Made by a program: the position numbers and the translations under genes. A stretch of 58,850 bases of DNA from a virus, in the IMG/VR virus record IMGVR_UViG_3300012347_000370, positions 1 through 58,850 of that record; one strand, 5' to 3'. Below, one piece after another: positions 1-58,850 of this stretch. The stretch's first letter is position 1. Every line of letters starts with the position of its first letter. Below the pieces are notes generated by a model, which saw only the letters and a list, made by a program, of their open reading frames with translations, did no database searches and was not told the origin of the DNA.

Positions 1-55
1 GCCAAGTCCGGCCTCGCTGTCGCCACCCTCACCGACGCGCAGCGCCGCAAGTGGA
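1..55. repeat. 55-bp end overlap identical to 58796..58850 (circular junction)
   Basis: nt 1-55 (gccaagtccggcc...cgcaagtgga) equal the last 55 nt of the window exactly. Confidence 0.95.
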
Positions 56-1275
56 TCGAGACGCGCAGCGCCCTGCTGTGGAAGGCGCCTGCCTTCACGC
101 ACATCCTGTTCTCCATGCTCAACCCCACCAAGGGCGAGCTGTCCGCCCTGTTCACCGACGCCGTGCCCATCGCCGCCACCGATGGTTCCAACCTCATCCT
201 CAACCCGGCCAAGTTCTTCGAGTTCTCCCTCGACGAGCGCGTGTTCATCGTGGCGCACGAGATCCTGCACTGCGTGCTCAACCACTGTGTGCTGGGCTAC
301 CCCATGCGCCGGTCGGGGCAGGTCAAGTACGCCGACGGCACGTCGATCCCCTACGACGCGCAGCTCATGAACGTGGCCATGGACCTGGTCATCAACGACA
401 CGCTGATCCACGACAAGATCGGCAAGTTCCCCACCTGTGGCGTGCACGACCCCAAGACGGCGACGCGCGACGACAACTTCATGGACGCCTACCGCAAGGT
501 CTGGAAGAAGAACGAGGAGAACGGCGGCGGCAAGGGTGACGGTACCTCGCAAGGTAACGGTCAGGGTGGCGGCTTCGACGTCATCCTCGATCCCGGCACG
601 GGTCAGGGTCAAGATCCTGGTCAGGCTGCTCAGGGTCGCTCGCAGACGGAGTGGGACACCGCTGTCGCTGCTGCTCTCGCCAGCGCCAAGGCGCAGGGCA
701 AGCTGTCGGCTGGTCTCGAGCGCCTGCTCAAGGAGATCGTCGAGCCCACGGTCGAGTGGCAGGATCACATCCGCTCGCTGTTCGCCCGCAAGATCGGTGG
801 CGGTGGCTACGACTGGCGCAAGCCCGACCGCGCACTCATCCTGCGCGACATCTACGCACCCCGCCGCTCCGGCAATGGTTGTGGCCCCATCGTGGTCGCC
901 ATCGACACGTCCGGCTCCATCGGCCAGCGCGAGCTGGATCAGTTCTTCGGCGAGATGAAGGGCATCCTTGACGACGTCCGGCCCGAGCTCATCCACGTCA
1001 TCTGGTGTGACGCAAAGGTGCACAAGGTGGACGAGGTCGAGGACAGCGCCGACATTTCCGCGCTCAAGCCCGCCGGTGGTGGCGGCACCGACTTCCGCCC
1101 CGTGTTCGACTACGTCGACGACAACGACATCCGGCCCGATGCGCTCGTGTATCTGACCGACATGCTCGGCTCGTTTCCCGACCAGTCGCCCGTCTATCCC
1201 GTCATCTGGGGCGACATCTACGGCCGCGTCACGCCGCCCTTCGGCGACGTCGTCGAGATCCCGATCCGCAAGTAA
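1..1275 (+). CDS. VWA-domain protein with N-terminal HExxH metallopeptidase-like domain (3' part; the gene starts at 58778 and crosses the junction)
   Basis: Frame 1 is open from nt 1 and in frame with ATG 58778 through the overlap. It has the motif VAHEILHCVLNH and a MIDAS-type DxSxS (VAIDTSGSIG). It lies beside the AAA ATPase at 57162..58259. Confidence 0.8.
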   Translation, partial: AKSGLAVATLTDAQRRKWIETRSALLWKAPAFTHILFSMLNPTKGELSALFTDAVPIAATDGSNLILNPAKFFEFSLDERVFIVAHEILHCVLNHCVLGYPMRRSGQVKYADGTSIPYDAQLMNVAMDLVINDTLIHDKIGKFPTCGVHDPKTATRDDNFMDAYRKVWKKNEENGGGKGDGTSQGNGQGGGFDVILDPGTGQGQDPGQAAQGRSQTEWDTAVAAALASAKAQGKLSAGLERLLKEIVEPTVEWQDHIRSLFARKIGGGGYDWRKPDRALILRDIYAPRRSGNGCGPIVVAIDTSGSIGQRELDQFFGEMKGILDDVRPELIHVIWCDAKVHKVDEVEDSADISALKPAGGGGTDFRPVFDYVDDNDIRPDALVYLTDMLGSFPDQSPVYPVIWGDIYGRVTPPFGDVVEIPIRK

Positions 1276-1324
1276 CCCTCCAAGGTAACGGGGCTGGGCC
1301 AATAACCCAGCCTCGCATCACACC

Positions 1325-1603
1325 ATGACAGATGACACATCGACCCTCGACATGCAGAGGGACAACGCCTTCGCAGACGCGCTGGTCGCCCTGTTCAAGG
1401 CGCATCCGATCCCCGAGTGGATGCACGAGATGCACCATGCGGTGCGCGGCTCCGCCCTCCGCAAAGCACGCAACGGGGGCTACCGGGACTATGCCGCTGG
1501 CGGGATGCTGCGCTGGCGCAAGCAGGTGGCCGAGAACGCTGAGCTCGACTGGAACGTGCCGCCCGAGCAGGTCGTCGCCATCCACGCGCTCATCTTCGGA
1601 TAA
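1325..1603 (+). CDS. Small protein, paralogous family member 1 (C-terminus ..VVAIHALIFG)
   Basis: ATG is preceded by ATCACACC. The C-terminal ALI[FY]G and the AFA(D/A)AL N-terminal block are shared with 2850, 3174, 56610 and 58302. The stop lies in TAACC. Confidence 0.75.
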   Translation: MTDDTSTLDMQRDNAFADALVALFKAHPIPEWMHEMHHAVRGSALRKARNGGYRDYAAGGMLRWRKQVAENAELDWNVPPEQVVAIHALIFG

Positions 1604-1620
1604 CCCAGAGAGGTAACACC

Positions 1621-1932
1621 ATGGCAGACACCGACGCGCGTGTCCCCGCTCTCCAACTCCTGCTTGCCGACGCCAGCGACGACACAAAGCGGGCGCTGAT
1701 CTACAAGGCGTTCCCCGACAGCTTCGTCATACTCAAGGGCGAGGCCGACAGGGTGGAGAAGTGGATGCGTGAGACACGCAGCTATCTCCAGACCATCTTC
1801 GACACGACCGACGGCCAGACCCCGCTCGGGATGCTGGCGGTGCAGCAGGTCCACCACAACGCTGACTGGGCCATCCGCGATCTGAGCAAATGCGCTCATG
1901 TGCTCGGCATCAAGATCGGCAACATGCCCTAA
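1621..1932 (+). CDS. Hypothetical protein (103 aa)
   Basis: GAGAGGTAACACC-ATG initiation region; the stop TAA lies in a TAACC junction motif. Confidence 0.7.
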   Translation: MADTDARVPALQLLLADASDDTKRALIYKAFPDSFVILKGEADRVEKWMRETRSYLQTIFDTTDGQTPLGMLAVQQVHHNADWAIRDLSKCAHVLGIKIGNMP

Positions 1933-1949
1933 CCCACAGAGGTAACACC

Positions 1950-2093
1950 ATGACAACCCCACCCTGCTCCACGCCGGAAGCCATCGCGCTCGGCTGCACC
2001 TGCCAGGTCTCCACCCACAACGGCAAGGGAGTGGTGTTCATCCCGCTGACCTGCCCTATCCACTCGCAATTCTACAAGTCCAAGGAAGAATGA
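1950..2093 (+). CDS. Small Cys-rich hypothetical protein (47 aa)
   Basis: ATG 1950 follows AGAGGTAACACC directly and is in frame with track ORF 1890..2093. Confidence 0.55.
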   Translation: MTTPPCSTPEAIALGCTCQVSTHNGKGVVFIPLTCPIHSQFYKSKEE

Positions 2094-2094
2094 C

Positions 2095-2265
2095 ATGACC
2101 TGGTTCCTCATCATCATGAACCTGTACGGTGGCCAGCCCACCTTCATCGAGATGCCCACCGAGGACGCTTGCCAAGCCGCCTTGCGTAGCACGGAGCTCG
2201 GCGCCCCGACCGCCGCCCGCGCGTGGTGCATCCCCGCTGGCGAGTGGCCGCTGGGGTCCGAGTAA
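2095..2265 (+). CDS. Small hypothetical protein (56 aa), paralogue of 17365..17574
   Basis: My translation is MTWFLIIMNLYGGQPTFIEMPTEDACQAALRST.. It shares the W-I-M..GG....E.C.AAL pattern with 17365. The stop TAA lies in GTAACC. Confidence 0.5.
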   Translation: MTWFLIIMNLYGGQPTFIEMPTEDACQAALRSTELGAPTAARAWCIPAGEWPLGSE

Positions 2266-2331
2266 CCCCGCCAGGTAAGCACCGCCGGTCCCGATCCTGG
2301 GTCCGGTGCCACCCTCCATTCCTCGAACATC

Positions 2332-2841
2332 ATGGACCTCAACACCTCCAAGGTTTTCAACCGCGCCATCGACAGCGTGCGCCTGCCCCTCGAACGCTTC
2401 ATGGCGACGGGCTTCTACGATCCCTTCACGCTCAACGGCTACGAGCCCGAGGACATCGCAGCCTTCCAAGTGCGCCGCGCCTGCCGCAAGCTCGCCAAGG
2501 AACAGAAGCGGCCGTTCATCCGCTGCCATGTTGTCGAGACGACGTATCAGTGGGACCACAACGCCGCTAAGTGGGTCAAGCTGGCCAAGCCCGGGTGGGA
2601 GTTCGGCTACGTCGAGGTGCCCAAGCGCAAGTATCTCGCCCCGCTCGTGGCGCCCCTGCTGCTGGCGGCACCCGACGAGATCGTTCCCCAGGGGACCGTC
2701 CTTGCAAAGGCCCCGGTGATACAGGTCGCAAGCAAGTCGCTGTGGATTTTCCATATCAGGGACTATGAGTTCTGGACGAAGTACTACGACTTCATCCTGA
2801 ACAACCCCGACTGCCGCAAGGCGCGGCGGCTTACCGCGTGA
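2332..2841 (+). CDS. Hypothetical protein (169 aa)
   Basis: Longest sense ORF with protein-like composition. The stop TGA lies inside the motif CTTACC-GCGTGA-GGTAAG. Confidence 0.65.
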   Translation: MDLNTSKVFNRAIDSVRLPLERFMATGFYDPFTLNGYEPEDIAAFQVRRACRKLAKEQKRPFIRCHVVETTYQWDHNAAKWVKLAKPGWEFGYVEVPKRKYLAPLVAPLLLAAPDEIVPQGTVLAKAPVIQVASKSLWIFHIRDYEFWTKYYDFILNNPDCRKARRLTA

Positions 2842-2849
2842 GGTAAGTC

Positions 2850-3158
2850 ATGGATGAGAAGCGCGCCGCCTTTGCCGCAGCGTTCGACGAGCTGTGCCTC
2901 CAGCACCCGCTCCCGCCGCTACCCTACCCCACCAACCGCAAGAAGCTGAAGCGCCTGAAGTGGCTCATGAAGAAGAGGATGAGCCGCGAGTACTATAGCC
3001 GCGCGCTGCGCGCTGAGACGCTGGTCACCGGACACGGCGGCAAGCAGTTCTTGCAATGGGAAATCAATATCCACGACATGAGGCGGAAAGAGATCGCCGG
3101 CGCGTGCAATCTGCCAACCGAGGCGCTGAACAGTGTCTACGCCTTGCTCTACGGATAA
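2850..3158 (+). CDS. Small protein, paralogous family member 2 (..VYALLYG)
   Basis: GAGGTAAGTC-ATG. It has the AAFAAAFDEL..HPLPP block and ALLYG end, followed by TAACCTTTGGAGGTAA. Confidence 0.75.
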   Translation: MDEKRAAFAAAFDELCLQHPLPPLPYPTNRKKLKRLKWLMKKRMSREYYSRALRAETLVTGHGGKQFLQWEINIHDMRRKEIAGACNLPTEALNSVYALLYG

Positions 3159-3173
3159 CCTTTGGAGGTAATC

Positions 3174-3410
3174 GTGACACCATCGGACCAAGACAAGCAC
3201 AAAGCCTTCGCTGCTGCGCTCGAAGGTCTGTACAAGATGTACCCCCTGCCCGATTACAAATACCCCAAGGTCATGTGGCAGCGTATCTACGACAGGGACA
3301 CGGCTATCCGCAACGCCCGCTCCGGCTGCCCCCTCTACATGATCGACGTCTTCGCGCACAAAGTCCCCCACGACAAGATCAAGGCGGTGCACGCCCTGAT
3401 CTATGGGTAA
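3174..3410 (+). CDS. Small protein, paralogous family member 3 (..VHALIYG)
   Basis: GTG 3174 lies 2 nt after GGAGGTAAT. It has the KAFAAALEGL..YPLP block and ALIYG end. The stop lies in GGTAACC. Confidence 0.7.
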   Translation: MTPSDQDKHKAFAAALEGLYKMYPLPDYKYPKVMWQRIYDRDTAIRNARSGCPLYMIDVFAHKVPHDKIKAVHALIYG

Positions 3411-3442
3411 CCGCTCAAGGTTACGTCCCCGTAACATAAGTA

Positions 3443-3471
3443 TTGACCGTAGGTTTACATAGTATTATCTT
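3443..3471 (+). promoter_or_regulatory. sigma70-like promoter (TTGACC-N17-TATCTT)
   Basis: Lies in an AT-rich gap after the GTAACC/GGTTAC hairpin at 3407..3424 and upstream of gene 3522. Confidence 0.5.
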
Positions 3472-3521
3472 GTGGCGAGTGCGGTCTGTTGCTTAGCTAA
3501 CCCGCCACCACGAGGTAACAC

Positions 3522-3854
3522 ATGAATGATTCTTGGACGGAAGCCGGACAGAAGTTCGATTCCGAGAAACCACCCGTCGACCTTCTGGATACTTACGCTC
3601 TCGAACAGACCGCGCTCGTGCTGGCGTTCGGTGCCCGCAAGTACGCCGCCCACAACTGGCGCGGCGGCATCCGCTTCTCCCGCCTGATCGGTGCTGCCAT
3701 GCGCCACCTGATGGCGATCAACCGTGGCGAGGACATCGACCCCGAGTCCGGCCTGCCTCACGCCGCCCACGCCGCCTGCTGCGTCATGTTCCTGCTGTGG
3801 ATGATGCACAACCGGCCCGACCTCGATGACCGTTGGAAGGGGCCGACCGAATGA
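3522..3854 (+). CDS. DUF5664-like protein (dATP/dGTP diphosphohydrolase N-terminal-type domain)
   Basis: KFDSEKPPVDLL..FGARKYAAHNWRGG..AAMRHL..GEDIDPESGLPHAAHAACC matches my memory of this phage family. Confidence 0.6.
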   Translation: MNDSWTEAGQKFDSEKPPVDLLDTYALEQTALVLAFGARKYAAHNWRGGIRFSRLIGAAMRHLMAINRGEDIDPESGLPHAAHAACCVMFLLWMMHNRPDLDDRWKGPTE

Positions 3855-4144
3855 CACCATCGGAACGCGCATGGCTTCAGGACGCGCGCCGCCACATCCG
3901 ACTGGCGCTGGTCAAGTCCGAGATCGGTGACTGGGACACGGTCGTTTTCTACGCCGCGCAGGTCGTGCGGATGAAGCCCTTCGCTCCCCGCCTGACCGAA
4001 GTCACCAACATGCTCGCCTCGCTCGCCACCACCGAGCCACCACAACTTCGCAGCAACGCAGCAATGCGGGCTGCCGCCATTCGCCGCCTCGAGGAAACCA
4101 AGACCCTCATCGGTGAAATCCTGGTCGCCACCACCGACCGCTGA
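3851..4144 (+). CDS. Hypothetical protein (97 aa)
   Basis: ATG 3851 overlaps the upstream stop (ATGA) and is in frame with track ORF 3833..4144. Confidence 0.6.
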   Translation: MTPSERAWLQDARRHIRLALVKSEIGDWDTVVFYAAQVVRMKPFAPRLTEVTNMLASLATTEPPQLRSNAAMRAAAIRRLEETKTLIGEILVATTDR

Positions 4145-4166
4145 CCCTTACCCACGGAGGTAACCC

Positions 4167-4916
4167 ATGGCCGTCTATTCCTATCGCATCATCAGCGACA
4201 TCGAGTTCAACATCCGGCAGGTCGCCGAGATGTTCTTCGCCCGCACCAAGCTGGTGCTCTCGCCCAGCGAGTTCATCGCCGCGTTCATCAACCCCGAGCA
4301 TGTCGAGAAGCTGCGCGACGTGCAGGAGCTCGTCGGCTTCGTCGGGCAGAACAGCATGGGCACCACGCTGGCGTCCACCACCGGCAGTCGATACGCCGCC
4401 GTCCTTACCTTCACGGGTAACGCCCCGATCATCATCCCGCAGTACGCAGGCATGGGCATCCAGCCCACCTGCCCCCCTGACGTCCTTGCCAAGATCGTTG
4501 GCTGGATCGACGAGCGCACACGATTCGGCGATGCGTTCGGCGACGTCACGGACGCTGTCTCCATGCTGAACGAGCAGTGCGGCGATGCGGCCGCCATGCG
4601 GGTCATGCTGCCCTGCCTACCGACCATCATGGCATCGTTGCACTCCAGCGACGACGACACCAATACCAAGCGCGCCAAGAAGGTGGCTCAGGCCAAGAAG
4701 TTCGGATCGCTGCCCCGCCTGCCGCAGTCGATCAAGCAGCGGCTCCTCGAAATCTCGGCCATCGTCAACTCGACCGCGCTGGTCAAGGACGCACCAGAGG
4801 TGACCGCCCCCGCGCAGCACGCAATCGTGACGGTCAACAGCCCGGCGCGAGGTGAGCCCGCCCGTCCGAGCCCGCTCTACGCTGGCGACGTCACCAAGGG
4901 CGCACGCTTCGTCTGA
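4167..4916 (+). CDS. Hypothetical protein (249 aa)
   Basis: TTACCCACGGAGGTAACCC-ATG initiation region; long sense ORF. Confidence 0.7.
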   Translation: MAVYSYRIISDIEFNIRQVAEMFFARTKLVLSPSEFIAAFINPEHVEKLRDVQELVGFVGQNSMGTTLASTTGSRYAAVLTFTGNAPIIIPQYAGMGIQPTCPPDVLAKIVGWIDERTRFGDAFGDVTDAVSMLNEQCGDAAAMRVMLPCLPTIMASLHSSDDDTNTKRAKKVAQAKKFGSLPRLPQSIKQRLLEISAIVNSTALVKDAPEVTAPAQHAIVTVNSPARGEPARPSPLYAGDVTKGARFV

Positions 4917-5122
4917 AAAAAGTGGCGCCGGCCCTCCACCACAGAGTCCGGCGCCGCTCGCCATAGCGAGAACCCCACGGAGGGTCGACACAGAATCTAG
5001 CGGTAACCGACCCCTGCGTCAACAATACCTAGAGAGGTAACCGTGCTGCCCGACATGCAGCCGTTCACCGGGCTTCATCTCGAGCACCACGCTCACAACA
5101 CCAACCCACGGAAGGAACTACC

Positions 5123-5560
5123 ATGTTTGGAAAACTCAAGGAGAAACTCACCGGCGGCGCGTCTCGTCTGAACGGCAAGACCGACCTGCTGGAAGGCATC
5201 TGCGCGGCCTGCGTTCTGGTCGGTGCTGCCGACGGCGACCTGTCTGACGACGAAGCGGCGGTGGCGCTGGACCGCCTCTTGAACCATGAGACGCTGTCCA
5301 AGGCGTTCTCCGGCACCCAGATCGAGACGGCCTTCGACAAGCAGGCCAAGCGCGCCAAGTCCGGCATGTCCGGGCGTCTGGGTCTGCGCCGCGAGGTCGA
5401 GGACGTGAAGGCCAAGTCCTCCGCCGAGGACTGCGAAATGCTGCTGGTCATCGCCATCGACGTGGCGGCGGCTGACGGCGACATCGGCGCCAAGGAGATG
5501 GGCGTCCTCCGCACCATCGGGCAGGCCATGGGCTTGGCCCCCGAGCGGTATCTCGCCTGA
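5123..5560 (+). CDS. TerB-like (tellurite-resistance TerB family) protein
   Basis: Two AADGD(L/I)-containing helical repeats (VGAADGDLSDDE.. and VAAADGDIGAKE..) are typical of the TerB fold. SD is GGAAGGA. Confidence 0.65.
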   Translation: MFGKLKEKLTGGASRLNGKTDLLEGICAACVLVGAADGDLSDDEAAVALDRLLNHETLSKAFSGTQIETAFDKQAKRAKSGMSGRLGLRREVEDVKAKSSAEDCEMLLVIAIDVAAADGDIGAKEMGVLRTIGQAMGLAPERYLA

Positions 5561-5712
5561 TGCTGGACCAACTCAAGGCCAAGGGGCGCGAAATCCTCGT
5601 GACCCTGACTGCGGCAGGCATCCTGCTCTCCGCCGCGCTGGGCGTCGTCGGCGACGCGGTGCTCATCCTCGTCACCGGGGCGCTGGGCTGGTTCCTCACG
5701 GACAAGAAGTGA
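5560..5712 (+). CDS. Small membrane protein (50 aa), translationally coupled to the TerB-like gene
   Basis: ATGA overlap with the upstream stop. My translation is MLDQLKAKGREILVTLTAAGILLSAALGVVGDAVLILVTGALGWFLTDKK, with two hydrophobic segments. Confidence 0.5.
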   Translation: MLDQLKAKGREILVTLTAAGILLSAALGVVGDAVLILVTGALGWFLTDKK

Positions 5713-5718
5713 AACCAT

Positions 5719-5740
5719 GCCGCCCTCTCACGGGGGCGGC
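5719..5740 (+). terminator. GC-rich hairpin after the TerB operon (no T-run)
   Basis: GCCGCCC..GGGCGGC stem immediately after stop 5712. Confidence 0.35.
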
Positions 5741-5764
5741 ATCCATAACCCCAGGAGGTAACCC

Positions 5765-6463
5765 ATGGCGATCAACTCGCTACCCAAGCGAGGCGACAGG
5801 ACGTCGAGCGCGTCGGCCGTCTGCGACATCTGCGACCACAGCGAAGTGGTTCGCGCCGACTACGAGAAGACCCACGCGGGCTTCAAGGTGAACGAGGGGC
5901 AGGTGGTGTTCCGCCTGACCCAGAACAATTGGTCATACATCAAGGGCGTGCTGCGCTGCCCCGAGTGCGAAGCAAAGCGCCGTGGCGACCAGCCCATCAA
6001 AAACAAGGAGGAACCCATCATGACCCAAGCGAACGACAACGTCGTGGCGATCACCCCCGCCGCCACCGAGGAACTGCGCCAGCCCTCGCGCGAGCAGAAG
6101 CGCCAGATCATCAGCCTGCTGACCGAGGTCTATGACACCAGCGCAGGGCGCTACACCGGCGGCGAGACCGACAAGACCGTGGCCGAGGCCATCGGCAACG
6201 GCGTGATGTTCGGCTGGGTCGCCCAGATCAGGGACGAACTGTTCGGTCCGGAGGGCGGCAACGAGGAGCTCGAGACTCTGGATGCCGACTTCAAAGAGTG
6301 GACCGAAGAAGCCGCCGCTGTCGCCAAGTCCTGCCACGACGACATCCAGAAGGCGCTTGCCTCGCTGCGCGACTACAACAAGCTGCGCGACAAGATCGGT
6401 GCGCTGTCCACCCGCATCGAGGCCCTGAAGACTGCCATCGGGCCGCGCGCCCGCAATGTGTAA
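5765..6463 (+). CDS. Hypothetical protein with N-terminal zinc-ribbon-like CxxC...CxxC
   Basis: GGAGGTAACCC-ATG; has CDICDH...CPECEAKRRG. Confidence 0.65.
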   Translation: MAINSLPKRGDRTSSASAVCDICDHSEVVRADYEKTHAGFKVNEGQVVFRLTQNNWSYIKGVLRCPECEAKRRGDQPIKNKEEPIMTQANDNVVAITPAATEELRQPSREQKRQIISLLTEVYDTSAGRYTGGETDKTVAEAIGNGVMFGWVAQIRDELFGPEGGNEELETLDADFKEWTEEAAAVAKSCHDDIQKALASLRDYNKLRDKIGALSTRIEALKTAIGPRARNV

Positions 6464-6482
6464 CCCTGCAAGGTAAGACCGA

Positions 6483-8327
6483 ATGAAGCAGATCGTCCTC
6501 GACTTCGAGACCTATTACGACAACGAGTACTCGCTCCGGAAGATGACCCCGGTGCAGTACATCCAAGACCCGAGGTTCGAGGTGATCGGCTGCGCGGTCA
6601 AGGAGGGTGAAGGCGAGCCGTTCTGGCTGACGTCCGACGAGCTCGCCCGTTACCTCGCGAGGTTGCCCGACAAGGTCGCGGTGATCTCGCACAACGCGCT
6701 GTTCGACATGTGCATCCTGTCGTGGCGCTTCAACTATGTGCCCCACCTGATGATCGACACGCTGGGCATGGCCCGGGCGTGGCTCGCCCACAAGCTCAAG
6801 TCCCTCGCGCTCGCCAGCGTGGCGACGCATCTGGGTCTCGGGGTCAAGGGCGACACCGTCTACAAGGTGGCTGGCATGAACACCGCCGCCATCCGCGCGG
6901 CTGGCTTCTACGACGAGTACGCCGAGTACTCCAAGACAGACGCCGAGCTCTGCTGGAAGATTTACCGCGCACTCATCGACCAGGGCTTCCCGGCAGGCGA
7001 GATCGCGGTCATGGACACCGTGCTGCGCTGCGCCGTCAAGCCGAGGTTTGTCCTCGACGCCACCATGCTGGCCGAGCACCTGCACCATGTGAGGGCGTCC
7101 AAGGAGTCCCTGCTGGCGCGCTGCGGGCTGGCATCTCGCGACGACCTCATGTCGAACGACAGGTTCGCCGAGGCGCTGCGGGCGCTGGGCGTGGAGCCGC
7201 CCACCAAAATCTCCCTGACCACCGGCAAGGAGACCTACGCCTTCGCCAAGACGGACGCGGCGTTCATCGACCTTGAGGAGCACGAGAACACCGACGTGCA
7301 GGCTCTCGTCAGTGCCCGCCTTGGCGTCAAGTCCACCATCGAGGAGACGCGCACCGAGCGCCTCATCGCCATCTCGCAGCTTACCTGGCCCGGTAACCGC
7401 CAAGGTTTGCTGCCGATGCCGCTCCGCTACTCAGGTGCCCACACGCATCGTCTTTCGGGCGACTGGAAGATGAACATGCAGAACCTCCCTCGCGGTGGCA
7501 CCATCAGAAAAGCGATCAAGGCACCGGATGGCTACAAGGTGGTCGCCTGTGACGCCAGCCAGATCGAGGCGCGCATCGCCGGCTGGTTCTGCGGGGCTGT
7601 CGATCTCACCAACGCCTTCGCCAACAAGGAGGACGTCTACTCGTCGTTCGCCTCGCGGGTGTTCGGCTACGAGGTCAAGAAGAAGACCCACCCCGTCGAA
7701 CGCTTCATCGGCAAGACCGCTGTGCTGGGGCTTCAGTACGGGCTGGGCTGGTCGAAGTTCCAGAAGACGGTCGCCATGCAGTCCAAGGCGCAGGTCGGGC
7801 AGGAGGTGAAGCTGGACGACATGGAGGCCACGCGGGTCATCCAGACGTACCGCAACACCTACTCCCAGATCCCGCAGATGTGGCGCACGCTCGACGCGCT
7901 CATCCCGCAGATGACGTCCAAGAACTGCTCGGTGCCGCTCGGCCCGCTGGTGTTCGAGTATCAGCGCGTCCGGCTGCCGTCGGGGCTCTACCTCAACTAT
8001 CACGACCTCCAGAACAAGGATGGCCAGTGGTGGTTTACCCACGGAGGTAAGCCCAAGTACCTCTACGGCGGCAAGATGCTCGAGAACATCGTGCAGGCGC
8101 TCGCCCGCATCTGCGTGATGGATGCGGCCGTCAGGGTCCGCAAGCGCATCGGCCAGCAGCTCCACCTCCAGGTCCACGACGAACTCGTCTACGTCGTCGA
8201 GGACCAGATCGCCGACTCGGTTCTGAGCGTCGTGCACGAGGAAATGTGCACCCGCCCGAACTGGGGTGTGGATATCCCGCTCGACGCCGAGGGTGATGTC
8301 GCCCCCTCCTACGGCGAAGCGAAGTGA
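6483..8327 (+). CDS. Family A DNA polymerase with 3'-5' exonuclease domain
   Basis: Exo I is LDFETYYD, motif A is ACDASQIEARI, motif B is KTAVLGLQYGLG and motif C is QVHDELVYVV. Confidence 0.92.
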   Translation: MKQIVLDFETYYDNEYSLRKMTPVQYIQDPRFEVIGCAVKEGEGEPFWLTSDELARYLARLPDKVAVISHNALFDMCILSWRFNYVPHLMIDTLGMARAWLAHKLKSLALASVATHLGLGVKGDTVYKVAGMNTAAIRAAGFYDEYAEYSKTDAELCWKIYRALIDQGFPAGEIAVMDTVLRCAVKPRFVLDATMLAEHLHHVRASKESLLARCGLASRDDLMSNDRFAEALRALGVEPPTKISLTTGKETYAFAKTDAAFIDLEEHENTDVQALVSARLGVKSTIEETRTERLIAISQLTWPGNRQGLLPMPLRYSGAHTHRLSGDWKMNMQNLPRGGTIRKAIKAPDGYKVVACDASQIEARIAGWFCGAVDLTNAFANKEDVYSSFASRVFGYEVKKKTHPVERFIGKTAVLGLQYGLGWSKFQKTVAMQSKAQVGQEVKLDDMEATRVIQTYRNTYSQIPQMWRTLDALIPQMTSKNCSVPLGPLVFEYQRVRLPSGLYLNYHDLQNKDGQWWFTHGGKPKYLYGGKMLENIVQALARICVMDAAVRVRKRIGQQLHLQVHDELVYVVEDQIADSVLSVVHEEMCTRPNWGVDIPLDAEGDVAPSYGEAK

Positions 8328-8330
8328 CCT

Positions 8331-8350
8331 GATGGGGGGAAACCCCCATC
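8331..8350 (+). terminator. Hairpin GATGGGGG-GAAA-CCCCCATC after the polymerase gene
   Basis: 8-bp stem with a GAAA loop, 4 nt after the stop; no clear T-run. Confidence 0.4.
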
Positions 8351-8397
8351 AAACCCCCGCCAAACCACCACCAAACCAGTATATAACAAGAATTACC

Positions 8398-8426
8398 TTG
8401 ACAGGTTATTACCGGGTTTCTACATA
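8398..8426 (+). promoter_or_regulatory. sigma70-like promoter (TTGACA-N17-TACATA)
   Basis: Lies in an AT-rich gap. The -35 lies inside ATTACC-TTGACA-GGTTAT, a copy of the genome-wide motif. Confidence 0.6.
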
Positions 8427-8508
8427 ATTACATGAAATGGGGCGGTTGACTGTTGATCAGTGATCATATTGTTCTTGAGTGCCCTCACCACGGGAGCTCA
8501 CGGAGAAG

Positions 8509-8631
8509 ATGATTACCGTCCTTGTGTGGATTACCGGTTTCATGGCCGGAGGGATAGTCGCAACCGTCATCATGGCGCTGATCGCTGCCGGACGGCTCGA
8601 AGATAAAGAACTGGAGATTTGGCGTGACTGA
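8509..8631 (+). CDS. Small membrane peptide (40 aa)
   Basis: SD is GGAGAAG. My translation is MITVLVWITGFMAGGIVATVIMALIAAGRLEDKELEIWRD. It overlaps the GTG start of the next gene. Confidence 0.45.
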   Translation: MITVLVWITGFMAGGIVATVIMALIAAGRLEDKELEIWRD

Positions 8632-8938
8632 ACTGATGGCCCTTCAAATGAAGTACGACCTTCCGCCCTCGCTGGCGAAGATCCTACTCATGCTGGCGCA
8701 AAACCATGTGGTGACCGCTCGCATGATCGAGATCGACACGCGCCTGACGAAGGACGCCAAGGTCGCCATGCACCGGCTGCGCCGTCGCCTCGAAGGTTCG
8801 TCCGTCGAGATCAAGTCTCGGCGCGACGTTGGCTACTGGCTGGAGGCCGACAGCCGCTCGGTCGTCCTCGAGTCGTCGAAGACCATGGAGACGCCCCTTG
8901 GTGACGGGGGCTTCGGCGGAGCGAGTGCCGCCGCATAG
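8624..8938 (+). CDS. Stand-alone OmpR/PhoB-type winged-helix DNA-binding protein
   Basis: VAMHRLRRRLEGSSVEIKSRRDVGYWL resembles the Trans_reg_C recognition helix and wing. GTG start lies 8 nt after GGAG. Confidence 0.6.
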   Translation: MTELMALQMKYDLPPSLAKILLMLAQNHVVTARMIEIDTRLTKDAKVAMHRLRRRLEGSSVEIKSRRDVGYWLEADSRSVVLESSKTMETPLGDGGFGGASAAA

Positions 8939-8962
8939 TCACCAACCTCCCTGTTGCAACTG

Positions 8963-8988
8963 CCCCCCGAGAAATCGGGGGGCCTTTT
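8963..8988 (+). terminator. Rho-independent terminator
   Basis: CCCCCCGA-GAAA-TCGGGGGG followed by CCTTTT. Confidence 0.75.
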
Positions 8989-9003
8989 ACCCCGAGAGGT
9001 AAT

Positions 9004-9453
9004 ATGAGTTTTGGAACCAAGTGGGACGCACGCTTCCTTGACCTCGCGGCCCACGTCGCATCCTGGAGCAAAGACCCCGGCACGCAGGTCGGTGCCGTCA
9101 TCGTCCGGCCTGATCGCACCATCGCATCATTGGGCTACAACGGCTTCCCGCGCGGCGTCGACGACACCTATACCACCCGCGACGACAAGCTGCTCCGCAC
9201 CGTCCACGCCGAGATGAACGCCATCCTCGCATCGCGTGAGCGCCTCGACGGATGCACGGTCTACGTCTACCCGCTCTGCCCCTGCTCGAACTGCGCGGCC
9301 GCCATCATCCAGTCGGGGATCAGCACGGTCGTGCACCCGCTGATGAAGCCCCGCCCTGAGTGGGAACTCTCCTTCCAAGCCTCGGCGGACATGTTCGCCC
9401 AAGCAGGTGTCCGCATGGTCGGGTACCAGACCCAGCTCGAATTGGACATCTGA
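9004..9453 (+). CDS. dCMP (deoxycytidylate) deaminase
   Basis: Zinc motifs HAEMNAI and PCSNCA; GAGAGGTAAT-ATG. Confidence 0.88.
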   Translation: MSFGTKWDARFLDLAAHVASWSKDPGTQVGAVIVRPDRTIASLGYNGFPRGVDDTYTTRDDKLLRTVHAEMNAILASRERLDGCTVYVYPLCPCSNCAAAIIQSGISTVVHPLMKPRPEWELSFQASADMFAQAGVRMVGYQTQLELDI

Positions 9454-10139
9454 TGAAACTCGTTACCTCGGGCGGTAAGCCCAAACCCTTCTCGTGGAGC
9501 TACTCCAAGCTCAAGAACTACGAGAGCTGCCCCAAGCGGTACTTCCATGTGGACGTCGAGAAGACGGTCAAGGAAGAGGAGAGCGAGCAGCTCGCCTACG
9601 GCAACGCCATCCACAAGGCGCTGGCGGAAGCGATCTCGGGCAAGGCTCCGCTGCCGAAGCACTTCGGTCATGTGCAGGGTTGGGTGGACAAGGTTACCGG
9701 CGGGGTAACGGGCAAGATCCTCGTCGAGCAGCAGCTCGCCATCCGGCAGGACTTCTCTCCGACCGAGTGGTTCGGGCGGGATGCTTGGTATCGCGGCATC
9801 GCCGACGTCATCAAGGTCGTCGGTCCGGTCGCCATCGTGCTGGACTGGAAGACGGGCAAGATCCTCGAGGACGGCGTGCAGCTCGCGCTCATGGCGCAGT
9901 GCGTGTTCTCGCACCATCCGGAAATCCAGAAGATCAGGACCGAGTTCGTGTGGCTGAAGGAGGACGCCACCACGCGCGCCGACTTCGCCCGCGAGGACAT
10001 GGTCAACGTGTGGAACGGCGTGCTGCCCCGCGTGCAGACGCTCGAGGCCGCGCACAAGGGTGCCAACTTCCCGCCGAAGCCTGGCTACCTGTGCCGCAAG
10101 TGGTGCCCTGTCACACAGTGCCCCCATCACGGGGTCTGA
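9453..10139 (+). CDS. PD-(D/E)XK nuclease, Cas4/RecB-like
   Basis: ATG overlaps the upstream TGA. It has IADVI..VLDWKTGK, an N-terminal Cys (YESCPKRY) and a C-terminal CRKWCPVTQC cluster. Confidence 0.75.
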   Translation: MKLVTSGGKPKPFSWSYSKLKNYESCPKRYFHVDVEKTVKEEESEQLAYGNAIHKALAEAISGKAPLPKHFGHVQGWVDKVTGGVTGKILVEQQLAIRQDFSPTEWFGRDAWYRGIADVIKVVGPVAIVLDWKTGKILEDGVQLALMAQCVFSHHPEIQKIRTEFVWLKEDATTRADFAREDMVNVWNGVLPRVQTLEAAHKGANFPPKPGYLCRKWCPVTQCPHHGV

Positions 10140-10265
10140 GCTGCCCTGACTGGCCGGGCAAAGGCCAGCGGTAAGTCGGGAGTGCCTGCGGGACTGGGTT
10201 CACATTTCGCACCTGCTAACTCCGACAGCGAAGAGCCGGTCACCTCCTTGCCGGTGGATTCGTAA

Positions 10266-10293
10266 GGGGGGTCGTCCCACCGACCCCCCTTTT
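10266..10293 (+). terminator. Rho-independent terminator
   Basis: GGGGGGTCG-tcccac-CGACCCCCC followed by TTTT. Confidence 0.8.
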
Positions 10294-10311
10294 CAATCCT
10301 TAACAAAGAGG

Positions 10312-10340
10312 TTGACAAGTAACCTTCAAGTAATTATATA
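10312..10340 (+). promoter_or_regulatory. sigma70-like promoter (TTGACA-N17-TATATA), predicted leaderless transcript
   Basis: Consensus -35, 17-nt spacer and good -10. ATG 10347 lies only 6 nt past the -10. Confidence 0.65.
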
Positions 10341-10346
10341 GATACC

Positions 10347-10640
10347 ATGGCAGAGACACCCGAGAGCAAGGTAAAACGTAAGGTTTCTGGCTTGCTAAAA
10401 GCGACGCCGGGGGTATGGTACACGATGCCGGTGCCTTCGGGATTCGGGGAAAGCACCCTCGATTACATGGGGTGTTACCTCGGCAGGTTTTTTGCCATTG
10501 AGACCAAGGCGCCCGGCAAGCAGCCGACGCTACGGCAAAAGCAGATGATCGCTTCGATTGAAAGGAGCGGCGGAAAAGCCTTCGTCATAGACGGAGACAC
10601 CACGGAACTCGAACACTGGTTGAAGGACCACCACTCCTAA
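10347..10640 (+). CDS. VRR-NUC domain nuclease
   Basis: LDYMG..FFAIETKAPGKQPTLRQKQ gives the D..E-x-K core. It is coupled to the SNF2 helicase by a TAATG overlap. Confidence 0.7.
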   Translation: MAETPESKVKRKVSGLLKATPGVWYTMPVPSGFGESTLDYMGCYLGRFFAIETKAPGKQPTLRQKQMIASIERSGGKAFVIDGDTTELEHWLKDHHS

Positions 10641-12190
10641 TGACCATCCACGTCAGCCCCAAGCATGGCGTCGTCGGCGTCCCCCTTCGCTCCGATCTCG
10701 CCAACCTCTTCCCCGATGCCAAGCGCGTTACCTTGAACGGTAACGATCTCATGCTGATCCGGCACGGCATCGACGAGACGAAACTTCTACGAAATCTCGG
10801 GCTGTCGGTTCCGACACCCATCCTCGCCCAGTACGACTGGGAAGGCGGCAAGCCCTTCGACGTCCAGAAGAAGACGGCCGCCATGCTCACCATGAACAAG
10901 CGCGCCTACGTGCTGAACGGCATGGGGACCGGCAAGACCAAGGCTTCGCTCTGGTCGTGGCGCTACCTCAACCGTCGCGGCGAGGCAGGGAAACTCCTCG
11001 TCGTGGCGCCCCTCTCCACGCTCAACTTCACCTGGGCGCGCGAGATTTTCCAGACGCTCCCCGGCGTCAAGGTGCAGGTGCTCCACGGCACCAAGCAGAA
11101 GCGGCTCCAGAAGCTCTCCGACCCCGAGGCGGAGGTCTACATCATCAACCACGACGGGCTCATCGTGATCGCGGACGAGCTCGCCAAGCGCCCCGACATC
11201 GACACGATGGTGCTGGACGAGCTGGCGGTCTACCGCAACGGCACCGCCACGCGCACCAAGGTTACCCGCAAGGTAGCGGCAGGCATGAAGTACGCCTGGG
11301 GCATGACCGGCTCGCCGACGCCCAATCAGCCGACCGACGCATGGTCGCAGTGCACGATCATCACCCCGCACACGGTGCCGAAGTACTTCAACCGGTTCCG
11401 CGACGAGGTGATGAACAAGATCACCAACTTCAAGTGGGCACCCAAGCACAACGCCCTCGACCGCGTCTTCGAGGTCATGCAGCCCGCCGTGCGCTTCACG
11501 CTGGACGACGTCGTGGAGCTGCCCGAGCTGGTGGAGCGCACCGTCGACATCGACATGGGGCCGAAGCAGGCCAAGGTCTATAAGACCATGGAAAATCAGG
11601 CCCATGTGATGATCCAGTCGCAGGAGATCACGGCGATGAACGCCGGGGCCGTGCTGAACAAGCTGCTCCAGATTTCGTGCGGCTACATCTACACGCGCGA
11701 TGGTCAGGTGGTGACGCTCGACAACGAGGAGCGCCTCACCGCGCTGGTCGATGCCGTCAACTCCACCGACCGCAAGGTGATCGTCTTCGTGCCCTTCGTC
11801 CACGCGCTGGAGGGCATCAAGAAGCGCCTTACCTCGGAAGGTTACGACGTCCGCGCCATCTCCGGTGCCACGCCCAAGGGCGACCGCGACGAGATTTTCA
11901 ACCTCTTCCAGAACTCCAGCGCCATCAAGGTGCTGGTGGCTCACCCCCAGTGCATGGCCCACGGTCTCACGCTGACGGCTGCCGACACGATCATCTGGTT
12001 CGCGCCCATGCCGAACCTGGAGATCTTCGAGCAGGCGAACGCGCGCATCCGCCGTGTCGGCCAGAAGCACAAACAGCAGATCCTCATGTTCAGCGCCACG
12101 AAAGCTGAGCAGCGGATGTACGCCAAGCTGCGTGCAAAACAGAAGGTCCAGAACACTCTCCTCGAGATGTTCGCGGACGCAACCGAGTAA
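10640..12190 (+). CDS. SNF2/DEAD-like helicase
   Basis: Walker A is GMGTGKT and motif II is VLDELAVYRN. It has a C-terminal helicase domain (QANARIRRVGQ). Confidence 0.85.
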   Translation: MTIHVSPKHGVVGVPLRSDLANLFPDAKRVTLNGNDLMLIRHGIDETKLLRNLGLSVPTPILAQYDWEGGKPFDVQKKTAAMLTMNKRAYVLNGMGTGKTKASLWSWRYLNRRGEAGKLLVVAPLSTLNFTWAREIFQTLPGVKVQVLHGTKQKRLQKLSDPEAEVYIINHDGLIVIADELAKRPDIDTMVLDELAVYRNGTATRTKVTRKVAAGMKYAWGMTGSPTPNQPTDAWSQCTIITPHTVPKYFNRFRDEVMNKITNFKWAPKHNALDRVFEVMQPAVRFTLDDVVELPELVERTVDIDMGPKQAKVYKTMENQAHVMIQSQEITAMNAGAVLNKLLQISCGYIYTRDGQVVTLDNEERLTALVDAVNSTDRKVIVFVPFVHALEGIKKRLTSEGYDVRAISGATPKGDRDEIFNLFQNSSAIKVLVAHPQCMAHGLTLTAADTIIWFAPMPNLEIFEQANARIRRVGQKHKQQILMFSATKAEQRMYAKLRAKQKVQNTLLEMFADATE

Positions 12191-12205
12191 CCCATGGAGG
12201 TAATT

Positions 12206-12631
12206 ATGTCCGACACCACCACTGTCGACATCAGCCAGATTCCGCTTCCCGAGAACGTCGACGAGCTCGTCTCGCAGTACGTCAGGCTGCGCGACCGCAT
12301 CAAGGAAGCGGACGACGCGCACAAGAAGAAGACCGCCAGTGCTCGAGAGCTTCTCGAGAAGCTGAACGGCAAGATGCTCGAGCGCCTGAACGACCTCGGC
12401 GGCGAGAGCGTCAAGACGTCCGCCGGCACCGTCTACCGCACCACGAAGAAGTCGGCCTCCATCGCGGATGGCGACCTGTTCCGTGGCTGGGTCATCGAGA
12501 ACGGCGCCTATGACGTCGTCGACTGGAAGGCCAACGCCAACGCGGTCGAGGACTTCATCAAGGCTGAGGGCACGCCCCCGCCCGGCGTCAACTACAGCCA
12601 GACCTATCTCGTCGGCGTCCGCCGCGCATAA
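12206..12631 (+). CDS. Hypothetical coiled-coil protein (141 aa)
   Basis: The second ATG follows GGAGGTAAT; the first ATG (12194) lies inside the junction motif. Confidence 0.6.
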   Translation: MSDTTTVDISQIPLPENVDELVSQYVRLRDRIKEADDAHKKKTASARELLEKLNGKMLERLNDLGGESVKTSAGTVYRTTKKSASIADGDLFRGWVIENGAYDVVDWKANANAVEDFIKAEGTPPPGVNYSQTYLVGVRRA

Positions 12632-12646
12632 CCCCAAGAGGTAACC

Positions 12647-12880
12647 ATGCCCGAACACAATCCCCTGCCCGTCTCCGGGTACACCCCGCAGAACGAGGCC
12701 AACGTCGCTCTGGTCAACCAGAACAAGCGCATCGAGGAAGGGGTTCTCCGGCAGCTCGACCTGCTGGCGGATAACCCCGAGACCGACAAGCGGTGGCTCG
12801 CCATCGCCCGCACCCACATCGAGCAGGGCTTCATGGCGGTCAACCGGTCCGTCTTCAAGCCCGGCCGCACTCAGCTCTAA
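12647..12880 (+). CDS. Hypothetical protein (77 aa)
   Basis: AGAGGTAACC-ATG; stop TAA. Confidence 0.65.
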   Translation: MPEHNPLPVSGYTPQNEANVALVNQNKRIEEGVLRQLDLLADNPETDKRWLAIARTHIEQGFMAVNRSVFKPGRTQL

Positions 12881-12898
12881 TCCTCAGAGGTAACATCC

Positions 12899-13984
12899 AT
12901 GTCTACTGAACTCTCCCTGCCGAAAGGCTTTGGCGCCGTCTCGTCCGTGTTCGGCGGCGCACCCCAGGGCTCCAACGATGAGCTCGGCGCTGGCGTCTCG
13001 TCGTCCTATGGCGTGATCGGCTACAAGGGCAAGGTCTGGTCGCTGCGCTACCAGACCACCGATGAAGTCCTGATGCGCGAGGATGGCGATGGCCCGCGCA
13101 ACTCCATCGAGGTCGTGATCGTCAAGGCGTCGCCCGCCGTGTCGAAGATCTTCTACAAGGGCGGTTACGTCGAGGGCTCCAGCGCGGCTCCCGACTGCTG
13201 GTCGGCCAACGGCGTCACGCCCGACGGCTCGGTGCAGAACAAGGTCCACACCACCTGCGCCGACTGCCCGATGAACGCCTGGGGCTCGCGGGTTACCGAG
13301 GCAGGTAAGCAGGGCAAGGCTTGCGCCGACAGCCGCCGTGTTGCCGTCGTCCCGGTGGGCGACATCGACAACGACCGCTTCGGTGGTCCGATGCTGCTGC
13401 GTATCCCCGCCGCCTCGCTGAAAGACCTCAAGGCATACGGCGACCTGCTGAACGGCTACAACTACCCCTACTACGCCGTCGCCACCCGCGTGTCCTTCGA
13501 CCCGAAGGAAGCCTACCCGAAGTTCGTGTTCCAGGCGATCCGCCCGCTGACGGATGCCGAGGCCATGAAGATCAAGGCGCTGCGTGACGACAAGCGCGTC
13601 GGCACCGTGCTGGCCGAGACGGCTGTGTCCGCTGCACCGCAGGCGGCGCAGGTGGCGTCCAGCCCTTTCGAGCAGCCCCCGGCCACGCCTTTCGAGCAGC
13701 CTGCTGCCGTGGCTACCCCCGCTCCGTCTGCCCCGGCGCAGGCGAAGACCACTGCGGCCTCACCGGCGTCCCCCAGTGCCCAGACTGACGCTCAGGCCGC
13801 TGCGAAGGCCGAGAAGAAGCGCAAGGCTGCCGCCGCTGCCGCCGAAGCCGCACGCCTGGCTGCGCTCGCCGCCGCTGAGGCCGACGAGGAAGACGAGGAC
13901 GACCAGCCGTCCATGGTTACCCCCGTGGGTAACGAAGGCACCGTGCCGTCGTCCTTCGACGACATGCTCGACAAGATCCTCTGA
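12899..13984 (+). CDS. Putative ssDNA-binding protein (acidic C-terminal tail)
   Basis: Lies between helicase and primase. It has an Ala/Pro-rich linker and then an acidic tail, EADEEDEDD...SSFDDMLDKIL, as in phage SSBs. Confidence 0.45.
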   Translation: MSTELSLPKGFGAVSSVFGGAPQGSNDELGAGVSSSYGVIGYKGKVWSLRYQTTDEVLMREDGDGPRNSIEVVIVKASPAVSKIFYKGGYVEGSSAAPDCWSANGVTPDGSVQNKVHTTCADCPMNAWGSRVTEAGKQGKACADSRRVAVVPVGDIDNDRFGGPMLLRIPAASLKDLKAYGDLLNGYNYPYYAVATRVSFDPKEAYPKFVFQAIRPLTDAEAMKIKALRDDKRVGTVLAETAVSAAPQAAQVASSPFEQPPATPFEQPAAVATPAPSAPAQAKTTAASPASPSAQTDAQAAAKAEKKRKAAAAAAEAARLAALAAAEADEEDEDDQPSMVTPVGNEGTVPSSFDDMLDKIL

Positions 13985-14046
13985 GACGCGGACCGAGGGG
14001 GCGGGCAACACCTGCCCCCTCTCTATTTTCTGGAACGGAGAACGCC

Positions 14047-16899
14047 GTGGTCGAGCACGCGCGCCAATTTCTGAGCAGGGTGATCCCGCAGCCGTCCCCG
14101 GATGGGTCGGCCTATCTGAACATCCACTGGTCCGGCCTGACCGATGAGGGCCGTCGATTCTGGGATGGTCGAGCCTGCGCCTCCGTGGACGAGGCGATCA
14201 AGACCATCAACTGGGTCAACAAGATGGGCGACAAGGACATCTATGTCTGCATGTCGCTCCAGTCCAAGATGGAGGAGAAGACCTCCGGCAAGGGCAACAA
14301 GTACAAGAAGGCGCTGCGCCTCGCTGACGATGCCGTCAGCCTTCGCTCGTTCTTCATCGACGTCGACGTCAAGGAGGAAGCCTACCCCGACACGCGCACG
14401 GCGCTGGCGGCGTTCAAGGATTTCATCGACGCGGTGGGACTACCGATCCCGACCGCCGTGGTGGCGTCAGGCTCCGGCGGCTTCCACGCCCACTGGGTGG
14501 TGGAGCGCGACCTCGCACCCGCTGAATGGCAGGTGGTCGCCTTCGCCCTTGCCGAGGCCACCAAGCAGCAAGGGCTGATCACCGACAGCCAGTGCACCAT
14601 CGACAGCGCCCGCATCCTGCGCGTCCCCAACACCTTCAACCGCAAGAGCGGGGAGCCCAAGCCCGTCACCCTGATGAGCCTTGGTGCCGAGACGACCTAT
14701 GACACCATGGCATCGGTGCTCGAGCCCTACCGTCAGGCGATTACCCCGAGGGTAACCACCAAGATCGAAGCCAACGACGATCTCGGGGCCAACCTGACCA
14801 GCGCGCCGCACCAGGAACTCCAGATCACCGAGATCGCCAAGCAGTGCGGCTTCATCGCCCGCACCATCGGCACCGGTGGCAAGGACAACCCGCAGCCGCT
14901 CTGGTTCATGACCGCCTCCATCGCGACCTTCGTCGAGGACGGGCGCGATGCGTTCCACCTGATGTCGAACCAGCACCCGGGCTATCGGCCGAAGGACACG
15001 GACGAGCTCTACGACCGCGTCGTCGCCAACCAGAAAAAGCGCGACCTGGGCTGGCCGAAGTGCCAGAAGATCGCAGCCTACGGCGCGAAGGAGTGTCAGG
15101 GCTGCCCCCTGCTGGCGCAGAACAAGTCGCCGCTGAACTTCGCCCTGCCTGCCGCCAACGACCAGCCCGACAACACGCTGCCGGAGAAGTACGCCCGCAG
15201 CGCCGAGGGGCTGATCCTCTATCGGCACGTCGATGACGATGGCGTCGTGACGACCATCCCCATCTGCCACTACCCCATCCTGAACGGCTGGCTCTCCAAC
15301 AACCCGTGGACCTTCCATTTCACCACGCGGGGCGAGACCGGGCGCAAGCACACGGTGGAGGTACCTGCCGAGGTAATCTTCGCCAAGGACGGGTTCAACA
15401 AGTACCTCGGTGCGAAAGGCTTCTTCCTCACAGACAAGCAGTACAAGATCCTCAAGGAGTTCTTCGTGAGCTGGCTTCAGAAACTTCAGACCCAGAAGGA
15501 CAGCGTGATCTCTGCCGCACCCTTCGGATGGTCGGTGGTCGACGGGAAGATCGAGGGCTTCGCCTTCGGTTCCCGCGTCTGGATGAAGGATGGTGACCGC
15601 CCTGCGGCCAACCCCAATCCGGTCCTCCAGTACCAATACACCCCGAAGGGCGACATCGCTCCGTGGCGTGAGCTCGCCCGCATCGTCTACGAGCAGAACC
15701 GCCCCTCGCTGAACGCGATCCTCGCCGTGGCCTTCGCTGGTCCGCTGGTGAAATTCACCGGGTTCCCCGGTCTGATCATGAACGCCTACAGCCAAGAGTC
15801 CGGCATCGGCAAGACGACCGCCATGAAGTGCTCGCAGGCGGTCTGGGGCCACCCCGTGCTGGCGATGCAGGCGCTCAACGACACCACCAACTCGGTGCTC
15901 GGCAAGATGGGTCAGATCAGGTCGCTGCCGGTCTACTGGGACGAATTGAAGTCCGAGCAGCAGGTGAAGCGGTTCTGTTCCATCGTGTTTGACCTGACCG
16001 GCGGGCGCGAGAAGACGCGGATGAACGCCGACGCCACGCTCAAGATGAGCGGCACCTGGCAGACCATGCTGGTGTCAGCGTCCAACGACTCCATCATCGA
16101 CGGCATGGCGCGCGAGGTGGGCTCCACCACGGCTGGCCTGCACCGCCTGTTCGAGTACGTCGTGCCGAAACCTGAGCAGGTAACTCACGACGTCGGGGCC
16201 GTGCAGCGCCTCGCCGGCAAGCTCGAGGACAACTACGGCCACGCTGGCATGATGTACGCCAAGTTCCTCGGCCTGAATTGGAAGCGCATCGAGCAGGAGG
16301 TCGCCTCGGTTCAGGACGACATCTGTCGCGAGATCGGCGTCAAGCAGGAGGAGCGGATGTGGGCAGCCACGATCACCGTCATCCTCAAGGGCGCGGACTA
16401 TGCCAACGAGCTCGGCCTGACCAACATCGACGTGCCCGCGCTCAAGGACTTCCTCTTGGACGTTCTCTCGAAGATGCGCGGCGAGGTCGAGGCATCCCCG
16501 ACGTCGATGAACAACGACATGTCCGTGTCGTCCATCCTCGCCGAGTTCCTGAACAACACCCGGTCGCGCAACACCCTGATCACCAACCGCATCTGGGTGT
16601 CGAAGGGCAAGCCGACCAAGGGGGCCATCCAGGTTCTCGTGGACGCCAGCAAGCTGGGCGAGATCGCCGTGCAGATCGGGCGCGAGGACAAGCTGATCCG
16701 CATCTCGTCCACCTTCCTGACGCGCTGGATGGGCGAGCGGGGCTACAGCCGCCACACCTTCATCAAGAAGCTGGAAGCTGAGTTCGGGCTCCAGAAGGTG
16801 AACGGCAAGCTGGGCGGCGGCACCGACATGGCCTGCGCCATGGAGCACCTGGTGGAGCTGGACATGAACCACCCGAAGCTGTCGGCGTTCCTCGAATGA
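14047..16899 (+). CDS. Bifunctional AEP primase-polymerase / P-loop (SF3/DUF927-like) helicase
   Basis: AEP motifs FFIDVDVK (DxD) and SGSGGFHAHW; Walker A is SQESGIGKTT. GTG start follows GGAGAA. Confidence 0.8.
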   Translation: MVEHARQFLSRVIPQPSPDGSAYLNIHWSGLTDEGRRFWDGRACASVDEAIKTINWVNKMGDKDIYVCMSLQSKMEEKTSGKGNKYKKALRLADDAVSLRSFFIDVDVKEEAYPDTRTALAAFKDFIDAVGLPIPTAVVASGSGGFHAHWVVERDLAPAEWQVVAFALAEATKQQGLITDSQCTIDSARILRVPNTFNRKSGEPKPVTLMSLGAETTYDTMASVLEPYRQAITPRVTTKIEANDDLGANLTSAPHQELQITEIAKQCGFIARTIGTGGKDNPQPLWFMTASIATFVEDGRDAFHLMSNQHPGYRPKDTDELYDRVVANQKKRDLGWPKCQKIAAYGAKECQGCPLLAQNKSPLNFALPAANDQPDNTLPEKYARSAEGLILYRHVDDDGVVTTIPICHYPILNGWLSNNPWTFHFTTRGETGRKHTVEVPAEVIFAKDGFNKYLGAKGFFLTDKQYKILKEFFVSWLQKLQTQKDSVISAAPFGWSVVDGKIEGFAFGSRVWMKDGDRPAANPNPVLQYQYTPKGDIAPWRELARIVYEQNRPSLNAILAVAFAGPLVKFTGFPGLIMNAYSQESGIGKTTAMKCSQAVWGHPVLAMQALNDTTNSVLGKMGQIRSLPVYWDELKSEQQVKRFCSIVFDLTGGREKTRMNADATLKMSGTWQTMLVSASNDSIIDGMAREVGSTTAGLHRLFEYVVPKPEQVTHDVGAVQRLAGKLEDNYGHAGMMYAKFLGLNWKRIEQEVASVQDDICREIGVKQEERMWAATITVILKGADYANELGLTNIDVPALKDFLLDVLSKMRGEVEASPTSMNNDMSVSSILAEFLNNTRSRNTLITNRIWVSKGKPTKGAIQVLVDASKLGEIAVQIGREDKLIRISSTFLTRWMGERGYSRHTFIKKLEAEFGLQKVNGKLGGGTDMACAMEHLVELDMNHPKLSAFLE

Positions 16900-17228
16900 G
16901 CTACCAGAAGCGCCTGCGGCCTTTCCTGGAATATCTCGAGTCCCTCGGGCTCGAGGTACTGGAAATCACCACCAGCGGTTCATCGCATTACAAGATCACG
17001 GTTACCCTCGGGGGTAACCGCCGCTTCTTCATGGCTCCCTATTCTCCGTCGGACCGTCGCGCCTTCGAGAACTGGAAGTCGAACATTCGCAAATGGATCA
17101 AGGAGGTCGAACATGATGCCCAAGCGAACCGTACTGGTTCCAAACCGCAACTTCACAAGCTCGGCGGACGGTCATCTACCCCGCTCGGCCGTGAGCGTGG
17201 CGGCGGCGCCATGGGAGCTCGAGGCTGA
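16896..17228 (+). CDS. Hypothetical protein, weakly HicA/YcfA-like; 3' end uncertain
   Basis: ATGA coupling to the primase gene; has SGSSHYKITVTLGGNRRFF. The last ~38 codons overlap the next gene and look non-protein-like. Confidence 0.45.
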   Translation: MSYQKRLRPFLEYLESLGLEVLEITTSGSSHYKITVTLGGNRRFFMAPYSPSDRRAFENWKSNIRKWIKEVEHDAQANRTGSKPQLHKLGGRSSTPLGRERGGGAMGARG

Positions 17229-17355
17229 GCTGAACCGGCTGGGCGTGGTGGAGCTCAAGCCCGCCATCTTGCGCCAGCCGCGCCCCGGCAAACTCGCGCC
17301 GGACCCCAAGCCCGCTGGCAAGTTTTACCGCAACGGCGAAGAGCCCGAGTTCTGA
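17113..17355 (+). CDS. Hypothetical protein (80 aa)
   Basis: Strong SD (AAGGAGG) lies 6 nt before ATG 17113. Confidence 0.55.
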   Translation: MMPKRTVLVPNRNFTSSADGHLPRSAVSVAAAPWELEAELNRLGVVELKPAILRQPRPGKLAPDPKPAGKFYRNGEEPEF

Positions 17356-17364
17356 GGAGAGAAC

Positions 17365-17574
17365 ATGGAATACTGGACTATTATGTGGATCACCATGCTG
17401 GGCGGCCCCTACGATGGGCAGGGCTCGTTCGTCGTCTACCCCTCGCTGGAGACGTGCGAGGCTGCGCTGGTGACCGTCAGCGACACGCTGCCCTACGATC
17501 ACAACCTGCTGTGCGAGGAGACGGTGACGCTGTCGGCGTCGATCCGCCCGAAGCGCCGCCCGGAGAATCTCTGA
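17365..17574 (+). CDS. Small hypothetical protein (69 aa), paralogue of 2095..2265
   Basis: SD is GAGGAGAG. Has MEYWTIMWITMLGGPYDG..ETCEAAL. Confidence 0.6.
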   Translation: MEYWTIMWITMLGGPYDGQGSFVVYPSLETCEAALVTVSDTLPYDHNLLCEETVTLSASIRPKRRPENL

Positions 17575-17582
17575 GGTAACCG

Positions 17583-17780
17583 ATGTCGAACGGAAGCGAG
17601 CTCAAGAGCCTCGGCGCGCAGGCATTGCGGCTGGCAGGGTTCAAGCCCTGCCCTCGCTGGTGGCTCACAGAGGAACAGCTCGAACTGGTGGAGTACATGG
17701 CCAAGCAGAACGAACTCGAAGTGAACTCCATCCGGCGCTGGGCCTATCGGCAGCAAGAGGAGGACAGCAAGGATGTCTGA
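17583..17780 (+). CDS. Hypothetical protein (65 aa)
   Basis: TGAGGTAACCG-ATG. Confidence 0.6.
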   Translation: MSNGSELKSLGAQALRLAGFKPCPRWWLTEEQLELVEYMAKQNELEVNSIRRWAYRQQEEDSKDV

Positions 17781-17979
17781 GAAGAAGGACCGGCCAGCGG
17801 GGACGAGCATTACCCACTGCGGTAAGGGCCACCGGATGGAGGTGGTGGAGACGAGGAGCGCCAAGCTGGGATGGCTGCACACCATCTGGCGGCGCAAGCA
17901 GTGCAAGGTCTGTGGCGTCCAGATCAGGACGGCGGAGATCGAGTACGACCTCGCCAAAGAGGTGCTCGCCGATGACTGA
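17773..17979 (+). CDS. Zinc-ribbon protein (NrdR/Ogr-like C-terminal half-motif)
   Basis: RRKQCKVCGVQIRTAEIE resembles the second zinc knuckle of NrdR-type ribbons. Confidence 0.45.
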   Translation: MSEKKDRPAGTSITHCGKGHRMEVVETRSAKLGWLHTIWRRKQCKVCGVQIRTAEIEYDLAKEVLADD

Positions 17980-18352
17980 GCTGATGCAGGTCATGATCAG
18001 GGGCAAGCTCTACAAGAGCGTCAAGACCGCAGCCAGAGCGATCAAGGTGAAGCCCTGCACCATCTACTCGGCCCTGCACCGGGGCACGCTCGACACGGTC
18101 GGGCTCGGCACAGGCAAGGGGCGTCCGGTTACCCGGGGCGGTAAGCCCAAGCCTTTCACCATCGGACCCTTGAAGTTCGACAACCTGCGAGCCGCGTCGG
18201 TCGCGCTGGGCTACGAGAAGAACACGCTCTCGTCGATCCTGCGCCGCCGTGGCGAGAAGGCGCGGGGCGAGCTGCTGCGCCGTGCCATGGCCCTTGCCGC
18301 TGAGCGCGAGAACGCCGCCATGCGGGCACGCGCAGACGTCGTCGCGAAGTAA
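17972..18352 (+). CDS. DNA-binding protein with two NUMOD1/HTH-like modules
   Basis: The module is repeated: YKSVKTAARAIKVKPCTIYSALHRG and FDNLRAASVALGYEKNTLSSILRRRG. ATG 17972 overlaps the upstream gene. Confidence 0.5.
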   Translation: MTELMQVMIRGKLYKSVKTAARAIKVKPCTIYSALHRGTLDTVGLGTGKGRPVTRGGKPKPFTIGPLKFDNLRAASVALGYEKNTLSSILRRRGEKARGELLRRAMALAAERENAAMRARADVVAK

Positions 18353-18368
18353 CCCTCCGGGGTTACTT
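18347..18368. terminator. Bidirectional hairpin between convergent genes, built from the GTAACC/GGTTAC motif
   Basis: AAGTAACCC-tccg-GGGTTACTT. It contains both stop codons (TAA 18350..18352 and TTA 18363..18365). Confidence 0.55.
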
Positions 18369-18638
18369 CTTCGCCCAGGCCCGGTTCACGGACTTGGGCA
18401 CAGCCCGAAGGTTCGAGCGTGCATTGGTGCCGCCAGACCGAAGGGGCTTCTTGTGGTCGACGTCCTTGCCGTCGCCCTTCTTCACCACCCCTTCCTTCAT
18501 GAGTTCGCGGCGGGCGGCGTTGTTCATCGCCCGCTTCTTCACGTTCTCAGGACGGGCATTGTAGCCATCCACCTGACGCCGAATCTGGGTCGGCGTGCGG
18601 TGAGACTTCGGGTCTCGCTTCTCGCCCTTCTCAGCCAT
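18363..18638 (-). CDS. Small basic protein with HNH-like signature
   Basis: DVDHKKPLRSGGTNARSNLRAVPKSVN fits an H-N-N type pattern. Confidence 0.45.
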   Translation of the reverse strand: MAEKGEKRDPKSHRTPTQIRRQVDGYNARPENVKKRAMNNAARRELMKEGVVKKGDGKDVDHKKPLRSGGTNARSNLRAVPKSVNRAWAKK

Positions 18639-19131
18639 CTTTCTTCTTCCTCTTCGGCGTCGGATTGTTCTCAGCCACCATTTTACACCATTTGATGTAA
18701 TCGGACAGTGGAAGGTGACCCCTCCACATGTTCACAGCCGCGCAGACGATCTGGATATTTCCCCGGACGTAGCCCTTCGCAGGCACGATCCGATCTATAC
18801 TGGCGTTCGTCCACTGCTTCTTGCCGTAGATCAGCTTGCAAGTCAGCTCCTCGCCAGTCAGCGCGCACTTCCCCCCTTGCTGCTCATGCAGCTCCATCAG
18901 GTACTCGACCGTCAGCGTCTCGCTGCGGCCGCGCTTGTTCACCAGTCTGCGGTAGTATCGCTCCCAGTTCCCCGAGAGGGTCTCGTATGCTTTCGCGGTC
19001 GAGACGTTACCTGAGAGGTAACGCCATCGTTTCCGGCATTTCTCCGAGCAGCACTGGGTGGTCATCCTGGACGGCACGAACTTCGTCCCGCACACCACGC
19101 AGTACCGCTCGGCTGGTCCTGGCGCCTTCAA
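18631..19131 (-). CDS. His-Me finger (HNH/EndoVII-like) endonuclease with N-terminal zinc ribbon
   Basis: CVVCGTKF..CCSEKC, then CALTGEEL...ASIDRIVPAKGYVRGNIQIVCAAVN. Apparent TTG start. Confidence 0.55.
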   Translation of the reverse strand: MKAPGPAERYCVVCGTKFVPSRMTTQCCSEKCRKRWRYLSGNVSTAKAYETLSGNWERYYRRLVNKRGRSETLTVEYLMELHEQQGGKCALTGEELTCKLIYGKKQWTNASIDRIVPAKGYVRGNIQIVCAAVNMWRGHLPLSDYIKWCKMVAENNPTPKRKKKDG

Positions 19132-19152
19132 TTCCCTGCCTCACCGTTGCCC

Positions 19153-22100
19153 TCAATTGAAACGTGCCCGGTCGTTGGCCTTGTAGCGGCGCAGCGCGTC
19201 GATGCTGATCTTGCGCTGGCCCTTCGGCAGGGCTTCGTTGTAGCGACGGATGGCGGCGGCAGCCTTGGCGACTTCCGCAGGCGTGTCCGCGTTCATCCAA
19301 GCGTTCTCGAGACCTTCGCGGCCAGCCTGGCGGTCCTTGCTGTCCCTGATCTTCGAGCCGAGCTTGTCGCTGATCTCGGCCTGACGCAGCGACCGGAAGC
19401 CGATGACCTGACGCACGGCATCGCCCGCCGTCATCTCGCCCTCGGACACGCCGCGCACAGTCTTGGTGGCGTCCACCACCTGCTTGACCGGGATCATGAA
19501 GCCGAGCGCCTTGAGCACCTCGCCCTCCTGCCAAGCCTCGCGGGCGCGCAGCATGTCCACCGCCATGCCGCCCGGAGCGCCAAGGACCGTCGTGCCGATG
19601 AACGAGGTGAAGCCCTCGGGGTCGAGCGCCTTCGGGGCGAAGCCAGTGACAAGATCCTGCCAGCCCATGCGCGACTGGAGGTCGACGTCCAGCACCTTCG
19701 ACAGCGTGCCCTTGTTGATGGCCTGCTCGATGTCCTCACCGACGACACCGCGCACTCCTTCACGCCACCGCTCCTGCCACTCCTCCCACTCGTCTCCACC
19801 GAACGCCATGCCCGCCAGCGAGACGAGCTTGAGGGCCTCGATGCCCGGCAGCCCGAGCATCCCGCCGATGGCGAAGTTGATACCCATGAGGTTACCGAAC
19901 TGCTTGGCGGCGACCGCCTTCTCCTTGGGCGTGGCACCGCTGAACGCGCGGCGCAGGATGTCCCCGAGGAGCTGGTACTGGAGCTGGGCGTACTTCTTGA
20001 ACACGAGCGCGAAGCGCAGGATGCCCGCGCGCTGCATCCAGACCGGCGAGTTGGCGAGGTCGTAGCGACCCTGCGTCTGGCGGGTGACGTCCTGCGCGTA
20101 GGCGATGGCGTCCTTGTGGGTCATGCCATCCTTGCGCGCGAGGTCGTAGGCCGCGACAGCCGTGACCGTGCGGTTGATCGCTTCCATCGTGCTGGGCATC
20201 TGCCGCACGATGCGGTCCACCTTGGCGACGCCCTTGGTGAACTTGCCTGCGCCCGACGACAGCACGGTGGCGCTTTCGATCCCGACATCAGGAGCGACGT
20301 CGCCGGTGTCGACCAGCGCGTCCATCAGGTCGCTGTACTTCTGCCCCAGGTTCTTGCGGATGTTCGCGATGATGTCCTGGGTGTCGAGCTCGTTGTTACC
20401 CACCTGGGTAACCGCCGTCGCCGTGTTGCGAATGCCCCGGGCGAGCGTGCCACCGGTGCCGATCTTCGAGTAGGCAGCCGTGATCGCGGCGACAGACGCG
20501 CCGTTGCCGTGCCGCCCGCCGAGGATCGACAGCGAGTTGGTGATGACCTGGGTGCCGTTGATCATCCAGTTCGCAGCCGAGGCCAGCTTGTCCCAGCCGT
20601 TGATCATCACGAGGTTGTCAGCCAGTTGGCTGGTGTGATGGTGCTGGCCGACTTCCTGCTCGCGGTTGCGGAGCTCGTTGACGACCTGGCTGAGCACGCC
20701 GTCGCGCCCGCCGCGTTCCCGCTCGATCTCGAGGATGCGGTCGAACGCCTCGTGGCGAGCCGGGCCGGTCTGCACGGCAGCGATGTAGTTGCCGACCTGA
20801 CGACCGTAATGGGCAGCCGCGCGGCCGACTTCTTCCGAATAGCCCGCCACGTTCTTGCGCTTGAGGAGCCGCTTCTCGTAGCGATTGCCCGGGAGCTGCT
20901 GGGCGATGATCTCCTGAAGGAGCGCCTGTGCCTGCGCGCGGCGGGTCTTGGTGCCATCGTCTTCGGCGTTGCGGGCGTCGAAGGAACGCATCAGCGCCTC
21001 CGCCACCGAACCCTTGATCACGGTGCCGAGGTCTTGGGTGTTGTGGCGGGACATCACCACGGAGGCGTCGGTCAGGGTGCCGTTGATGACATCCTGCGCC
21101 GCGTCACGCGCGAAGGTCTTCGCGTCAGCTTCCGTCTCGAAGAAGTGCACCCCCTTGTTCTGGAGGTTCACCTCGATGACGTAGTCGTAGTCGCGGTCAG
21201 ACCGCTGGCCCGACTTGGTGACGAGCTCGCCGGTGGTGCGGTCCTTGTACTTGATCCGGTAGGACGCCAGCGGGAGTTCGTGCTTGGACACCCACTCGGA
21301 CACGGTGCGGTCGAGCGCGGTGCGGGCACCACGGACATCGGGGTCCACGGCAAAGCGCACGGTGCCGCCCGTTACCTCGGTGGTAACCGGAACCGTCGGG
21401 ACCGTCTTCCCCGGCCCCTTGCCCTTCTTGCCGACTTTCAGGCTGACGGTCTTGATGCCCGGATCGTCGACAGCGATCTCGGTGGTGACCACGAAGTCGC
21501 CGAAGCGCACGCTCGGGAAGTAGAGCCCCTTGCGCAGCCGCAGCTCGCGGGCGTTCACGAGGGTCTGGAACACCATGTCATCGCCGATGGCGGTCTTGTC
21601 GTCCTCGGTCAGCTTGCCTTCGACAGCCGCTTCCATGAGGCGCATGACCTCGCTGTTCGACAGTTTCTTGTCGAGCAGAGTGAGCGTGTTGTAGACGACG
21701 CCGCGCACCGCGTCGTTGTGCGACTGGCGGTAGTTCTCCGACATCTTCTCCAGCAGCGCCTTGGCCTCGGGGCTCAGGGCAGCGTGCTGCTTCTGGAGCT
21801 CCGGCAGGCGGGCCTTGGCCTGGAGGTTCGCCTTGGCGTTCCCGTCGAGGTGCTTGTTGTCGGCGTTGGGGCCGAGGTTCACGTCGAATGGTGCGATCTC
21901 GGTGATGAGATCGGACAGCTTCTTGGCCTCTTCGGGGTTCGCCTTGCGGAAGTCCTCGAACTCGGCGAAGTCCACGTTGTGGCGATCTTCGACCTGCCGG
22001 CGCACGGGCTCATAACTGAACACGGCGTTCAGGTAGTCCACCAGCGCGTTGCCCTGCTTGTCCTTGAAGCGGCTGCTATAGGTGCGGACGATGTCGTCCA

Positions 22101-25100
22101 GCGTGCGCAGCTTCAGGAGGAACGCCCGCCAGCCGGTGGCGTCCTTACCTGCGGGGTTATCGGCTTCCTTGGTCGCATTGTCGATCTTGGGCGAGCCGGT
22201 GTTGCCGCCAGCAGACGGGGTCTGCCCGGTCATCGCACGCGCGATCTTCGCAGCGATGGCGTCGAGGTCCGCATCGGTGGCCGTGCCGCCGAAGTCGTTG
22301 GCGATCACTTCCGCCACGCTCTTGGCCTGCGTCGGGCTCAGCCCGCGCGAGCGCAGCTTGCCCTCGATGGAGTCGGGGCTGGGGTCCATGTTGAGGCCCG
22401 GGCGCATCCCGCCCGTCGCGATGTTGCCCGCCCGCGCCTGCGGCGAAACGTCCAGCAGACGACCCGCGACGTCGAGTACGGCGTCCATCGCGGTCTTGGT
22501 GTCGGAGGCGTAACCTGCCTGGGTAAGCGCCTGCCGCGCGCCGAGGAAGTTTGCGATGGTGAACTTGAGCCACGACATGGCGCTGCGGATGCTGCCCACC
22601 ATCGTGCCCTTGATGCCCAGCGCCTTGGCGTCCGCAGCGGTGATCGGCGTGTTCGCCAGCAGCTCTTGGAACTGCGGGTTCGACCACGCTTCCGACAGGA
22701 ACTCGTGGATGTCCTGGAAGCCGTACTTGCTGCCGGTGTAGCCGGTGGCGTTTGCGTGATCGACCACGCGCGCCATCAGCTCCTCGAGCTGGTCGGCCAG
22801 CTCGGGATTCGCCTCGATGGCAGCCTCGAAAGCGGCGTGCGCCCCCTCGTGCAGCATGATGTGCGTCAGGGCGTTGTAGTCGCCAGTGGCCGACTCCCGG
22901 ATCAGGATGATGTCGGCGTCGTTCAGGTAGACGCCCATCCCGTCGGGCTCGCCCAGCGTGTCGAAGTAAGCGTCCGACACGACGAAGACGTCGACCGAAC
23001 CCACGACCGAGTTGATGGTCTTGAAGAGCTCCTTCGACAGGAGCTTCTGGAGCCGGGCCTCCTTGGGCGCGAGGATCTTGTTCTTGTCGATCAGCGCCGC
23101 CTGGAACCGTGCATTGGTGACAGCCTGGGCCACTTCGGACAGCGTGAGCTGCTCCAGCACGGACGATGCGAAGGTCGGCAGCGTGGGCTTGAGCCCTTTG
23201 CTGAACCGCTTCTGGATCGCCGCACCGATTTTGCCCTCGATGCGCTTGCGCTCGCCAGCGGCCACCTGACGCCCGACGAGCACGCGCTTCTTCTTGGTCT
23301 CGACCGTGGCGGTGCGCTCCGCAAACCCGCGCACGGCTGGAGTGCCGTCATCGTCGACAGCCTGCACGTCGGGCGCGCGGATAGCTTCGGGAACCTCCGG
23401 AACATCAGGCTCGCCGTCTTCCTCGTCGGTCTCCTCGGTTACCTCGTCAGGTACCGACTCGATCTCGTTCTCGGTCGCCTCTTCATTGGCGATCAGGGCG
23501 TCCTCGCCGGTCTCCGCATTCTCGTCGGCAGCCGACTCGGTGATGTCTGCGCCACCCTTCGACGGCCCCCGGGCCATCGCAGCCGTGCCTTCTTCGGCGC
23601 GCGTGGCACGCAGGTCCGTGGCGTCGCCGGTGTCGACGAAGATGAACTCGTTGGAGAGGAACGTCGCAAGGTCGCCCATGACGGCGATGCGAGTCTTTTC
23701 GGTCGGGTTCTTCGACATGCGGGCCAGCTTCGACGCCATCTTGTCGACGGTCGACAGCCAAGCCTGCGCGTTGGTGTGTGAGGGCAGCACGCGCTTGATC
23801 ACGGTGATCCCGCGCTTCTTGGCTTCCTTCAACGTGGCATCGAGCCGCTGATAGACCAGAGCCGCATCGCGGATCGACCGGATGTTCTCGATCTCCTTCG
23901 GAGCCATGTCCTCGAAGAGCTTCTGCGTCTTGACCGCGTTCTCGACGGCGGCCTCCTCGCGCTTGGCGTTCTTGTCCTCGGCAAAGCCACGACGGGCAGC
24001 GAGCTCGGCCTCGACCGTCTCAGACTCGCCCTTGTTGGCGCTTTCGATCTGCGCGCTGCGGTCAACATTCTGACGCAGGACATCCGAAGGTGCGGACCGT
24101 GCGGCAGCGGCGCGGTCGATACCCTCGTCGATGAGGGCCTGCTGCTCGGCCGTGGGCTCAAGGCGGATGACACGGCGACCGTCCGGCAGCTCCTCGACCT
24201 GGCTGCGTGCCTGCGAGACTTCCTTGGCGCGTTCCGCCGGGGAAGGTGCCGGGGCAGGCTCGGGCGTTACCTCGGGGGTAACCGGCTCGGCGGGGCGTTC
24301 GTATTGCGCGCGGACTTCGGGAGTGATCTCCACCTGGCGCACGGGATTGGCAGACTGACGGCGCGCGGCAAGGCGCTGCGCGACCACGTTCTGCGGGGCC
24401 TCGACCTGTACCGTGCTGCCCGGCGACTTCTCAGCCTCCAGCGCGGCAAGCTGTTCGGGCGCGGTCTCGACAGTGCCAGAGGCAGCCTTGAGCTCAGTGC
24501 CGTCAGCGGCACGCTCGACCACGCCCACGGGTTCATTGCCCCGCGCTGCGCTCTCGGCGGCCTGCGCCTTGGTGATCGGACCAAGACCCAGGAGTTGCCC
24601 CAGGTTGCCACGATTGTAGAGCTGCTTGATGCCGGACGGACCGAGACCGGTCTTGGTCTGATTCCAGTACAGCACGCCACCATCGAGGGGCATGACGCGG
24701 ATGCCGTTACCGCTCGGGGTAACAACGCCGCCCGCTGCGATGGTTTCATCGGGAATCCACACGGCCTTGCGCGGGTTCTTGCGGTCAGCCAGCGCAGCCG
24801 CCTGAGCCTCGAGCGTCTCGGGCGCTTCCGGCACGGTGGGCAGTGTGTCGCCTTCGCTCTCGGCGGTGGGTTCCGGAGCGGGTGCGGCGGGCGCGGCGGG
24901 CGCGGCGGGCGCAGGCGGCATGACACCAGCTTCGACGAGCTGGCGCTTCTGGTCCGGACTCATCGCCTGCCATTCAGCGTAAGTCGGAGCAGCGGGCGCA
25001 GGAGCGGGCGCGGCGGGAGCAGCAGGAGCAGCAGCGGCGGGAGCAGCAGCGGGCGCAGCAGGCGCAGGAGCAGCAGCGGCGGGAGCAGCAGCGGGCGCAC

Positions 25101-26277
25101 CAAGGACCGAGCGCGTGGCGTCGAGCGCCACCGCAACCTCGTCAGGAACGGCAGGTGCGGCAGGTGCGGCAGTCGCAGCAGGCGTGCCACCAGCGAGCGC
25201 AGCCGTCTGATCCGGAGCGGTGTTGCCCGTCGATACGCCGCTGTCCTTCTTGGGGCGCGAGACTGTGTTGGTCACGCCTCCGATGGTGCCGCCAACGGCA
25301 GCGCCAGCGGTGAAGGACTTCGCCAGCCGGTCGGCCACTTCCTCTGCGGTGTACTCGCCACCGCTCAGCGCGGTGACGCCCATGACGGTCGCTTCTTGAA
25401 GTGATTCGACGGTGCCTTCGACAATGGCCGTCTCGATGGTGCGCGCCAGAACGAGGGGAACGCCCTTCTTGGCCAGGACATTGACCAGCTTGCCGTCGAG
25501 CGCGTCCACGGCGAGCTTGCCCGGACGAAGCGGCCCGAACATCTTGATCAGACCGAACTGGTCGAGCGCAGCCATAAAGGTGCCAGCGCCGGTGGCAACC
25601 GCCACGCGCTGATCCAGCGTCAGGTCGGTGCGCGCCTTGAGCTCGTCGTTCGCCTCGGCCCCGAGCAGGACCGTGTTCAGCATCGGGGCAAACCCGCCGC
25701 TGGCAATCGCCGTACCCATTTGCGGCAGCGAGCTCGCAAGGTTCTCGGCGACGAACTGGGCGAACGAGCCGACGCCGTTGACGTCCTCATAGGACTTCGG
25801 CGTGAACCCCTCGGCAGCCAAGGTGGCAAGCACGCCACGGGCACTGGTGTAGGCTTCGCCCAGATCCTTGTTCAGGATCGCCTCGCGGCGCTGTTCGACC
25901 GTGACATCGGGACCGCCGACACGCTGGCGCGGAACGCCATCGCTTTCCTCGCCGACGCCGCGCGCCCAGTTGGCAGCCCGCCCCAGCATGTTGGGCGTGC
26001 CGTCATCATTGCTCAGAAGGTTCTCGTCGACGAAGTCGCGCGCAGCATCGAGGCCGCGACCGAGAGCACTCGTCTCCAGAGCGGCTCCTTGGTCGCGGGC
26101 CATCTCCCGCCCACCCTTGATTGCGCGGGCATCGCCTTGCTCGAACGCCTTGCCGATCCGACCCATGGTCGAGGTGTCAGCACGCTCCTTGACGACGGGA
26201 GCTGCATCCCACCAGTTTTGCTCGCCACCTTCTTCCTTGTCGGCGGCGACGGGTGCGGCTTCCCACCAGTTTTCCAT
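19153..26277 (-). CDS. Giant virion/ejection-type protein (2374 aa) with zincin HExxH motif and Ala/Pro-rich linker
   Basis: Last gene of the virion arm, ATGA-coupled to the upstream gene. It has IMLHEGAHAAFE and an AP-rich tract encoded around 24.9-25.15 kb. Confidence 0.75.
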   Translation of the reverse strand: MENWWEAAPVAADKEEGGEQNWWDAAPVVKERADTSTMGRIGKAFEQGDARAIKGGREMARDQGAALETSALGRGLDAARDFVDENLLSNDDGTPNMLGRAANWARGVGEESDGVPRQRVGGPDVTVEQRREAILNKDLGEAYTSARGVLATLAAEGFTPKSYEDVNGVGSFAQFVAENLASSLPQMGTAIASGGFAPMLNTVLLGAEANDELKARTDLTLDQRVAVATGAGTFMAALDQFGLIKMFGPLRPGKLAVDALDGKLVNVLAKKGVPLVLARTIETAIVEGTVESLQEATVMGVTALSGGEYTAEEVADRLAKSFTAGAAVGGTIGGVTNTVSRPKKDSGVSTGNTAPDQTAALAGGTPAATAAPAAPAVPDEVAVALDATRSVLGAPAAAPAAAAPAPAAPAAAPAAAAPAAPAAPAPAPAAPTYAEWQAMSPDQKRQLVEAGVMPPAPAAPAAPAAPAPEPTAESEGDTLPTVPEAPETLEAQAAALADRKNPRKAVWIPDETIAAGGVVTPSGNGIRVMPLDGGVLYWNQTKTGLGPSGIKQLYNRGNLGQLLGLGPITKAQAAESAARGNEPVGVVERAADGTELKAASGTVETAPEQLAALEAEKSPGSTVQVEAPQNVVAQRLAARRQSANPVRQVEITPEVRAQYERPAEPVTPEVTPEPAPAPSPAERAKEVSQARSQVEELPDGRRVIRLEPTAEQQALIDEGIDRAAAARSAPSDVLRQNVDRSAQIESANKGESETVEAELAARRGFAEDKNAKREEAAVENAVKTQKLFEDMAPKEIENIRSIRDAALVYQRLDATLKEAKKRGITVIKRVLPSHTNAQAWLSTVDKMASKLARMSKNPTEKTRIAVMGDLATFLSNEFIFVDTGDATDLRATRAEEGTAAMARGPSKGGADITESAADENAETGEDALIANEEATENEIESVPDEVTEETDEEDGEPDVPEVPEAIRAPDVQAVDDDGTPAVRGFAERTATVETKKKRVLVGRQVAAGERKRIEGKIGAAIQKRFSKGLKPTLPTFASSVLEQLTLSEVAQAVTNARFQAALIDKNKILAPKEARLQKLLSKELFKTINSVVGSVDVFVVSDAYFDTLGEPDGMGVYLNDADIILIRESATGDYNALTHIMLHEGAHAAFEAAIEANPELADQLEELMARVVDHANATGYTGSKYGFQDIHEFLSEAWSNPQFQELLANTPITAADAKALGIKGTMVGSIRSAMSWLKFTIANFLGARQALTQAGYASDTKTAMDAVLDVAGRLLDVSPQARAGNIATGGMRPGLNMDPSPDSIEGKLRSRGLSPTQAKSVAEVIANDFGGTATDADLDAIAAKIARAMTGQTPSAGGNTGSPKIDNATKEADNPAGKDATGWRAFLLKLRTLDDIVRTYSSRFKDKQGNALVDYLNAVFSYEPVRRQVEDRHNVDFAEFEDFRKANPEEAKKLSDLITEIAPFDVNLGPNADNKHLDGNAKANLQAKARLPELQKQHAALSPEAKALLEKMSENYRQSHNDAVRGVVYNTLTLLDKKLSNSEVMRLMEAAVEGKLTEDDKTAIGDDMVFQTLVNARELRLRKGLYFPSVRFGDFVVTTEIAVDDPGIKTVSLKVGKKGKGPGKTVPTVPVTTEVTGGTVRFAVDPDVRGARTALDRTVSEWVSKHELPLASYRIKYKDRTTGELVTKSGQRSDRDYDYVIEVNLQNKGVHFFETEADAKTFARDAAQDVINGTLTDASVVMSRHNTQDLGTVIKGSVAEALMRSFDARNAEDDGTKTRRAQAQALLQEIIAQQLPGNRYEKRLLKRKNVAGYSEEVGRAAAHYGRQVGNYIAAVQTGPARHEAFDRILEIERERGGRDGVLSQVVNELRNREQEVGQHHHTSQLADNLVMINGWDKLASAANWMINGTQVITNSLSILGGRHGNGASVAAITAAYSKIGTGGTLARGIRNTATAVTQVGNNELDTQDIIANIRKNLGQKYSDLMDALVDTGDVAPDVGIESATVLSSGAGKFTKGVAKVDRIVRQMPSTMEAINRTVTAVAAYDLARKDGMTHKDAIAYAQDVTRQTQGRYDLANSPVWMQRAGILRFALVFKKYAQLQYQLLGDILRRAFSGATPKEKAVAAKQFGNLMGINFAIGGMLGLPGIEALKLVSLAGMAFGGDEWEEWQERWREGVRGVVGEDIEQAINKGTLSKVLDVDLQSRMGWQDLVTGFAPKALDPEGFTSFIGTTVLGAPGGMAVDMLRAREAWQEGEVLKALGFMIPVKQVVDATKTVRGVSEGEMTAGDAVRQVIGFRSLRQAEISDKLGSKIRDSKDRQAGREGLENAWMNADTPAEVAKAAAAIRRYNEALPKGQRKISIDALRRYKANDRARFN

Positions 26278-27875
26278 CAGGGCTTGATCCTCAGAACACC
26301 GTTCGGGTCAACGAAGCGCGTGCCGCTCGGCAGCGCGTCGAACTCTTCCTTCGACTTCGGGTAGGCGAGCTCGGGCTCGTTACCTTCGCCGGTAACCGCG
26401 CTTTCCTGCGGGGGCTCGTATCCCTCCGGCGCGGACGGCATGGCGGTGTTCTCGGCATCGTTGATCGCCTGACGCAGGGCTGCGGCGGCCTTGTCGCGGC
26501 CAGAGCGCCCTTTGCCGCCGTACTCCTTGGCACCGAGGGCGAGGGCTTGCTTCTCGGCAGTCTGGAACGCCTGCTGGGCCTGCACGGCAGCCTCGTAGGC
26601 GGCACGGGCTTCTTCCGAGTCGGTGTCACCAGCGTCAGCGAAGGTCTGGTACTGGTCGCGTGCGGCGGTGAACTGGTTGTAGGCTTCGACCGTCGTCGCC
26701 GTCGCCGAGTCGAAGTCGACCGCGCGATCCTGCTTCGGCTGGGCCTTCACGAACTGCGCCATCTGCTTGATGAACAGCGAGCCGTTCGACACGCCGGTCG
26801 CCAGCTCCCAGAACTGCTGGGTGTTCATCTGCCCCTGGTCGACGACCTTGCCCGCGTCCTTGACGGTGTAGACCAGCGAGTTGGCCTGTCCGGGCTGCAC
26901 GCTGATCTCGTTGGCCGAGGGGAACTTGTTGCAGGCGTCGTTGAACAGCTTGCACGCGCTCTGGACATCGCCCTGCTCCATCGCGTTCAGTGCGAGGTTC
27001 CCGAGCGTCTGGGACATCTGCTTCTGGGTGACGAGGATCTGCTTGGCAAAGCGCACAGCCTTCTCGGGCTGGCCTTTCTCCATGAAGTAGTTGTAGCCCT
27101 CCGCCAGCGTGGCGGCGCTCTTCATGTAGGCCGGAATCTGGTTGTTGGGGTCGATGGCCTTGACCGCTTGCTCGTACTCCTGAAACGACATGCCGCCCTT
27201 GTTGGCAGCGATGTCGAGGCCGGGGTCTTCGCGCTCATCGGCGATGGCGGCAGCGGGCTTGTCCTTCTCGATGATGAACGACCGCATGGCCTGCCCGGCA
27301 GCCTCGCTGGCCTTCGACTCGACGGCCTTGGCCGTCTCGGGCTTGACCTCGGTTACCTTCGGGGTAACCGGTGCTGGCGCGGGCGCGAGCGCGGTGTCAG
27401 GCGCACCGGTGGTGTTGCCCATCGGGTCGGTAAAGGCGGGCTCGTCAACCGGCAGGGCAGTGGCGAGTGTAGGACGCTTGCGAGCGTCATCGACCATGCC
27501 ACCTTCAGCGTATTCCGGCGTCAGGAACTCGTCGGGGTTGACCTCGACATCCTCGCCGGGCAGCGCCTCATAGACGCCGGACCACTTGTCTTCTTCAGCG
27601 GCGGCTTCGCGCAGGGCCAGCTCGCGCTCGCGAATGCCAAGGGAGGCAGCCTGATACGCCGTCAGTCCGCCACCACCGCCACCAGCGGCGGCCTTGGCCA
27701 GCTTCTCTCGCTGAAGGTCGAGCTCCTCGCGCTTCAGGTCGAGGATGGCGTTGTTGTACTCGATGTCCGCATCGACACGCTTGGTGTCGAGCTCGCGAGA
27801 TTTCTTCTTCTCGCCCATCTCGGTGACCATCTGGTACCCGGCGAGGAAGTCACGGACTTCGTTGGCAAAGCTCAT
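26277..27875 (-). CDS. Virion/ejection-type protein (532 aa)
   Basis: Position among three consecutive large genes at the end of the virion arm; coiled-coil N-terminus. Confidence 0.6.
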   Translation of the reverse strand: MSFANEVRDFLAGYQMVTEMGEKKKSRELDTKRVDADIEYNNAILDLKREELDLQREKLAKAAAGGGGGGLTAYQAASLGIRERELALREAAAEEDKWSGVYEALPGEDVEVNPDEFLTPEYAEGGMVDDARKRPTLATALPVDEPAFTDPMGNTTGAPDTALAPAPAPVTPKVTEVKPETAKAVESKASEAAGQAMRSFIIEKDKPAAAIADEREDPGLDIAANKGGMSFQEYEQAVKAIDPNNQIPAYMKSAATLAEGYNYFMEKGQPEKAVRFAKQILVTQKQMSQTLGNLALNAMEQGDVQSACKLFNDACNKFPSANEISVQPGQANSLVYTVKDAGKVVDQGQMNTQQFWELATGVSNGSLFIKQMAQFVKAQPKQDRAVDFDSATATTVEAYNQFTAARDQYQTFADAGDTDSEEARAAYEAAVQAQQAFQTAEKQALALGAKEYGGKGRSGRDKAAAALRQAINDAENTAMPSAPEGYEPPQESAVTGEGNEPELAYPKSKEEFDALPSGTRFVDPNGVLRIKP

Positions 27876-27878
27876 GGA

Positions 27879-28979
27879 TTACCCCGTCGGAAGGGCGCCT
27901 GCACTCCGGGGAGCGGGGCGAGATGCAAAGGTGGGTTCGCCCACTGGTGCGATGGCGTAGCTCGGCTTGGCCGGTGCCGTCTGACGCGACTTGCGCGAAC
28001 CGTCGATGAGCTTCTGGAAGAACTCCTCGCCCTTCCACGACACGACGTCCTTCGGCACGACGAACTCGCCAGCATTCAGCTTGGCGTCCACATCGTCGAT
28101 GGCCGCACCGCGCGAGGGCGATGCCTCCATCGGGACGTTACCGCCGGAGGTAACCGCGCCGCCGTCCTCGAAGAACTGGGTAGCGATTCCAAAACCTGCA
28201 CCAAGCAGGCTGCCGATGCCCGACGACTGCTGCGCGTTGAACTGCGCGGCGGAGAGCTGGTTGTTGTAGCCCATGTTCATCAGGTTGCCCGCCTGACCGA
28301 GGCCGCTCATGCCCATGCCGGTCCACTGCGTGCCGGTGCCCATGGTGCTCGCGCCCGAGGCGGTGCCAGCCAGCGCGGTGTTCGCGCCAGCCGCGCCCGA
28401 CTGGAGAGCCGTGCCATAGGTGCCTGCGATCTGGCCGGGGTAGCCGCGCCCGACGTTGATGGCTTCCGAGCGCATGGCCCGGCCCATCATCTCGGTCTGC
28501 GTGCGAGCCTGGTTGGAAGCGCCAGCCTGTGCGGCCGCCTGCGCCACGCGCGAACCCATGTCCAGCGCGGCGAAGCGGGTCGAGGTCGGGTCGACGCCGT
28601 AGGCTTCGAGGTTCTGCGCGGCAGCGCGGCGCTGCGCGTCGAAGTTCTCGGCCACCGTCGCGGCAGCGCGGCCAGCCTCGAGCTCCTGACGTTCCGGAGA
28701 CGCGAAGTCCTTGGCGTCGCGAATGAGCTGGTCTTCGAGAGGCTGGAAACGCTTCTCATACCGCTCGCGGTCCGATAGTGCGGCTTCGTCGTTGAGCTGC
28801 TGCCGCTCCAACGCGGCATTGACGACGCGCTCGACGATCTGACTGTCGTTGGCATATTGCTCCTTGGCCCAGGCAAGCTGTTCCTTGCCGAGCTGGAAGC
28901 TGTAGTCAGCGGCCTTTTCACTCGCGGCAACGAGGCCGGAGTAGTCTGGCGGCTCCGGCGCCTTGCTCTTACCACCCAT
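27879..28979 (-). CDS. Virion/ejection-type protein (366 aa)
   Basis: Position; Gly/Ala/Gln-rich C-terminal half. Its stop lies in GGTAAT, directly before the next start. Confidence 0.6.
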   Translation of the reverse strand: MGGKSKAPEPPDYSGLVAASEKAADYSFQLGKEQLAWAKEQYANDSQIVERVVNAALERQQLNDEAALSDRERYEKRFQPLEDQLIRDAKDFASPERQELEAGRAAATVAENFDAQRRAAAQNLEAYGVDPTSTRFAALDMGSRVAQAAAQAGASNQARTQTEMMGRAMRSEAINVGRGYPGQIAGTYGTALQSGAAGANTALAGTASGASTMGTGTQWTGMGMSGLGQAGNLMNMGYNNQLSAAQFNAQQSSGIGSLLGAGFGIATQFFEDGGAVTSGGNVPMEASPSRGAAIDDVDAKLNAGEFVVPKDVVSWKGEEFFQKLIDGSRKSRQTAPAKPSYAIAPVGEPTFASRPAPRSAGALPTG

Positions 28980-28982
28980 GTC

Positions 28983-29420
28983 CTATCTCTCCGATCCGGG
29001 CCGCAGCCCGCGAGGTTTGAGGTTCAGCCATCGGCAGTCTTCGCGGGCGAGAGCGAGAACAAGACACGCTCCGTCGGGGAAGACATCGTCGATCTTCGCT
29101 ATGATCTTAAACCCCAGTTTCAGGTCAATTTCAAGTGCTCTGGTGTTCGACTCAGGTACTTGGCCAAACACTTTCCTGCAACCAAGCTGGTTGAAGGGGT
29201 AGTCAAACGACACCCAGAGGAAATCTCTGTTGGCCCAGTTGGGCTGAAAGCCAGCCATGTGCAACTGGATACTTACCCCGGTGTAACCAGTGTAGATGTT
29301 ACCCCCAAGCAACTTACCTTCAGAGGTAACCGAGATGACCTGGTCGACGGCGGGGTTGAAAATGCACCCGGCAGCCTCGGCGATCTCGAAGCCGTGTTCC
29401 CTGTTCCCAACCTCGATCAC
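28983..29420 (-). CDS. GNAT-like acetyltransferase (145 aa, GTG start)
   Basis: GTGA overlap with the upstream stop. ..FNQLGCRKVFGQVPESNTRALEIDLKLGFKII.. resembles the GNAT acetyl-CoA region. Confidence 0.5.
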   Translation of the reverse strand: MIEVGNREHGFEIAEAAGCIFNPAVDQVISVTSEGKLLGGNIYTGYTGVSIQLHMAGFQPNWANRDFLWVSFDYPFNQLGCRKVFGQVPESNTRALEIDLKLGFKIIAKIDDVFPDGACLVLALAREDCRWLNLKPRGLRPGSER

Positions 29421-29794
29421 TGCGGCGGCTCCGGCCAAACCGGGTAGCGCGGGTCCGGGGTGTTCTGGGGCAGGTCGCGGAGAGCTTGGCGATAGGTGGC
29501 CCATGCCGCGCGGTCGACGGGGGCATCCGGCACCTGGGTCCAGTCGCTGGCGTAGAGACGACGCGACCGCTCGTTGCGGAACTCGATCTCTGCCAGCGCG
29601 ATCTCGGCTGCGTCGATGTCGGCGTCTGCTTTCTTGACGACAACGCCGCCTACAACCTTGTAGGTAACAGGGTCATATGAGCCATCGACCCAGCCAAACC
29701 CCGGTTCTTCGACGAAGACGACGACACCTTCGGGACCGGACTGGGTATAGGCGATCTCCCCCGTGGCGAGATCATATTTGGACTTGATGATCAT
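29417..29794 (-). CDS. Tail-fibre assembly/chaperone-like protein
   Basis: Follows the long fibre gene. It has the C-terminal motif [24 protein letters not shown]. Confidence 0.6.
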
Positions 29795-32700
29795 CGCTTA
29801 GCCTGGATTGCAAAGAGGGTCATATTCGAGGCGCTCTGGTTGTTGAACGTGCTCGTGAAGACAAGCTGCACGACATTGACGCCGTCCACTCCGACTCCAG
29901 TGCCGAGCAACGAGATAGGGCTTGAGCTGTTCGGAGGGTTGGAAGCCCCACCGGCAAGGTTCACGCCGTTGAGCCAGAGATTGCAGGCGGCTGCATAGTC
30001 GTTGCCCGACGAGCTGCGACTGCCAGTATAGACGCCGTAGCTGCCGCAGATGACCGGCTGCCCGGCAATGCCCTGAAAGTACAAGGTGATGACGTTGTAC
30101 GATCCCGGCGTACCCGGAATAAAGCTCGCCAGCGAGCCGGACACAGGGACCGTGACCGCGTTCCCTGCAATTTTCAGGGTATCTACGGCGAGATCAGCGA
30201 TCTTCGCGGTAGTAATCGCAGCATTGCCGATCTTGGCGTTGGTGATCGCAGCGTCCGCAATCTTCGCGCTGGTGATTGCCGCGTCAGCAATGACCGCACT
30301 GTCCGCCGTGATCGAGCCCGTCTTGATCGTCGCGCCGTCGATGATGGTCGAGCCACCCACCGAATAGGGTGTCAGCGCCGTGGCCGCCGAGTGGGTCACG
30401 CCAACATAGGGTTTGTGGAAAAAGACGTAGGAGTTCGGTCCGGAGAGCGTGCCGTACTTATAGACCAGCAGCCCCATGTAGGCAGCGTTTGCCGGCGCCT
30501 GCACCTTACCACCGATGCGCGGCCAGCTATCGGGGTTGCTGATGGAGGATGCGACCTCGGTCTGGGTGCCGACGGTCGTGAAACCGATGTTATTCCCGGC
30601 CGAGTCATAGAAGCCGACGGTGATGTCTACCTTGCAGCGATGGGTTGAGACCTGAACCGACGCTTCGTACCAGGTACCCGGGGTCACCGCCGGACCATAA
30701 TGCACCTGCGTGGAGTTGTTCCTCCAGAAACCCGAGTAGATGGCCGAGTTGTTGTTCGCAGCCGTGCCGTTCTGGAACAGCATCAGTGTCGGGTATGATG
30801 TCCCGGCCCAGGGCTCTCCTGCGTTGCGAACCGCAAACGTCGTTTGAGCCGTGCCTTCCTGATAGGTGCCCCAGTGCAGCAAGCCAGAGGCGAAATTGGT
30901 GTTCTGCAACAAGTTGCCACCGCCGCCAGCCGCGAAGCTGTTGAACGTCACCGTGCCGTCAAGGATGATGTTGTTGGCCGCGATGCGCGCGGTCGAGGCT
31001 GCGCCGCCAGGGTTTGCCAGCGAGACCAGTTCCAGGAGCGCGCCAGCCGAGCCCGCCTGCGTCCGAAAGCCGATGCTCGCGACGGCGTTACCTTCCAAGG
31101 TAGCGATGGACACAGCATGAGAGGTCACTGACGCAGCCACCCCACCCTCGACGCTGGCATCGTAGGTGCTGATCTGGGCGGCGGTGGCCGTGTCGGCGGC
31201 TGTCTTGGTGTAATAGTTGTTCGTCAGGTTCGCCGACAGCGAGCCAAGCGCACCGGTGGGCGCGGTGAGCTGGGCGTTATAGGTCGTGATCGACGACGAG
31301 ATCGCCGAGTCGGTCTGGACCCTGGTGTAGTGGTTGGTGTTCAGCGTCGCGGTGACATTGCTCTGGACGCTCGCCGCCGCGCTGCTGTCCACCATCTCGA
31401 ACATCGAGATTTCGATGGTCGGCCCCGTCGTGCCGAAGTTCGTGTTGAGCACTTCCAGGAACGGTCGGACGAATGCCGTCGTGCCGGTGGTGGTTACCTC
31501 GAAGGTAAAGGTCTCGTTGGTGTTCGCGGCGGTGAACGTCAGCGGGGTGAGGCTGAGGTTCGTGGTGCCCGCGTAGCTCGTGTTCAGGGGGCGAAGACCA
31601 AACCGCAGCGCGGTCTGACTGTTGCCCGCGAAGGCGTTGTTGTGCCGTGCCCTGATGGTGACCCGGTACGACTTGCCCGGGATGTTCGACAGGGCTTCCT
31701 TGGGCGTGATGATCTGGGCAGCCGCCTGCGGTGCGGCAATCCGGACCGAGCGGCCCAGCGTCGAGACGGTCACGAAAGTGAACGGCGTGCCGAGGTTCGC
31801 GGCGGCAGCGGGCGTCGCGTTGATCGACTGGGTCCAGTACGTCCCGTCCTGGGTGAAGTCGTTGGGCGTGAAGCTGTCCCGCAGCAGGGCCTTGAGCGTG
31901 GTGCTCTCGGCAGCGATGGCGGAGTTGGTGCTCGTGATGGTGTAGTAGTTGTTGGCGAGGTTCGCGTTGATCAGCCCGATGGAGCCGGTCGGACCCTCCA
32001 ACTGGGACTTCAGGGTGGTCGTCGCGCTGGTGATCGCCGCATTGGTCTGTGCGGCGGTGAAATAGTCGGTCGTCAGGCTCGCGTTGATCAGCCCGATGGA
32101 GCCGGTGGGCGACTCCAGCGAGGACTTGAGCGCCTGCGTCGCCGACGAGATCGCGGAGTCGGTCTGGGTCGCGGTGTAATAGTCGTTGGTCAGGCTCGCG
32201 TTGATCAGCCCGATAGAGCCGGTCGGACCCTCGAGCTGGGTCTTCAGCGCCGTCGTCGCCGACGAAATGGCCGCGTTGGTCTGCGTCGTCGTCAGGTAGT
32301 CGTTGGTGAGGGTCGCGTTCGTCGCGGCGATCTCGGTCAGCAAAGTCGACTGGAGCGTGGTTACCGCCGAGGTAATCGCCTGGTCGGCTTCTGCGATGGT
32401 GTAGAAGTCGTTGTTCAGTCGGGCGTCGACGAGGCTGAAGGCAGTGCCGATGGTGCCCTTGGCCTGTTCCTCCGCCGTCGCCACCCGGATGCTCACGCGG
32501 TGGAACTTGATGCGCTTCACGGCAGTCGTGAACGGCGTGTCATTTGCGATGGCGTAGACGATGTGGTTGCCGAACGTGCCGGTGAAGCCCGCCGGACGAA
32601 TGAAGACGCCACCAGCCACCATGACGGTGTTCAAGGTAGCCGGACCGCCAAGCATCTCGGTCAGGGTCTTCTGGGAGCGGAAGACCGTGCTGGCCGAGTT

Positions 32701-34080
32701 GATCCAGTCGAACAGGATGCCTGCGCCGTCCAGCGTGCCGGACACGAGCGTGAACTCGACCTCGACGAAGTAGGCGTCGGCGTTCTTTGCCCCGCGCCAT
32801 TGGGTCGCGTTGGCCGTGGTCCACAGCCCTGCCCTCTGGCTGGCGGAAGTGACGTTGAAATCCCAAGACTGCCCGAGCGGGTAGACCTCGTTACCTGCCA
32901 AGGTAAGGGTGCCGCCAGTCTGCCACCTCTGCCAGTTGTTGGTGCTCTGGGTCGCGAGGAACTGGTCGGTGATGACCGACACGCCGCGCGAGGAGAGCGT
33001 GGCCGCGAGAGCCTGCGATGCTGCGGCAGAGCTCGCCGATCCCGCCGCGCCGGTGGCCGACGTCGCCGCCTGAGTCGCGCTGGTAGAGGCCGAGCCCGCA
33101 GACGTCGCGGCATTGGTCGCGCTGGTCTGCGAAGCCGAGGCACTCTGCGAAGCCTCGGTCGCCTTGGTCGCGGCGGTCGTGGCCGAAGTCGATGCAGCCG
33201 TGGCGCTGGTCGCGGCATTGGTCGCGCTCTGGGCAGCAGTCGTGGCCGACGTCGCCGCCGAAGAGGCAGAGCCCGCCGCGTTGGTCGCGCTGGTCGCCGC
33301 CTGGGAGGCGCTGGTGGAGGCATTGCCCGCTTGCGTCTGTGCGACGTTGGCGCTGGCAGAAGCGGCAGTGGCGCTGCTCCCGGCACTGGTCGCGCTGATC
33401 GAGGCGCTGTTGGCGCTCCCCTGCGCAGCACTGGCGCTACCGCTGGCAGCGGTGGCCGAGGACAGCGCGGCAGCCTGAGCCGCCTGAGCCGCATCGCGCG
33501 CAGCCGTGGAGTCGATCACTGCCTGCGCGACAGCAGATGCAGCACCGGCTTCGGCAGCAGAAGCATTCGCAGCCGAGATGCCCGCTTGGTCGCGCGCTGC
33601 CTGCGCCTCAGTCCGGTAGCCGAGCGCCGCGTCACGGGCGGACTCAGCTTGCAGGCGGTAGGCGTCGGCGGCCGCACTGGCGGCTTCCGCGTCGGTCTGC
33701 GCCTGAAGCGCGAGATCACGGGCAGAGGTGGCCGTCGCCAGCACCGAGTTTGCGGAGGTAACGAACTCGTCGGACACCTGCGCGGCGATCTCTTCGATCT
33801 GATCGTCCGAGACCTGCGCCCCGAACTCGATCCACTCGTTGCCGTCCCACCACAGGGTCTTCTTGTTCGCCGTGTCGACCCAGATGTCACCGACGTCGAG
33901 CGTCACACCGATGTTCTGCCGGGGCGCGACGGGACTCGCATATACCTGCGGGGTGGACCCGGTCTCCTCGCTTTGCCCAAGCAAGCCTTCGACGGCAACC
34001 TTCATCGAGCGCAGCGCGTTGGCCATGCTCTCCGTAGTCGGGGCAAAGTCCGGAATCGTCGGGACGTTAGACAAGACCAA
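29791..34080 (-). CDS. Long tail fibre (1429 aa)
   Basis: Has an Ala/Ser/Thr-rich tract, 39-aa tandem repeats ([17 protein letters not shown]) and a C-terminal beta-rich domain. Confidence 0.8.
31964..32314. repeat. Three tandem 117-bp (39-codon) repeats inside the fibre gene, with degenerate flanking copies
   Basis: Units start at 31964, 32081 and 32198 (gcgttgatcagcccgat(g/a)gagccggt...). Confidence 0.85.
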
Positions 34081-35851
34081 GCTCCTTCGCAGTCGACGCC
34101 AGCTCGACCGAGTAAATCTTCACGCGCGACTCGATCTCCACTTGCCAATATCCAGCTTTGAAACCGGAAGGCAACCGGAAGATCTCACCAGAACGACGGA
34201 TCTCGCGAGTGTAGCGGAGCACCCCATCAGCATAGATCCTGACAAGCCCCCACTGATCTTCCGCGAGCTCCTGCACGAGGCTGGCGTTGGGCGTCGGGTT
34301 CAGGTCGGGCAGCCAGTCGTAGGTGCCGAAGAAAATCCGCATGGCCCCGATGTTCTTCTGACTCGGGGTCTCGATCACCTTGGAGCGCCAGACGAAGCTC
34401 TCTTTTGTGCGCGACGGCGCAAGGTCCAGCCAGTAGACGACGCCATCGCGAATGACGAGAACCTCGCCGGTCCAGTTGTCGGTCCAGCAGTTCTCGGTCG
34501 GTAGCTCGCTGGAGAGCTTGGTGTACCCAAGGCGAGCGTCACCGATGTCGATAACCGCGCCGGTATATGCGCCGGTATAGTCCACCTGCGTGAACGCCTC
34601 CGGGTTGAAGGCGTTGGGGTCGAAGGTGTTACCTCCCGGGGTACCCCAGCAGTAGTACTGGTTGTTGAAGGTCGCCGCGTAGAGCGACGTCAGGTTCAGG
34701 AACCGAGTCTGGTCGAGCCAGAGGTCTTTCGAGATGATCTGCCGCGTGATGTTCTGAGTCACGCCGGGCGCGCAGAGGATCAGCCCATTGGGCGATGCGA
34801 ACACGACACCAGCCGGGGTCGACACGATGGAGCCGCGCGACAGGCAGGGCTCGTTCGTGGCGATCTTCGAGATGCTCATGCTGGCGGGGTTCACGCCCGT
34901 GATGATGTAGGGGGAGATTTTGGTGCAGACGACGAGCGACTGCCCGGTCACCCCGAGCCCGACGATCTCGCCATCGACGGCGAGCGTGTAGGCCGACGGC
35001 CATGCGTGCGGGCGGTACGGCTCGCAGAACCACACCTCGTTGGCACGAAAACCCGCGATGATGCCATTTGGCATGGGCGTCATGCCCTTGAGGTCGCTGG
35101 GCGGTTCGGACCAGAGCGTGCTGCGCAGGATGTTGTTCGCTGCAACCGTGGTGGTCGGCACCTCGTCCACATAGACGGTGGAGCCAATGGCGATCTCGGC
35201 GACGAAGTAATAGGTCGTGGAGCCGGTCGTGCCTGTGATGGTGCGATAGATGCGGACATGCGAGAGCTGCCGCCCAGTCGTGACCGTGGAGCCCGGGGCG
35301 GTGGTCGTGACCGTCCAGAGGCCGGAAGCGTTGCCAGACGCCAGGATGGGCGGCGACGGGGGGCCTTCCTCGCCATAGGCGGAGACCCAGGTGTAGACGT
35401 AGGCGCGCGTCTCCGTGGGCGCGGAGCCGCCGGAGATGTTGATGCTGGGCGCGGCGACGGGCGCGGGGATGCCGAGCTTGTACGACGCCTGCCCGGCGGC
35501 GATGCGCGCCTTGGTGTTGTACTGGGGGGTGATGCCGAGCCCCGCCCAGTAATACCGCTCGAAGGAGTCTCCAACGGAGGGCGACGCCACGATGTCGCTG
35601 TCGTTGCTCTCGAGCTCGATCCAGTAGGAGTCGGGGATGTTGTCCTTGCCGAACTCCTGGAACGGGATGCGGAACGCCTTCTTGGCGTCGGGATTCTGGA
35701 GGGTACGCACCGGAACCATCCGGGGCATACCCTCGATTGCGCCAGAGTAGAGCCAAGTGTTCTGGCTGAGCTCAGCATTGTTCTGCGGCAGCAGACGAGC
35801 GTCCACTGCCGGCAGCATGGCACCGAAGTTCATGAGCTTGAGCGCAACCAT
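34067..35851 (-). CDS. Tail/baseplate-type structural protein (594 aa)
   Basis: Size and position immediately upstream of the fibre gene. Confidence 0.55.
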
Positions 35852-35860
35852 GGTTTGACC

Positions 35861-36031
35861 TCACTCGGCCGAGGTGCTCTCGGCGTATTTCGCCAGCGCA
35901 GCCTTGCCAGCTTCGATTTCGGCGAGGACCGATGCGGGCATCGGAGTCTCGACGGCGGCAGCGCCGTTACCTTCCGAGGTAACGGCGTCGGTGACTTGTT
36001 CTGCGACGGGGGCTGCTTTTGCGCGTGCCAT
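35861..36031 (-). CDS. Small acidic protein (56 aa)
   Basis: My translation is MARAKAAPVAEQVTDAVTSEGNGAAAVETPM... The initiation region is GAGGACACC-ATG. It contains a perfect 9-bp-arm motif copy at 35963..35986. Confidence 0.45.
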   Translation of the reverse strand: MARAKAAPVAEQVTDAVTSEGNGAAAVETPMPASVLAEIEAGKAALAKYAESTSAE

Positions 36032-36040
36032 GGTGTCCTC

Positions 36041-36598
36041 TTACTTCTTCGGCTTGGTGGTGCGAGCGATCATGGCCCGCGACTCGTAGGTGAGCTTCTT
36101 GCCCTCACCGGCGGGCTTCGCACCCGGCGTCTTGCTGACCGGACGCGACGGCATCGAAGCGGGCTTCGGAGCGGCGGGCGCAGCAGTCGGGCGCGGCATC
36201 GGGCGCTGGCTGGTCGACGGGGCCATGCTAGGCGCAGGTGCAGCAGCCGGACGTGCCTTGGGGCGCAGGCTTGCCGACGGAGCGACGGGCTTCGGAGCGG
36301 CAGGTGCAGCAGGCTTCGGCGGCGGGTTGACGCTCACGCGCGAGGCGTCGGACCGCGTCCCTTCGGGAGTCGACATACCCATGCGGATTTTGCCGCCGGA
36401 CGTGCCCATCCAGCTCGGGCGGGCCTTGGGATTCTGCGAGGTCGAAGGCGCCAGCGAAGGCTTCGCAGCAGCCGGTTTGTCGTCGGCGCGATTGGTGCTG
36501 TAGGACTTCCCCTTGTAGGTGAAGGTCTTCCCGGCACCCATCTGCTTGCGGGCGGCGGCGAAGGCTTTGCCGAAGGACATCTCGTCGTAGTTGGCCAT
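36041..36598 (-). CDS. Basic Pro/Ala/Lys-rich protein (185 aa) with APS(T/A)S-x-x-PKARP repeats
   Basis: Sense ORF with three related repeats (APSTSQNPKARP, APSASLRPKARP, APSTSQRPMPRP). Confidence 0.6.
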   Translation of the reverse strand: MANYDEMSFGKAFAAARKQMGAGKTFTYKGKSYSTNRADDKPAAAKPSLAPSTSQNPKARPSWMGTSGGKIRMGMSTPEGTRSDASRVSVNPPPKPAAPAAPKPVAPSASLRPKARPAAAPAPSMAPSTSQRPMPRPTAAPAAPKPASMPSRPVSKTPGAKPAGEGKKLTYESRAMIARTTKPKK

Positions 36599-36599
36599 C

Positions 36600-36905
36600 T
36601 CAGTCTTTCCTCTTCTTGAGACGTTCGCTCATTGCGCTGGCCTTCGATTTCGCGTCGGCCTTACTCGAAGCGCCCCAAGCCTGGAGCGACAGGAGAAGCC
36701 TCGTCGGCTCCCCATTCGGTTTGCGCTCCGGCCCTGGCATGTTCCCCATCCGAGCCAGGAAGCTCGCCCGGCGCGGGTTGTCGCCGCTTTTCACCGGGGC
36801 TTTGAGGTTCATGCCTTGAGCCTTTGCCGAAGCCCTTCCTTTGGCGTTGAGGCCACCAGCGGGGTTCTTTCCTTCTTTGCGCTGCCATGCCGGGGTCTTG
36901 GCCAT
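36600..36905 (-). CDS. Small very basic protein (101 aa)
   Basis: Lys/Arg-rich; TAATG coupling to the upstream gene. Confidence 0.6.
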   Translation of the reverse strand: MAKTPAWQRKEGKNPAGGLNAKGRASAKAQGMNLKAPVKSGDNPRRASFLARMGNMPGPERKPNGEPTRLLLSLQAWGASSKADAKSKASAMSERLKKRKD

Positions 36906-37057
36906 TACTTGCCCTTTTTGCCCATCAGCTTGTAGGGGAAGCCCGCCTTGGCGTCCTTTTTCATGTCCGCCTTCGAGCCTTCCTTGATGCCCTTCTTGCG
37001 GTCCATCTTCTCGTCCCGCTTCTCGAAAGCCATCATCTTCTTGGTCATCTTCGCCAT
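36905..37057 (-). CDS. Small Lys-rich protein (50 aa, 16 Lys)
   Basis: My translation is MAKMTKKMMAFEKRDEKMDRKKGIKEGSKADMKKDAKAGFPYKLMGKKGK. It is preceded on the - strand by GTAACCTAGCGAGGTAACACC-ATG. Confidence 0.55.
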   Translation of the reverse strand: MAKMTKKMMAFEKRDEKMDRKKGIKEGSKADMKKDAKAGFPYKLMGKKGK

Positions 37058-37074
37058 GGTGTTACCTCGCTAGG

Positions 37075-37266
37075 TTACGACTTCGTCCGCTCGACCTTGT
37101 CCCAGGCCGACAGGCCGACGCCGATCAGCGTCAGGATCGCGCCTGCGACCGTCTCGGTCTGGCTGGTCGAGATGACGCCGTAGGAGGCGAGAGCGCCGCC
37201 TGCGGTCGTGGCGAGATGGCGAGCCACCGCCATGATCAGAGGCTTCATGAAAGCTGCGTTCAGCAT
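37075..37266 (-). CDS. Holin-like small membrane protein (63 aa)
   Basis: Two hydrophobic segments; adjacent to the endolysin. Confidence 0.5.
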   Translation of the reverse strand: MLNAAFMKPLIMAVARHLATTAGGALASYGVISTSQTETVAGAILTLIGVGLSAWDKVERTKS

Positions 37267-37275
37267 GGTGTCCTC

Positions 37276-37683
37276 TCAGGCCGGATAGTACCGGCGGTTC
37301 AGTTCCCAGTGGGGCATGTCCCAACCCCAGTCATAGCCCCAGGTCACCTCGATCTTGAGCTTGTCGGCCTGTTCTTTGGCGATGGGGATAAGCTGTCGGA
37401 AGAGCTCCTTGTTGTAGAGCTCCTCCGTCTCGATCTTGCCGTCGCGGTCGAGGTCGATGTACGGCACCACGTCGATGGCATGGCCGGTGAGGTGCCGCGA
37501 GTTCATGGTCTTGGACGCCTTGATCGCCACGAGATGCTTCTGGCGCTCCAGGGTGCGCAGACCCTCAGTGACGCGAATGGGCCACGGCGCGGCCTGCAAG
37601 ACGGCGTCAGCCAGCCTGCGCAGGTCGGGGTGCACGCCCTTGAGGCGCTCCACGCTCACCTTGTCCCAGTTGCGGGTCATCAC
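37276..37683 (-). CDS. Endolysin, peptidase M15 (L-alanyl-D-glutamate / VanY-type)
   Basis: SRHLTGHAIDVVP and DMPHWE metal-ligand motifs. Confidence 0.8.
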   Translation of the reverse strand: MMTRNWDKVSVERLKGVHPDLRRLADAVLQAAPWPIRVTEGLRTLERQKHLVAIKASKTMNSRHLTGHAIDVVPYIDLDRDGKIETEELYNKELFRQLIPIAKEQADKLKIEVTWGYDWGWDMPHWELNRRYYPA

Positions 37684-37925
37684 TTGTCGGCCTTTCCGTC
37701 CAGCTTGTCGTAGATGCGGGTAAACCCCTCTTTGAGCTCTTGCTTCAGATCTTTCATCGCGTCGGCGAACTCGTCCTTCGCGACGTAGATCTTTGGGAGG
37801 TCGACCTCGATGCGATGAATATCGGCACGGAGTTCCTTCATGGCCATCCAGATCTCCCTAGCAAACCAACCAAGGCCCGACAGACCGATACTGACGATCA
37901 ACTTGAACGCGGTTTCCATGTCCAT
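37680..37925 (-). CDS. Membrane-anchored lysis-cassette protein (81 aa; holin/spanin-like)
   Basis: N-terminal TM segment (FKLIVSIGLSGLGWF), then a coiled coil. ATGA-coupled to the endolysin. Confidence 0.5.
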   Translation of the reverse strand: MDMETAFKLIVSIGLSGLGWFAREIWMAMKELRADIHRIEVDLPKIYVAKDEFADAMKDLKQELKEGFTRIYDKLDGKADK

Positions 37926-37937
37926 GCTCTTCTCCTT

Positions 37938-39341
37938 TTAGCACGCCATGAGAACACACGGCACGCAGTAGGAGCCGTCGTCGTAGACGCAAGAAACGTG
38001 TGTCGAGATGACCTTGGCGACGGTCTTGGAGCGGACGATGTCGTCGCCCTGCGGCTTGGCCGTACCGTCCCCGGCAGACATCAGCAGGTCGCCGCGCTGG
38101 ACCGTCGTCCCGGCGGCGATGCGGATGACCATGTCGCCCGTCATGGCGAGGTAGAAGTCGCCGTGCCCATCCTCGGTGTCGTAGGCAACGAAGACGCCAG
38201 CTACCTGCGGGTCACCGTCGACGTCCGAGACTTTGGTCATGTTGAGCTGTTCGTTGTCCTCGCCAGGCCATGCGACCATGTCGTCGAGGTTCGACATGAC
38301 CGTGCCCTTGAGGAGCGAGCCATCCTCGGAGGAGCGGCGCGACCAGCGAGCCAGGTGGCCGCCGGTCAGCGAGACCGTGGTGCCAGAGACCGTGATGTTG
38401 CCTTCGGTCGCGCCTTGCCCACGGAACGAAACGATTGGGCCATCGGTGCCCATCCGGTTGAACACGGCGCAGACGTTGTCGAGGTTGGCAGCGGAAATGC
38501 CGCCATCGGTGAGCCTGACACCTGCTGCGGTGGCGACGTTCGCCCCGCCGGGATCGCTGTTGGTCGTCCCGAACAAGGAGGTGCCGGGGTGGAAGATGGT
38601 CGACGTCGTCGCGCCGACCGTGATGTTGCCCCCGAGCGCGTTGATGCTCAGGGCGTTGGCCGCGCCGTTGTTGCGAGCCTGGATGTCGTTGATGTCGGCG
38701 ACAAGGTTGGCTGCATCCGTGTCGCCAATCTGGAACGCATGGCCAGTCGAGCTCAGCGAGGCGGCGACGGTGGAGGTCAGTCGCGCGACGGAACCCGTGA
38801 CGCTGCCAGTGGAGGAAATGGCGCCCGTGGTGGCCAGGGTACCCGTGACCTCAACGCCGCCGTTGGCAGTCGTGAGCTTCTCGTTGCCAGCGAAGAAGAG
38901 CTTGTTGGCGCCACCGGGGGCTGCCTGAAGGCACCACTGGTTGTTGCTGTCGTCGTAGACGCCGCCAAAGGTCGCGCTTCCCATGAAAGACCAACGGGTC
39001 GTGCCATTGATGACCTGAACGCCCGAATAGGTCGACGCCCCGAGCTGGTTGACCTCGAGCAGCCCGCTGCGGTCGTCACTGTTCGAGAGCAACATCCCGC
39101 CGACGGTGGCGGTCGTGACCGTGATGTCGGAGGCAAGGTTCAGCGTGCCGCCAAGCAGCGAAAGGTTCGCTCCAGTGGTGATCTCCTCGGCTGCGCCGTT
39201 GCCCGCCGTGGTGCGGCCGACAAGGCGCGACGTTGCCATGGTCAGAGTGTGTTCAGCGTTCCAGTTCGACGGCTGAACCTGGGTGGAATCAGGACCGTCA
39301 GCCTTGGCCGAGGTAAAGGCGTGCTTGAGTGAGATCGTCAT
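37938..39341 (-). CDS. Tail fibre/spike-like structural protein (467 aa)
   Basis: Gly/Thr/Ala-rich beta-type composition and its position after the capsid-proximal genes. Confidence 0.55.
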   Translation of the reverse strand: MTISLKHAFTSAKADGPDSTQVQPSNWNAEHTLTMATSRLVGRTTAGNGAAEEITTGANLSLLGGTLNLASDITVTTATVGGMLLSNSDDRSGLLEVNQLGASTYSGVQVINGTTRWSFMGSATFGGVYDDSNNQWCLQAAPGGANKLFFAGNEKLTTANGGVEVTGTLATTGAISSTGSVTGSVARLTSTVAASLSSTGHAFQIGDTDAANLVADINDIQARNNGAANALSINALGGNITVGATTSTIFHPGTSLFGTTNSDPGGANVATAAGVRLTDGGISAANLDNVCAVFNRMGTDGPIVSFRGQGATEGNITVSGTTVSLTGGHLARWSRRSSEDGSLLKGTVMSNLDDMVAWPGEDNEQLNMTKVSDVDGDPQVAGVFVAYDTEDGHGDFYLAMTGDMVIRIAAGTTVQRGDLLMSAGDGTAKPQGDDIVRSKTVAKVISTHVSCVYDDGSYCVPCVLMAC

Positions 39342-39360
39342 TGTCCTGACCCATCAGATT

Positions 39361-39981
39361 TCAGTGCCGGCCACTCGCGAAACTCTGCGGAAACCGCCAG
39401 TCTTGCGCACGATATACGTTGCCGGTCTTTGCTTCAACTCGGGCTTTGTTTACCCCTTGCTTGAACTTGCGCAGGTGTGCCAGCGCAAGAGTCGGGTTCG
39501 AGTAGGGCTTGGCGATCTGGCTCATCATCCGACCCAGCACGCCGTCGAGGATTTCCGTGCCGTACTTGGTCAGCACCCAGTCGGGGAAGGACGGGTAACC
39601 TTCGCGGGTAACCGGATCGACGACGGTCAGGGCGACACGGGCCGTGTAGGTCTTGGCGACGTCCGGCGAGTAGCCGAGGACCAGCGTCCCCGGGATCGGC
39701 ATCGTGGCGCTGATCGGGCGACCTTGATCATCGCGCACGAACAGCACGCGCGTGATCGTCCCGTCCGTGGGGGCGAGGTCGTAGGTATAGGCGTCGGGGT
39801 CGGCGTAGTATTCGCTGTCGGTCGGCAGAGCCGTGAACTCGATGTCTTCGTACCAGCAGTTCGAGCTTCCGAAGAACTCGCGGAGCGTGGAGAACAGCTC
39901 CATCTGGATGGCGGCATCGAGAGCGCCCGGCAGCCTGATCCGGGCATGGTCCATCAGCCGGTTCATGTCTGCGTTGGCCAT
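39361..39981 (-). CDS. Virion structural protein (206 aa; connector/adaptor candidate)
   Basis: Position between the capsid and tail genes. Confidence 0.5.
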   Translation of the reverse strand: MANADMNRLMDHARIRLPGALDAAIQMELFSTLREFFGSSNCWYEDIEFTALPTDSEYYADPDAYTYDLAPTDGTITRVLFVRDDQGRPISATMPIPGTLVLGYSPDVAKTYTARVALTVVDPVTREGYPSFPDWVLTKYGTEILDGVLGRMMSQIAKPYSNPTLALAHLRKFKQGVNKARVEAKTGNVYRAQDWRFPQSFASGRH

Positions 39982-39988
39982 GGTACCC

Positions 39989-40342
39989 TCAAGCCTGGAT
40001 GGTGAGCATCTGCGCCACGAACTTGTTCATGAACGCGGAGGCGCGATTGTCCTGATTCATCTCGTCGTCGCGGAGCTGTGCGTGCCCGCAGACGTAATAG
40101 AGAAACGCCAGCCGATACTGAGGATCGACCGGCACGGCAGCCGTCAGATTGGTGGTGCTGAAGTCGGGCAGCGCGGTGCGGAAGTAGTTCTTGAGGAGCT
40201 CGGGCCGCAGGCGGCGTGCTTCCAGGAACGCAAAATTCAGCGCCTCGACCAGATCAAGGGTCGGATAGCGGTAGGGTTCCACCTCGTCGAGCAGCAGAAC
40301 TCGAGCCCGGTCGATGTAATCTTGAACGGTGTCGAGTGCCAT
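39989..40342 (-). CDS. Virion structural protein (117 aa)
   Basis: Preceded on the - strand by CTTACCTCGCGAGGTAACA-ATG. Confidence 0.55.
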   Translation of the reverse strand: MALDTVQDYIDRARVLLLDEVEPYRYPTLDLVEALNFAFLEARRLRPELLKNYFRTALPDFSTTNLTAAVPVDPQYRLAFLYYVCGHAQLRDDEMNQDNRASAFMNKFVAQMLTIQA

Positions 40343-40362
40343 TGTTACCTCGCGAGGTAAGG

Positions 40363-40386
40363 GAGGGGGGCCGTGAAGCCCCCCTC
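40363..40386 (-). terminator. 9-bp GC hairpin just downstream of the capsid gene (attenuator-type, no T-run)
   Basis: GAGGGGGGC-cgtgaa-GCCCCCCTC. Confidence 0.4.
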
Positions 40387-40393
40387 GAAGTCA

Positions 40394-41395
40394 TTAGGCG
40401 CGGGTGAGGATGGCCTGGGCCAGAGCCGAGCCGTCGATGACCTGGTAGCCGTAGACCTGGAGGCCGCGCAGGATGGTCCCGAAGGTCATCTCCGAGCGCA
40501 GCGTCTCAACCTTGCTGACCTGCGAGGCGAAGGTCAGGCCATGGGCGTGACCGGCGTAGACCGCAAACTCGCCAGCAGCCAGACCACCGGCGACACCGGC
40601 GGGCAGCAGGTTGGACGAGTAGACCGTGAAGCGGTCGATCATGCCGATGCGGCCGTTGCGCAGCGGGGTCACGGAGTCACCGGTCAGGTACGCCTGACGC
40701 AGGTCCGAGAACTTGAGCTGTGCGATGGCCCACACGGGCAACACGATCCAGCGGCCTTCCTCGGGGATGTTCTGCTCGTCCAGGGCCTGGCCCAGACGCA
40801 GGATCACATCGAGGATCTCGACCTGACCCGAGGTCGGATTGCGGGAGACGGTCGCCAGCGGCGAGGTCGTGGCGCCCAGGTTGATCGACGAGGTGATCTT
40901 GCCTGCGGTGGTGCCACGGTTCTTGACGTCCATGCCGCCCAGGATGCCGCCGAGCACGTCGGTGTCGACCTGGATCTTGAGCTGCTGGGCAGCGTCATCC
41001 GACCACATCGACAGAGCGTTCAGGTCGGACTGGATGTCCATGACGTCGTCGAGGATGGTGTTGAAGTACTTGCCGTTGCCGATGTACAGCGTGACGTCGT
41101 TGCCTTCCGGACGCTCGAGCTGGAGCGAACCGTCAGCGCGGTAATCACGGATGGTGATCGTCGGCTTGGTGCGGATGCGGACGCGGTCACCCTGGTTCTT
41201 GATCTCACCTTCGTAGTCGGTGTTCGAGATCGCAGCCAGAACGGTCGAGGAGTAGAACTTCTCGACGAGCTTGCCCGACCAGATTTCCGGAATGAAACCA
41301 TTGGTCTGGAAAGCGTTACCGGTCGAACCGGCCGGGTAGATCGCGGGAGTGGTGCCGGAGCCGGCAACCGGGAAGCTCGAAGTGGGGATAGCCAT
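40394..41395 (-). CDS. Major capsid protein
   Basis: 333 aa, directly after the scaffold-like gene, followed by a strong hairpin, with typical coat composition. Confidence 0.7.
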   Translation of the reverse strand: MAIPTSSFPVAGSGTTPAIYPAGSTGNAFQTNGFIPEIWSGKLVEKFYSSTVLAAISNTDYEGEIKNQGDRVRIRTKPTITIRDYRADGSLQLERPEGNDVTLYIGNGKYFNTILDDVMDIQSDLNALSMWSDDAAQQLKIQVDTDVLGGILGGMDVKNRGTTAGKITSSINLGATTSPLATVSRNPTSGQVEILDVILRLGQALDEQNIPEEGRWIVLPVWAIAQLKFSDLRQAYLTGDSVTPLRNGRIGMIDRFTVYSSNLLPAGVAGGLAAGEFAVYAGHAHGLTFASQVSKVETLRSEMTFGTILRGLQVYGYQVIDGSALAQAILTRA

Positions 41396-41421
41396 CTTGT
41401 GGATTCCTCAGAAGATGTTTG

Positions 41422-42465
41422 TCAACGGATGCGCCCCTCACGCTGAGCCGAGAAGATCTCGGCTTCGGCTTTGTTCTTGTCGGCGTCACGGCCCCGGAAC
41501 TTTCCGGCGGCGACATCCGCGTAGAACGCAGCGATTTGAGCGCGTGTGAAGAAGGGCTTCTCGGCGGGGGCAGTCGACGCAGCCGCCGTCTTGGCTCTGC
41601 CGGGTGCCGCGAGATTCTGGAGCGGGACTTTCGGCACCGTGACGGTCCCGACTTCCGGCTCCGCTTTCGCGGGTGCCACAGCAGCCTCTTCAGCGAGGAA
41701 GCCGTTGAAGAAAGCCAGCACGCGGTGAGCATCGCCCTGCGCATACGCAGCCTTCAGCATGTCATGACGAATAGCACCAGAATACGGATCAGGCAAGCTC
41801 AACCAATCGAGAAACTGCTGATCGGTATTCATCTGGCGCCAATTCGGCAACTTTTCGTCAAGAGAGCCCAAGAGCTTCTTCTGCGCGTCCTGCTTGAACA
41901 CGCCGGAAACACCTTCGAGCTGCTTCTTGAGCCGGTCGATCTCGGCCTTGTAGCCGTTGATGACCGGTGCGAGTTCTTCCCGCGCCTTCTTGCCGACGAC
42001 CTTCAGGAAGTCCTCGCCGTAGTCGTTGGCCTCCTCGGGGGTGATCAGCTTCTCGGCGGCGAGCTCAGGCGTCTCGCCAGCGGCGGGGGCTGCAACCTGC
42101 ATGGTTGCGATGATGTTCTGGAGGTTCTGGATGGTGTCCGCCTGCTGGCGGATGGTCTCCTGCGCGCGGACGTAGCGCCCGTGCACGGACTTGTATTTGT
42201 GCTCCCACGACTCCTCGCCATCGGCGGGCTGGGTCTGGGTCGGCTGGTCGTTGGTGACAGCCGGAGCCTGCTGATTGTCATCAACGGGGCTTGCCGCCAG
42301 CGCGCTGGCATCGAGCTCGGGGTTACCTTCCGGGGTAACGTCCTGCGGCGCTTCGGCGGGCTGATCCCGGAGCGTGTTGAAAAGCTCGTCGGCCTTCGCG
42401 ACAGCGGCGAGGACGCCCTTCGGCATCTTGACGCTCTCGTCGATCTTCAGGGTGGGTTCGGTCAT
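41422..42465 (-). CDS. Scaffolding-like protein (347 aa)
   Basis: Internal ATG (MTEPTLKIDES..) overlaps the upstream stop as ATGA. It is acidic and helical, and lies between portal and capsid. Confidence 0.55.
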   Translation of the reverse strand: MTEPTLKIDESVKMPKGVLAAVAKADELFNTLRDQPAEAPQDVTPEGNPELDASALAASPVDDNQQAPAVTNDQPTQTQPADGEESWEHKYKSVHGRYVRAQETIRQQADTIQNLQNIIATMQVAAPAAGETPELAAEKLITPEEANDYGEDFLKVVGKKAREELAPVINGYKAEIDRLKKQLEGVSGVFKQDAQKKLLGSLDEKLPNWRQMNTDQQFLDWLSLPDPYSGAIRHDMLKAAYAQGDAHRVLAFFNGFLAEEAAVAPAKAEPEVGTVTVPKVPLQNLAAPGRAKTAAASTAPAEKPFFTRAQIAAFYADVAAGKFRGRDADKNKAEAEIFSAQREGRIR

Positions 42466-42704
42466 TTGCGTTTGCTTTCGATCTTGTCCGCGCTCGACAG
42501 GCACTCCGCCATGAGGCCGTAGAGGCGCGCAGTTGCCTGGGCGCGTCCTTGGGCTCGGGGCAGTTCCTCGAGGGGGGACTGGATGCAGTTTTGAATGGAG
42601 TGGCTGGAATAAGCCTGGAGCGCCCCGAGGAACTGGTTCCATGCGTCCGGGGCGAGCCGTGCGAGCCGTGCGGCTGCGAGGGTGAGGTCGGATTCTGTGC
42701 TCAC
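42462..42704 (-). CDS. Hypothetical head-module protein (80 aa)
   Basis: Overlap-coupled on both sides. Confidence 0.55.
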   Translation of the reverse strand: MSTESDLTLAAARLARLAPDAWNQFLGALQAYSSHSIQNCIQSPLEELPRAQGRAQATARLYGLMAECLSSADKIESKRK

Positions 42705-42919
42705 ATCCGCCCCATAGCGAAGATGGTAAGTCCAATCTGGCCTTCGCCGGAGGCGTCAGCCGGGGACATCTTCGCGTAGTCATTCATGCTGCGCCGGAAG
42801 GGCTCGCCCTTCGTAATCGACGCCCGCGAGTAGCGCGTCGGCAGCATCTCGGTAGCGATCTGCTTCGCGGGCTTTGTCCCCCGCGAAGCGATCTTCTGTG
42901 TCTTGGTCTGCTTCGGCAT
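42701..42919 (-). CDS. Small basic head-module protein (72 aa)
   Basis: MPKQTKTQKIASRGTKPAKQ...; coupled starts and stops. Confidence 0.55.
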   Translation of the reverse strand: MPKQTKTQKIASRGTKPAKQIATEMLPTRYSRASITKGEPFRRSMNDYAKMSPADASGEGQIGLTIFAMGRM

Positions 42920-43125
42920 CAGCAGGACTTGGCGGGCTTGGAGCCCGAGAAACCGGCCATCTTCTTGCCGCCGCCCTTGACCGAGAACGAGTTCCCGCCA
43001 GCGCGACCGCCGACCGACATCTTGCCAGCCTCGACCGGGGCAGCGCCCGACTGACCGGCCATCTTGCCCGAGCCGCCCTTGGCGTAACCGGCCGACTTCG
43101 ACGACGTCTGCTTGTTCTTCATCAT
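42919..43125 (-). CDS. Small Gly/Lys-rich basic protein (68 aa)
   Basis: Internal start MMKNKQTSSKSAGYAKGGSGKMAG... follows GAGGTCTACACC. Confidence 0.5.
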   Translation of the reverse strand: MMKNKQTSSKSAGYAKGGSGKMAGQSGAAPVEAGKMSVGGRAGGNSFSVKGGGKKMAGFSGSKPAKSC

Positions 43126-43154
43126 GGTGTAGACCTCACGTCTGAGATTGCGGC

Positions 43155-43358
43155 CTACGTCAGGCCAGGGATGTTCACGAGTTTGCGCCCCTTGCGGGAC
43201 TTTCCCTCTGCCTTGGGCAGGGAACCGGTGACCCCCTCGAGAGCTTTCTTCATCTCGCGCGAGGGCGTGTAGGGCTTGGGCTCGCCGGGCTTCTTGCGAG
43301 GCTTTTTGAGCCCCTTGTTCATGCCCGGACCGCGCTTCTGACGGACGACTGGTGTCAT
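43155..43358 (-). CDS. Small Lys/Pro-rich basic protein (67 aa)
   Basis: MTPVVRQKRGPGMNKGLKKPRKKPGEPKPY...; ATGA overlap with the portal stop. Confidence 0.5.
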   Translation of the reverse strand: MTPVVRQKRGPGMNKGLKKPRKKPGEPKPYTPSREMKKALEGVTGSLPKAEGKSRKGRKLVNIPGLT

Positions 43359-45439
43359 CACTGACCTCCCGACAAATTCGTGCGCGGACCCATGTCGCCG
43401 CTTGCGCCGGTGCCCGCCTGTCCGCCCTGAGCGTCGGCTGCTGCACCCATGCCGCCGTGGCCGGGAACGCCCTGTGCGAGGGCCATGGCCTGGGCCTGCT
43501 TCTGCATCCCGTCGAGCTGCTCCTCGGTCGGAACGATCTCTTCGCCGGGCATCCCGATGGTCGTCGCCACGTTGCGCAGGATCGCCGCGCGCCCCTTGGG
43601 TCCGACGATCTGGGCGTCGATGGGGTTGGCCGTGATCTGGAGGAACTCGAGCTGGCGAGCGCGCTGGGTCTCTTTCTGGACCGCCACCGACACGCCCAAG
43701 ACCCTGACCTTCTCGTCCCCGTTCAGGAGGCCGATCTGGTCGGTCAGCATGACCATGTCGAACAGGCTGGAGAGCAGCGGCTCCAGCACGTCGCGGTCGA
43801 TGTTTGCGGCCACGGTCTGGAGAATCTTCGAGGCGTTGCCCATGAGCATGGCGAGGCCCGAGGCTGTGCGCCCCGCGCCGCCGACTGCGCCCGCGCCCGA
43901 GAGGTACTTCGGAATGGCCGAGAGCTCGTCCGCCATGTTGACGAACTGCTGGTAGACCCCGAGGAGCTCTTGCGCGTTGGAGTTCGGCTGGAAGAAGCTG
44001 ACCGGCGGAGCGCCGTTGTTCCCCATGGGATCGGTGACCACATGCCACCGCTTCCACGGATAGAGCTCGTCGCCGTCCTCGTTGTCACCGAGGCGGTCGT
44101 CGTTGACGATGACCTGCGGGCCGGAGGCGATGGACAGGTTGTTGACCAGAGCGCGCAGCGTGGCGTTCCCGGCTTCCTGGATGTCGTTCAGGATGTCCGG
44201 CAGGCCGTTGCCCACCGGGGTGCCCGGCACCTTCTCGAAGCTCGTGATGAAATAGGGATGGCGCTTGCGCGGGCTCGGCGCGAGCTGGACCTTGATGACG
44301 TAGCGACCCACCAGCCACGCCTGCACGAAGTAGTCGCGCACCGGGTCTGGGATGAGCTTCTCGTCCATGCCGTACTCGATCAGCATCGAGCCCTGGACGT
44401 TGCCGGTATACTCGAGGCAGGTGATCAGCCCCGAGTCGTTCATCTGCGGATTTTCGCGGCTCTCCTGCTCGGCGCGCTCGGCGTCCGTCTCGTCGATGTC
44501 GCCGACAAGGCCACCCTGCCCGAAGAGAGTCAGGATTTCGCGGATGGCGTCGTGGTTGTAGCCCGGCAGGTCGAGAAGGTCGTTGAGGTCCGCGCGGGTC
44601 AGGCGCGTGCGCTCGATGACGGCAGCGTCCTCGATGTCGGAGACGCCCGGCGTCCACCAGACGTCGAAGGGCGACACGCGCGTCCAGGTGAGCTTCGGCA
44701 CCTGCTTGATGGTGGCCTGGTTACCTTCCCAGGTAACGACCGGCAGGATGCGGACGACCGGACCCTTGATGCAGGCGAAGGGAAACAGCGGCAGGTCGGT
44801 GATGAACTCGGCGAGCGCCTTGTAGAAGCCGCCCTCTTTCAGGATCTCGTCCAGCTTGTCTTCGGCGACGCGGGCACCCTGCTCGGCACGCTTCTTCGAC
44901 GCCTGCCTTGCGTTCTCCACAAGCTGCATCGTGCGGTCGCGGATGGTGTCGATGTCGGCGTCCTGACCCATCGCAGCCATTGACTGGATTTCGGCCTGCA
45001 CGAGCTGGTTGATCGAGTCGAGGATCGACTGCGGAATCTTCGGATCGTCCGAGGCGTCAAGACCCCAAGGACGATCCGGTGACAGGTACACGTCGCGGAG
45101 GAGGGACGACGCGCCCCGGCACTTCATGGCGACGATGCGAGCGTAGATCTCGCTGCCGCCGAATTTCTTGATTTCCTGGAGCTTGCCCGCGTCGTACTGG
45201 CCGTTGAAAACGCGCAGCGCGTTCAAGAGGCGGTTCGACCACCCTGCTCCCCCGTCATTCCGATGGCGGCGCCAGGTGTCGTATTCGCGGCGAATGAAGC
45301 CCGCCAAATTCGAGAGATCGGCGCTGGAGCTCTGCGCTGCGGCCTGCGAGGCGGCAAGCTCTTCATCCCGAGCGCGGATAGCCGCGTCGAGTTGTTTTGG
45401 TCCGACAACGCGCAGGACTGCGCCCAGTGCTTCTGCCAT
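43358..45439 (-). CDS. Portal protein
   Basis: 693 aa, first gene of the virion arm, divergent from the terminase genes. Confidence 0.7.
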   Translation of the reverse strand: MAEALGAVLRVVGPKQLDAAIRARDEELAASQAAAQSSSADLSNLAGFIRREYDTWRRHRNDGGAGWSNRLLNALRVFNGQYDAGKLQEIKKFGGSEIYARIVAMKCRGASSLLRDVYLSPDRPWGLDASDDPKIPQSILDSINQLVQAEIQSMAAMGQDADIDTIRDRTMQLVENARQASKKRAEQGARVAEDKLDEILKEGGFYKALAEFITDLPLFPFACIKGPVVRILPVVTWEGNQATIKQVPKLTWTRVSPFDVWWTPGVSDIEDAAVIERTRLTRADLNDLLDLPGYNHDAIREILTLFGQGGLVGDIDETDAERAEQESRENPQMNDSGLITCLEYTGNVQGSMLIEYGMDEKLIPDPVRDYFVQAWLVGRYVIKVQLAPSPRKRHPYFITSFEKVPGTPVGNGLPDILNDIQEAGNATLRALVNNLSIASGPQVIVNDDRLGDNEDGDELYPWKRWHVVTDPMGNNGAPPVSFFQPNSNAQELLGVYQQFVNMADELSAIPKYLSGAGAVGGAGRTASGLAMLMGNASKILQTVAANIDRDVLEPLLSSLFDMVMLTDQIGLLNGDEKVRVLGVSVAVQKETQRARQLEFLQITANPIDAQIVGPKGRAAILRNVATTIGMPGEEIVPTEEQLDGMQKQAQAMALAQGVPGHGGMGAAADAQGGQAGTGASGDMGPRTNLSGGQ

Positions 45440-45526
45440 GAGAAGGTTCCTGCTCTCGACGATCTACCACTAGATACAGTAATAGTGGGGTGTAACGCAA
45501 CTATTCCTCAACAGGAGAGGAGAAGC

Positions 45527-46000
45527 ATGACAGCGATTACTCCGAAACCGCCGAGTTTTCATGATGCGACCCTCCTGAAACTCGCCCGTGAGATCGCGAT
45601 GGACATTCGTCCCATCGAGGCGATTCTCGAAACGCACGGGGTCGCCCAGTCGCGCTGGGACACAATCCAGACGCTTCCGGTGTTCCAGAGCTACCTGCGG
45701 CAGTGCCTTGAGGAATGGAACAGCGCCACGAACACGCAGGAGCGCGTCCGGCTCAAGGCGCTGTCGATGGTCGAGGAGTCGCTGCCCGAGTTCTACGCGC
45801 GGATGCACGACTCCGGCGAGAACCTGACCGCCAAGACCGAGCTCCTGAAGACCATCGCCAAGTTCGCGGGCGTCGGCGGGGCGGTCGAGACGGCCGGTAC
45901 CGGCGAGCGGCTGACCGTGACGATCAACCTCGGCGCGGACCAGCAGCTCAAGATCGAACGCGATGTTACCCCGCAGGTAATCGAAGGAGAGGCGCTGTGA
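45527..46000 (+). CDS. Putative small terminase subunit (157 aa)
   Basis: SD is GGAGAGGAGAAG. It is the first gene of the packaging operon upstream of terL. Confidence 0.45.
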   Translation: MTAITPKPPSFHDATLLKLAREIAMDIRPIEAILETHGVAQSRWDTIQTLPVFQSYLRQCLEEWNSATNTQERVRLKALSMVEESLPEFYARMHDSGENLTAKTELLKTIAKFAGVGGAVETAGTGERLTVTINLGADQQLKIERDVTPQVIEGEAL

Positions 46001-46227
46001 ACGACGACATCACCGATGAGTCCGACGATCTCGACATCATCGCCATCCATTACAAGGACGCGAAAGCCGTCCTGACCTGCGGGTGCCATGTTCCGGTGAC
46101 GCATTGGTTTGATTGGCAGGGCTTCGACTGCGAGGCCAAGGACGCGATAACTTGCGTCTGCGGCGACGAAGAGCACGGCTGGTTCGTGCTCGATCTCAGC
46201 AACTTCGATTATGCGACGGTGCACTGA
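45997..46227 (+). CDS. Cys-rich hypothetical protein (76 aa, GTG start)
   Basis: GTGA overlap; SD is GAAGGAGAGG. Has CGCH...CVCGDEEH. Confidence 0.5.
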   Translation: MNDDITDESDDLDIIAIHYKDAKAVLTCGCHVPVTHWFDWQGFDCEAKDAITCVCGDEEHGWFVLDLSNFDYATVH

Positions 46228-46460
46228 TGACTGACATCATCAAATTCTCCGGCATCTCCAGGCTCGATTTGGACCCCGACCGGGTGCTGACCGAGGCGAT
46301 TGGTCAGATGGATCAGGTGGTGATCTGCGGCTTCGACAAGGAGGGCAACCAGTACTTCGCGTCCTCTGTCGCCGACGGCGGCGCCTCTCTCTGGCACCTT
46401 GAACGCGCGAAGTGGGCGCTCATGAAAACCACGGATGAGCTCGAAAATGGTAGCTATTAA
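46227..46460 (+). CDS. Hypothetical protein (77 aa)
   Basis: ATGA-type overlap; in frame with track ORF 46113..46460. Confidence 0.55.
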   Translation: MTDIIKFSGISRLDLDPDRVLTEAIGQMDQVVICGFDKEGNQYFASSVADGGASLWHLERAKWALMKTTDELENGSY

Positions 46461-47895
46461 TTACACAGCCCCGCCCACCTGCGCTCGCTTCATGAAGAGC
46501 CAGAGCTTCGGGCGCCTCATCGCCGGACCGGTCGGCTCGGGCAAGACGACCGCATGTCTTTTCGAGCTGTTCCGGCGTGCGCTTGAGCAGCATCCGGCCC
46601 CTGACGGCCTGCGCTACACGCGCTTCGCCATCGTGCGCCAGACCTTGAAGCAGCTCAAGGACACCGTCCTGAAGGACATCCTCGACTGGCTGAAGGGCGT
46701 GGCCACCTACAAAGTCACCGACAACACGATCTACGTCCAGTTCGGCGACGTGCGATCCGAGTGGGTTCTGATCCCTCTCGACAACCCGGAAGACCAGGCC
46801 CGCCTGCTCTCCATGCAGCTCACCGGCGCGTGGATGTCGGAGTGCATCGAGATGGACGTCGCGCTGATCAGCCCGCTCGCTGGCCGCTGCGGACGCTACC
46901 CGGGCGCGACTCTGGGCGGCTGCACCTGGATGGGCATCATCGCCGACACCAACATGCCCTCCGAGGGCTCGTCCTGGCACAAGTTCATGGAGCTCGAAGT
47001 TCCGGCCGACTGGCAGATCTTCATCCAACCGGGTGGCATGGACGACGACGCCGAGAACCTCGAGTGGCTGACCCAGACCCCCGACACGCTGCTCCTGCCG
47101 CCCACGGATGAGCGGCGGCGCGATCAGGGGCGGGAGTACTACAAGCGGTTCATCCGCTCGAACTCCCCCGACTGGTGCAAGCGGTACGTCCACGCCCAGT
47201 TCGGCGACGACCCGTCGGGCTCGGCCGTGTTCCGCGAGTCCTTCAAGCAGCACTGGCATGTGGTGGACGAACTCGAGCCGATCTCGTCCTACCCGCTGAT
47301 CGTCGGCCTCGACTTTGGGCGCGACCCCTGCGCGGTCATCTGCCAGCCCGATCACAGGGGGCGGCTTCTGGTCCTCGAGGAGGTCATCGCCGAGGACATC
47401 GGCCTGGAGCTCCAGCTCCAGCGGGCGATCAAGCCTGCGCTCATGCAGGAACGCTACATCGGCAAGAGCGTGTACATCGTGGGTGACCCCGCCGGACGCC
47501 AGCGGTCGACCCTCTACGAGGAGACGTCCTTCGACCTGATCAAGCGCGAGGGGCTGATGGCCTACCCCGCCCCGACCAACGACATCGCCAAGCGCATCAA
47601 CGCGGTCGAGAGCTGGCTGCTGGGCTCACGGGACGGCGGACCGGCCATGCTGATCGACCGGGAACGCTGCCCCACGCTCGTGCGGGCGCTGTCCGGCGGC
47701 TACCGGTATGGGCGCACGCGCGGTGGTCAGCGCAAGCCCCTGCCCGACAAGAACGAGTACAGCCACGTCATGGACGCCTTCCAGTATGCCTGCTCGGCGG
47801 CCCACGGCGGGATGACGGATATGATCGCCAACCGCATGAGCCGCCGTCACAGGAGCAGCGACCGCCAGAGGATCAGCGCCTCGGCCTGGACGTAA
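46435..47895 (+). CDS. terL: Terminase large subunit (start 46435 or 46447)
   Basis: Walker A is GPVGSGKT. It has nuclease-domain acidic motifs (VGLDFGRD, IVGDPAG). Confidence 0.85.
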   Translation: MSSKMVAINYTAPPTCARFMKSQSFGRLIAGPVGSGKTTACLFELFRRALEQHPAPDGLRYTRFAIVRQTLKQLKDTVLKDILDWLKGVATYKVTDNTIYVQFGDVRSEWVLIPLDNPEDQARLLSMQLTGAWMSECIEMDVALISPLAGRCGRYPGATLGGCTWMGIIADTNMPSEGSSWHKFMELEVPADWQIFIQPGGMDDDAENLEWLTQTPDTLLLPPTDERRRDQGREYYKRFIRSNSPDWCKRYVHAQFGDDPSGSAVFRESFKQHWHVVDELEPISSYPLIVGLDFGRDPCAVICQPDHRGRLLVLEEVIAEDIGLELQLQRAIKPALMQERYIGKSVYIVGDPAGRQRSTLYEETSFDLIKREGLMAYPAPTNDIAKRINAVESWLLGSRDGGPAMLIDRERCPTLVRALSGGYRYGRTRGGQRKPLPDKNEYSHVMDAFQYACSAAHGGMTDMIANRMSRRHRSSDRQRISASAWT

Positions 47896-48106
47896 CCTCA
47901 GAGGTAACGCGCACGACTGGCACGACATTGCGCTCGAGCCAGTCCTGCACGTCCTTCTCGCGGTACATCACGTTCTTCCCGCACTTCACAAAATCAGGCC
48001 CCTGCTTGAGCCGCCGCCACTCGCGCAACGTCTCAACGCTCAGGTCCAATGTCTCGGCCAACTCGTCAGGCGTGACCAACCCCAACCTGCTACGCAACCG
48101 CTCCAT
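47873..48106 (-). CDS. xis: Excisionase/AlpA-like HTH protein (77 aa)
   Basis: MERLRSRLGLVTPDELAETLDLSVETLREWRR..., directly downstream of int. Its 3' end overlaps the terL 3' end by 23 nt. Confidence 0.6.
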   Translation of the reverse strand: MERLRSRLGLVTPDELAETLDLSVETLREWRRLKQGPDFVKCGKNVMYREKDVQDWLERNVVPVVRVTSEVTSRPRR

Positions 48107-48183
48107 GATGAGCCCCCATTGAGGGTGCGGAACATGGATCTTACGATGGTTTGAGTCAAGATTTCTGGAACCTTTGCAATGGG

Positions 48184-49221
48184 TTACCGGTGCAAAGTTA
48201 CAGGATTGATGTGAGTGTACCTCTTCAAATTCTTCCAAGACCGGTGGCCAGAGACAACTGCAACTTCCTCAATCCGGTACCCGGACTCGAACAATCTAGA
48301 GATGCCGTCGTGCCGTAAATCATGAAAGCGGAGGTCTGAAATTCCTTTCCCTGCGACGGCTAATCCAAACGCGGCGGACACGGTCGTCACGCCATAAGGG
48401 AAAACCCTACCCCGTCGTCGAAAAGCACTATTTGCTTTGCTTATGAGCTCGCACGGGTCAATGACGTTACCCCTGTAGGTAACCGGTCCTACGAGCAGTG
48501 GAACGCGGTCATCTCGCCCAGTTTGGGTCGTCGGGTCTTTGCGATTTCTGATCCAGATCGTCCGGGATTTCGGATCGTAATCCTCCCAGGTGATGCCCAG
48601 GATTTCGCCAAGTCGCATCGTTGTGCAGATCGCGAAGAGCACGATGTCCATCATCGGCACGCTGGAGCGCGGCCGGTCGCGGAACCACTCCTCGAGCTGC
48701 ATGAGCTCGTCCTCGGTGGGGCGGCGCGTGCGCTCCTCGGGGTCGCCGACCACGCCCATCACGCGCAATGATTTGATGGTGGCCGTGACCGCAGCGCGGG
48801 CGCGCATAGCCTCCTCGTTCTCGCAAAGCACCGCGCCGTGCTCGATGGCCGTGCCCAGATAGGACAGCTCCTGGAGGATCGTCGCGGGGCCAACCCCATC
48901 GCGGGAGCGCGTCGCAGCATAGTCCGACACGGCACGGGTGCCGATCTCAGTCATCCGCCAGTCGCCCCAGTATTCGAGGAGGCGCTCCATGACATGCTGC
49001 TTGGTGCGTCCACCCGGCCGGCTCATGCGAGAGTATTCGCTGTACAGCTCTCTGTACATGAGGTGCGGATTCTTGGACGACGTCTTGTGCAGCGTCTCCT
49101 CTTGATTTCGAGACCAGATCACGGCCTCATTCTTGGTGCGGAAGGTCTTGGAGACGGCAGGCTTATCCTTGAGGCGCACCTGAGCACGCCAGCCGGAGCT
49201 GATCTTGTAGATGGATGCCAT
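48184..49221 (-). CDS. int: Tyrosine recombinase (phage integrase)
   Basis: MRLGEI (Arg I), FHDLRHDG (HxxR) and LKRYTH (Tyr). Confidence 0.9.
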   Translation of the reverse strand: MASIYKISSGWRAQVRLKDKPAVSKTFRTKNEAVIWSRNQEETLHKTSSKNPHLMYRELYSEYSRMSRPGGRTKQHVMERLLEYWGDWRMTEIGTRAVSDYAATRSRDGVGPATILQELSYLGTAIEHGAVLCENEEAMRARAAVTATIKSLRVMGVVGDPEERTRRPTEDELMQLEEWFRDRPRSSVPMMDIVLFAICTTMRLGEILGITWEDYDPKSRTIWIRNRKDPTTQTGRDDRVPLLVGPVTYRGNVIDPCELISKANSAFRRRGRVFPYGVTTVSAAFGLAVAGKGISDLRFHDLRHDGISRLFESGYRIEEVAVVSGHRSWKNLKRYTHINPVTLHR

Positions 49222-49409
49222 GGCTTCCCTGTGCAGTCCGTGTGCACTGAATGTGGCGGGAAACCGACATTACCCATGTCGCAAACGGGTGTCAAACCGC
49301 GTCGGTAATCTTGTAACTAACTGATAACCCAGTGGTTTTTCCCGGTTTTCAGCCGTCGCCCGAGAGAGGCGGAATAAATGCAAATCCCATGTCCCATGGG
49401 CGCAATAAT

Positions 49410-49439
49410 ATAACCCGGCCAGTTACCTAGCCGGGTTAT
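49410..49439 (-). terminator. Terminator-like hairpin ending the fibre cassette
   Basis: ATAACCCGGC-N10-GCCGGGTTAT, followed on the - strand by ATTATT. It lies 19 nt past stop 49458. Confidence 0.55.
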
Positions 49440-49457
49440 GGTGCAATTTTTGTGCAC

Positions 49458-49799
49458 TCAGGCCGCGTCTTCGGGGATCACGACCGTGATGAAGTTGACG
49501 CTTGCCGACTTCGCTTTCGGGAATGTTTCGATGGTGCCACCCGAGAAGGTCACCTCGAACTCGCCCTGATGCTCGCCCGCGACGGCGGTGTCGCCAGCGC
49601 GCCAGGCGAAGCGTACCACTCCGGTGGTCGCGTCGACGACGGTGGCCGGGGCGCGGGAGACGAGCACAGTGCCATCCTCGCCGCGCATGTTGAAGACCAC
49701 GGTTGCGCCAGCCAGCGAGACAGGCGCCTTCTTTGCATCGAGGAGCTGGACCTCAAGAACCGGGCCAGTGTCGTTGCGTTTGATCAGAAATTCAGCCAT
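49458..49799 (-). CDS. BppU-N/Ig-like small tail protein (113 aa)
   Basis: The pattern NDTGP..V.L.D...PV.L.GATV.F.M....G......A..VD...G.V.F.W..GDT...G resembles baseplate upper protein N-domains. Confidence 0.45.
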   Translation of the reverse strand: MAEFLIKRNDTGPVLEVQLLDAKKAPVSLAGATVVFNMRGEDGTVLVSRAPATVVDATTGVVRFAWRAGDTAVAGEHQGEFEVTFSGGTIETFPKAKSASVNFITVVIPEDAA

Positions 49800-49800
49800 G

Positions 49801-52635
49801 TCACGACCCGTTGCTGGCGATTACGATGTAGTTGGGAGTGCTTTTCAGCAATACGCTCCCGGGCTTCTCAGTCAAGATCTCAGCAGACGAAGCTCCGCCG
49901 CCAGAGAACTGAACGCTTCCAGCGCCACCGGACAGCAAGACCACCGGATACTCGCTCGAGCCGTCGAAGTCTGCTTGCGTCGCCCCGGACGAAAACACCA
50001 CGGTGCTCGAGGTGTCCTCGCCCAGGCGGACGATGCGCCCGAGGTTCAACTGCTGCGCCACTGCCGTGAGGCTGAACCCGACCTGGATCAGGGCCGCGCC
50101 GCGAGCTGCAAGCTGCGCGATGGCAGCGCCCTCGATGACCAGCTCCCCGGAGGCAGTCCCGCGCGCCACGCGCTTGGCGATGGCCGAGCCATCCAGCGGC
50201 AGCGAACCAGCGATGGTCCCGAGGTTCAGCACCGCGCCTTGGATAGTCGGCTCGACGACGAAGACGGCGGAGGCGTTACCTGTCAGGGTAACTGCGCCAG
50301 CGCCGGAGCTCGACACGGAGAAGATACCGGCCGCCGAGCCGCGAACGGTCTTGAAGGCCACCGCCGTACCTGCGAGCGGCAACGAACCGCTGGTGGTACC
50401 CGCAACGCGCGCCAGGGCGGTGGCGCTCTGCGAAAGCTCCAGAGTCGCGGTGAGCGAGCCCTGGGCGGGCACAATCGCGTCGCTCGCGCCGGTCAGCTCG
50501 AGGTCAAGGTCGACCTCGGCCGAGAGGGAGACAGCCCCGACGCCGCTTCCCTCGAAGGGCACGGTGACCGAGGAAGTGCCGAGCACGCGGGCAGCGGCAC
50601 TGGCAGCGCCAGCGAAGGACATCTCGCCGCTGACCGAAGCAAGGTTGCGCACGCCCCCGGTGAATACGAGCTCGAACTCAACAGCGTCGTCCACCGACCC
50701 GGTGACGAGCACCACACCCTCGGCCAGCCCCGCAAAGGCGACCTGAGCGTCAACCGAGGCGAAGATGAAGGGGAGACCAGTGACGGTGCCCTCGGCCAAG
50801 CCCGTGAGCTCGACAGTGCCGCTGGCTTGGACGATGGTGCCCAGGTTCTCGGTGACCGTGCCTTCAGCAGAGCCGGCAAAGCCAACGGTGCCCTCGGCAG
50901 AGCCGGTGCTGACCGACTGGACGATACCCTCCGCAGAGCCGCTGACGTCGACCGAGCCGTCCGCAGAGCCTCCGATGCCCGTCAGGACCACATAGCGCAG
51001 GATGACGATGCCGTCGCCGCCACGGCCCGACTGGAAGGTGGTGGAGGCCGACCCGACGCCGCCCGAACCGCCGCCCGAGTTGGGAGCGGCGCTCAGCGTG
51101 CTTGCGCCGTAGCGACCTGCTGAGCCGCCACCCGAAGCCGCGCCATTGGTCGTCGAGCTCCCGCCCGCACCGCCACCGCCACCGCCGAACGGGATGGGGT
51201 AGTCGTAGATGGCGTAGGAGGCCGCGACACCGCCGTCGCCGCCCTTCGAGCCTGTGCCCGAGGTGCCGTTTCCGCCAGCGCCCCCAGAGCCACCGCCACC
51301 GCCAGCATATCCGGTGGTGCCGTTACCGTTGCCGCCGCCGTTGCCCTGCCCCGAAGTGCCTGCGGCCCCCGCATTGGTCGTCGAACCACCGCCACCGCCA
51401 CCGCCGGAGCCACCGCTCACTGGGGCAGTGTTGTGCGCACCGCCATAGCCGCCGCGCGTGGCCGTCAGCCCGTTGAACGTGGTGCTGGTACCGAGGTTGC
51501 CCCTGGCAGTGCCCGTGCCCGTCGTCGATGCGCCGCCGACACCGATGACGATGGGGTATGACCCTGCGTCGAGAGTGATCGGGCTGCCGATGTTGTTGAG
51601 CACACCGCCCGCACCGCCACCGCCACCGCCGCCAGCGTTGATGCTTCGGCCGCCGGACGCGCCGCCGCCGACAAGGACGTATTCGACGTTGGAGATGCTG
51701 CTCTCGGCCGTGAACGTCCCGTCGGAGACGAACACATGGTAGCGATAGGGCGTCCCGCCGATGGTCTCGTCGAAGGTCGTGTTGGCCGTCGGGATGAACG
51801 ACGCCGGATAGCGGACGAGAACGATACCGTCACCGCCCTTGCCGGAGATCGTGCTCCCGCCACCAGCAGCAGCATAGGTGCTGGCCACAGCACCGCCGCC
51901 CCCACCAAGACCGTTCGTGCCGGGGTTGCCGGCACCGCCCATCTTACCTGCGCCGCCGCCACCAGAGCCACCAGTGCCTACGTTACTCCCGCTGCCGGTT
52001 GCACCACCACCACCGCCATACGTCGTAGACGTCCCAGAAATCGTCGATGCGACGCCAGCGCCGCCATTTCGCACGGAAGCAGCCGCAGAAGCACCGCCGC
52101 CGCCACCGCCCGAGTGGGAGATGCTCGAGGAGTAGGAGCCAGCGGCACCGTTGGTGCCCTGCCCCGAAGTGCCCGTCCCGGCGACACGGTTGGCAGCAGT
52201 GCTGGAGCCCCCGCCGCCACCGCCCGAGCCACCATTTCGTCCGGGTGCGCCTGGACTGCCGCCACCGCCACCGCCGACTGCGGTCAGTCCTGCAAAGGTG
52301 GAGTTCCCGCCGTTGTTCCCCTGCCCTGTCGCTCCAGCACCGCCGACGCCGATGGTGACCGGGTACGAGCCGGCGGTCAGCGTGAGCGGAGATGCAGAAG
52401 TGTTCCAGAGGGCACCGCCAGCGCCGCCGCCGCCAGCACTGCCCGAGGGGCCGGATGTGCCCGAGTTCACCCCGGTGCTGCGCCCACCCGAGCCGCCACC
52501 TGCAACCAGCAGGTATTCGATGTCGGCGCCGCCTTCGGTGACTGTGAGGGTGTCGTCAGCCGTGAACGTATGGAGCCGCCAGAGTTTTCCGGCGTCCCAG
52601 ATGTAGCTGATCGAACCCCCGGTCGCCTTCGTCAT
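49801..52635 (-). CDS. Glycine-rich fibre/receptor-binding-type protein (944 aa) with internal duplication
   Basis: Two copies of a module ([WY]R.H.F...(D/G)T(L/F)T.....(I/V)EY(L/V)LV(A/G)GG(G/A)SGGRS...GGGGGAGG..L.AGSYP(V/I).IGVGG). Confidence 0.7.
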   Translation of the reverse strand: MTKATGGSISYIWDAGKLWRLHTFTADDTLTVTEGGADIEYLLVAGGGSGGRSTGVNSGTSGPSGSAGGGGAGGALWNTSASPLTLTAGSYPVTIGVGGAGATGQGNNGGNSTFAGLTAVGGGGGGSPGAPGRNGGSGGGGGGSSTAANRVAGTGTSGQGTNGAAGSYSSSISHSGGGGGGASAAASVRNGGAGVASTISGTSTTYGGGGGATGSGSNVGTGGSGGGGAGKMGGAGNPGTNGLGGGGGAVASTYAAAGGGSTISGKGGDGIVLVRYPASFIPTANTTFDETIGGTPYRYHVFVSDGTFTAESSISNVEYVLVGGGASGGRSINAGGGGGGGAGGVLNNIGSPITLDAGSYPIVIGVGGASTTGTGTARGNLGTSTTFNGLTATRGGYGGAHNTAPVSGGSGGGGGGGSTTNAGAAGTSGQGNGGGNGNGTTGYAGGGGGSGGAGGNGTSGTGSKGGDGGVAASYAIYDYPIPFGGGGGGAGGSSTTNGAASGGGSAGRYGASTLSAAPNSGGGSGGVGSASTTFQSGRGGDGIVILRYVVLTGIGGSADGSVDVSGSAEGIVQSVSTGSAEGTVGFAGSAEGTVTENLGTIVQASGTVELTGLAEGTVTGLPFIFASVDAQVAFAGLAEGVVLVTGSVDDAVEFELVFTGGVRNLASVSGEMSFAGAASAAARVLGTSSVTVPFEGSGVGAVSLSAEVDLDLELTGASDAIVPAQGSLTATLELSQSATALARVAGTTSGSLPLAGTAVAFKTVRGSAAGIFSVSSSGAGAVTLTGNASAVFVVEPTIQGAVLNLGTIAGSLPLDGSAIAKRVARGTASGELVIEGAAIAQLAARGAALIQVGFSLTAVAQQLNLGRIVRLGEDTSSTVVFSSGATQADFDGSSEYPVVLLSGGAGSVQFSGGGASSAEILTEKPGSVLLKSTPNYIVIASNGS

Positions 52636-52838
52636 TCGGCTGAGACCTCATCAGGAGGGGGTTGGAAACCGCCCTCGGTCGTCCAGGTCCAGTCGATGGC
52701 CGGATACTGATCCATGGTTTCAACCTCCACCCACACGCCAGGGTAGAGGTCAGGATTCTGGTCGATGCGCTCGCGCGTCACACGACGGACGTCGGTGACC
52801 ACGCCGTCAGTCACCTGAGCGAAGTAGCCAGTCGACAT
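52632..52838 (-). CDS. Hypothetical protein (68 aa)
   Basis: Overlap-coupled to the glycine-rich gene. Confidence 0.55.
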   Translation of the reverse strand: MSTGYFAQVTDGVVTDVRRVTRERIDQNPDLYPGVWVEVETMDQYPAIDWTWTTEGGFQPPPDEVSAE

Positions 52839-52848
52839 CGGCCAGCCC

Positions 52849-53250
52849 TCACGCGCCGCCGGCGGTCAGGGTGAAGGCCGTGACGGTGACCTGCTGACCG
52901 GTCGCGATGCTGGTGTTGTCCAGCGTCATGTCGCCACCGCCGCCGGTCGCGGTGACCGTGCCCTGGATGTGGCAGGTGCCGCCCTGCTTGATCCGGAAGT
53001 GACCGGCCGTGCCCGTCGCATCAGCGGACGTGTCCTGCCAGGTGCCCAGCAAAGTCTTTGCACCATTGGATGCTGCCGAGAGCCAATCGGCCGGCAGCGG
53101 AAGGGTCGCCAGCACAGTGCCGGTATCGGCAGCGGCGGCGTTCAGCGGGACCGCACCCGAGCGGATCTCCAGCGTGGGAGAGGTGCCAATCGTGGATTCG
53201 ATGGCATCGAGGGCTGCGTTACGGGTCGCGGTCGAGAGTTGGAAAACCAT
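52849..53250 (-). CDS. Hypothetical fibre-cassette protein (133 aa)
   Basis: First gene of the - strand cassette leaving the control hub. Confidence 0.6.
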   Translation of the reverse strand: MVFQLSTATRNAALDAIESTIGTSPTLEIRSGAVPLNAAAADTGTVLATLPLPADWLSAASNGAKTLLGTWQDTSADATGTAGHFRIKQGGTCHIQGTVTATGGGGDMTLDNTSIATGQQVTVTAFTLTAGGA

Positions 53251-53930
53251 CGTCAGATCCTCTGCTGTGCGCGAGGTCAGGCTTCGTTACCTCGCCAGGT
53301 AATCGTTGACCCGTATAGCAGATGAGCTGAAGTGAAACAAGGTTGCTTTCAAGTAATCGTTTTATGGTGTGATGGTTACATTTTGTATTTTGAGGTTCTG
53401 CGTGTTTGCAAGGTACCTAAAAAAGGCACCCCCCGCCCCGGCCCCCCCTGTCCAGATGGGGGTGGGGGTACCCCGTGAGGTAATGCCGCCGTTACTAGGG
53501 TGTAACCAGTGAATGATCAGACAGTAACCGCCCACACTAGGGCAGGACAGCGAACCTTCCCCGCTGATCATAATGGGATAGGCGATGGTGGACTGATGGT
53601 CTGCTTGGGGTCTGGCGCACCTACTTACCTGCAAAGGTAACGGTAGCCTAGGGCAAGGATAAACGGTGTCGCCACCGCCTTGCGGATCGCATGGTCGCCC
53701 CGCCGGGGCCGCGCATGACGCGGATAATATCAAACGACAGCCCGCGCGCATACCAGTCTAAGCGCGACCGGATAACGGTGAGTGAACGGGGTTTGGCAGC
53801 CCCTAGTAAAAGCCGCGACACGTCACCCTGACAAGGTGACTTCCCATCAAGACATTCAGCGGCGGCGGCGGCGGGCAAAGGACAAAGGTTAAGGTGGAGC
53901 AAACCTAGACACTCCACCGATATCTTTCAC

Positions 53931-53955
53931 GGTAACACCATCGCACGGTGTTACC
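53931..53955. promoter_or_regulatory. 9-bp-arm palindrome GGTAACACC-ATCGCAC-GGTGTTACC
   Basis: Perfect inverted repeat. Its core, CACCATCGCACGGTGTT, recurs exactly at 54418..54434. Confidence 0.6.
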
Positions 53956-53982
53956 TTGCAAGGTATCACGAAAGGATGCGTC

Positions 53983-54234
53983 ATGGCTCAACGCTGGATG
54001 CAAGCGAAGATGATCACCGCCCGCAAGAACGGTATCACCATCTCGGGATGTAATCGTGCGATGGGCGGCGTGATGGATGATCGCCCGCTCGGCCCGACAA
54101 AAGAGGCGACGTTGTTCAAGCCCATCGCCAAGCGCAAGGACGCGCCGATGGTTGTGCGGCTCGCACCGTCCGACCGTCCCAAGGCATGGGGCGCCACGAA
54201 GAAGGCCCGCCGCGCCGCTAACCCGCGCAGGTAA
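53983..54234 (+). CDS. Small basic protein (83 aa)
   Basis: SD is AAGGA. ATG 53983 is in frame with track ORF 53956..54234. The stop lies inside GGTAAC. Confidence 0.55.
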   Translation: MAQRWMQAKMITARKNGITISGCNRAMGGVMDDRPLGPTKEATLFKPIAKRKDAPMVVRLAPSDRPKAWGATKKARRAANPRR

Positions 54235-54338
54235 CGTGTGTGATGGTGCGACCGTTCAACCTGTAGATGACGGTCGAACAATGTGAGAACATCGGCAGGG
54301 AGAGACGCCAGCGGGCTGTTCCTCTCTATCTATATCAA

Positions 54339-54358
54339 TAATCTTTAATCTTTAATCT
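54339..54358. repeat. AT-rich heptamer repeat (TAATCTT x ~3)
   Basis: TAATCTTTAATCTTTAATCT. A 14-bp inverted copy lies at 54460..54473. Confidence 0.8.
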
Positions 54359-54417
54359 ACAAAACAGGTAGGGCGACCCAAATTCCGGTCCGACGGGGGT
54401 GACCCTGCGCCCCGTAT

Positions 54418-54434
54418 CACCATCGCACGGTGTT
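54418..54434. repeat. Second copy of the 17-bp element CACCATCGCACGGTGTT
   Basis: Exact match to 53936..53952. Confidence 0.85.
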
Positions 54435-54459
54435 CGCCGAAACAGCCCTAGACGTTTTG

Positions 54460-54473
54460 AAGATTAAAGATTA
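54460..54473. repeat. Inverted copy (AAGATTAAAGATTA) of the TAATCTT repeat
   Basis: Reverse complement of 54339..54352. Confidence 0.8.
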
Positions 54474-54546
54474 TCGAGAAATCGTGTAATATCAAAGGGT
54501 TACGCGATCTCGACCTGCGTTAATCTGCAAACTGTGAAAATTTCAT

Positions 54547-54562
54547 CTGTCACTATTGACAG
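54547..54562. promoter_or_regulatory. Operator-like perfect palindrome CTGTCA-CTAT-TGACAG overlapping the -35
   Basis: Seen directly. A second, imperfect copy lies at 54589..54604. Confidence 0.55.
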
Positions 54563-54584
54563 CAACCTAGCAGGTTACTAATTC
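54556..54584 (+). promoter_or_regulatory. sigma70-like early promoter (TTGACA-N17-TAATTC)
   Basis: Consensus -35 with a 17-nt spacer that contains AACC-TAGCA-GGTTAC; upstream of gene 54621. Confidence 0.5.
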
Positions 54585-54588
54585 ATGG

Positions 54589-54604
54589 CTGTCAACTGTG
54601 ACAT
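54589..54604. promoter_or_regulatory. Second operator-like site CTGTCA-ACTG-TGACAT (followed by TTGACAG)
   Basis: Lies just downstream of the -10 of the 54556 promoter. Confidence 0.5.
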
Positions 54605-54620
54605 TTGACAGGGGAAAGCC

Positions 54621-54842
54621 ATGCCCAAATCGACCCCCAAAACGGCCAATGAACTGGCCACCTCGCTTGCCGCGCTGCTTGCCGAACGCGCCGTCTTGAA
54701 GGCCCGTCAACGCACCATCGCGATCAAGATCAAGCGCATTCGTGCCGCGCTTGACCGCCACCCATCGGTGACCATCGCACAACCGATGGACTCCACCCCC
54801 GATCCGTTCGCTGACTTGGATAGCATCCTCGGCGACGAGTAA
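54621..54842 (+). CDS. First early-arm protein (73 aa, helical, basic N-terminus)
   Basis: SD is GGGGAAAG. The stop TAA lies in TAACCCGCGCAGGTAACG. Confidence 0.6.
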   Translation: MPKSTPKTANELATSLAALLAERAVLKARQRTIAIKIKRIRAALDRHPSVTIAQPMDSTPDPFADLDSILGDE

Positions 54843-54907
54843 CCCGCGCAGGTAACGCGCTCTCATCAACGCCCCCACCACGGGCACCCCACGGAAGGAA
54901 CCCCACT

Positions 54908-55645
54908 ATGAACATGATCCTGAACATGACCACCGCCGCCTCGAACGCATCCTCGCTTGGCGACAACTCGGCCGGCCGCCTCGACAAGGTGAAGCAGAAG
55001 CTCGGCGTCCTCGGCAAGCAGGAGGCTGCCGGTCTGTCCTCGCGCCGCGACGCCGGCATCGCTCTCGCCGCCTATGCCTACGATGGTGACATCGACGAGG
55101 GTGACGCGGAGACCTGCTACGACACCTACATTACCTCGCTGGGTAAGAACGCCGCCGCCCGCCATGTGGCGACCGACACGTCGAACGGTCGCAAGGCGAA
55201 CGTGTCCAAGTTCCGCCAGTTCATCAAGATGGGCGCCCTGCCGCAGGTCGACGGCCGCGAGGTGCTGGCGCGTGCCGTGTCGCTGACCGAGCAAGTTGCC
55301 GCCGCAGGTAACAAGGTCAAATCCCCCTTCGACGCCCTGCTGGATGTGTGCCGCTCGCAGGCCGATCAGCCCGACGTGCCGCTGACCGACGAGCAGATTG
55401 TCGCTGCCGTGTCCAAGCCCGAGCCCAAGCAGAAGGACGAGATGGAAAAGCTGGTCGCTGCCTACAAGGCCGCGCACAAGCTGGCCGAGACCATCCCCTC
55501 CGCCCACACGCTGGCGGCTGTCGATGCCTATCGCGACGCCATCGTCGAGGCTGGTGGCGACGTGCCCGCCATGACCAAGGAAGAGAAAGAGCAGGCTGCC
55601 TTCATGGCCAAGGCCGCCAAGCTGGGCTTCGTGGTCGCCAAGTAA
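54908..55645 (+). CDS. Hypothetical protein (245 aa)
   Basis: SD is GGAAGGAA; long sense ORF. Confidence 0.65.
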   Translation: MNMILNMTTAASNASSLGDNSAGRLDKVKQKLGVLGKQEAAGLSSRRDAGIALAAYAYDGDIDEGDAETCYDTYITSLGKNAAARHVATDTSNGRKANVSKFRQFIKMGALPQVDGREVLARAVSLTEQVAAAGNKVKSPFDALLDVCRSQADQPDVPLTDEQIVAAVSKPEPKQKDEMEKLVAAYKAAHKLAETIPSAHTLAAVDAYRDAIVEAGGDVPAMTKEEKEQAAFMAKAAKLGFVVAK

Positions 55646-55717
55646 CCTCGAACGGTAACACCATCACACCATCTGGCGCCGGCGCCGTCACTGACCCAAA
55701 CGACGCCGGACTAGATA

Positions 55718-55753
55718 GCAGCCAGCGACAACCGAACGGTCCTCGCTGGCTGC
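55718..55753. other. 11-bp-stem hairpin GCAGCCAGCGA-N14-TCGCTGGCTGC
   Basis: Perfect inverted repeat in the 272-bp non-coding gap. Confidence 0.7.
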
Positions 55754-55766
55754 GCCCCTCTGCCTT

Positions 55767-55791
55767 GCACCATCACATGATCCGATGGTGC
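55767..55791. other. 8-bp-stem hairpin GCACCATC-N9-GATGGTGC
   Basis: Perfect inverted repeat, 13 nt after the previous hairpin. Confidence 0.7.
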
Positions 55792-55917
55792 AGCGTCGAG
55801 GCGCGCTCTCATCAAGCACGCCACCATCAGGAGGTGACATGACCTTATTAGACCCGGGCTGGCATCCCGCGACAACTGCCGCCCACCCCATCCCTGTAAC
55901 CCGAGGAGGTAACCCCC

Positions 55918-56160
55918 ATGGCGAATCGCAACCACCCCAACATCGAGGCATCGGCGTTCCGCACTGGCGAGTATGTCGGATACGACGGCCGTGGCCACGT
56001 CTGGCATGTGAAGAAGATCCGCGACAAGGAATGGGTCGCGGCCCCCGCGCCGAACAATCCCGCACGCACGCTGGCGACACGCATCCGCGACACCACGCTG
56101 ACCGCCATCGCCTCGCGCCTGGCCGAGCGCTGCGCCCCCGCTGTCGTCGAACCGTTCTAA
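55918..56160 (+). CDS. Hypothetical protein (80 aa)
   Basis: GGAGGTAACCCCC-ATG; the stop lies in TAACC. Confidence 0.65.
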   Translation: MANRNHPNIEASAFRTGEYVGYDGRGHVWHVKKIRDKEWVAAPAPNNPARTLATRIRDTTLTAIASRLAERCAPAVVEPF

Positions 56161-56177
56161 CCCCGAGAGGTAACACC

Positions 56178-56288
56178 ATGATCTACCGCCTGCGCCTCCG
56201 CTGGCGCCTGCTCTTCGCCGACCGCCACGAGGCACGCCTGCTGAACCGTGCGCTGCGCGACGAGACCCGCCGCTTCTGCCGCCGCTAA
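56178..56288 (+). CDS. Arg-rich micro-protein (36 aa)
   Basis: GAGAGGTAACACC-ATG. My translation is MIYRLRLRWRLLFADRHEARLLNRALRDETRRFCRR. The stop lies in TAACC. Confidence 0.45.
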   Translation: MIYRLRLRWRLLFADRHEARLLNRALRDETRRFCRR

Positions 56289-56305
56289 CCCCGAGAGGTA
56301 ACACC

Positions 56306-56527
56306 ATGACAACCCCGCGCTACGACACGCACTGGGAGGTGAGCGGGTATCACCCCGACAAGAAGGAGCCGTTCGACCTCTACATCAACTTCTTCCCCAC
56401 CGAGGCGCGTGCCCTCGAGGTGAAGGAGGATCTCATCCGGCAGGGCTACGAGCACATCAACATCGTGCCCCCGCGCAACCCCAACCCCGGACCGCCCATC
56501 ACGCTGTCCTCCTACCTCAAGAGGTAA
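56306..56527 (+). CDS. Hypothetical protein (73 aa)
   Basis: Initiation region identical to that of 56178. The stop lies inside GGTAACC. Confidence 0.65.
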   Translation: MTTPRYDTHWEVSGYHPDKKEPFDLYINFFPTEARALEVKEDLIRQGYEHINIVPPRNPNPGPPITLSSYLKR

Positions 56528-56529
56528 CC

Positions 56530-56613
56530 ATGCCCATCATCCGCATCCGTGACGTGCTCGGCGTCATCCTGCTGTTCGGCCTGCTGGTCGTCGGTCTGTG
56601 GATCACACCATGA
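56530..56613 (+). CDS. Hydrophobic micro-peptide (27 aa)
   Basis: AGAGGTAACC-ATG. My translation is MPIIRIRDVLGVILLFGLLVVGLWITP. ATGA overlap with the next gene. Confidence 0.4.
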   Translation: MPIIRIRDVLGVILLFGLLVVGLWITP

Positions 56614-56858
56614 CAGACCCGCTGCCTCCCGAGGTGGCGGCGAAGCTCGATGCGTGGATCAACTCCATCCGTGGGCTCGCCCGCCAGCATGGCGTCGCGC
56701 ATCGTCCCGCCATCGGCCGCGCGGTCAAAGACCTGCGCCTGGCCAACAGTAAGCCCGTCATCCTCGAGGTCGTTGTGCGCTCATCCGTCGAGTCGTGCGC
56801 CGAGGCTGGCATCCCCAAGGACGAGCTCATCTCTGTCCGCACGCTGATCTTCGGGTAA
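56610..56858 (+). CDS. Small protein, paralogous family member 4 (..VRTLIFG)
   Basis: ATCACACC-ATG start context as at 1325 and 58302; LIFG end followed by TAACC. Confidence 0.7.
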   Translation: MTDPLPPEVAAKLDAWINSIRGLARQHGVAHRPAIGRAVKDLRLANSKPVILEVVVRSSVESCAEAGIPKDELISVRTLIFG

Positions 56859-56861
56859 CCC

Positions 56862-57104
56862 ATGGAGGTAACGCCGCACGAACAGTTCGCCACGCTGCTG
56901 GCGCTCGTTCTGCCCGACCCGACGCCGCACCGCATGGATATCAGCGAAAACATCACACCGGGAGTGCTCGACCTCGCGCGGCGTGGCGCCTATGCCAAAC
57001 TCGGCGACGGCGTCGAGCCCTACGTCTTCCAAGCACCCGAATACTGGCTGCACCTGCGGCCAGCGATCCTCGAACTCTGGCGAGCCTGTTACCTCGCCAA
57101 GTAA
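56862..57104 (+). CDS. Hypothetical protein (80 aa; start uncertain)
   Basis: The ATG lies inside the junction motif GTAACCCATGGAGGTAAC, and no start codon follows the SD closely. Confidence 0.5.
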   Translation: MEVTPHEQFATLLALVLPDPTPHRMDISENITPGVLDLARRGAYAKLGDGVEPYVFQAPEYWLHLRPAILELWRACYLAK

Positions 57105-57161
57105 CCGCCCCCACCACGGGCATCACGCGCACTCATCAGCGCATCATCCACGGAGTGTCCT

Positions 57162-58259
57162 ATGAACCTCACCACCTTCGCCCGCCTCGCGCCGTCCTAC
57201 TACCTCTCCGGCCTCGGCGACCCCGACAACCGCGCCTGCGTGTACCTGCGCTCCGGCCCGGGCATGGGCAAGACGACCACCATCAAGTCGGTCGTCCCGC
57301 AGATCGCGTCCAAGCTGGGCAAGCGCCTCGGCTTCGTGCTCATCAACGGCCCGCTGCTCACGCCCTCCGACGCCGTGGGCTATCTCGTCCCGCAGAAGCA
57401 GCCCGACGGCCGCATCGAGTCCAAGTACACCGAGCCCTTCTGGTGGCGTACCTCGGAAGGTAACCGCCTCGAGGAGTATGACGGCGGCATCATCTTCGTC
57501 GACGAGGCCGACAAGACCGACGTGGACGTCAAGAAGGTGCTCGGCGAGATGGCGCTGTCCGGTCGCTGCGGCCCGCACGTCCTGCCCGACGGCTGGGTCG
57601 TGTGGATGGCCGGCAACCGGCAGGGTGACCGCTCGGGCTCGACCAAAGAGCTCGACCACCTCATCAACCGTCGCATCGAGATCGACATCACCCCCGACCT
57701 CGCGTCGTGGGAGACCTGGGCGCTCAAGCACGGCGTGCACCACACCATCGTGCACTTCGCCGCCAGCAACCCGCAGATCGTGTTCCCCGAAGGCGTGCCC
57801 GACAAGCAGGGTCCGTTCTGCACCCCGCGCTCGCTGGTCAACCTCGGCCGTGTGCTGGTTACCCTCGGCGGTAACACCGGTGACATCCCGACCGACACCG
57901 ACGCTGTCGAGACGGCTGCCGGCATGATCGGTCAGGCTGCGGCCGCACAGTTGTTCGCCTCCATCCGGCTCGACGCTGAGCTGCCCAAGCTGGAGACGAT
58001 CCTCGGCAACCCGTCCGCTGCCAAGCTGCCCTCGGCGCCCGACGCGCAGATGCTCACCTGCTACAAGCTGGCCGCGCTCGCCACGCAGCAGACGCTCGAC
58101 CCCATCGTCACCTATGTCCAGCGTTTGCCCGCCGACTTCTCCATCACCTTCGCCAAGTCGCTGGTCACCCGCGTGCCGATGTTCGCTGCCTCGCCTGCGA
58201 TCCTCAACTGGTCCAAGACCAACAGCGCCATCATGGCGACGATGGCCCTGCTCAAGTAA
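57162..58259 (+). CDS. AAA+ ATPase (MoxR-like)
   Basis: Walker A is GPGMGKTT and Walker B is IIFVDEADK. It is paired with the downstream VWA protein. Confidence 0.85.
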   Translation: MNLTTFARLAPSYYLSGLGDPDNRACVYLRSGPGMGKTTTIKSVVPQIASKLGKRLGFVLINGPLLTPSDAVGYLVPQKQPDGRIESKYTEPFWWRTSEGNRLEEYDGGIIFVDEADKTDVDVKKVLGEMALSGRCGPHVLPDGWVVWMAGNRQGDRSGSTKELDHLINRRIEIDITPDLASWETWALKHGVHHTIVHFAASNPQIVFPEGVPDKQGPFCTPRSLVNLGRVLVTLGGNTGDIPTDTDAVETAAGMIGQAAAAQLFASIRLDAELPKLETILGNPSAAKLPSAPDAQMLTCYKLAALATQQTLDPIVTYVQRLPADFSITFAKSLVTRVPMFAASPAILNWSKTNSAIMATMALLK

Positions 58260-58301
58260 CCGCAGCGGGTAACGGTGGGCCTCACGGCCCACCATCACAC
58301 C

Positions 58302-58514
58302 ATGGCAAGCATCGAGAAGAACGAAGCGTTCGCCGCTGCACTCGAGGCACTGGCGATCCCTTCCTACGAGAACCCTTATATCTACAAGGCGTGGATCAAG
58401 AAAGCCAAGTCCGGATTCTATGCCTCCGGTAGCGAGCGCCCTGCCTTCCTTGGCTCATACTTCCGCATGACTGAACAAGAGTGGGACGCCCTGTGGGCGC
58501 TCATCTACGGCTAA
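58302..58514 (+). CDS. Small protein, paralogous family member 5 (..LWALIYG)
   Basis: ATCACACC-ATG; NEAFAAALEAL block; ALIYG end, then TAACCTTTGGAGGTAA as after 3158. Confidence 0.7.
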   Translation: MASIEKNEAFAAALEALAIPSYENPYIYKAWIKKAKSGFYASGSERPAFLGSYFRMTEQEWDALWALIYG

Positions 58515-58528
58515 CCTTTGGAGGTAAC

Positions 58529-58756
58529 ATGCCGCTCAACACCTACATCATCGAGCTCAAGCTCGACGCCCCCGACGAGAACCACGAGGCGATGAACCAG
58601 ATCGTCAAGCAGTATGCCCGGGACATGCTGTCGTCGGCCATGTTGCTGTCCCCCGGCAAGCAGCCGCAGGTCATCGCTCGCAGCGAGGACTGCTTCTACG
58701 ACCAGACCGAGATCGAGGTGCTCGACCCGAGCGACAACGTGCACGAGCCCAACTGA
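58529..58756 (+). CDS. Hypothetical protein (75 aa)
   Basis: GGAGGTAAC-ATG; in frame with track ORF 58481..58756. Confidence 0.65.
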   Translation: MPLNTYIIELKLDAPDENHEAMNQIVKQYARDMLSSAMLLSPGKQPQVIARSEDCFYDQTEIEVLDPSDNVHEPN

Positions 58757-58777
58757 CCCTTACCCACGGAGGTAACC

Positions 58778-58850
58778 ATGTCCAACATCACCGCCGCCAA
58801 GTCCGGCCTCGCTGTCGCCACCCTCACCGACGCGCAGCGCCGCAAGTGGA
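58778..58850 (+). CDS. 5' end of the VWA/HExxH gene (continues at nt 56 of the window after the overlap)
   Basis: TTACCCACGGAGGTAACC-ATG. The reading frame is continuous with 1..1275. Confidence 0.8.
   Translation, partial: MSNITAAKSGLAVATLTDAQRRKW
58796..58850. repeat. 55-bp end overlap identical to 1..55
   Basis: Exact identity. Confidence 0.95.

Follow-up and report, generated by a model that had tools for sequence, protein, structure and literature searches.

A Dispersed Two-Part Word Selected as DNA Throughout a Temperate Phage Genome Points to a Putative Chromosome-Wide Reader Protein

An 18-bp two-part word, GTTACC-N6-GGTAAC, was found in approximately 80 copies across a phage genome, as represented by the window (the whole stretch of 58,850 nucleotides analyzed). 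The phage carrying the sites is temperate. The sites are selected as DNA, even within coding sequence, and they are phage-specific. This selection, together with the coordinated re-tuning of the sites in related phages, points to a putative phage protein that would read the whole chromosome through them.

Site Inventory and Consensus

An earlier note on this DNA had claimed 75–80 copies of a genome-wide element. Counting mismatches over the 12 specified bases of GTTACC-N5/6-GGTAAC confirmed it, with 18, 33, and 32 sites having zero, one, and two mismatches, respectively, at 82 distinct places. The shuffle comparison proposed in the note (200 dinucleotide-preserving shuffles) gave means of only 0.0, 0.07, and 1.2 for the same classes. 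The spacer was N6 in 70 sites and N5 in 13, and counts for spacers of N3, N4, and N7–N9 between the half-sites equaled background. GTTACC/GGTAAC words were mostly paired (84 of 99), leaving 15 orphans against approximately 22 expected from base-composition arithmetic. The extended consensus is GTTACC-T-y-n-n-r-A-GGTAAC, i.e., 7-N4-7, with a minor 7-N3-7 class, and GTWAC is a quasi-palindromic word in its own right. Spacing between sites is more even than random (CV 0.67–0.78 vs. 0.97; P 0.001–0.013).

Selection at the DNA Level and Location of the Sites

The sites are selected as DNA: the peptide [VLIF]TxxG[NK] is over-represented 10-fold, and in 20 of its 22 occurrences it is encoded by the rare codons needed to spell the motif. 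The reading-frame bias described previously was borne out, as 38 of 45 intragenic sites lie in frame 0, and the peptides named at that time (VTLNGN, VTPVGN, VTLGGN twice, VTRGGK, and FTHGGK) were all found. Synonymous-codon shuffling within genes, another proposed check, removed most intragenic sites.

All 18 perfect palindromes reported earlier were present exactly where they had been placed. Apart from those described with the related phages below, they are located at 9693–9709 (N5, RecB-like exonuclease gene), 13916–13933 (SSB-like gene, frame 0, VTPVGN), 17001–17018 (VTLGGN in 16896–17228), 19006–19022 (N5), 20395–20412, 21371–21387, 24266–24282, and 24706–24723 (giant virion protein gene; frame 0 with VTQVGN, N5, N5, and frame 0 with VTPSGN, respectively), 26379–26396 (VTGEGN), 27352–27368 (N5), 28137–28154 (VTSGGN), 35966–35983 (intergenic), 48466–48483 (integrase gene, VTYRGN), and 50275–50292 (Gly-rich fibre gene, VTLTGN).

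The earlier lists of imperfect copies were essentially correct, although several coordinates were off by one and 23448 should read 23438. One mismatch was found at 541–558 (GGTACC-N6-GGTAAC, intragenic, frame 0), 4404–4421 (intragenic, frame 0, LTFTGN), 9462–9479, 13292–13309 (SSB-like gene, frame 0, VTEAGK), 14740–14756 (N5, primase-helicase gene), 18128–18145 (VTRGGK in 17975–18352), 23438–23455 (giant gene), 29313–29330 (VTSEGK, − strand gene 28983–29504), 31087–31104 (1429-aa gene), 31493–31509 and 32360–32376 (both N5), 32890–32907 (LTLAGN), 34628–34645, 39595–39612, 55295–55312, and 57088–57105. Two mismatches were found at 5024–5041 (intergenic, AATACC-N6-GGTAAC), 6649–6666 (PolA, weak), 8034–8051 (PolA, frame 0, FTHGGK), 11828–11845 (SNF2 gene), 15360–15377 and 16167–16184 (primase-helicase gene, the latter weak), 17809–17826, 18349–18366 (GTAACC-N6-GGTTAC between the convergent arms), 19879–19895 (N5) and 22510–22527 (both giant gene), 34538–34555 (weak), 49422–49439 (intergenic), 55130–55147 (ITSLGK), and 57447–57464 (MoxR-like ATPase gene).

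The "direct form" that had been assigned to gene junctions does exist there, but it is not a separate class: GTAACC differs from GTTACC only by T3->A, which supplies a TAA stop codon. Junction copies of GTAACC-N6-GGTAAC with one mismatch occur at 1272–1289 (left half containing the TAA stop of 115–1275), 54839–54856, 55642–55659, 55896–55913 (followed by cccc-ATG), 56855–56872, and 58256–58273; on the − strand, this form precedes acc-ATG of 36905–37057 at 37061–37078, and a one-mismatch junction copy lies ahead of the 39989–40342 start at 40344–40361. GTAACC-N5-GGTAAC includes the TerL stop codon at 47892–47908 (one mismatch), and CTTACC-N6-GGTAAC, also with one mismatch, precedes cc-ATG at 4147–4164 and c-ATG at 58759–58776. 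Junction copies with two mismatches are ATAACC-N6-GGTAAC at 1600–1617 (acc-ATG), 5745–5762 (cc-ATG), and 12628–12645 (c-ATG); CTAACC-N6-GGTAAC at 1929–1946, 56157–56174, and 56285–56302 (all acc-ATG), 58511–58528 (ATG), and 54218–54235 (junction-type); GTAACC-N6-GGTAAG at 2262–2279 and, ahead of the PolA start, 6460–6477; CTTACC-N6-GGTAAG-tc-ATG at 2830–2847; TTTACC-N6-GGTAAT-ATG at the dCMP deaminase start (8986–9003); GTAACC-N6-GGTAAT at 12187–12204; and 56511–56528.

A conserved non-coding element at 53368–53517 is dense in half-sites (GGTTAC, GGTACC, GGTACC..GGTAAT, GTTAC, and GTAACC twice) and is a candidate primary binding/control region. It contains the two-mismatch site 53467–53484, and the control region also holds 53286–53303 and 53624–53641 (one mismatch each), 53919–53936 (two mismatches), and, 31 bp from the last and upstream of 53983–54223, 53950–53967 (one mismatch). 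The earlier proposal that four promoters carry a site was only weakly checkable. A consensus scan, in which the number of promoter-like matches was not above shuffles, recovered only the one at 3443, where GTAACC-N6-GGTTAC (3407–3424, two mismatches) lies 18 nt upstream of a promoter-like TTGACC; the copies at 8393, 10319, and 54562 have at least three mismatches each.

Distribution and Turnover in Related Phages

The motif had zero copies in 100 kb of Rhizobium DNA. Its density in Rhizobium phage RHph_TM27A matches that in the window, as it does in dozens of uncultured relatives (47–64% G + C). Across relatives, density is kept and site positions turn over. Close relatives have lineage-specific variants (GTTACT..AGTAAC, GTAACY..RGTAAC, GGTACC.., and ATTACC..), which are converted in place at orthologous codons. 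L148 has C6->T at the same codon as the perfect sites 10727–10744 (N6, SNF2 helicase, frame 0, VTLNGN) and 57858–57875 (VTLGGN), and also at the one-mismatch PolA site 7380–7397 (frame 0, LTWPGN), which is retained at the orthologous position in L176; at the place of 11261–11277 (SNF2 gene, N5, one mismatch), L148 has GTTACT..AGTAAC. The codons of the perfect site 42322–42339 (VTPEGN) read GTTACT..AGTAAC in L006 and GTAACT..AGTAAC in L011, and both showed in-place conversion at 44720–44737 (perfect, portal gene, VTWEGN) and 45965–45981 (N5, one mismatch). More distant relatives have quite different palindromes.

Candidate Readers and Alternative Explanations

The sites are best read as duplex-DNA targets of a putative phage-encoded protein, bound as a dimer and acting genome-wide, which would most likely make them an operator or roadblock set. 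The alternative raised in the note, hairpins used for priming or RNA processing, is disfavored: half-sites vary independently, with no compensatory covariation or pairing within genomes; in a lineage with direct-repeat sites, the hairpin would contain an A.A mismatch; and sites are 2.3 times as dense in the early arm as in the late arm. Loading of the replisome is a serious rival, and recognition of the duplex sites by the AEP primase-helicase is a live one. This protein (14047–16899, + strand), an AEP primase with a DUF927 helicase and a putative C-terminal winged helix, is a candidate site reader. The first conserved early gene (54908–55645, + strand) encodes a fast-evolving all-helical orphan protein and is a weak candidate for a link to site specificity. 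The OmpR-type winged-HTH protein (8624–8938, + strand) that had been suggested as the binder was not supported: it is detectable in no lineage other than the GTTACC type, and the window and TM27A, which have the motif in common, differ in the protein's putative recognition helix.

Comparison with Known Systems

As a putative genome-wide operator-like set, the sites resemble the stoperators of Cluster A, the analogy drawn in the note. In general form, this reading fits best: the sites are dispersed and specific to phage, favor gene junctions, cluster in the control region, and differ between related lineages. Unlike stoperators, the sites are dyad-symmetric and have no orientation relative to transcription. 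One related lineage that lacks an integrase also retains them. The note's claim that this architecture is undescribed was too strong. The closest likeness is to the 17-bp palindromes of Cluster O mycobacteriophages, a 7-N3-7 word of unexplained function with more than 30 genome-wide copies, a third of which lie within genes (PMC4351075).

Number, Form and Position of the Sites

The element GTTACC-N5/6-GGTAAC was found at 82 places in the window. With mismatches counted over the 12 specified bases, 18, 33, and 32 sites had zero, one, and two mismatches, respectively, and those with no more than one mismatch amounted to 51. These numbers agree with the 75–80 copies estimated in the earlier note, and each of the 18 perfect palindromes reported there was recovered at exactly the same coordinate. 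The spacer was 6 nt long in 70 sites and 5 nt long in 13, and other spacer lengths occurred at background frequency. Dinucleotide-preserving shuffles contained approximately 1.2 sites compared to 83 observed, an enrichment of approximately 70-fold that was restricted to the N6 and N5 forms. Most of the half-site words were paired (84 of 99), and the 15 orphans were at or below the number expected from base composition, which suggests that the two halves are read cooperatively. The extended consensus was GTTACC-T-y-n-n-r-A-GGTAAC, that is, arms of the form GTTACCT-N4-AGGTAAC with a minor N3 class.

The 82 sites comprised 45 within genes, 26 at gene junctions, and 11 in other intergenic DNA; as the genome is 90% coding, junctions and non-coding DNA were enriched approximately 4-fold. 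A stop codon lay inside 21 sites, and 12 sites ended no more than 12 nt from a called start. A direct form, GTAACC-N5/6-GGTAAC, had been described as typical of junctions. It was indeed located there, but it is not a separate element: it is the same site carrying T3→A. With this change, the left half reads G-TAA-CC and contains the stop codon of the upstream gene. The orientation of these variants is imposed by the TAA stop codon, and the other sites have no orientation. At junction sites, the end of the spacer and the following GGT form GAGGT 6–9 nt before the next ATG, and this arrangement of stop codon and Shine–Dalgarno (SD) sequence was also seen in relatives. The sites were spaced more evenly than random positions (coefficient of variation, 0.67–0.78 versus 0.97; P, 0.001–0.02).

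Within genes, 38 of the 45 sites were in frame 0, as the earlier note had indicated. This bias is explained by the genetic code, because frame 2 contains TAA and frame 1 needs TTA and GTA, while frame 0 reads xTT-ACC-nnn-nnn-GGT-AAx. The resulting peptide, [VLIF]TxxG[NK], occurred 22 times in the proteins of the window, compared to 2.1 occurrences expected from amino-acid composition, and 20 of the 22 copies were spelled xTT-ACC..GGT-AAx. In this GC3-rich genome, GTT represents 9.9% of the valine codons and GGT 19% of the glycine codons. The excess of the peptide in rare codons therefore demonstrates that unrelated proteins have been bent to carry a nucleotide word, which bears out the proposal that selection acts on the DNA.

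The Phage Genome and Its Control Region

The window is a tailed-phage genome of 58,850 bp with a G + C content of 63.9%. A portal protein search identified Rhizobium phage RHph_TM27A (hereafter TM27A) as the closest cultured relative, with a portal 63% identical, and the phage is an SU10-portal, podovirus-type relative of TM27A. A nucleotide search of GenBank and the phage collection returned no near-identical or close relative, and no prophage was found in a portal scan of bacterial genome contigs. Early and replication genes are on the plus strand, from approximately 54.2 kb via the end of the window to 18.35 kb. They encode a DUF2201/VWA protein, a MoxR-like ATPase, a family A DNA polymerase, a dCMP deaminase, a RecB-like exonuclease, a VRR-NUC protein, an SNF2 helicase, a T7 gp2.5-like SSB with an acidic tail, and an AEP primase–DUF927 helicase fusion. 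Late genes are on the minus strand, from approximately 45.4 to 18.36 kb, and encode an SU10-type portal, a capsid protein, a 2,374-aa virion protein, and EndoVII-like and HNH nucleases; the small and large terminase genes are on the plus strand. A tyrosine integrase gene (48184–49221) and an Xis-like HTH_17 gene (47909–48109) lie beside the terminase genes, and the phage is therefore temperate. Both genes were also present in many relatives. In the proteins scanned against Pfam and PHROGs, domains of an RNA polymerase, of ParB, or of a CI-like repressor were not detected, and Rfam and tRNA scans of the window gave no matches. The GC skew tracked the direction of transcription and provided no independent signal of an origin.

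Several smaller genes were recorded in the course of annotation. Five small early genes (1325–1603, 2850–3158, 3162–3410, 56598–56858, and 58275–58514) form a paralogous family whose products share the C-terminus ...ALI[FY]G; the TAA stop codon next to it falls within a junction site. An Acb2/Tad1-type hairpin domain of the anti-CBASS/Thoeris sponge family (12647–12880), a TerB-domain protein (5123–5560), a MazZ-like dATP/dGTP diphosphohydrolase N-domain (3522–3854), and the dCMP deaminase (9004–9453) were identified. No PurZ-like gene was seen in the window, so that a modified base is not indicated. Within the structural module, at 36041–37057 (minus strand), are the genes for three small proteins that are very basic and rich in Lys, Ala, and Pro; one of the three is 100% conserved in L123 and 81% conserved in L011, two related loci. 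They are candidates for DNA-binding proteins that are packaged, or for internal proteins. Where the late arm ends, a gene for a 91-aa HNH protein (18363–18638, minus strand) adjoins an endonuclease VII-like gene (18631–19131, minus strand), and the identity of the HNH protein is still 59–71% in relatives with a polymerase identity of 40%. Two NUMOD1-like HTH repeats are present in the small protein encoded at 17975–18352, which also matches a MerR-like phrog weakly; the gene itself contains a site (VTRGGK), and a homologue was seen only in the related locus L149.

The overall density of approximately 1.4 sites per kb was unequally divided between the arms, with 2.05 sites per kb in the early arm and 0.88 in the late arm (2.3-fold). 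Non-coding control DNA and the stretch between the convergent arms also contained sites. The control region held five sites in approximately 0.7 kb, in addition to a conserved element rich in half-sites. This non-coding element (53368–53517) showed 75–83% nucleotide identity in nine relatives, was packed with half-sites, and carried a terminator-like hairpin on the minus strand (53439–53423); candidate identities are a small RNA gene, a primary operator cluster, and a portion of an origin. An AT-rich stretch with a tandem repeat (aatctttaatctttaatct), an inverted partner (agattaaagatta), and two flanking copies of accatcgcacggtgtt has its repeat parts at 53927–53942, 54339–54358, 54420–54435, and 54461–54474, and looks like an origin or a regulatory region.

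Copies of the word had also been placed in sigma70-like promoters. Three promoter-like sequences do have a degenerate copy across the −35 or the spacer, but such sequences were few in the window, and the promoter scan did not exceed shuffled sequence. Enrichment rather than avoidance is atypical of a restriction target, and the bases that a BstEII target (GGTNACC) would need next to the word, G at position 0 and C at position 19, were not enriched in the window.

Conservation and Turnover among Relatives

No site with zero or one mismatch was found in 100 kb of the R. etli replicons p42e and p42f, which contained 15 half-site words. The 60.9-kb genome of TM27A, by comparison, contained 18, 37, and 9 sites with zero, one, and two mismatches, respectively, 55 of them thus with no more than one. 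The same motif at the same density was also present in relatives of 47–64% G + C. The word was found in most of the uncultured relatives that had been identified by way of the portal, the polymerase, the product of the early gene at 54908–55645, or the word itself. Since the G + C content, and presumably the host, varies while the word remains constant, its reader is more likely to be encoded by the phage than by the host. A literature search on the word and on TM27A found no description of the element.

The positions of the sites turn over rapidly. In 16 orthologous gene pairs, the window had 29 sites and TM27A had 20, none of which occupied a shared alignment column, so that 0 of 49 positions were shared while the density was kept. 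Across a graded series of relatives, approximately 85% of the site positions were shared at approximately 88% amino-acid identity, 40–55% at 60–65% identity, and 0–20% at approximately 50% identity, and the density was maintained throughout despite this turnover. The TM27A lineage keeps its sites at lineage-specific positions without a recombinase; no integrase or other recombinase was found in the TM27A genome. The GenBank record of TM27A (MN988461) annotates the primase-helicase as a "putative integrase" and marks 14-bp attL and attR sequences.

Local clusters of the exact 18-mer GTTACCT-N4-AGGTAAC were observed in two unrelated viral contigs of IMG/VR with 35–37% G + C, namely, three copies within approximately 100 bp in L056 (10040–10153) and, in L067, four perfect ones. 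A regulator that is unrelated but recognizes the same sequence may use these copies as operators.

Lineage Variants and In-Place Conversion

Close relatives (portal 62–80% identical) carried variants of the word in the same register and at similar density. The variants were GTTACT-N6-AGTAAC in loci L006 and L148, GGTACC-N6-GGTA(A/C)C in L017, ATTACC-N6-GGTAAK in L007 and L018, and a direct-repeat form, GTAACY-N6-RGTAAC, in L011. At orthologous codons, individual sites were converted in place: the site at 42322 reads GTTACCccggaaGGTAAC in the window, GTTACTtcggaaAGTAAC in L006, and GTAACTcagccgAGTAAC in L011, and the site at 44720 in the portal gene reads GTTACCtgggaaGGTAAC, GTTACTtgggaaAGTAAC, and GTAACTtgggcgGGTAAC, respectively. 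In the replication genes, several sites showed C6→T in L148, and the C was kept in L176. The change G13→A replaces glycine by serine and is thus non-synonymous, and such changes were found in the portal and scaffold proteins. On these sequence comparisons, tens of sites changing in concert is the signature to be expected of a trans-acting reader whose specificity would have been altered.

More distant relatives (polymerase 36–43% identical) had other words altogether: TTACCG-N3-CGGTAA in L157–L160, TTACGG-N3-CCGTAA in L155, CCTAACA-N2-TGTTAGG in L163 (17 copies in 10.6 kb), TTCACACG..CGTGTGAA in L175, and ATTAGC-N3-GCTAAT in L189. As each of these distant relatives has its own dense palindrome, the phenomenon is clade-wide. 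The distant loci in which dense palindromes were noted are L155, L157–L160, L163, L164, L168, L175, and L189. In the L163 lineage, 17 of 17 sites fell in the first 10.6 kb of a 21.8-kb locus, a part containing small early-type genes, and the palindromes of distant lineages were often directly upstream of the SD sequence. One further locus, L202, is not regarded as a lineage with a free central W, because a broader list of its sites gave a W3/W16 mix like that of other early regions.

Probable Recognition as Duplex DNA

One of the functions suggested in the earlier note was a DNA or RNA hairpin, and this form of the suggestion is disfavored by the variation among sites. Paired positions varied independently within genomes, with no compensatory covariation; for example, C7 was accompanied by A12 in 20 window sites and by G12 in 4. 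Covariation appeared in pooled data as a result of differences between lineages. Positions 3 and 16 were A and A in 20 of 57 window sites and in five of six L011 sites, and the GTAACY-N6-RGTAAC form of L011 would place an A·A mismatch in any hairpin. In the sense orientation, T6/G13 was preferred over C6/A13 because ACC→ACT is synonymous and GGT→AGT is not. The symmetric shift of C6/G13 to T6/A13 in L006 is equally compatible with pairing and with a symmetric dimer. Half-site centers are 10–12 bp apart, approximately one helical turn. From these sequence features, a dimer reading two half-sites on duplex DNA is favored. The tolerance of N5 and N6 and the 2–4 nt center of every lineage's palindrome are kept in favor of hairpins, to which a lower probability is given.

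Candidate Readers

The winged helix–turn–helix (wHTH) protein encoded at 8624–8938 (plus strand) had been proposed as the binder, but it does not track the motif across lineages. Its homologues occurred only in the GTTACC-type lineage, and its putative recognition helix differed between the window and TM27A and was nearly unchanged in the variant lineage L148. As a reader of the sites, it is therefore not supported.

The gene at 54908–55645 (plus strand) is, in all relatives, the first of the conserved early genes, and its product evolves rapidly (28–45% identity). The protein was the top outlier in L006 when changes in otherwise invariant columns were scored (10 of 22, compared to no more than 9% for most other proteins). 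Its confident model (pLDDT 86) is all-helical. No structural match in the PDB and no DNA-binding match was obtained, matches among viral models were only to uncharacterized proteins, and the profile of the protein had no sequence match in the PDB. A contact of the Arg in its S-K-x-R-Q motif with G13 was considered and rejected, as homologues with N, K, or A at the positions concerned keep canonical sites.

The primase-helicase (14047–16899, plus strand) has conserved AEP motifs (DxD and SGGGFH) followed by a helicase related to the SCCmec Cch and SaPI helicases. Its C-terminal 65 residues were modeled as a helix–helix–beta-hairpin, a putative winged helix, with a pLDDT of 63. The best Foldseek matches of this C-terminus were the Cch helicase and the winged helices of HSF and RepE, with E values of at least 0.14, which are not significant. 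In the last 70 residues, the window was 77% identical to L176, which has the same motif, and 64% identical to the variant L148, while the rest of the protein was equally distant in both comparisons. The C-terminal domain was 31–39% identical in TM27A and L121, which share the motif.

The small terminase homologue showed no excess of change in the variant lineages. A test of gene-cluster presence or absence between motif-bearing and motif-free PolA loci was discarded as confounded by phylogeny. Complementarity of the left arm to 16S rRNA (AGGUAAC) was also set aside, since a 7-mer is expected by chance in a 1.5-kb rRNA in approximately one of five cases, and the motifs of other lineages do not fit.

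Possible Functions of the Sites

Taken together, the 18-bp elements are probably duplex-DNA recognition sites for a sequence-specific, dimeric protein encoded by the phage. The protein would bind as a dimer to two GGTAAC-type half-sites whose starts are 13 bp apart (12 bp in the N5 class), and selection would maintain approximately 1.4 sites per kb over the whole chromosome. Gene junctions would be cheap places for the sites, as the left half supplies the TAA stop codon and the right half part of the SD sequence. Where no junction is available, sites would be placed within genes, which would pay for them in rare codons and an invariant V/L/I-T-x-x-G-N/K peptide. Between lineages, the protein and its approximately 80 sites would shift specificity together.

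As to what such a protein would do, we suppose that it may act on transcription, with one regulator silencing or timing host RNA polymerase transcription genome-wide, both in the prophage and in the early-to-late switch of lytic growth. By analogy with the Cluster A stoperators, a distributed operator or roadblock set for one regulator is the likeliest of the uses considered, if short of a probable one. The stoperator-like hypothesis of the earlier note is thus retained in part: the dispersed copies, the lineage-specific motifs, and the early-arm density agree with it, but the sites are dyad-symmetric and no repressor domain was found. The operator reading is favored by the diversification of the motif, the temperate lifestyle, the density in the early arm, the early-only pattern of L163, the control-region cluster, and the promoter overlaps. 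Against it, the even spacing and the 45 costly intragenic sites are not obviously needed by a regulator, and a rigid dimer would not usually accept both N5 and N6 spacers. Since the TM27A lineage keeps its sites without a recombinase, the function is not prophage silencing alone, and since the sites are palindromic, they would give no orientation-specific block to transcription as stoperators do.

The even spacing and the costly intragenic sites fit better with a spacing-dependent use such as replisome loading, priming, or self-marking. Initiator–site co-evolution is known from the Rep–iteron specificity of plasmids and SaPIs, and it would explain the lineage variants if the primase-helicase read the sites through its C-terminal winged helix, either on the duplex or on a hairpin stem presenting one half-site, so that the replisome was loaded or the lagging strand primed approximately every 1 kb on phage DNA only. 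The conserved AEP motifs, the Cch/SaPI-related helicase, and the modeled winged-helix-like C-terminus would suit this role, and the last 70 residues are closer to those of the same-motif L176 than to those of the variant L148. The spacing is on the scale of Okazaki fragments, the lytic TM27A lineage retains its sites, and the AT-rich repeat region at 54.3–54.5 kb has sites on both sides. We nevertheless consider this role rather unlikely, given the 2.3-fold excess in the early arm, the confinement of the L163 sites to the early small-gene region, the lack of a conserved flanking base that could mark a start position, the lack of pairing covariation, the direct-repeat sites of L011, and the low identity of the C-terminal domain (31–39%) in TM27A and L121 despite their shared motif. 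The model is also of low confidence (pLDDT 63), its fold matches have E values of at least 0.14, and we know of no primase that needs an 18-bp word. Self-marking would instead make the sites a bar code read by the small terminase for packaging, by a nuclease or exclusion system sparing marked DNA, or by a compaction or partition protein of the ParB/KorB/Noc type. Sites that are absent from host-like DNA, cover the genome evenly, and turn over at constant density would be expected of such a mark, as would a specificity that diverges between close relatives under competition of co-infecting phages and a function retained in an apparently lytic lineage; nucleases are also encoded nearby (RecB-like, VRR-NUC, EndoVII-like, and HNH). 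Any of these three readers is quite unlikely, however, as no ParB-like or other candidate domain was found in the proteins scanned, the small terminase homologue showed no excess change in variant lineages, and the early-arm excess is left without explanation. In a broader and doubtful form of this idea, a fast-evolving "self bar code" formed by the sites and a phage protein would be shared by podophages of Alphaproteobacteria throughout a large clade. Each lineage would mark its chromosome approximately every kilobase with its own 14–18-bp palindrome and rewrite all copies in step when the reader changes, even through amino-acid changes in portal and scaffold proteins, and the mark would restrict replication, packaging, or nuclease protection to the phage's own DNA rather than repress transcription.

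The remaining explanations do not invoke a phage protein reading duplex DNA. T4 RegA and RegB are models for the binding and cutting of RNA by a phage protein, and the element could likewise act in mRNA as a 7-bp hairpin with a 3–4 nt loop, either coupling translation at junctions by pairing the stop-codon region with the next SD sequence or being bound or cut by a phage RNA-binding protein. The 26 junction sites with GAGGT 6–9 nt before ATG and TAA in the left half, the same layout in relatives, and the perfect short palindromes directly upstream of the SD sequence in distant lineages are in line with this, and the Cluster K start-associated sequences are a precedent for repeats at translation starts (PMC3203893). 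It is very unlikely all the same, because ribosomes would melt the hairpin at the 45 intragenic sites, junction copies have an A·A mismatch in the stem, no compensatory change occurs within genomes, and sites are also present in non-coding control DNA and between convergent genes; the apparent U·G preference is explained by the synonymous ACC→ACT and non-synonymous GGT→AGT changes. Decoy sites, by which replicating phage DNA would titrate a host regulator or defense factor, would account for a palindrome with the architecture of a bacterial operator and for the fact that no reader was found among the phage proteins. Such titration is highly improbable with one word shared by phages of 47–64% G + C and presumably different hosts, other variants in close relatives of similar G + C, and no copy in 100 kb of host DNA. 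A compositional or codon artefact, a host REP-like background, or duplicated gene cassettes can be given practically no weight. The five paralogous early genes ending in ...ALI[FY]G-TAA do share junction sequences, and a handful of junction copies are related by duplication, but an artefact or REP-like background is refuted by the shuffles (approximately 1.2 versus 83 sites), by the absence of sites from host DNA, and by the 45 sites spelled in rare codons in unrelated genes, and the motif is conserved across the family though the site positions differ.

Comparison with Known Systems

Most of what is known of dispersed short repeats in phage genomes comes from actinobacteriophages, and to our knowledge a function has been established only for the Cluster A stoperators. 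The present case is unusually clean and dense, and many unrelated proteins are bent by it. Its relatives form a natural series, some with the word re-tuned in place and others with a different word altogether, and this series makes the reader and the purpose of the sites directly testable. If the reader is a regulator, stoperator-like whole-genome control extends to temperate phages of Gram-negative bacteria; if it belongs to a replisome or self-recognition system, the sites would represent a new principle of phage genome organization. They also constrain the recoding or synthetic redesign of such phages and provide a sequence signature by which the clade can be recognized in metagenomes.

Outside these phage repeats, replication proteins such as P4 alpha, SaPI Rep, and RSF1010 RepB' have a specificity domain that co-evolves with its DNA sites (iterons or ssi signals). 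A helicase of the same broad family is encoded in the window, but in the cases known to us the sites are at the origin only, compared to approximately 80 genome-wide here. The RK2 KorB OB sites, the P1 C1 operators, and the conserved inverted repeats of phiC31 are examples of one regulator acting on many operons through 12–20 dispersed sites. These sites are, as far as we know, far fewer and all intergenic, and no ParB-, C1-, or phiC31-type repressor was detected in the window.

Cluster A mycobacteriophages such as L5 and Bxb1 have 20–30 or more dispersed repressor sites, most of them off promoters and in short intergenic gaps, and in these temperate phages the motif diverges between related lineages together with the repressor and defines immunity groups (PMC6550527, PMC9283540). 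The window phage resembles them in its many dispersed copies, mostly off promoters, its lineage-specific motifs (L006/L148, L011, L017, and L007/L018), and its temperate character. However, stoperators are asymmetric 13-bp sequences that are aligned with the direction of transcription and recognized by a two-domain repressor acting as a monomer (PMC6550527, PMC9283540), whereas the window sites are dyad-symmetric, mostly intragenic, and approximately three times more numerous, and no repressor domain was found. In the start-associated sequences of Cluster K (SAS and ESAS), the repeat holds the ribosome-binding site 3–7 bp before the start, sometimes includes the upstream stop codon, and is absent from the host (PMC3203893). 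Only the junction subset TAACC-N6-GGTAAC-N1–5-ATG is comparable, and the 45 intragenic sites do not fit. The SAS are asymmetric, in one orientation, limited to the non-structural half, and never intragenic (PMC3203893), whereas the window sites are palindromic and on both arms, with the junction form differing by one base from a palindrome that occurs genome-wide.

Of the systems described, the 17-bp palindrome TGTTCGG-N3-CCGAACA of Cluster O mycobacteriophages, present in more than 30 copies genome-wide, is the closest analogue; a dimeric binding protein was predicted for it by the authors, who left its function unexplained (PMC4351075). Both elements have two 7-bp arms around a short center and include intergenic and intragenic copies. 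The Cluster O copies are likewise denser in the non-structural part, with many at junctions, approximately one third intragenic, and most off promoters, and the phages show no obvious sign of being temperate (PMC4351075), in which they resemble the TM27A lineage. The window element is nevertheless an analogue and not a member of this family. It differs from the Cluster O word (TGTTCGGNNNCCGAACA) in sequence, and the phages differ in host phylum, virion type, and ancestry. The window is also approximately three times denser (82 sites in 58.9 kb), 55% of its sites are intragenic, its proteins are clearly bent, and its sites tolerate two spacer lengths. Lineage variants, in-place conversion, and replacement of the whole motif in the wider clade were observed here and are not reported for Cluster O (PMC4351075). 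The window element is thus denser and more intragenic than its described analogues and, by sequence and ancestry, belongs to none of the Cluster A, K, and O families. The co-conversion of sites in place and the clade-wide replacement of the motif are unreported for the Cluster A, K, and O systems.

Follow-up and report, generated by a model that had tools for sequence, protein, structure and literature searches.

The 732-nt stretch at positions 53251-53982 of the window, by which we mean the whole 58,850-nt phage record IMGVR_UViG_3300012347_000370, is best read as an ordinary kind of element, a phage early-control intergenic region. We further propose, with a confidence of about one in two, that it is a composite noncoding control or leader region set where the packaging/integration arm of the genome meets its early arm. 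Read from the sequence in this way, a hairpin formed by a C-rich tract and a conserved G-rich box (G-box), followed by U6 on the - strand, would stop leftward transcription, and this stop would insulate the tail-fiber cassette, together with int and xis, from the control region. A GC-rich hairpin at 53893-53918 may terminate or pause rightward transcription right before the first early gene, and two TTACC-N6-GGTAA palindromes are putative binding sites of a protein that would recognize this lineage-wide motif and gate that gene. The 352-nt center of the region might be a module that is exchanged rapidly and for which neither a structure nor a target of its own could be demonstrated.

Gene map and coding content

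The phage genome (about 58.8 kb) was assembled as a circle, with ends overlapping by 55 bp and the circle junction not at this region. The parts of its map that frame the region are the following.

46435-47895, + strand: TerL, left of the region
48184-49221, - strand: tyrosine integrase, left of the region and about 4 kb away
53250 down to 18363, - strand: genes including structural genes, an SU10-type portal, and a 2,374-aa DarB-like protein
53983 through the wrap to about 18000, + strand: early and replication genes
53983-54234, + strand: first early ORF, encoding an 83-aa basic protein, which sets the right edge of the region

Because of this gene map, we treat the region as the divergent gap between the - strand fiber cassette (49458-53250) and the ATG at 53983. 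The + strand early arm encodes an ATPase, a DUF2201 metallopeptidase, a PolA-family polymerase, an SNF2 helicase, and a DUF927 primase-helicase. Its first ORF product shares 41% identity with that of an ORF in the related contig L081 and has the start MAQRWMQAK in common with L081 and L158; Pfam and PHROG searches with this 83-aa protein returned no match. No RNA polymerase was found among the phage proteins scanned with Pfam and PHROGs, and therefore host-polymerase signals should apply. An N4-like virion RNA polymerase with hairpin promoters was considered and rejected, as the 2,374-aa protein is DarB-like and not a polymerase. The early genes scanned yielded no protein repressor, and no repressor or cro-like gene was found in the region or adjoining it.

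The lineage is largely uncultured, and its closest cultured relatives are Rhizobium phages of the RHph_TM27A group, with RHph_TM27A on Rhizobium phaseoli N831 as the sole system in culture. Since the conserved block described below also occurs in Rhizobium phage RHph_TM27A, an alphaproteobacterial host is indicated, probably a member of the Rhizobiales. The phage is a temperate podophage. Literature searches on RHph phages and on the palindrome recovered nothing relevant.

The preliminary description of this DNA had reported no credible ORF between 53251 and 53982, and our analysis agrees, with the longest + strand ORF reaching 48 aa. It had also judged the composition of the two - strand ORFs (129 aa at 53362-53751 and 89 aa at 53648-53917) to be implausible, which is borne out by GC3 values of 0.60 and 0.62, compared with 0.72 to 0.93 in real genes of this genome. 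Neither ORF is preceded by a ribosome-binding site, and Pfam and PHROG searches of both gave no match. Six-frame comparisons with homologous regions revealed no conserved reading frame. Mismatches between the homologous regions of L081 and L137 lack 3-base periodicity (31/28/27), and the indels separating these two measure 1, 1, 2, 3, 11, and 12 nt. On the basis of the Pfam, PHROG, six-frame, and substitution periodicity results, we rejected a small protein-coding gene in the region. A scan for tRNA and tmRNA genes was likewise negative and detected no tRNA-like fragment in the region.

Conserved flanks and exchanged center

We compared the region with about 25 related phage contigs, including that of the cultured phage RHph_TM27A. 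These relatives were gathered via the ATPase (which led to L081), the exact 18-mer CCAGATGGGGGTGGGGGT, a 245-aa early protein, the integrase, and TerL. A 133-aa protein of the fiber cassette proved to be a mobile virion protein, present in 159 viral contigs with unrelated neighborhoods, and was therefore useless as an anchor for finding relatives. A search for integrated prophages among the integrase relatives led to L151, which is a free form, and L153, an unrelated element. The features recognized within the region are listed here.

53251-53349, - strand: upstream leader/promoter region of the inserted tail-fiber cassette, whose genes occupy 49458-53250 on the - strand
53286-53302: palindrome copy GTTACCTCGCCAGGTAA, within the cassette leader
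53350-53424: conserved AT-rich block GTAAT..ATGG..TTTTG..TTGCAAGGTACCTAAAAAA, ending in a near-invariant aaggTACC-A-rich box
53419-53424, + strand: A6 run
53419-53474, - strand: leftward intrinsic-terminator-like element, with a stem made of a C-rich tract (53427-53448) and the G-box arm, followed by U6 (53424-53419)
53452-53469, + strand: G-box CCAGATGGGGGTGGGGGT, more conserved than any other sequence in the region
53469-53482: palindrome copy TACCCCGTGAGGTA
53491-53506: ACTAGGG box GTTACTAGGGTGTAAC
About 53533-53545: ACTAGGG box CACACTAGGGCAG
53548-53566: small hairpin CAGC/GCTG with loop CCUUCCCC, resembling, by eye, hairpins in L146, L142, L131, and L094
53549-53900: phage-specific center of 352 nt, holding most of the stems listed in the preliminary description
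53822-53840: small hairpin GTCACC/GGTGAC with loop CUGACAA, resembling, by eye, hairpins in L081 and L137
53893-53918, + strand: GC-rich hairpin GGTGGAG/CTCCACC, abutting the first palindrome and followed by a moderately T-rich tail
53919-53982, + strand: two palindromic sites, the degenerate TATCTTTCACGGTAA and TTACCTTGCAAGGTA, the latter at 53951-53965
53931-53955: 9-bp-arm palindrome GGTAACACC/GGTGTTACC, bridging the two palindromic sites, with the box CACCATCGCAC
Before the ATG at 53983, + strand: ribosome-binding site AAGGA

The stems, the 9-bp-arm palindrome, the G/C tract (53427-53474), the A6 run, and the motif copies that had been pointed out earlier are all located as originally described.

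In relatives without the fiber cassette insertion (L139, L140, L142, and L151), TerL (+ strand) is followed by xis and int (both - strand), about 350 nt with TGTGCA repeats, and the AT-rich block. Next come GGTACCT-A6, a C- or G-rich tract (about 30 nt), the G-box with a palindrome copy after it, and one or two ACTAGG boxes. Beyond these boxes lie 300 to 450 nt of variable sequence, the GC hairpin, the two palindromes, a small ORF preceded by its ribosome-binding site, iterons, and the early genes. This layout is conserved in L139, L140, L142, L146, and L151, in the integrase-less L088 and L094, and in RHph_TM27A, which has the same block in a 680-nt divergent gap and no annotated integrase. 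In the uninserted L132 and L139, TGTGCAC repeats by the integrase run straight into the GTAAT/ATGG block, and L140 carries a different, 126-aa gene at the insertion point of the cassette, after TGTGCACTCAG. The mobile fiber cassette of our phage is inserted between the integrase and the region, and the left 100 nt of the region are therefore assigned to the cassette.

The left block (53350-53548) shares 97% identity with L137 and 92% with L146, and the identity of 97% with L137 holds for the whole of 53251-53548. At its core are GGTACCT-A6, the C-rich tract, and the near-invariant box CCAGAnGGGGGTGGGGG. An anchored alignment of 16 to 17 phage contigs resolved an invariant core of two parts, aaggTACC and, after 36 to 41 nt (mostly 38), tGnCCAGAnGGGGGtgGGGg. 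The exact 18-mer of the G-box was found in 10 IMG/VR contigs, and variants of the form CCAGAnG5-6TG5-6 were found in further contigs and in RHph_TM27A. Among 185,579 genomes, the 18-mer had 29 matches, none marking a conserved host gene and 26 of them apparently chance occurrences in varied taxa. The part of the block with the palindrome and the ACTAGGG boxes (53469-53548) is common to L137, L146, L092, L081, L139, L142, and RHph_TM27A.

Similarity to the closest relatives ends abruptly at 53548-53549. L137 and L146, whose integrases are 93% and 88% identical to that of our phage, have the space between the conserved flanks filled by unrelated sequence, different in each case. No homolog of 53549-53900 was detected by blastn against about 220 fetched loci and a plasmid collection or by a motif scan of IMG/VR, and a phage-collection search with 53000-54300, center included, matched the flanking fiber-cassette gene only. 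The CAGC/GCTG and GTCACC/GGTGAC hairpins are the only ones that the center has in common with relatives. Conservation resumes in the right block (53901-53982), where the hairpin, the first palindrome, about 12 nt, the second palindrome, the ribosome-binding site, and the ATG follow each other in the same layout in L081, L137, L146, L158, L088, L131, L094, and L086.

Hairpins and RNA structure

The only terminator-like site reported by our scan is the - strand element 53474-53419, a GC-rich stem-loop directly followed by U6, with a predicted hairpin energy of about -35 kcal/mol. The hairpin of the C tract and the G-box has predicted energies of -30 to -42 kcal/mol in 14 homologs including the window, preceded by A5-6 on the + strand. 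In an RNAalifold analysis, the C and G runs paired in 11/11 sequences; the pairs never vary, and the T run is conserved in the alignment. L161 and L162 have a G-box altered to GGGGGCAGGGG, matched by CCCTGCCC in the C tract. Five of the 19 homologs have a G-rich tract in place of the C-rich one and form no hairpin, with the G-box retained. Since these five keep the box without the hairpin, the sequence of the box must act beyond stem formation and be recognized by something.

The hairpin at 53893-53918 is shared by 8 homologs that differ in stem sequence, with all stem cells paired (56/56) and compensatory change at 5 of the 7 positions, and the first palindrome always abuts it. In these homologs the tails contain 5 to 7 T residues within 12 nt, which are interrupted; there is no canonical U run, and the terminator scan made no call at this site.

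That the region is dense in hairpins, as proposed earlier, is true in the sense of many local inverted repeats and not of one stable RNA fold. We counted 18 perfect stems of maximal length (5 bp or more, with loops of 3 to 14 nt) against 6.8 ± 2.7 expected, and none of 500 dinucleotide shuffles reached 18; by this count, the region takes rank 13 of 582 sliding windows in its own genome (mean, 10.8). Several of the listed stems are palindromic DNA motif copies and not RNA helices. The minimum free energy of 53540-53925 indicated no extra stability compared with shuffled sequences (z of -0.12 for the + strand and -1.06 for the - strand), and a slightly longer stretch of the center gave z values of -0.7 and -1.0, respectively.

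The preliminary description had put forward a structured noncoding RNA, for example one acting in RNA-based immunity, and had called for an Rfam scan and a covariation analysis. At gathering thresholds, no Rfam family matched anywhere in the window or in the noncoding regions of 14 related loci. The best subthreshold match, and the sole one with an E value below 1, is c4-a1b1 at 53753-53807 (20.1 bits versus a gathering threshold of 46.7; E = 0.034), which sits in the homolog-free center. An antisense target search within the genome found no complementarity longer than 13 nt, and matches of up to 13 nt occurred at chance level. Covariation is evident for the hairpin at 53893-53918, with two other small hairpins recognizable by eye, but the center (53549-53900 in this comparison) has no homolog with which to compare it. 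Altogether, the Rfam, fold, and antisense results go against the RNA proposal, single hairpins conserved by compensatory change speak for it, and it is weakly supported overall. The region may still give rise to a transcript with local structure.

Readings of the region and related systems

Of the functions proposed initially, a lysis-lysogeny switch comes nearest to what we found. The divergent boundary, the terminator-like hairpins, and the paired palindromes agree with it, but no repressor gene was found, and the best operator/promoter candidate (54543-54611) lies outside the region. The TACC-N5-7-GGTA palindrome occurs in 50 copies in the window versus 0.35 expected; 4 of these lie in the 732-nt region, where an even spread would place 0.6, and it is present in relatives and absent from unrelated loci. 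About 50 copies per genome is far above classical repressor use, which counts against reading the region as an early-control element, as does a scan for sigma-70 consensus promoters across 52800-55000, which found no site. The homologs that keep the G-box but form no hairpin, and the missing canonical U run after 53893-53918, also count against it. Two groups of elements were recognized to the right of the region.

54335-54358 and 54457-54477, outside the region: iteron block, with AATCTTTAATCT direct repeats in the first interval and inverted copies in the second
54543-54562 and 54592-54611, outside the region: two CTGT-N8-ACAG palindromes, the first overlapping TTGACA-17-TAATTC

The elements at 54300-54611 are better candidates for the origin and for the early operator/promoter than the region itself. 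Relatives repeat this layout, although the iteron unit differs from phage to phage, along with the inverted copies that match it.

Our preferred reading, an early-control and leader region, finds its closest parallel in the early control regions of lambda-type phages. Common to both are the location at the boundary of integration and early arms, a terminator-like hairpin facing the integrase, and paired palindromes before the first early gene, and, as in immunity regions, relatives exchange the central part and keep the flanks. Unlike in those phages, no repressor or cro-like gene was found, the palindrome recurs about 50 times across the genome, and an almost gene-free stretch of about 730 nt (1.37 kb with the iteron block) is long. 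The - strand element 53474-53419 resembles intrinsic (Rho-independent) terminators in its GC-rich hairpin followed by U6, seen in 14 homologs. Ordinary terminators, however, conserve structure, not sequence; here, the G-box arm is near-invariant across phages whose TerL proteins are only 51% identical, and 5 homologs have lost its pairing partner. The immunity and early context and the weak c4-a1b1 match recall the c4 antisense RNA of P1/P7 with its a1/b1 targets (RF01695 and RF03163) and the P4 CI RNA. The differences are that this match reaches 20.1 of 46.7 bits and falls in the unconserved center and that neither a c4 RNA match nor a complementary target in the genome was found. Iteron origins of the kind to which P4 alpha-type primase-helicases bind are called to mind by the DUF927 primase-helicase and the direct and inverted iterons nearby, but these iterons are at 54335-54477, and 53251-53982 contains nothing comparable.

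A noncoding RNA gene is a doubtful alternative. It would encode an RNA of about 350 to 450 nt, transcribed rightward from a promoter just past the ACTAGG boxes and ending at the hairpin 53893-53918, which would be a regulator or immunity determinant varying between phages. Such a gene would fit the exchange of the center as a discrete module between conserved flanks despite integrases that are 88 to 93% identical, as is the case for immunity regions, and the failure to find a protein repressor among the early genes scanned. In relatives, a conserved CTCTTTGACAT box resembles a -35 element; in the window, about 18 nt separate AGGACA from CATAAT, but the TTGACAT box of the relatives is missing. 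Pairing is kept by compensatory change in several hairpins of relatives (L081 versus L137, the CUUCCCC-loop hairpin, and the terminal hairpin). L081 and L137 share about 90% identity, and their differences cluster at compensating stem positions and show no codon periodicity. The + strand folds of L164, L086, L161, and L094 are much more stable than shuffled sequences (z of -5.4, -4.4, -3.4, and -3.2, respectively), but the center of the window, like L081, L132, L152, and L171, folds no better than shuffles. Against this gene stand also the lack of an Rfam family in the window and the 14 related loci, of an antisense target longer than 13 nt in the genome, and of a homolog of the center, so that a covariation test does not extend to the center.

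The near-invariance of the G-box, which concerns its sequence and not merely its pairing, could also reflect a role in packaging or as a physical end of the genome, in which case a cos site, a pac site, or a terminal-repeat edge would be centered on TACC, about 38 nt, and the G-box; we consider this quite unlikely. The box always follows a TerL from a single clade (51 to 96% identical) at a distance of 0.2 to 5.5 kb, even where the neighbors differ, as in the L087 type, but many phages with a TerL of the same clade and 8 kb of downstream sequence have no G-box. The independent contigs L081, L157, L163, and L218 break within about 20 nt of the box, and scaffolds L151 and L152 have a gap just after it. 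These breaks would be explained equally well by assembly failure at long G/C runs or where co-occurring relatives diverge, as the sequence is variable about 100 nt past the box, and the window itself assembled into a circle that closes at another place. It is very unlikely that the region contains attP, with a crossover in or near 53475-53700. In relatives the region is directly upstream of int, and a sharp similarity break at 53548 separates phages with near-identical integrases. Furthermore, in the MAG contigs L111 and L099, about 200 nt separate a G-box segment from tRNA-Ser (a gene or a remnant), and both contigs share a GATGGT..TGATGGTCTG repeat with the window (53584-53603). We had considered L111 and L099 as prophage ends by tRNA-Ser and dropped this idea; the supposed - strand gene of L099 is not an ORF, and because a host pseudogene flanks L099 on the left, both contigs represent small islands of G-box sequence, with no clear prophage end. 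Retention of the block without an integrase, in L088, L094, and RHph_TM27A (none annotated in the latter), argues against attP. The same applies to the unrelated sequences right of 53548 in phages with 88 to 93% identical integrases, the absence of a tRNA-like fragment from the region, and the TGTGCA repeats, of a type common in arm sites, which adjoin int (49222-49458) and not the region. A replication origin, which had also been suggested for this region, is highly improbable within it. The region is noncoding, has an AT-rich patch (53330-53425) and a G-rich box that could seed an R-loop primer, and belongs to a phage encoding a PolA-family polymerase and a DUF927 primase-helicase. However, a search for at least three direct repeats of a 10- to 20-bp unit in 53251-53982 found none, and the iteron block with its matching inverted copies, in a layout conserved in relatives, lies 350 nt further right (54335-54477).

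Two observations are not explained by reading the region as an ordinary early-control element: the 18-nt G-rich box is near-invariant in phages whose terminases fall to 51% identity, and the center of about 350 nt is wholly replaced between phages that are 92 to 97% identical in the adjacent block. It is tempting to speculate, with little likelihood of being right, that the 350- to 450-nt segment from the G-box block to the hairpin ahead of the first early gene is a hypervariable noncoding immunity determinant, made of RNA or of DNA sites and exchanged as a cassette within a lineage of alphaproteobacterial temperate podophages, with no protein repressor found nearby, and that the bipartite element of TACC, 38 nt, and the G-box is a new phage cis-element acting in packaging, priming, or insulation. 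The genome-wide palindrome (50 copies versus 0.35 expected) is a separate finding and probably the more important lead. If our preferred reading as a composite control and leader region is correct, it would show how the border between integration and early arms is organized in this phage lineage, with an insulating terminator facing the integrase side, followed by a second conserved hairpin and paired copies of the genome-wide palindrome before the first early gene.

The fibre cassette and the region upstream of the integrase gene

The fibre cassette is a mobile insertion that separates the tyrosine integrase gene, int, from the control region, and in the closest relatives (L137/L144 and L146) the same place is occupied by different cassettes. 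Its 944-aa protein contains a glycine-rich domain, and its 133-aa protein matches a virion protein family; the gene encoding the latter shares 69-72% DNA identity with genes of the cyanophages Pan4, Mae-JY02, and Mel-JY03.

49458-53250, - strand: fibre cassette, four ORFs (113, 944, 68, and 133 aa)
49222-49458: TGTGCA(C/G) repeat clusters

Clusters of TGTGCA(C/G) were also found in L139 (2384-2700), L142 (2088-2330), and L151/L152. One lies immediately upstream of the integrase start and another about 200 nt beyond, separated by the conserved stretch GGAAACC..CCGGATCGAAACC..GTCAAA. Both attP and the int promoter more plausibly lie in this repeat stretch than in the gene-free region at 53251-53982.

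G-box segments outside the window and assembly breaks

Two MAG contigs (L111, 1-492; L099, 280-700) contain the TACCT/G-box element, with its near-invariant G-rich G-box, on a segment about 330 nt long. In an Aestuariivirga MAG, this segment adjoins a tRNA-Ser(GCT) gene; in a Rhizobium MAG, its neighbour is a tRNA-like remnant. The L099 segment has a host sulfatase pseudogene and the 10-bp direct repeat GACGTCAATT as its flanks. Such a segment could be what is left of a prophage, or a small element that is independent. No tRNA gene is present in the window itself; the relative L139 has a phage-borne tRNA-Met gene at 942-1018, between the TerL gene and xis.

Independent public assemblies stop at the G-box or at most about 20 nt away from it (L081, at position 1-3, and the contig ends of L163, L157, and L218), and two scaffolds (L151/L152) have N-gaps directly after it, around 7456-7558 in reverse-complement coordinates. 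These breaks reflect either sequencing or assembly trouble at the G/C hairpin, strain divergence among co-occurring phages, or true DNA ends.

A palindrome dispersed throughout the genome

The palindrome TACC-N5-7-GGTA, with the fuller form GTTACC-N4-6-GGTAAC, is present in 50 copies in the whole window (0.35 expected), at a median distance of about 950 nt. Copies sit within long genes as well as at the boundaries between genes. At several early-gene junctions the sequence is TAACCnnGAGAGGTAACACCATG, which covers the stop codon, the Shine-Dalgarno sequence, and the start. Relatives, the cultured Rhizobium phage RHph_TM27A among them, have 0.5-2 copies per kb, and most unrelated loci have none.

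543, 2832, 4149, 19008, 24268, 31089, 40346, 53288, 53469, 53626, 53952, 58761: example copies

Candidate early promoter and iteron block

54335-54358: direct iteron repeats AATCTTTAATCT
54411-54441: further stretch of the iteron block
54457-54477: inverted copies of AATCTTTAATCT, about 100 nt from the direct repeats
54543-54562 and 54592-54611: CTGT-N8-ACAG/ACAT palindromes
54621: 73-aa ORF, directly downstream of both palindromes

In their spacing, the CTGT-N8-ACAG/ACAT palindromes match the LexA box of gamma-proteobacteria. TTGACA-17-TAATTC overlaps the first of them, and CTGTCACTATTGACAG is common to L142 and the window site. The pair may represent the early promoter together with its operators.

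The iteron block is preceded by a CT-rich tract, and a CACCATCGCAC box sits between the direct iterons and their inverted copies. The iteron unit differs in each relative (AATCTATAATCT, ATTCTTTATTCT, and TAAATCTTAAATC), each with matching inverted copies. This block is a likely origin for the DUF927 primase-helicase (gene at 14047-16899).
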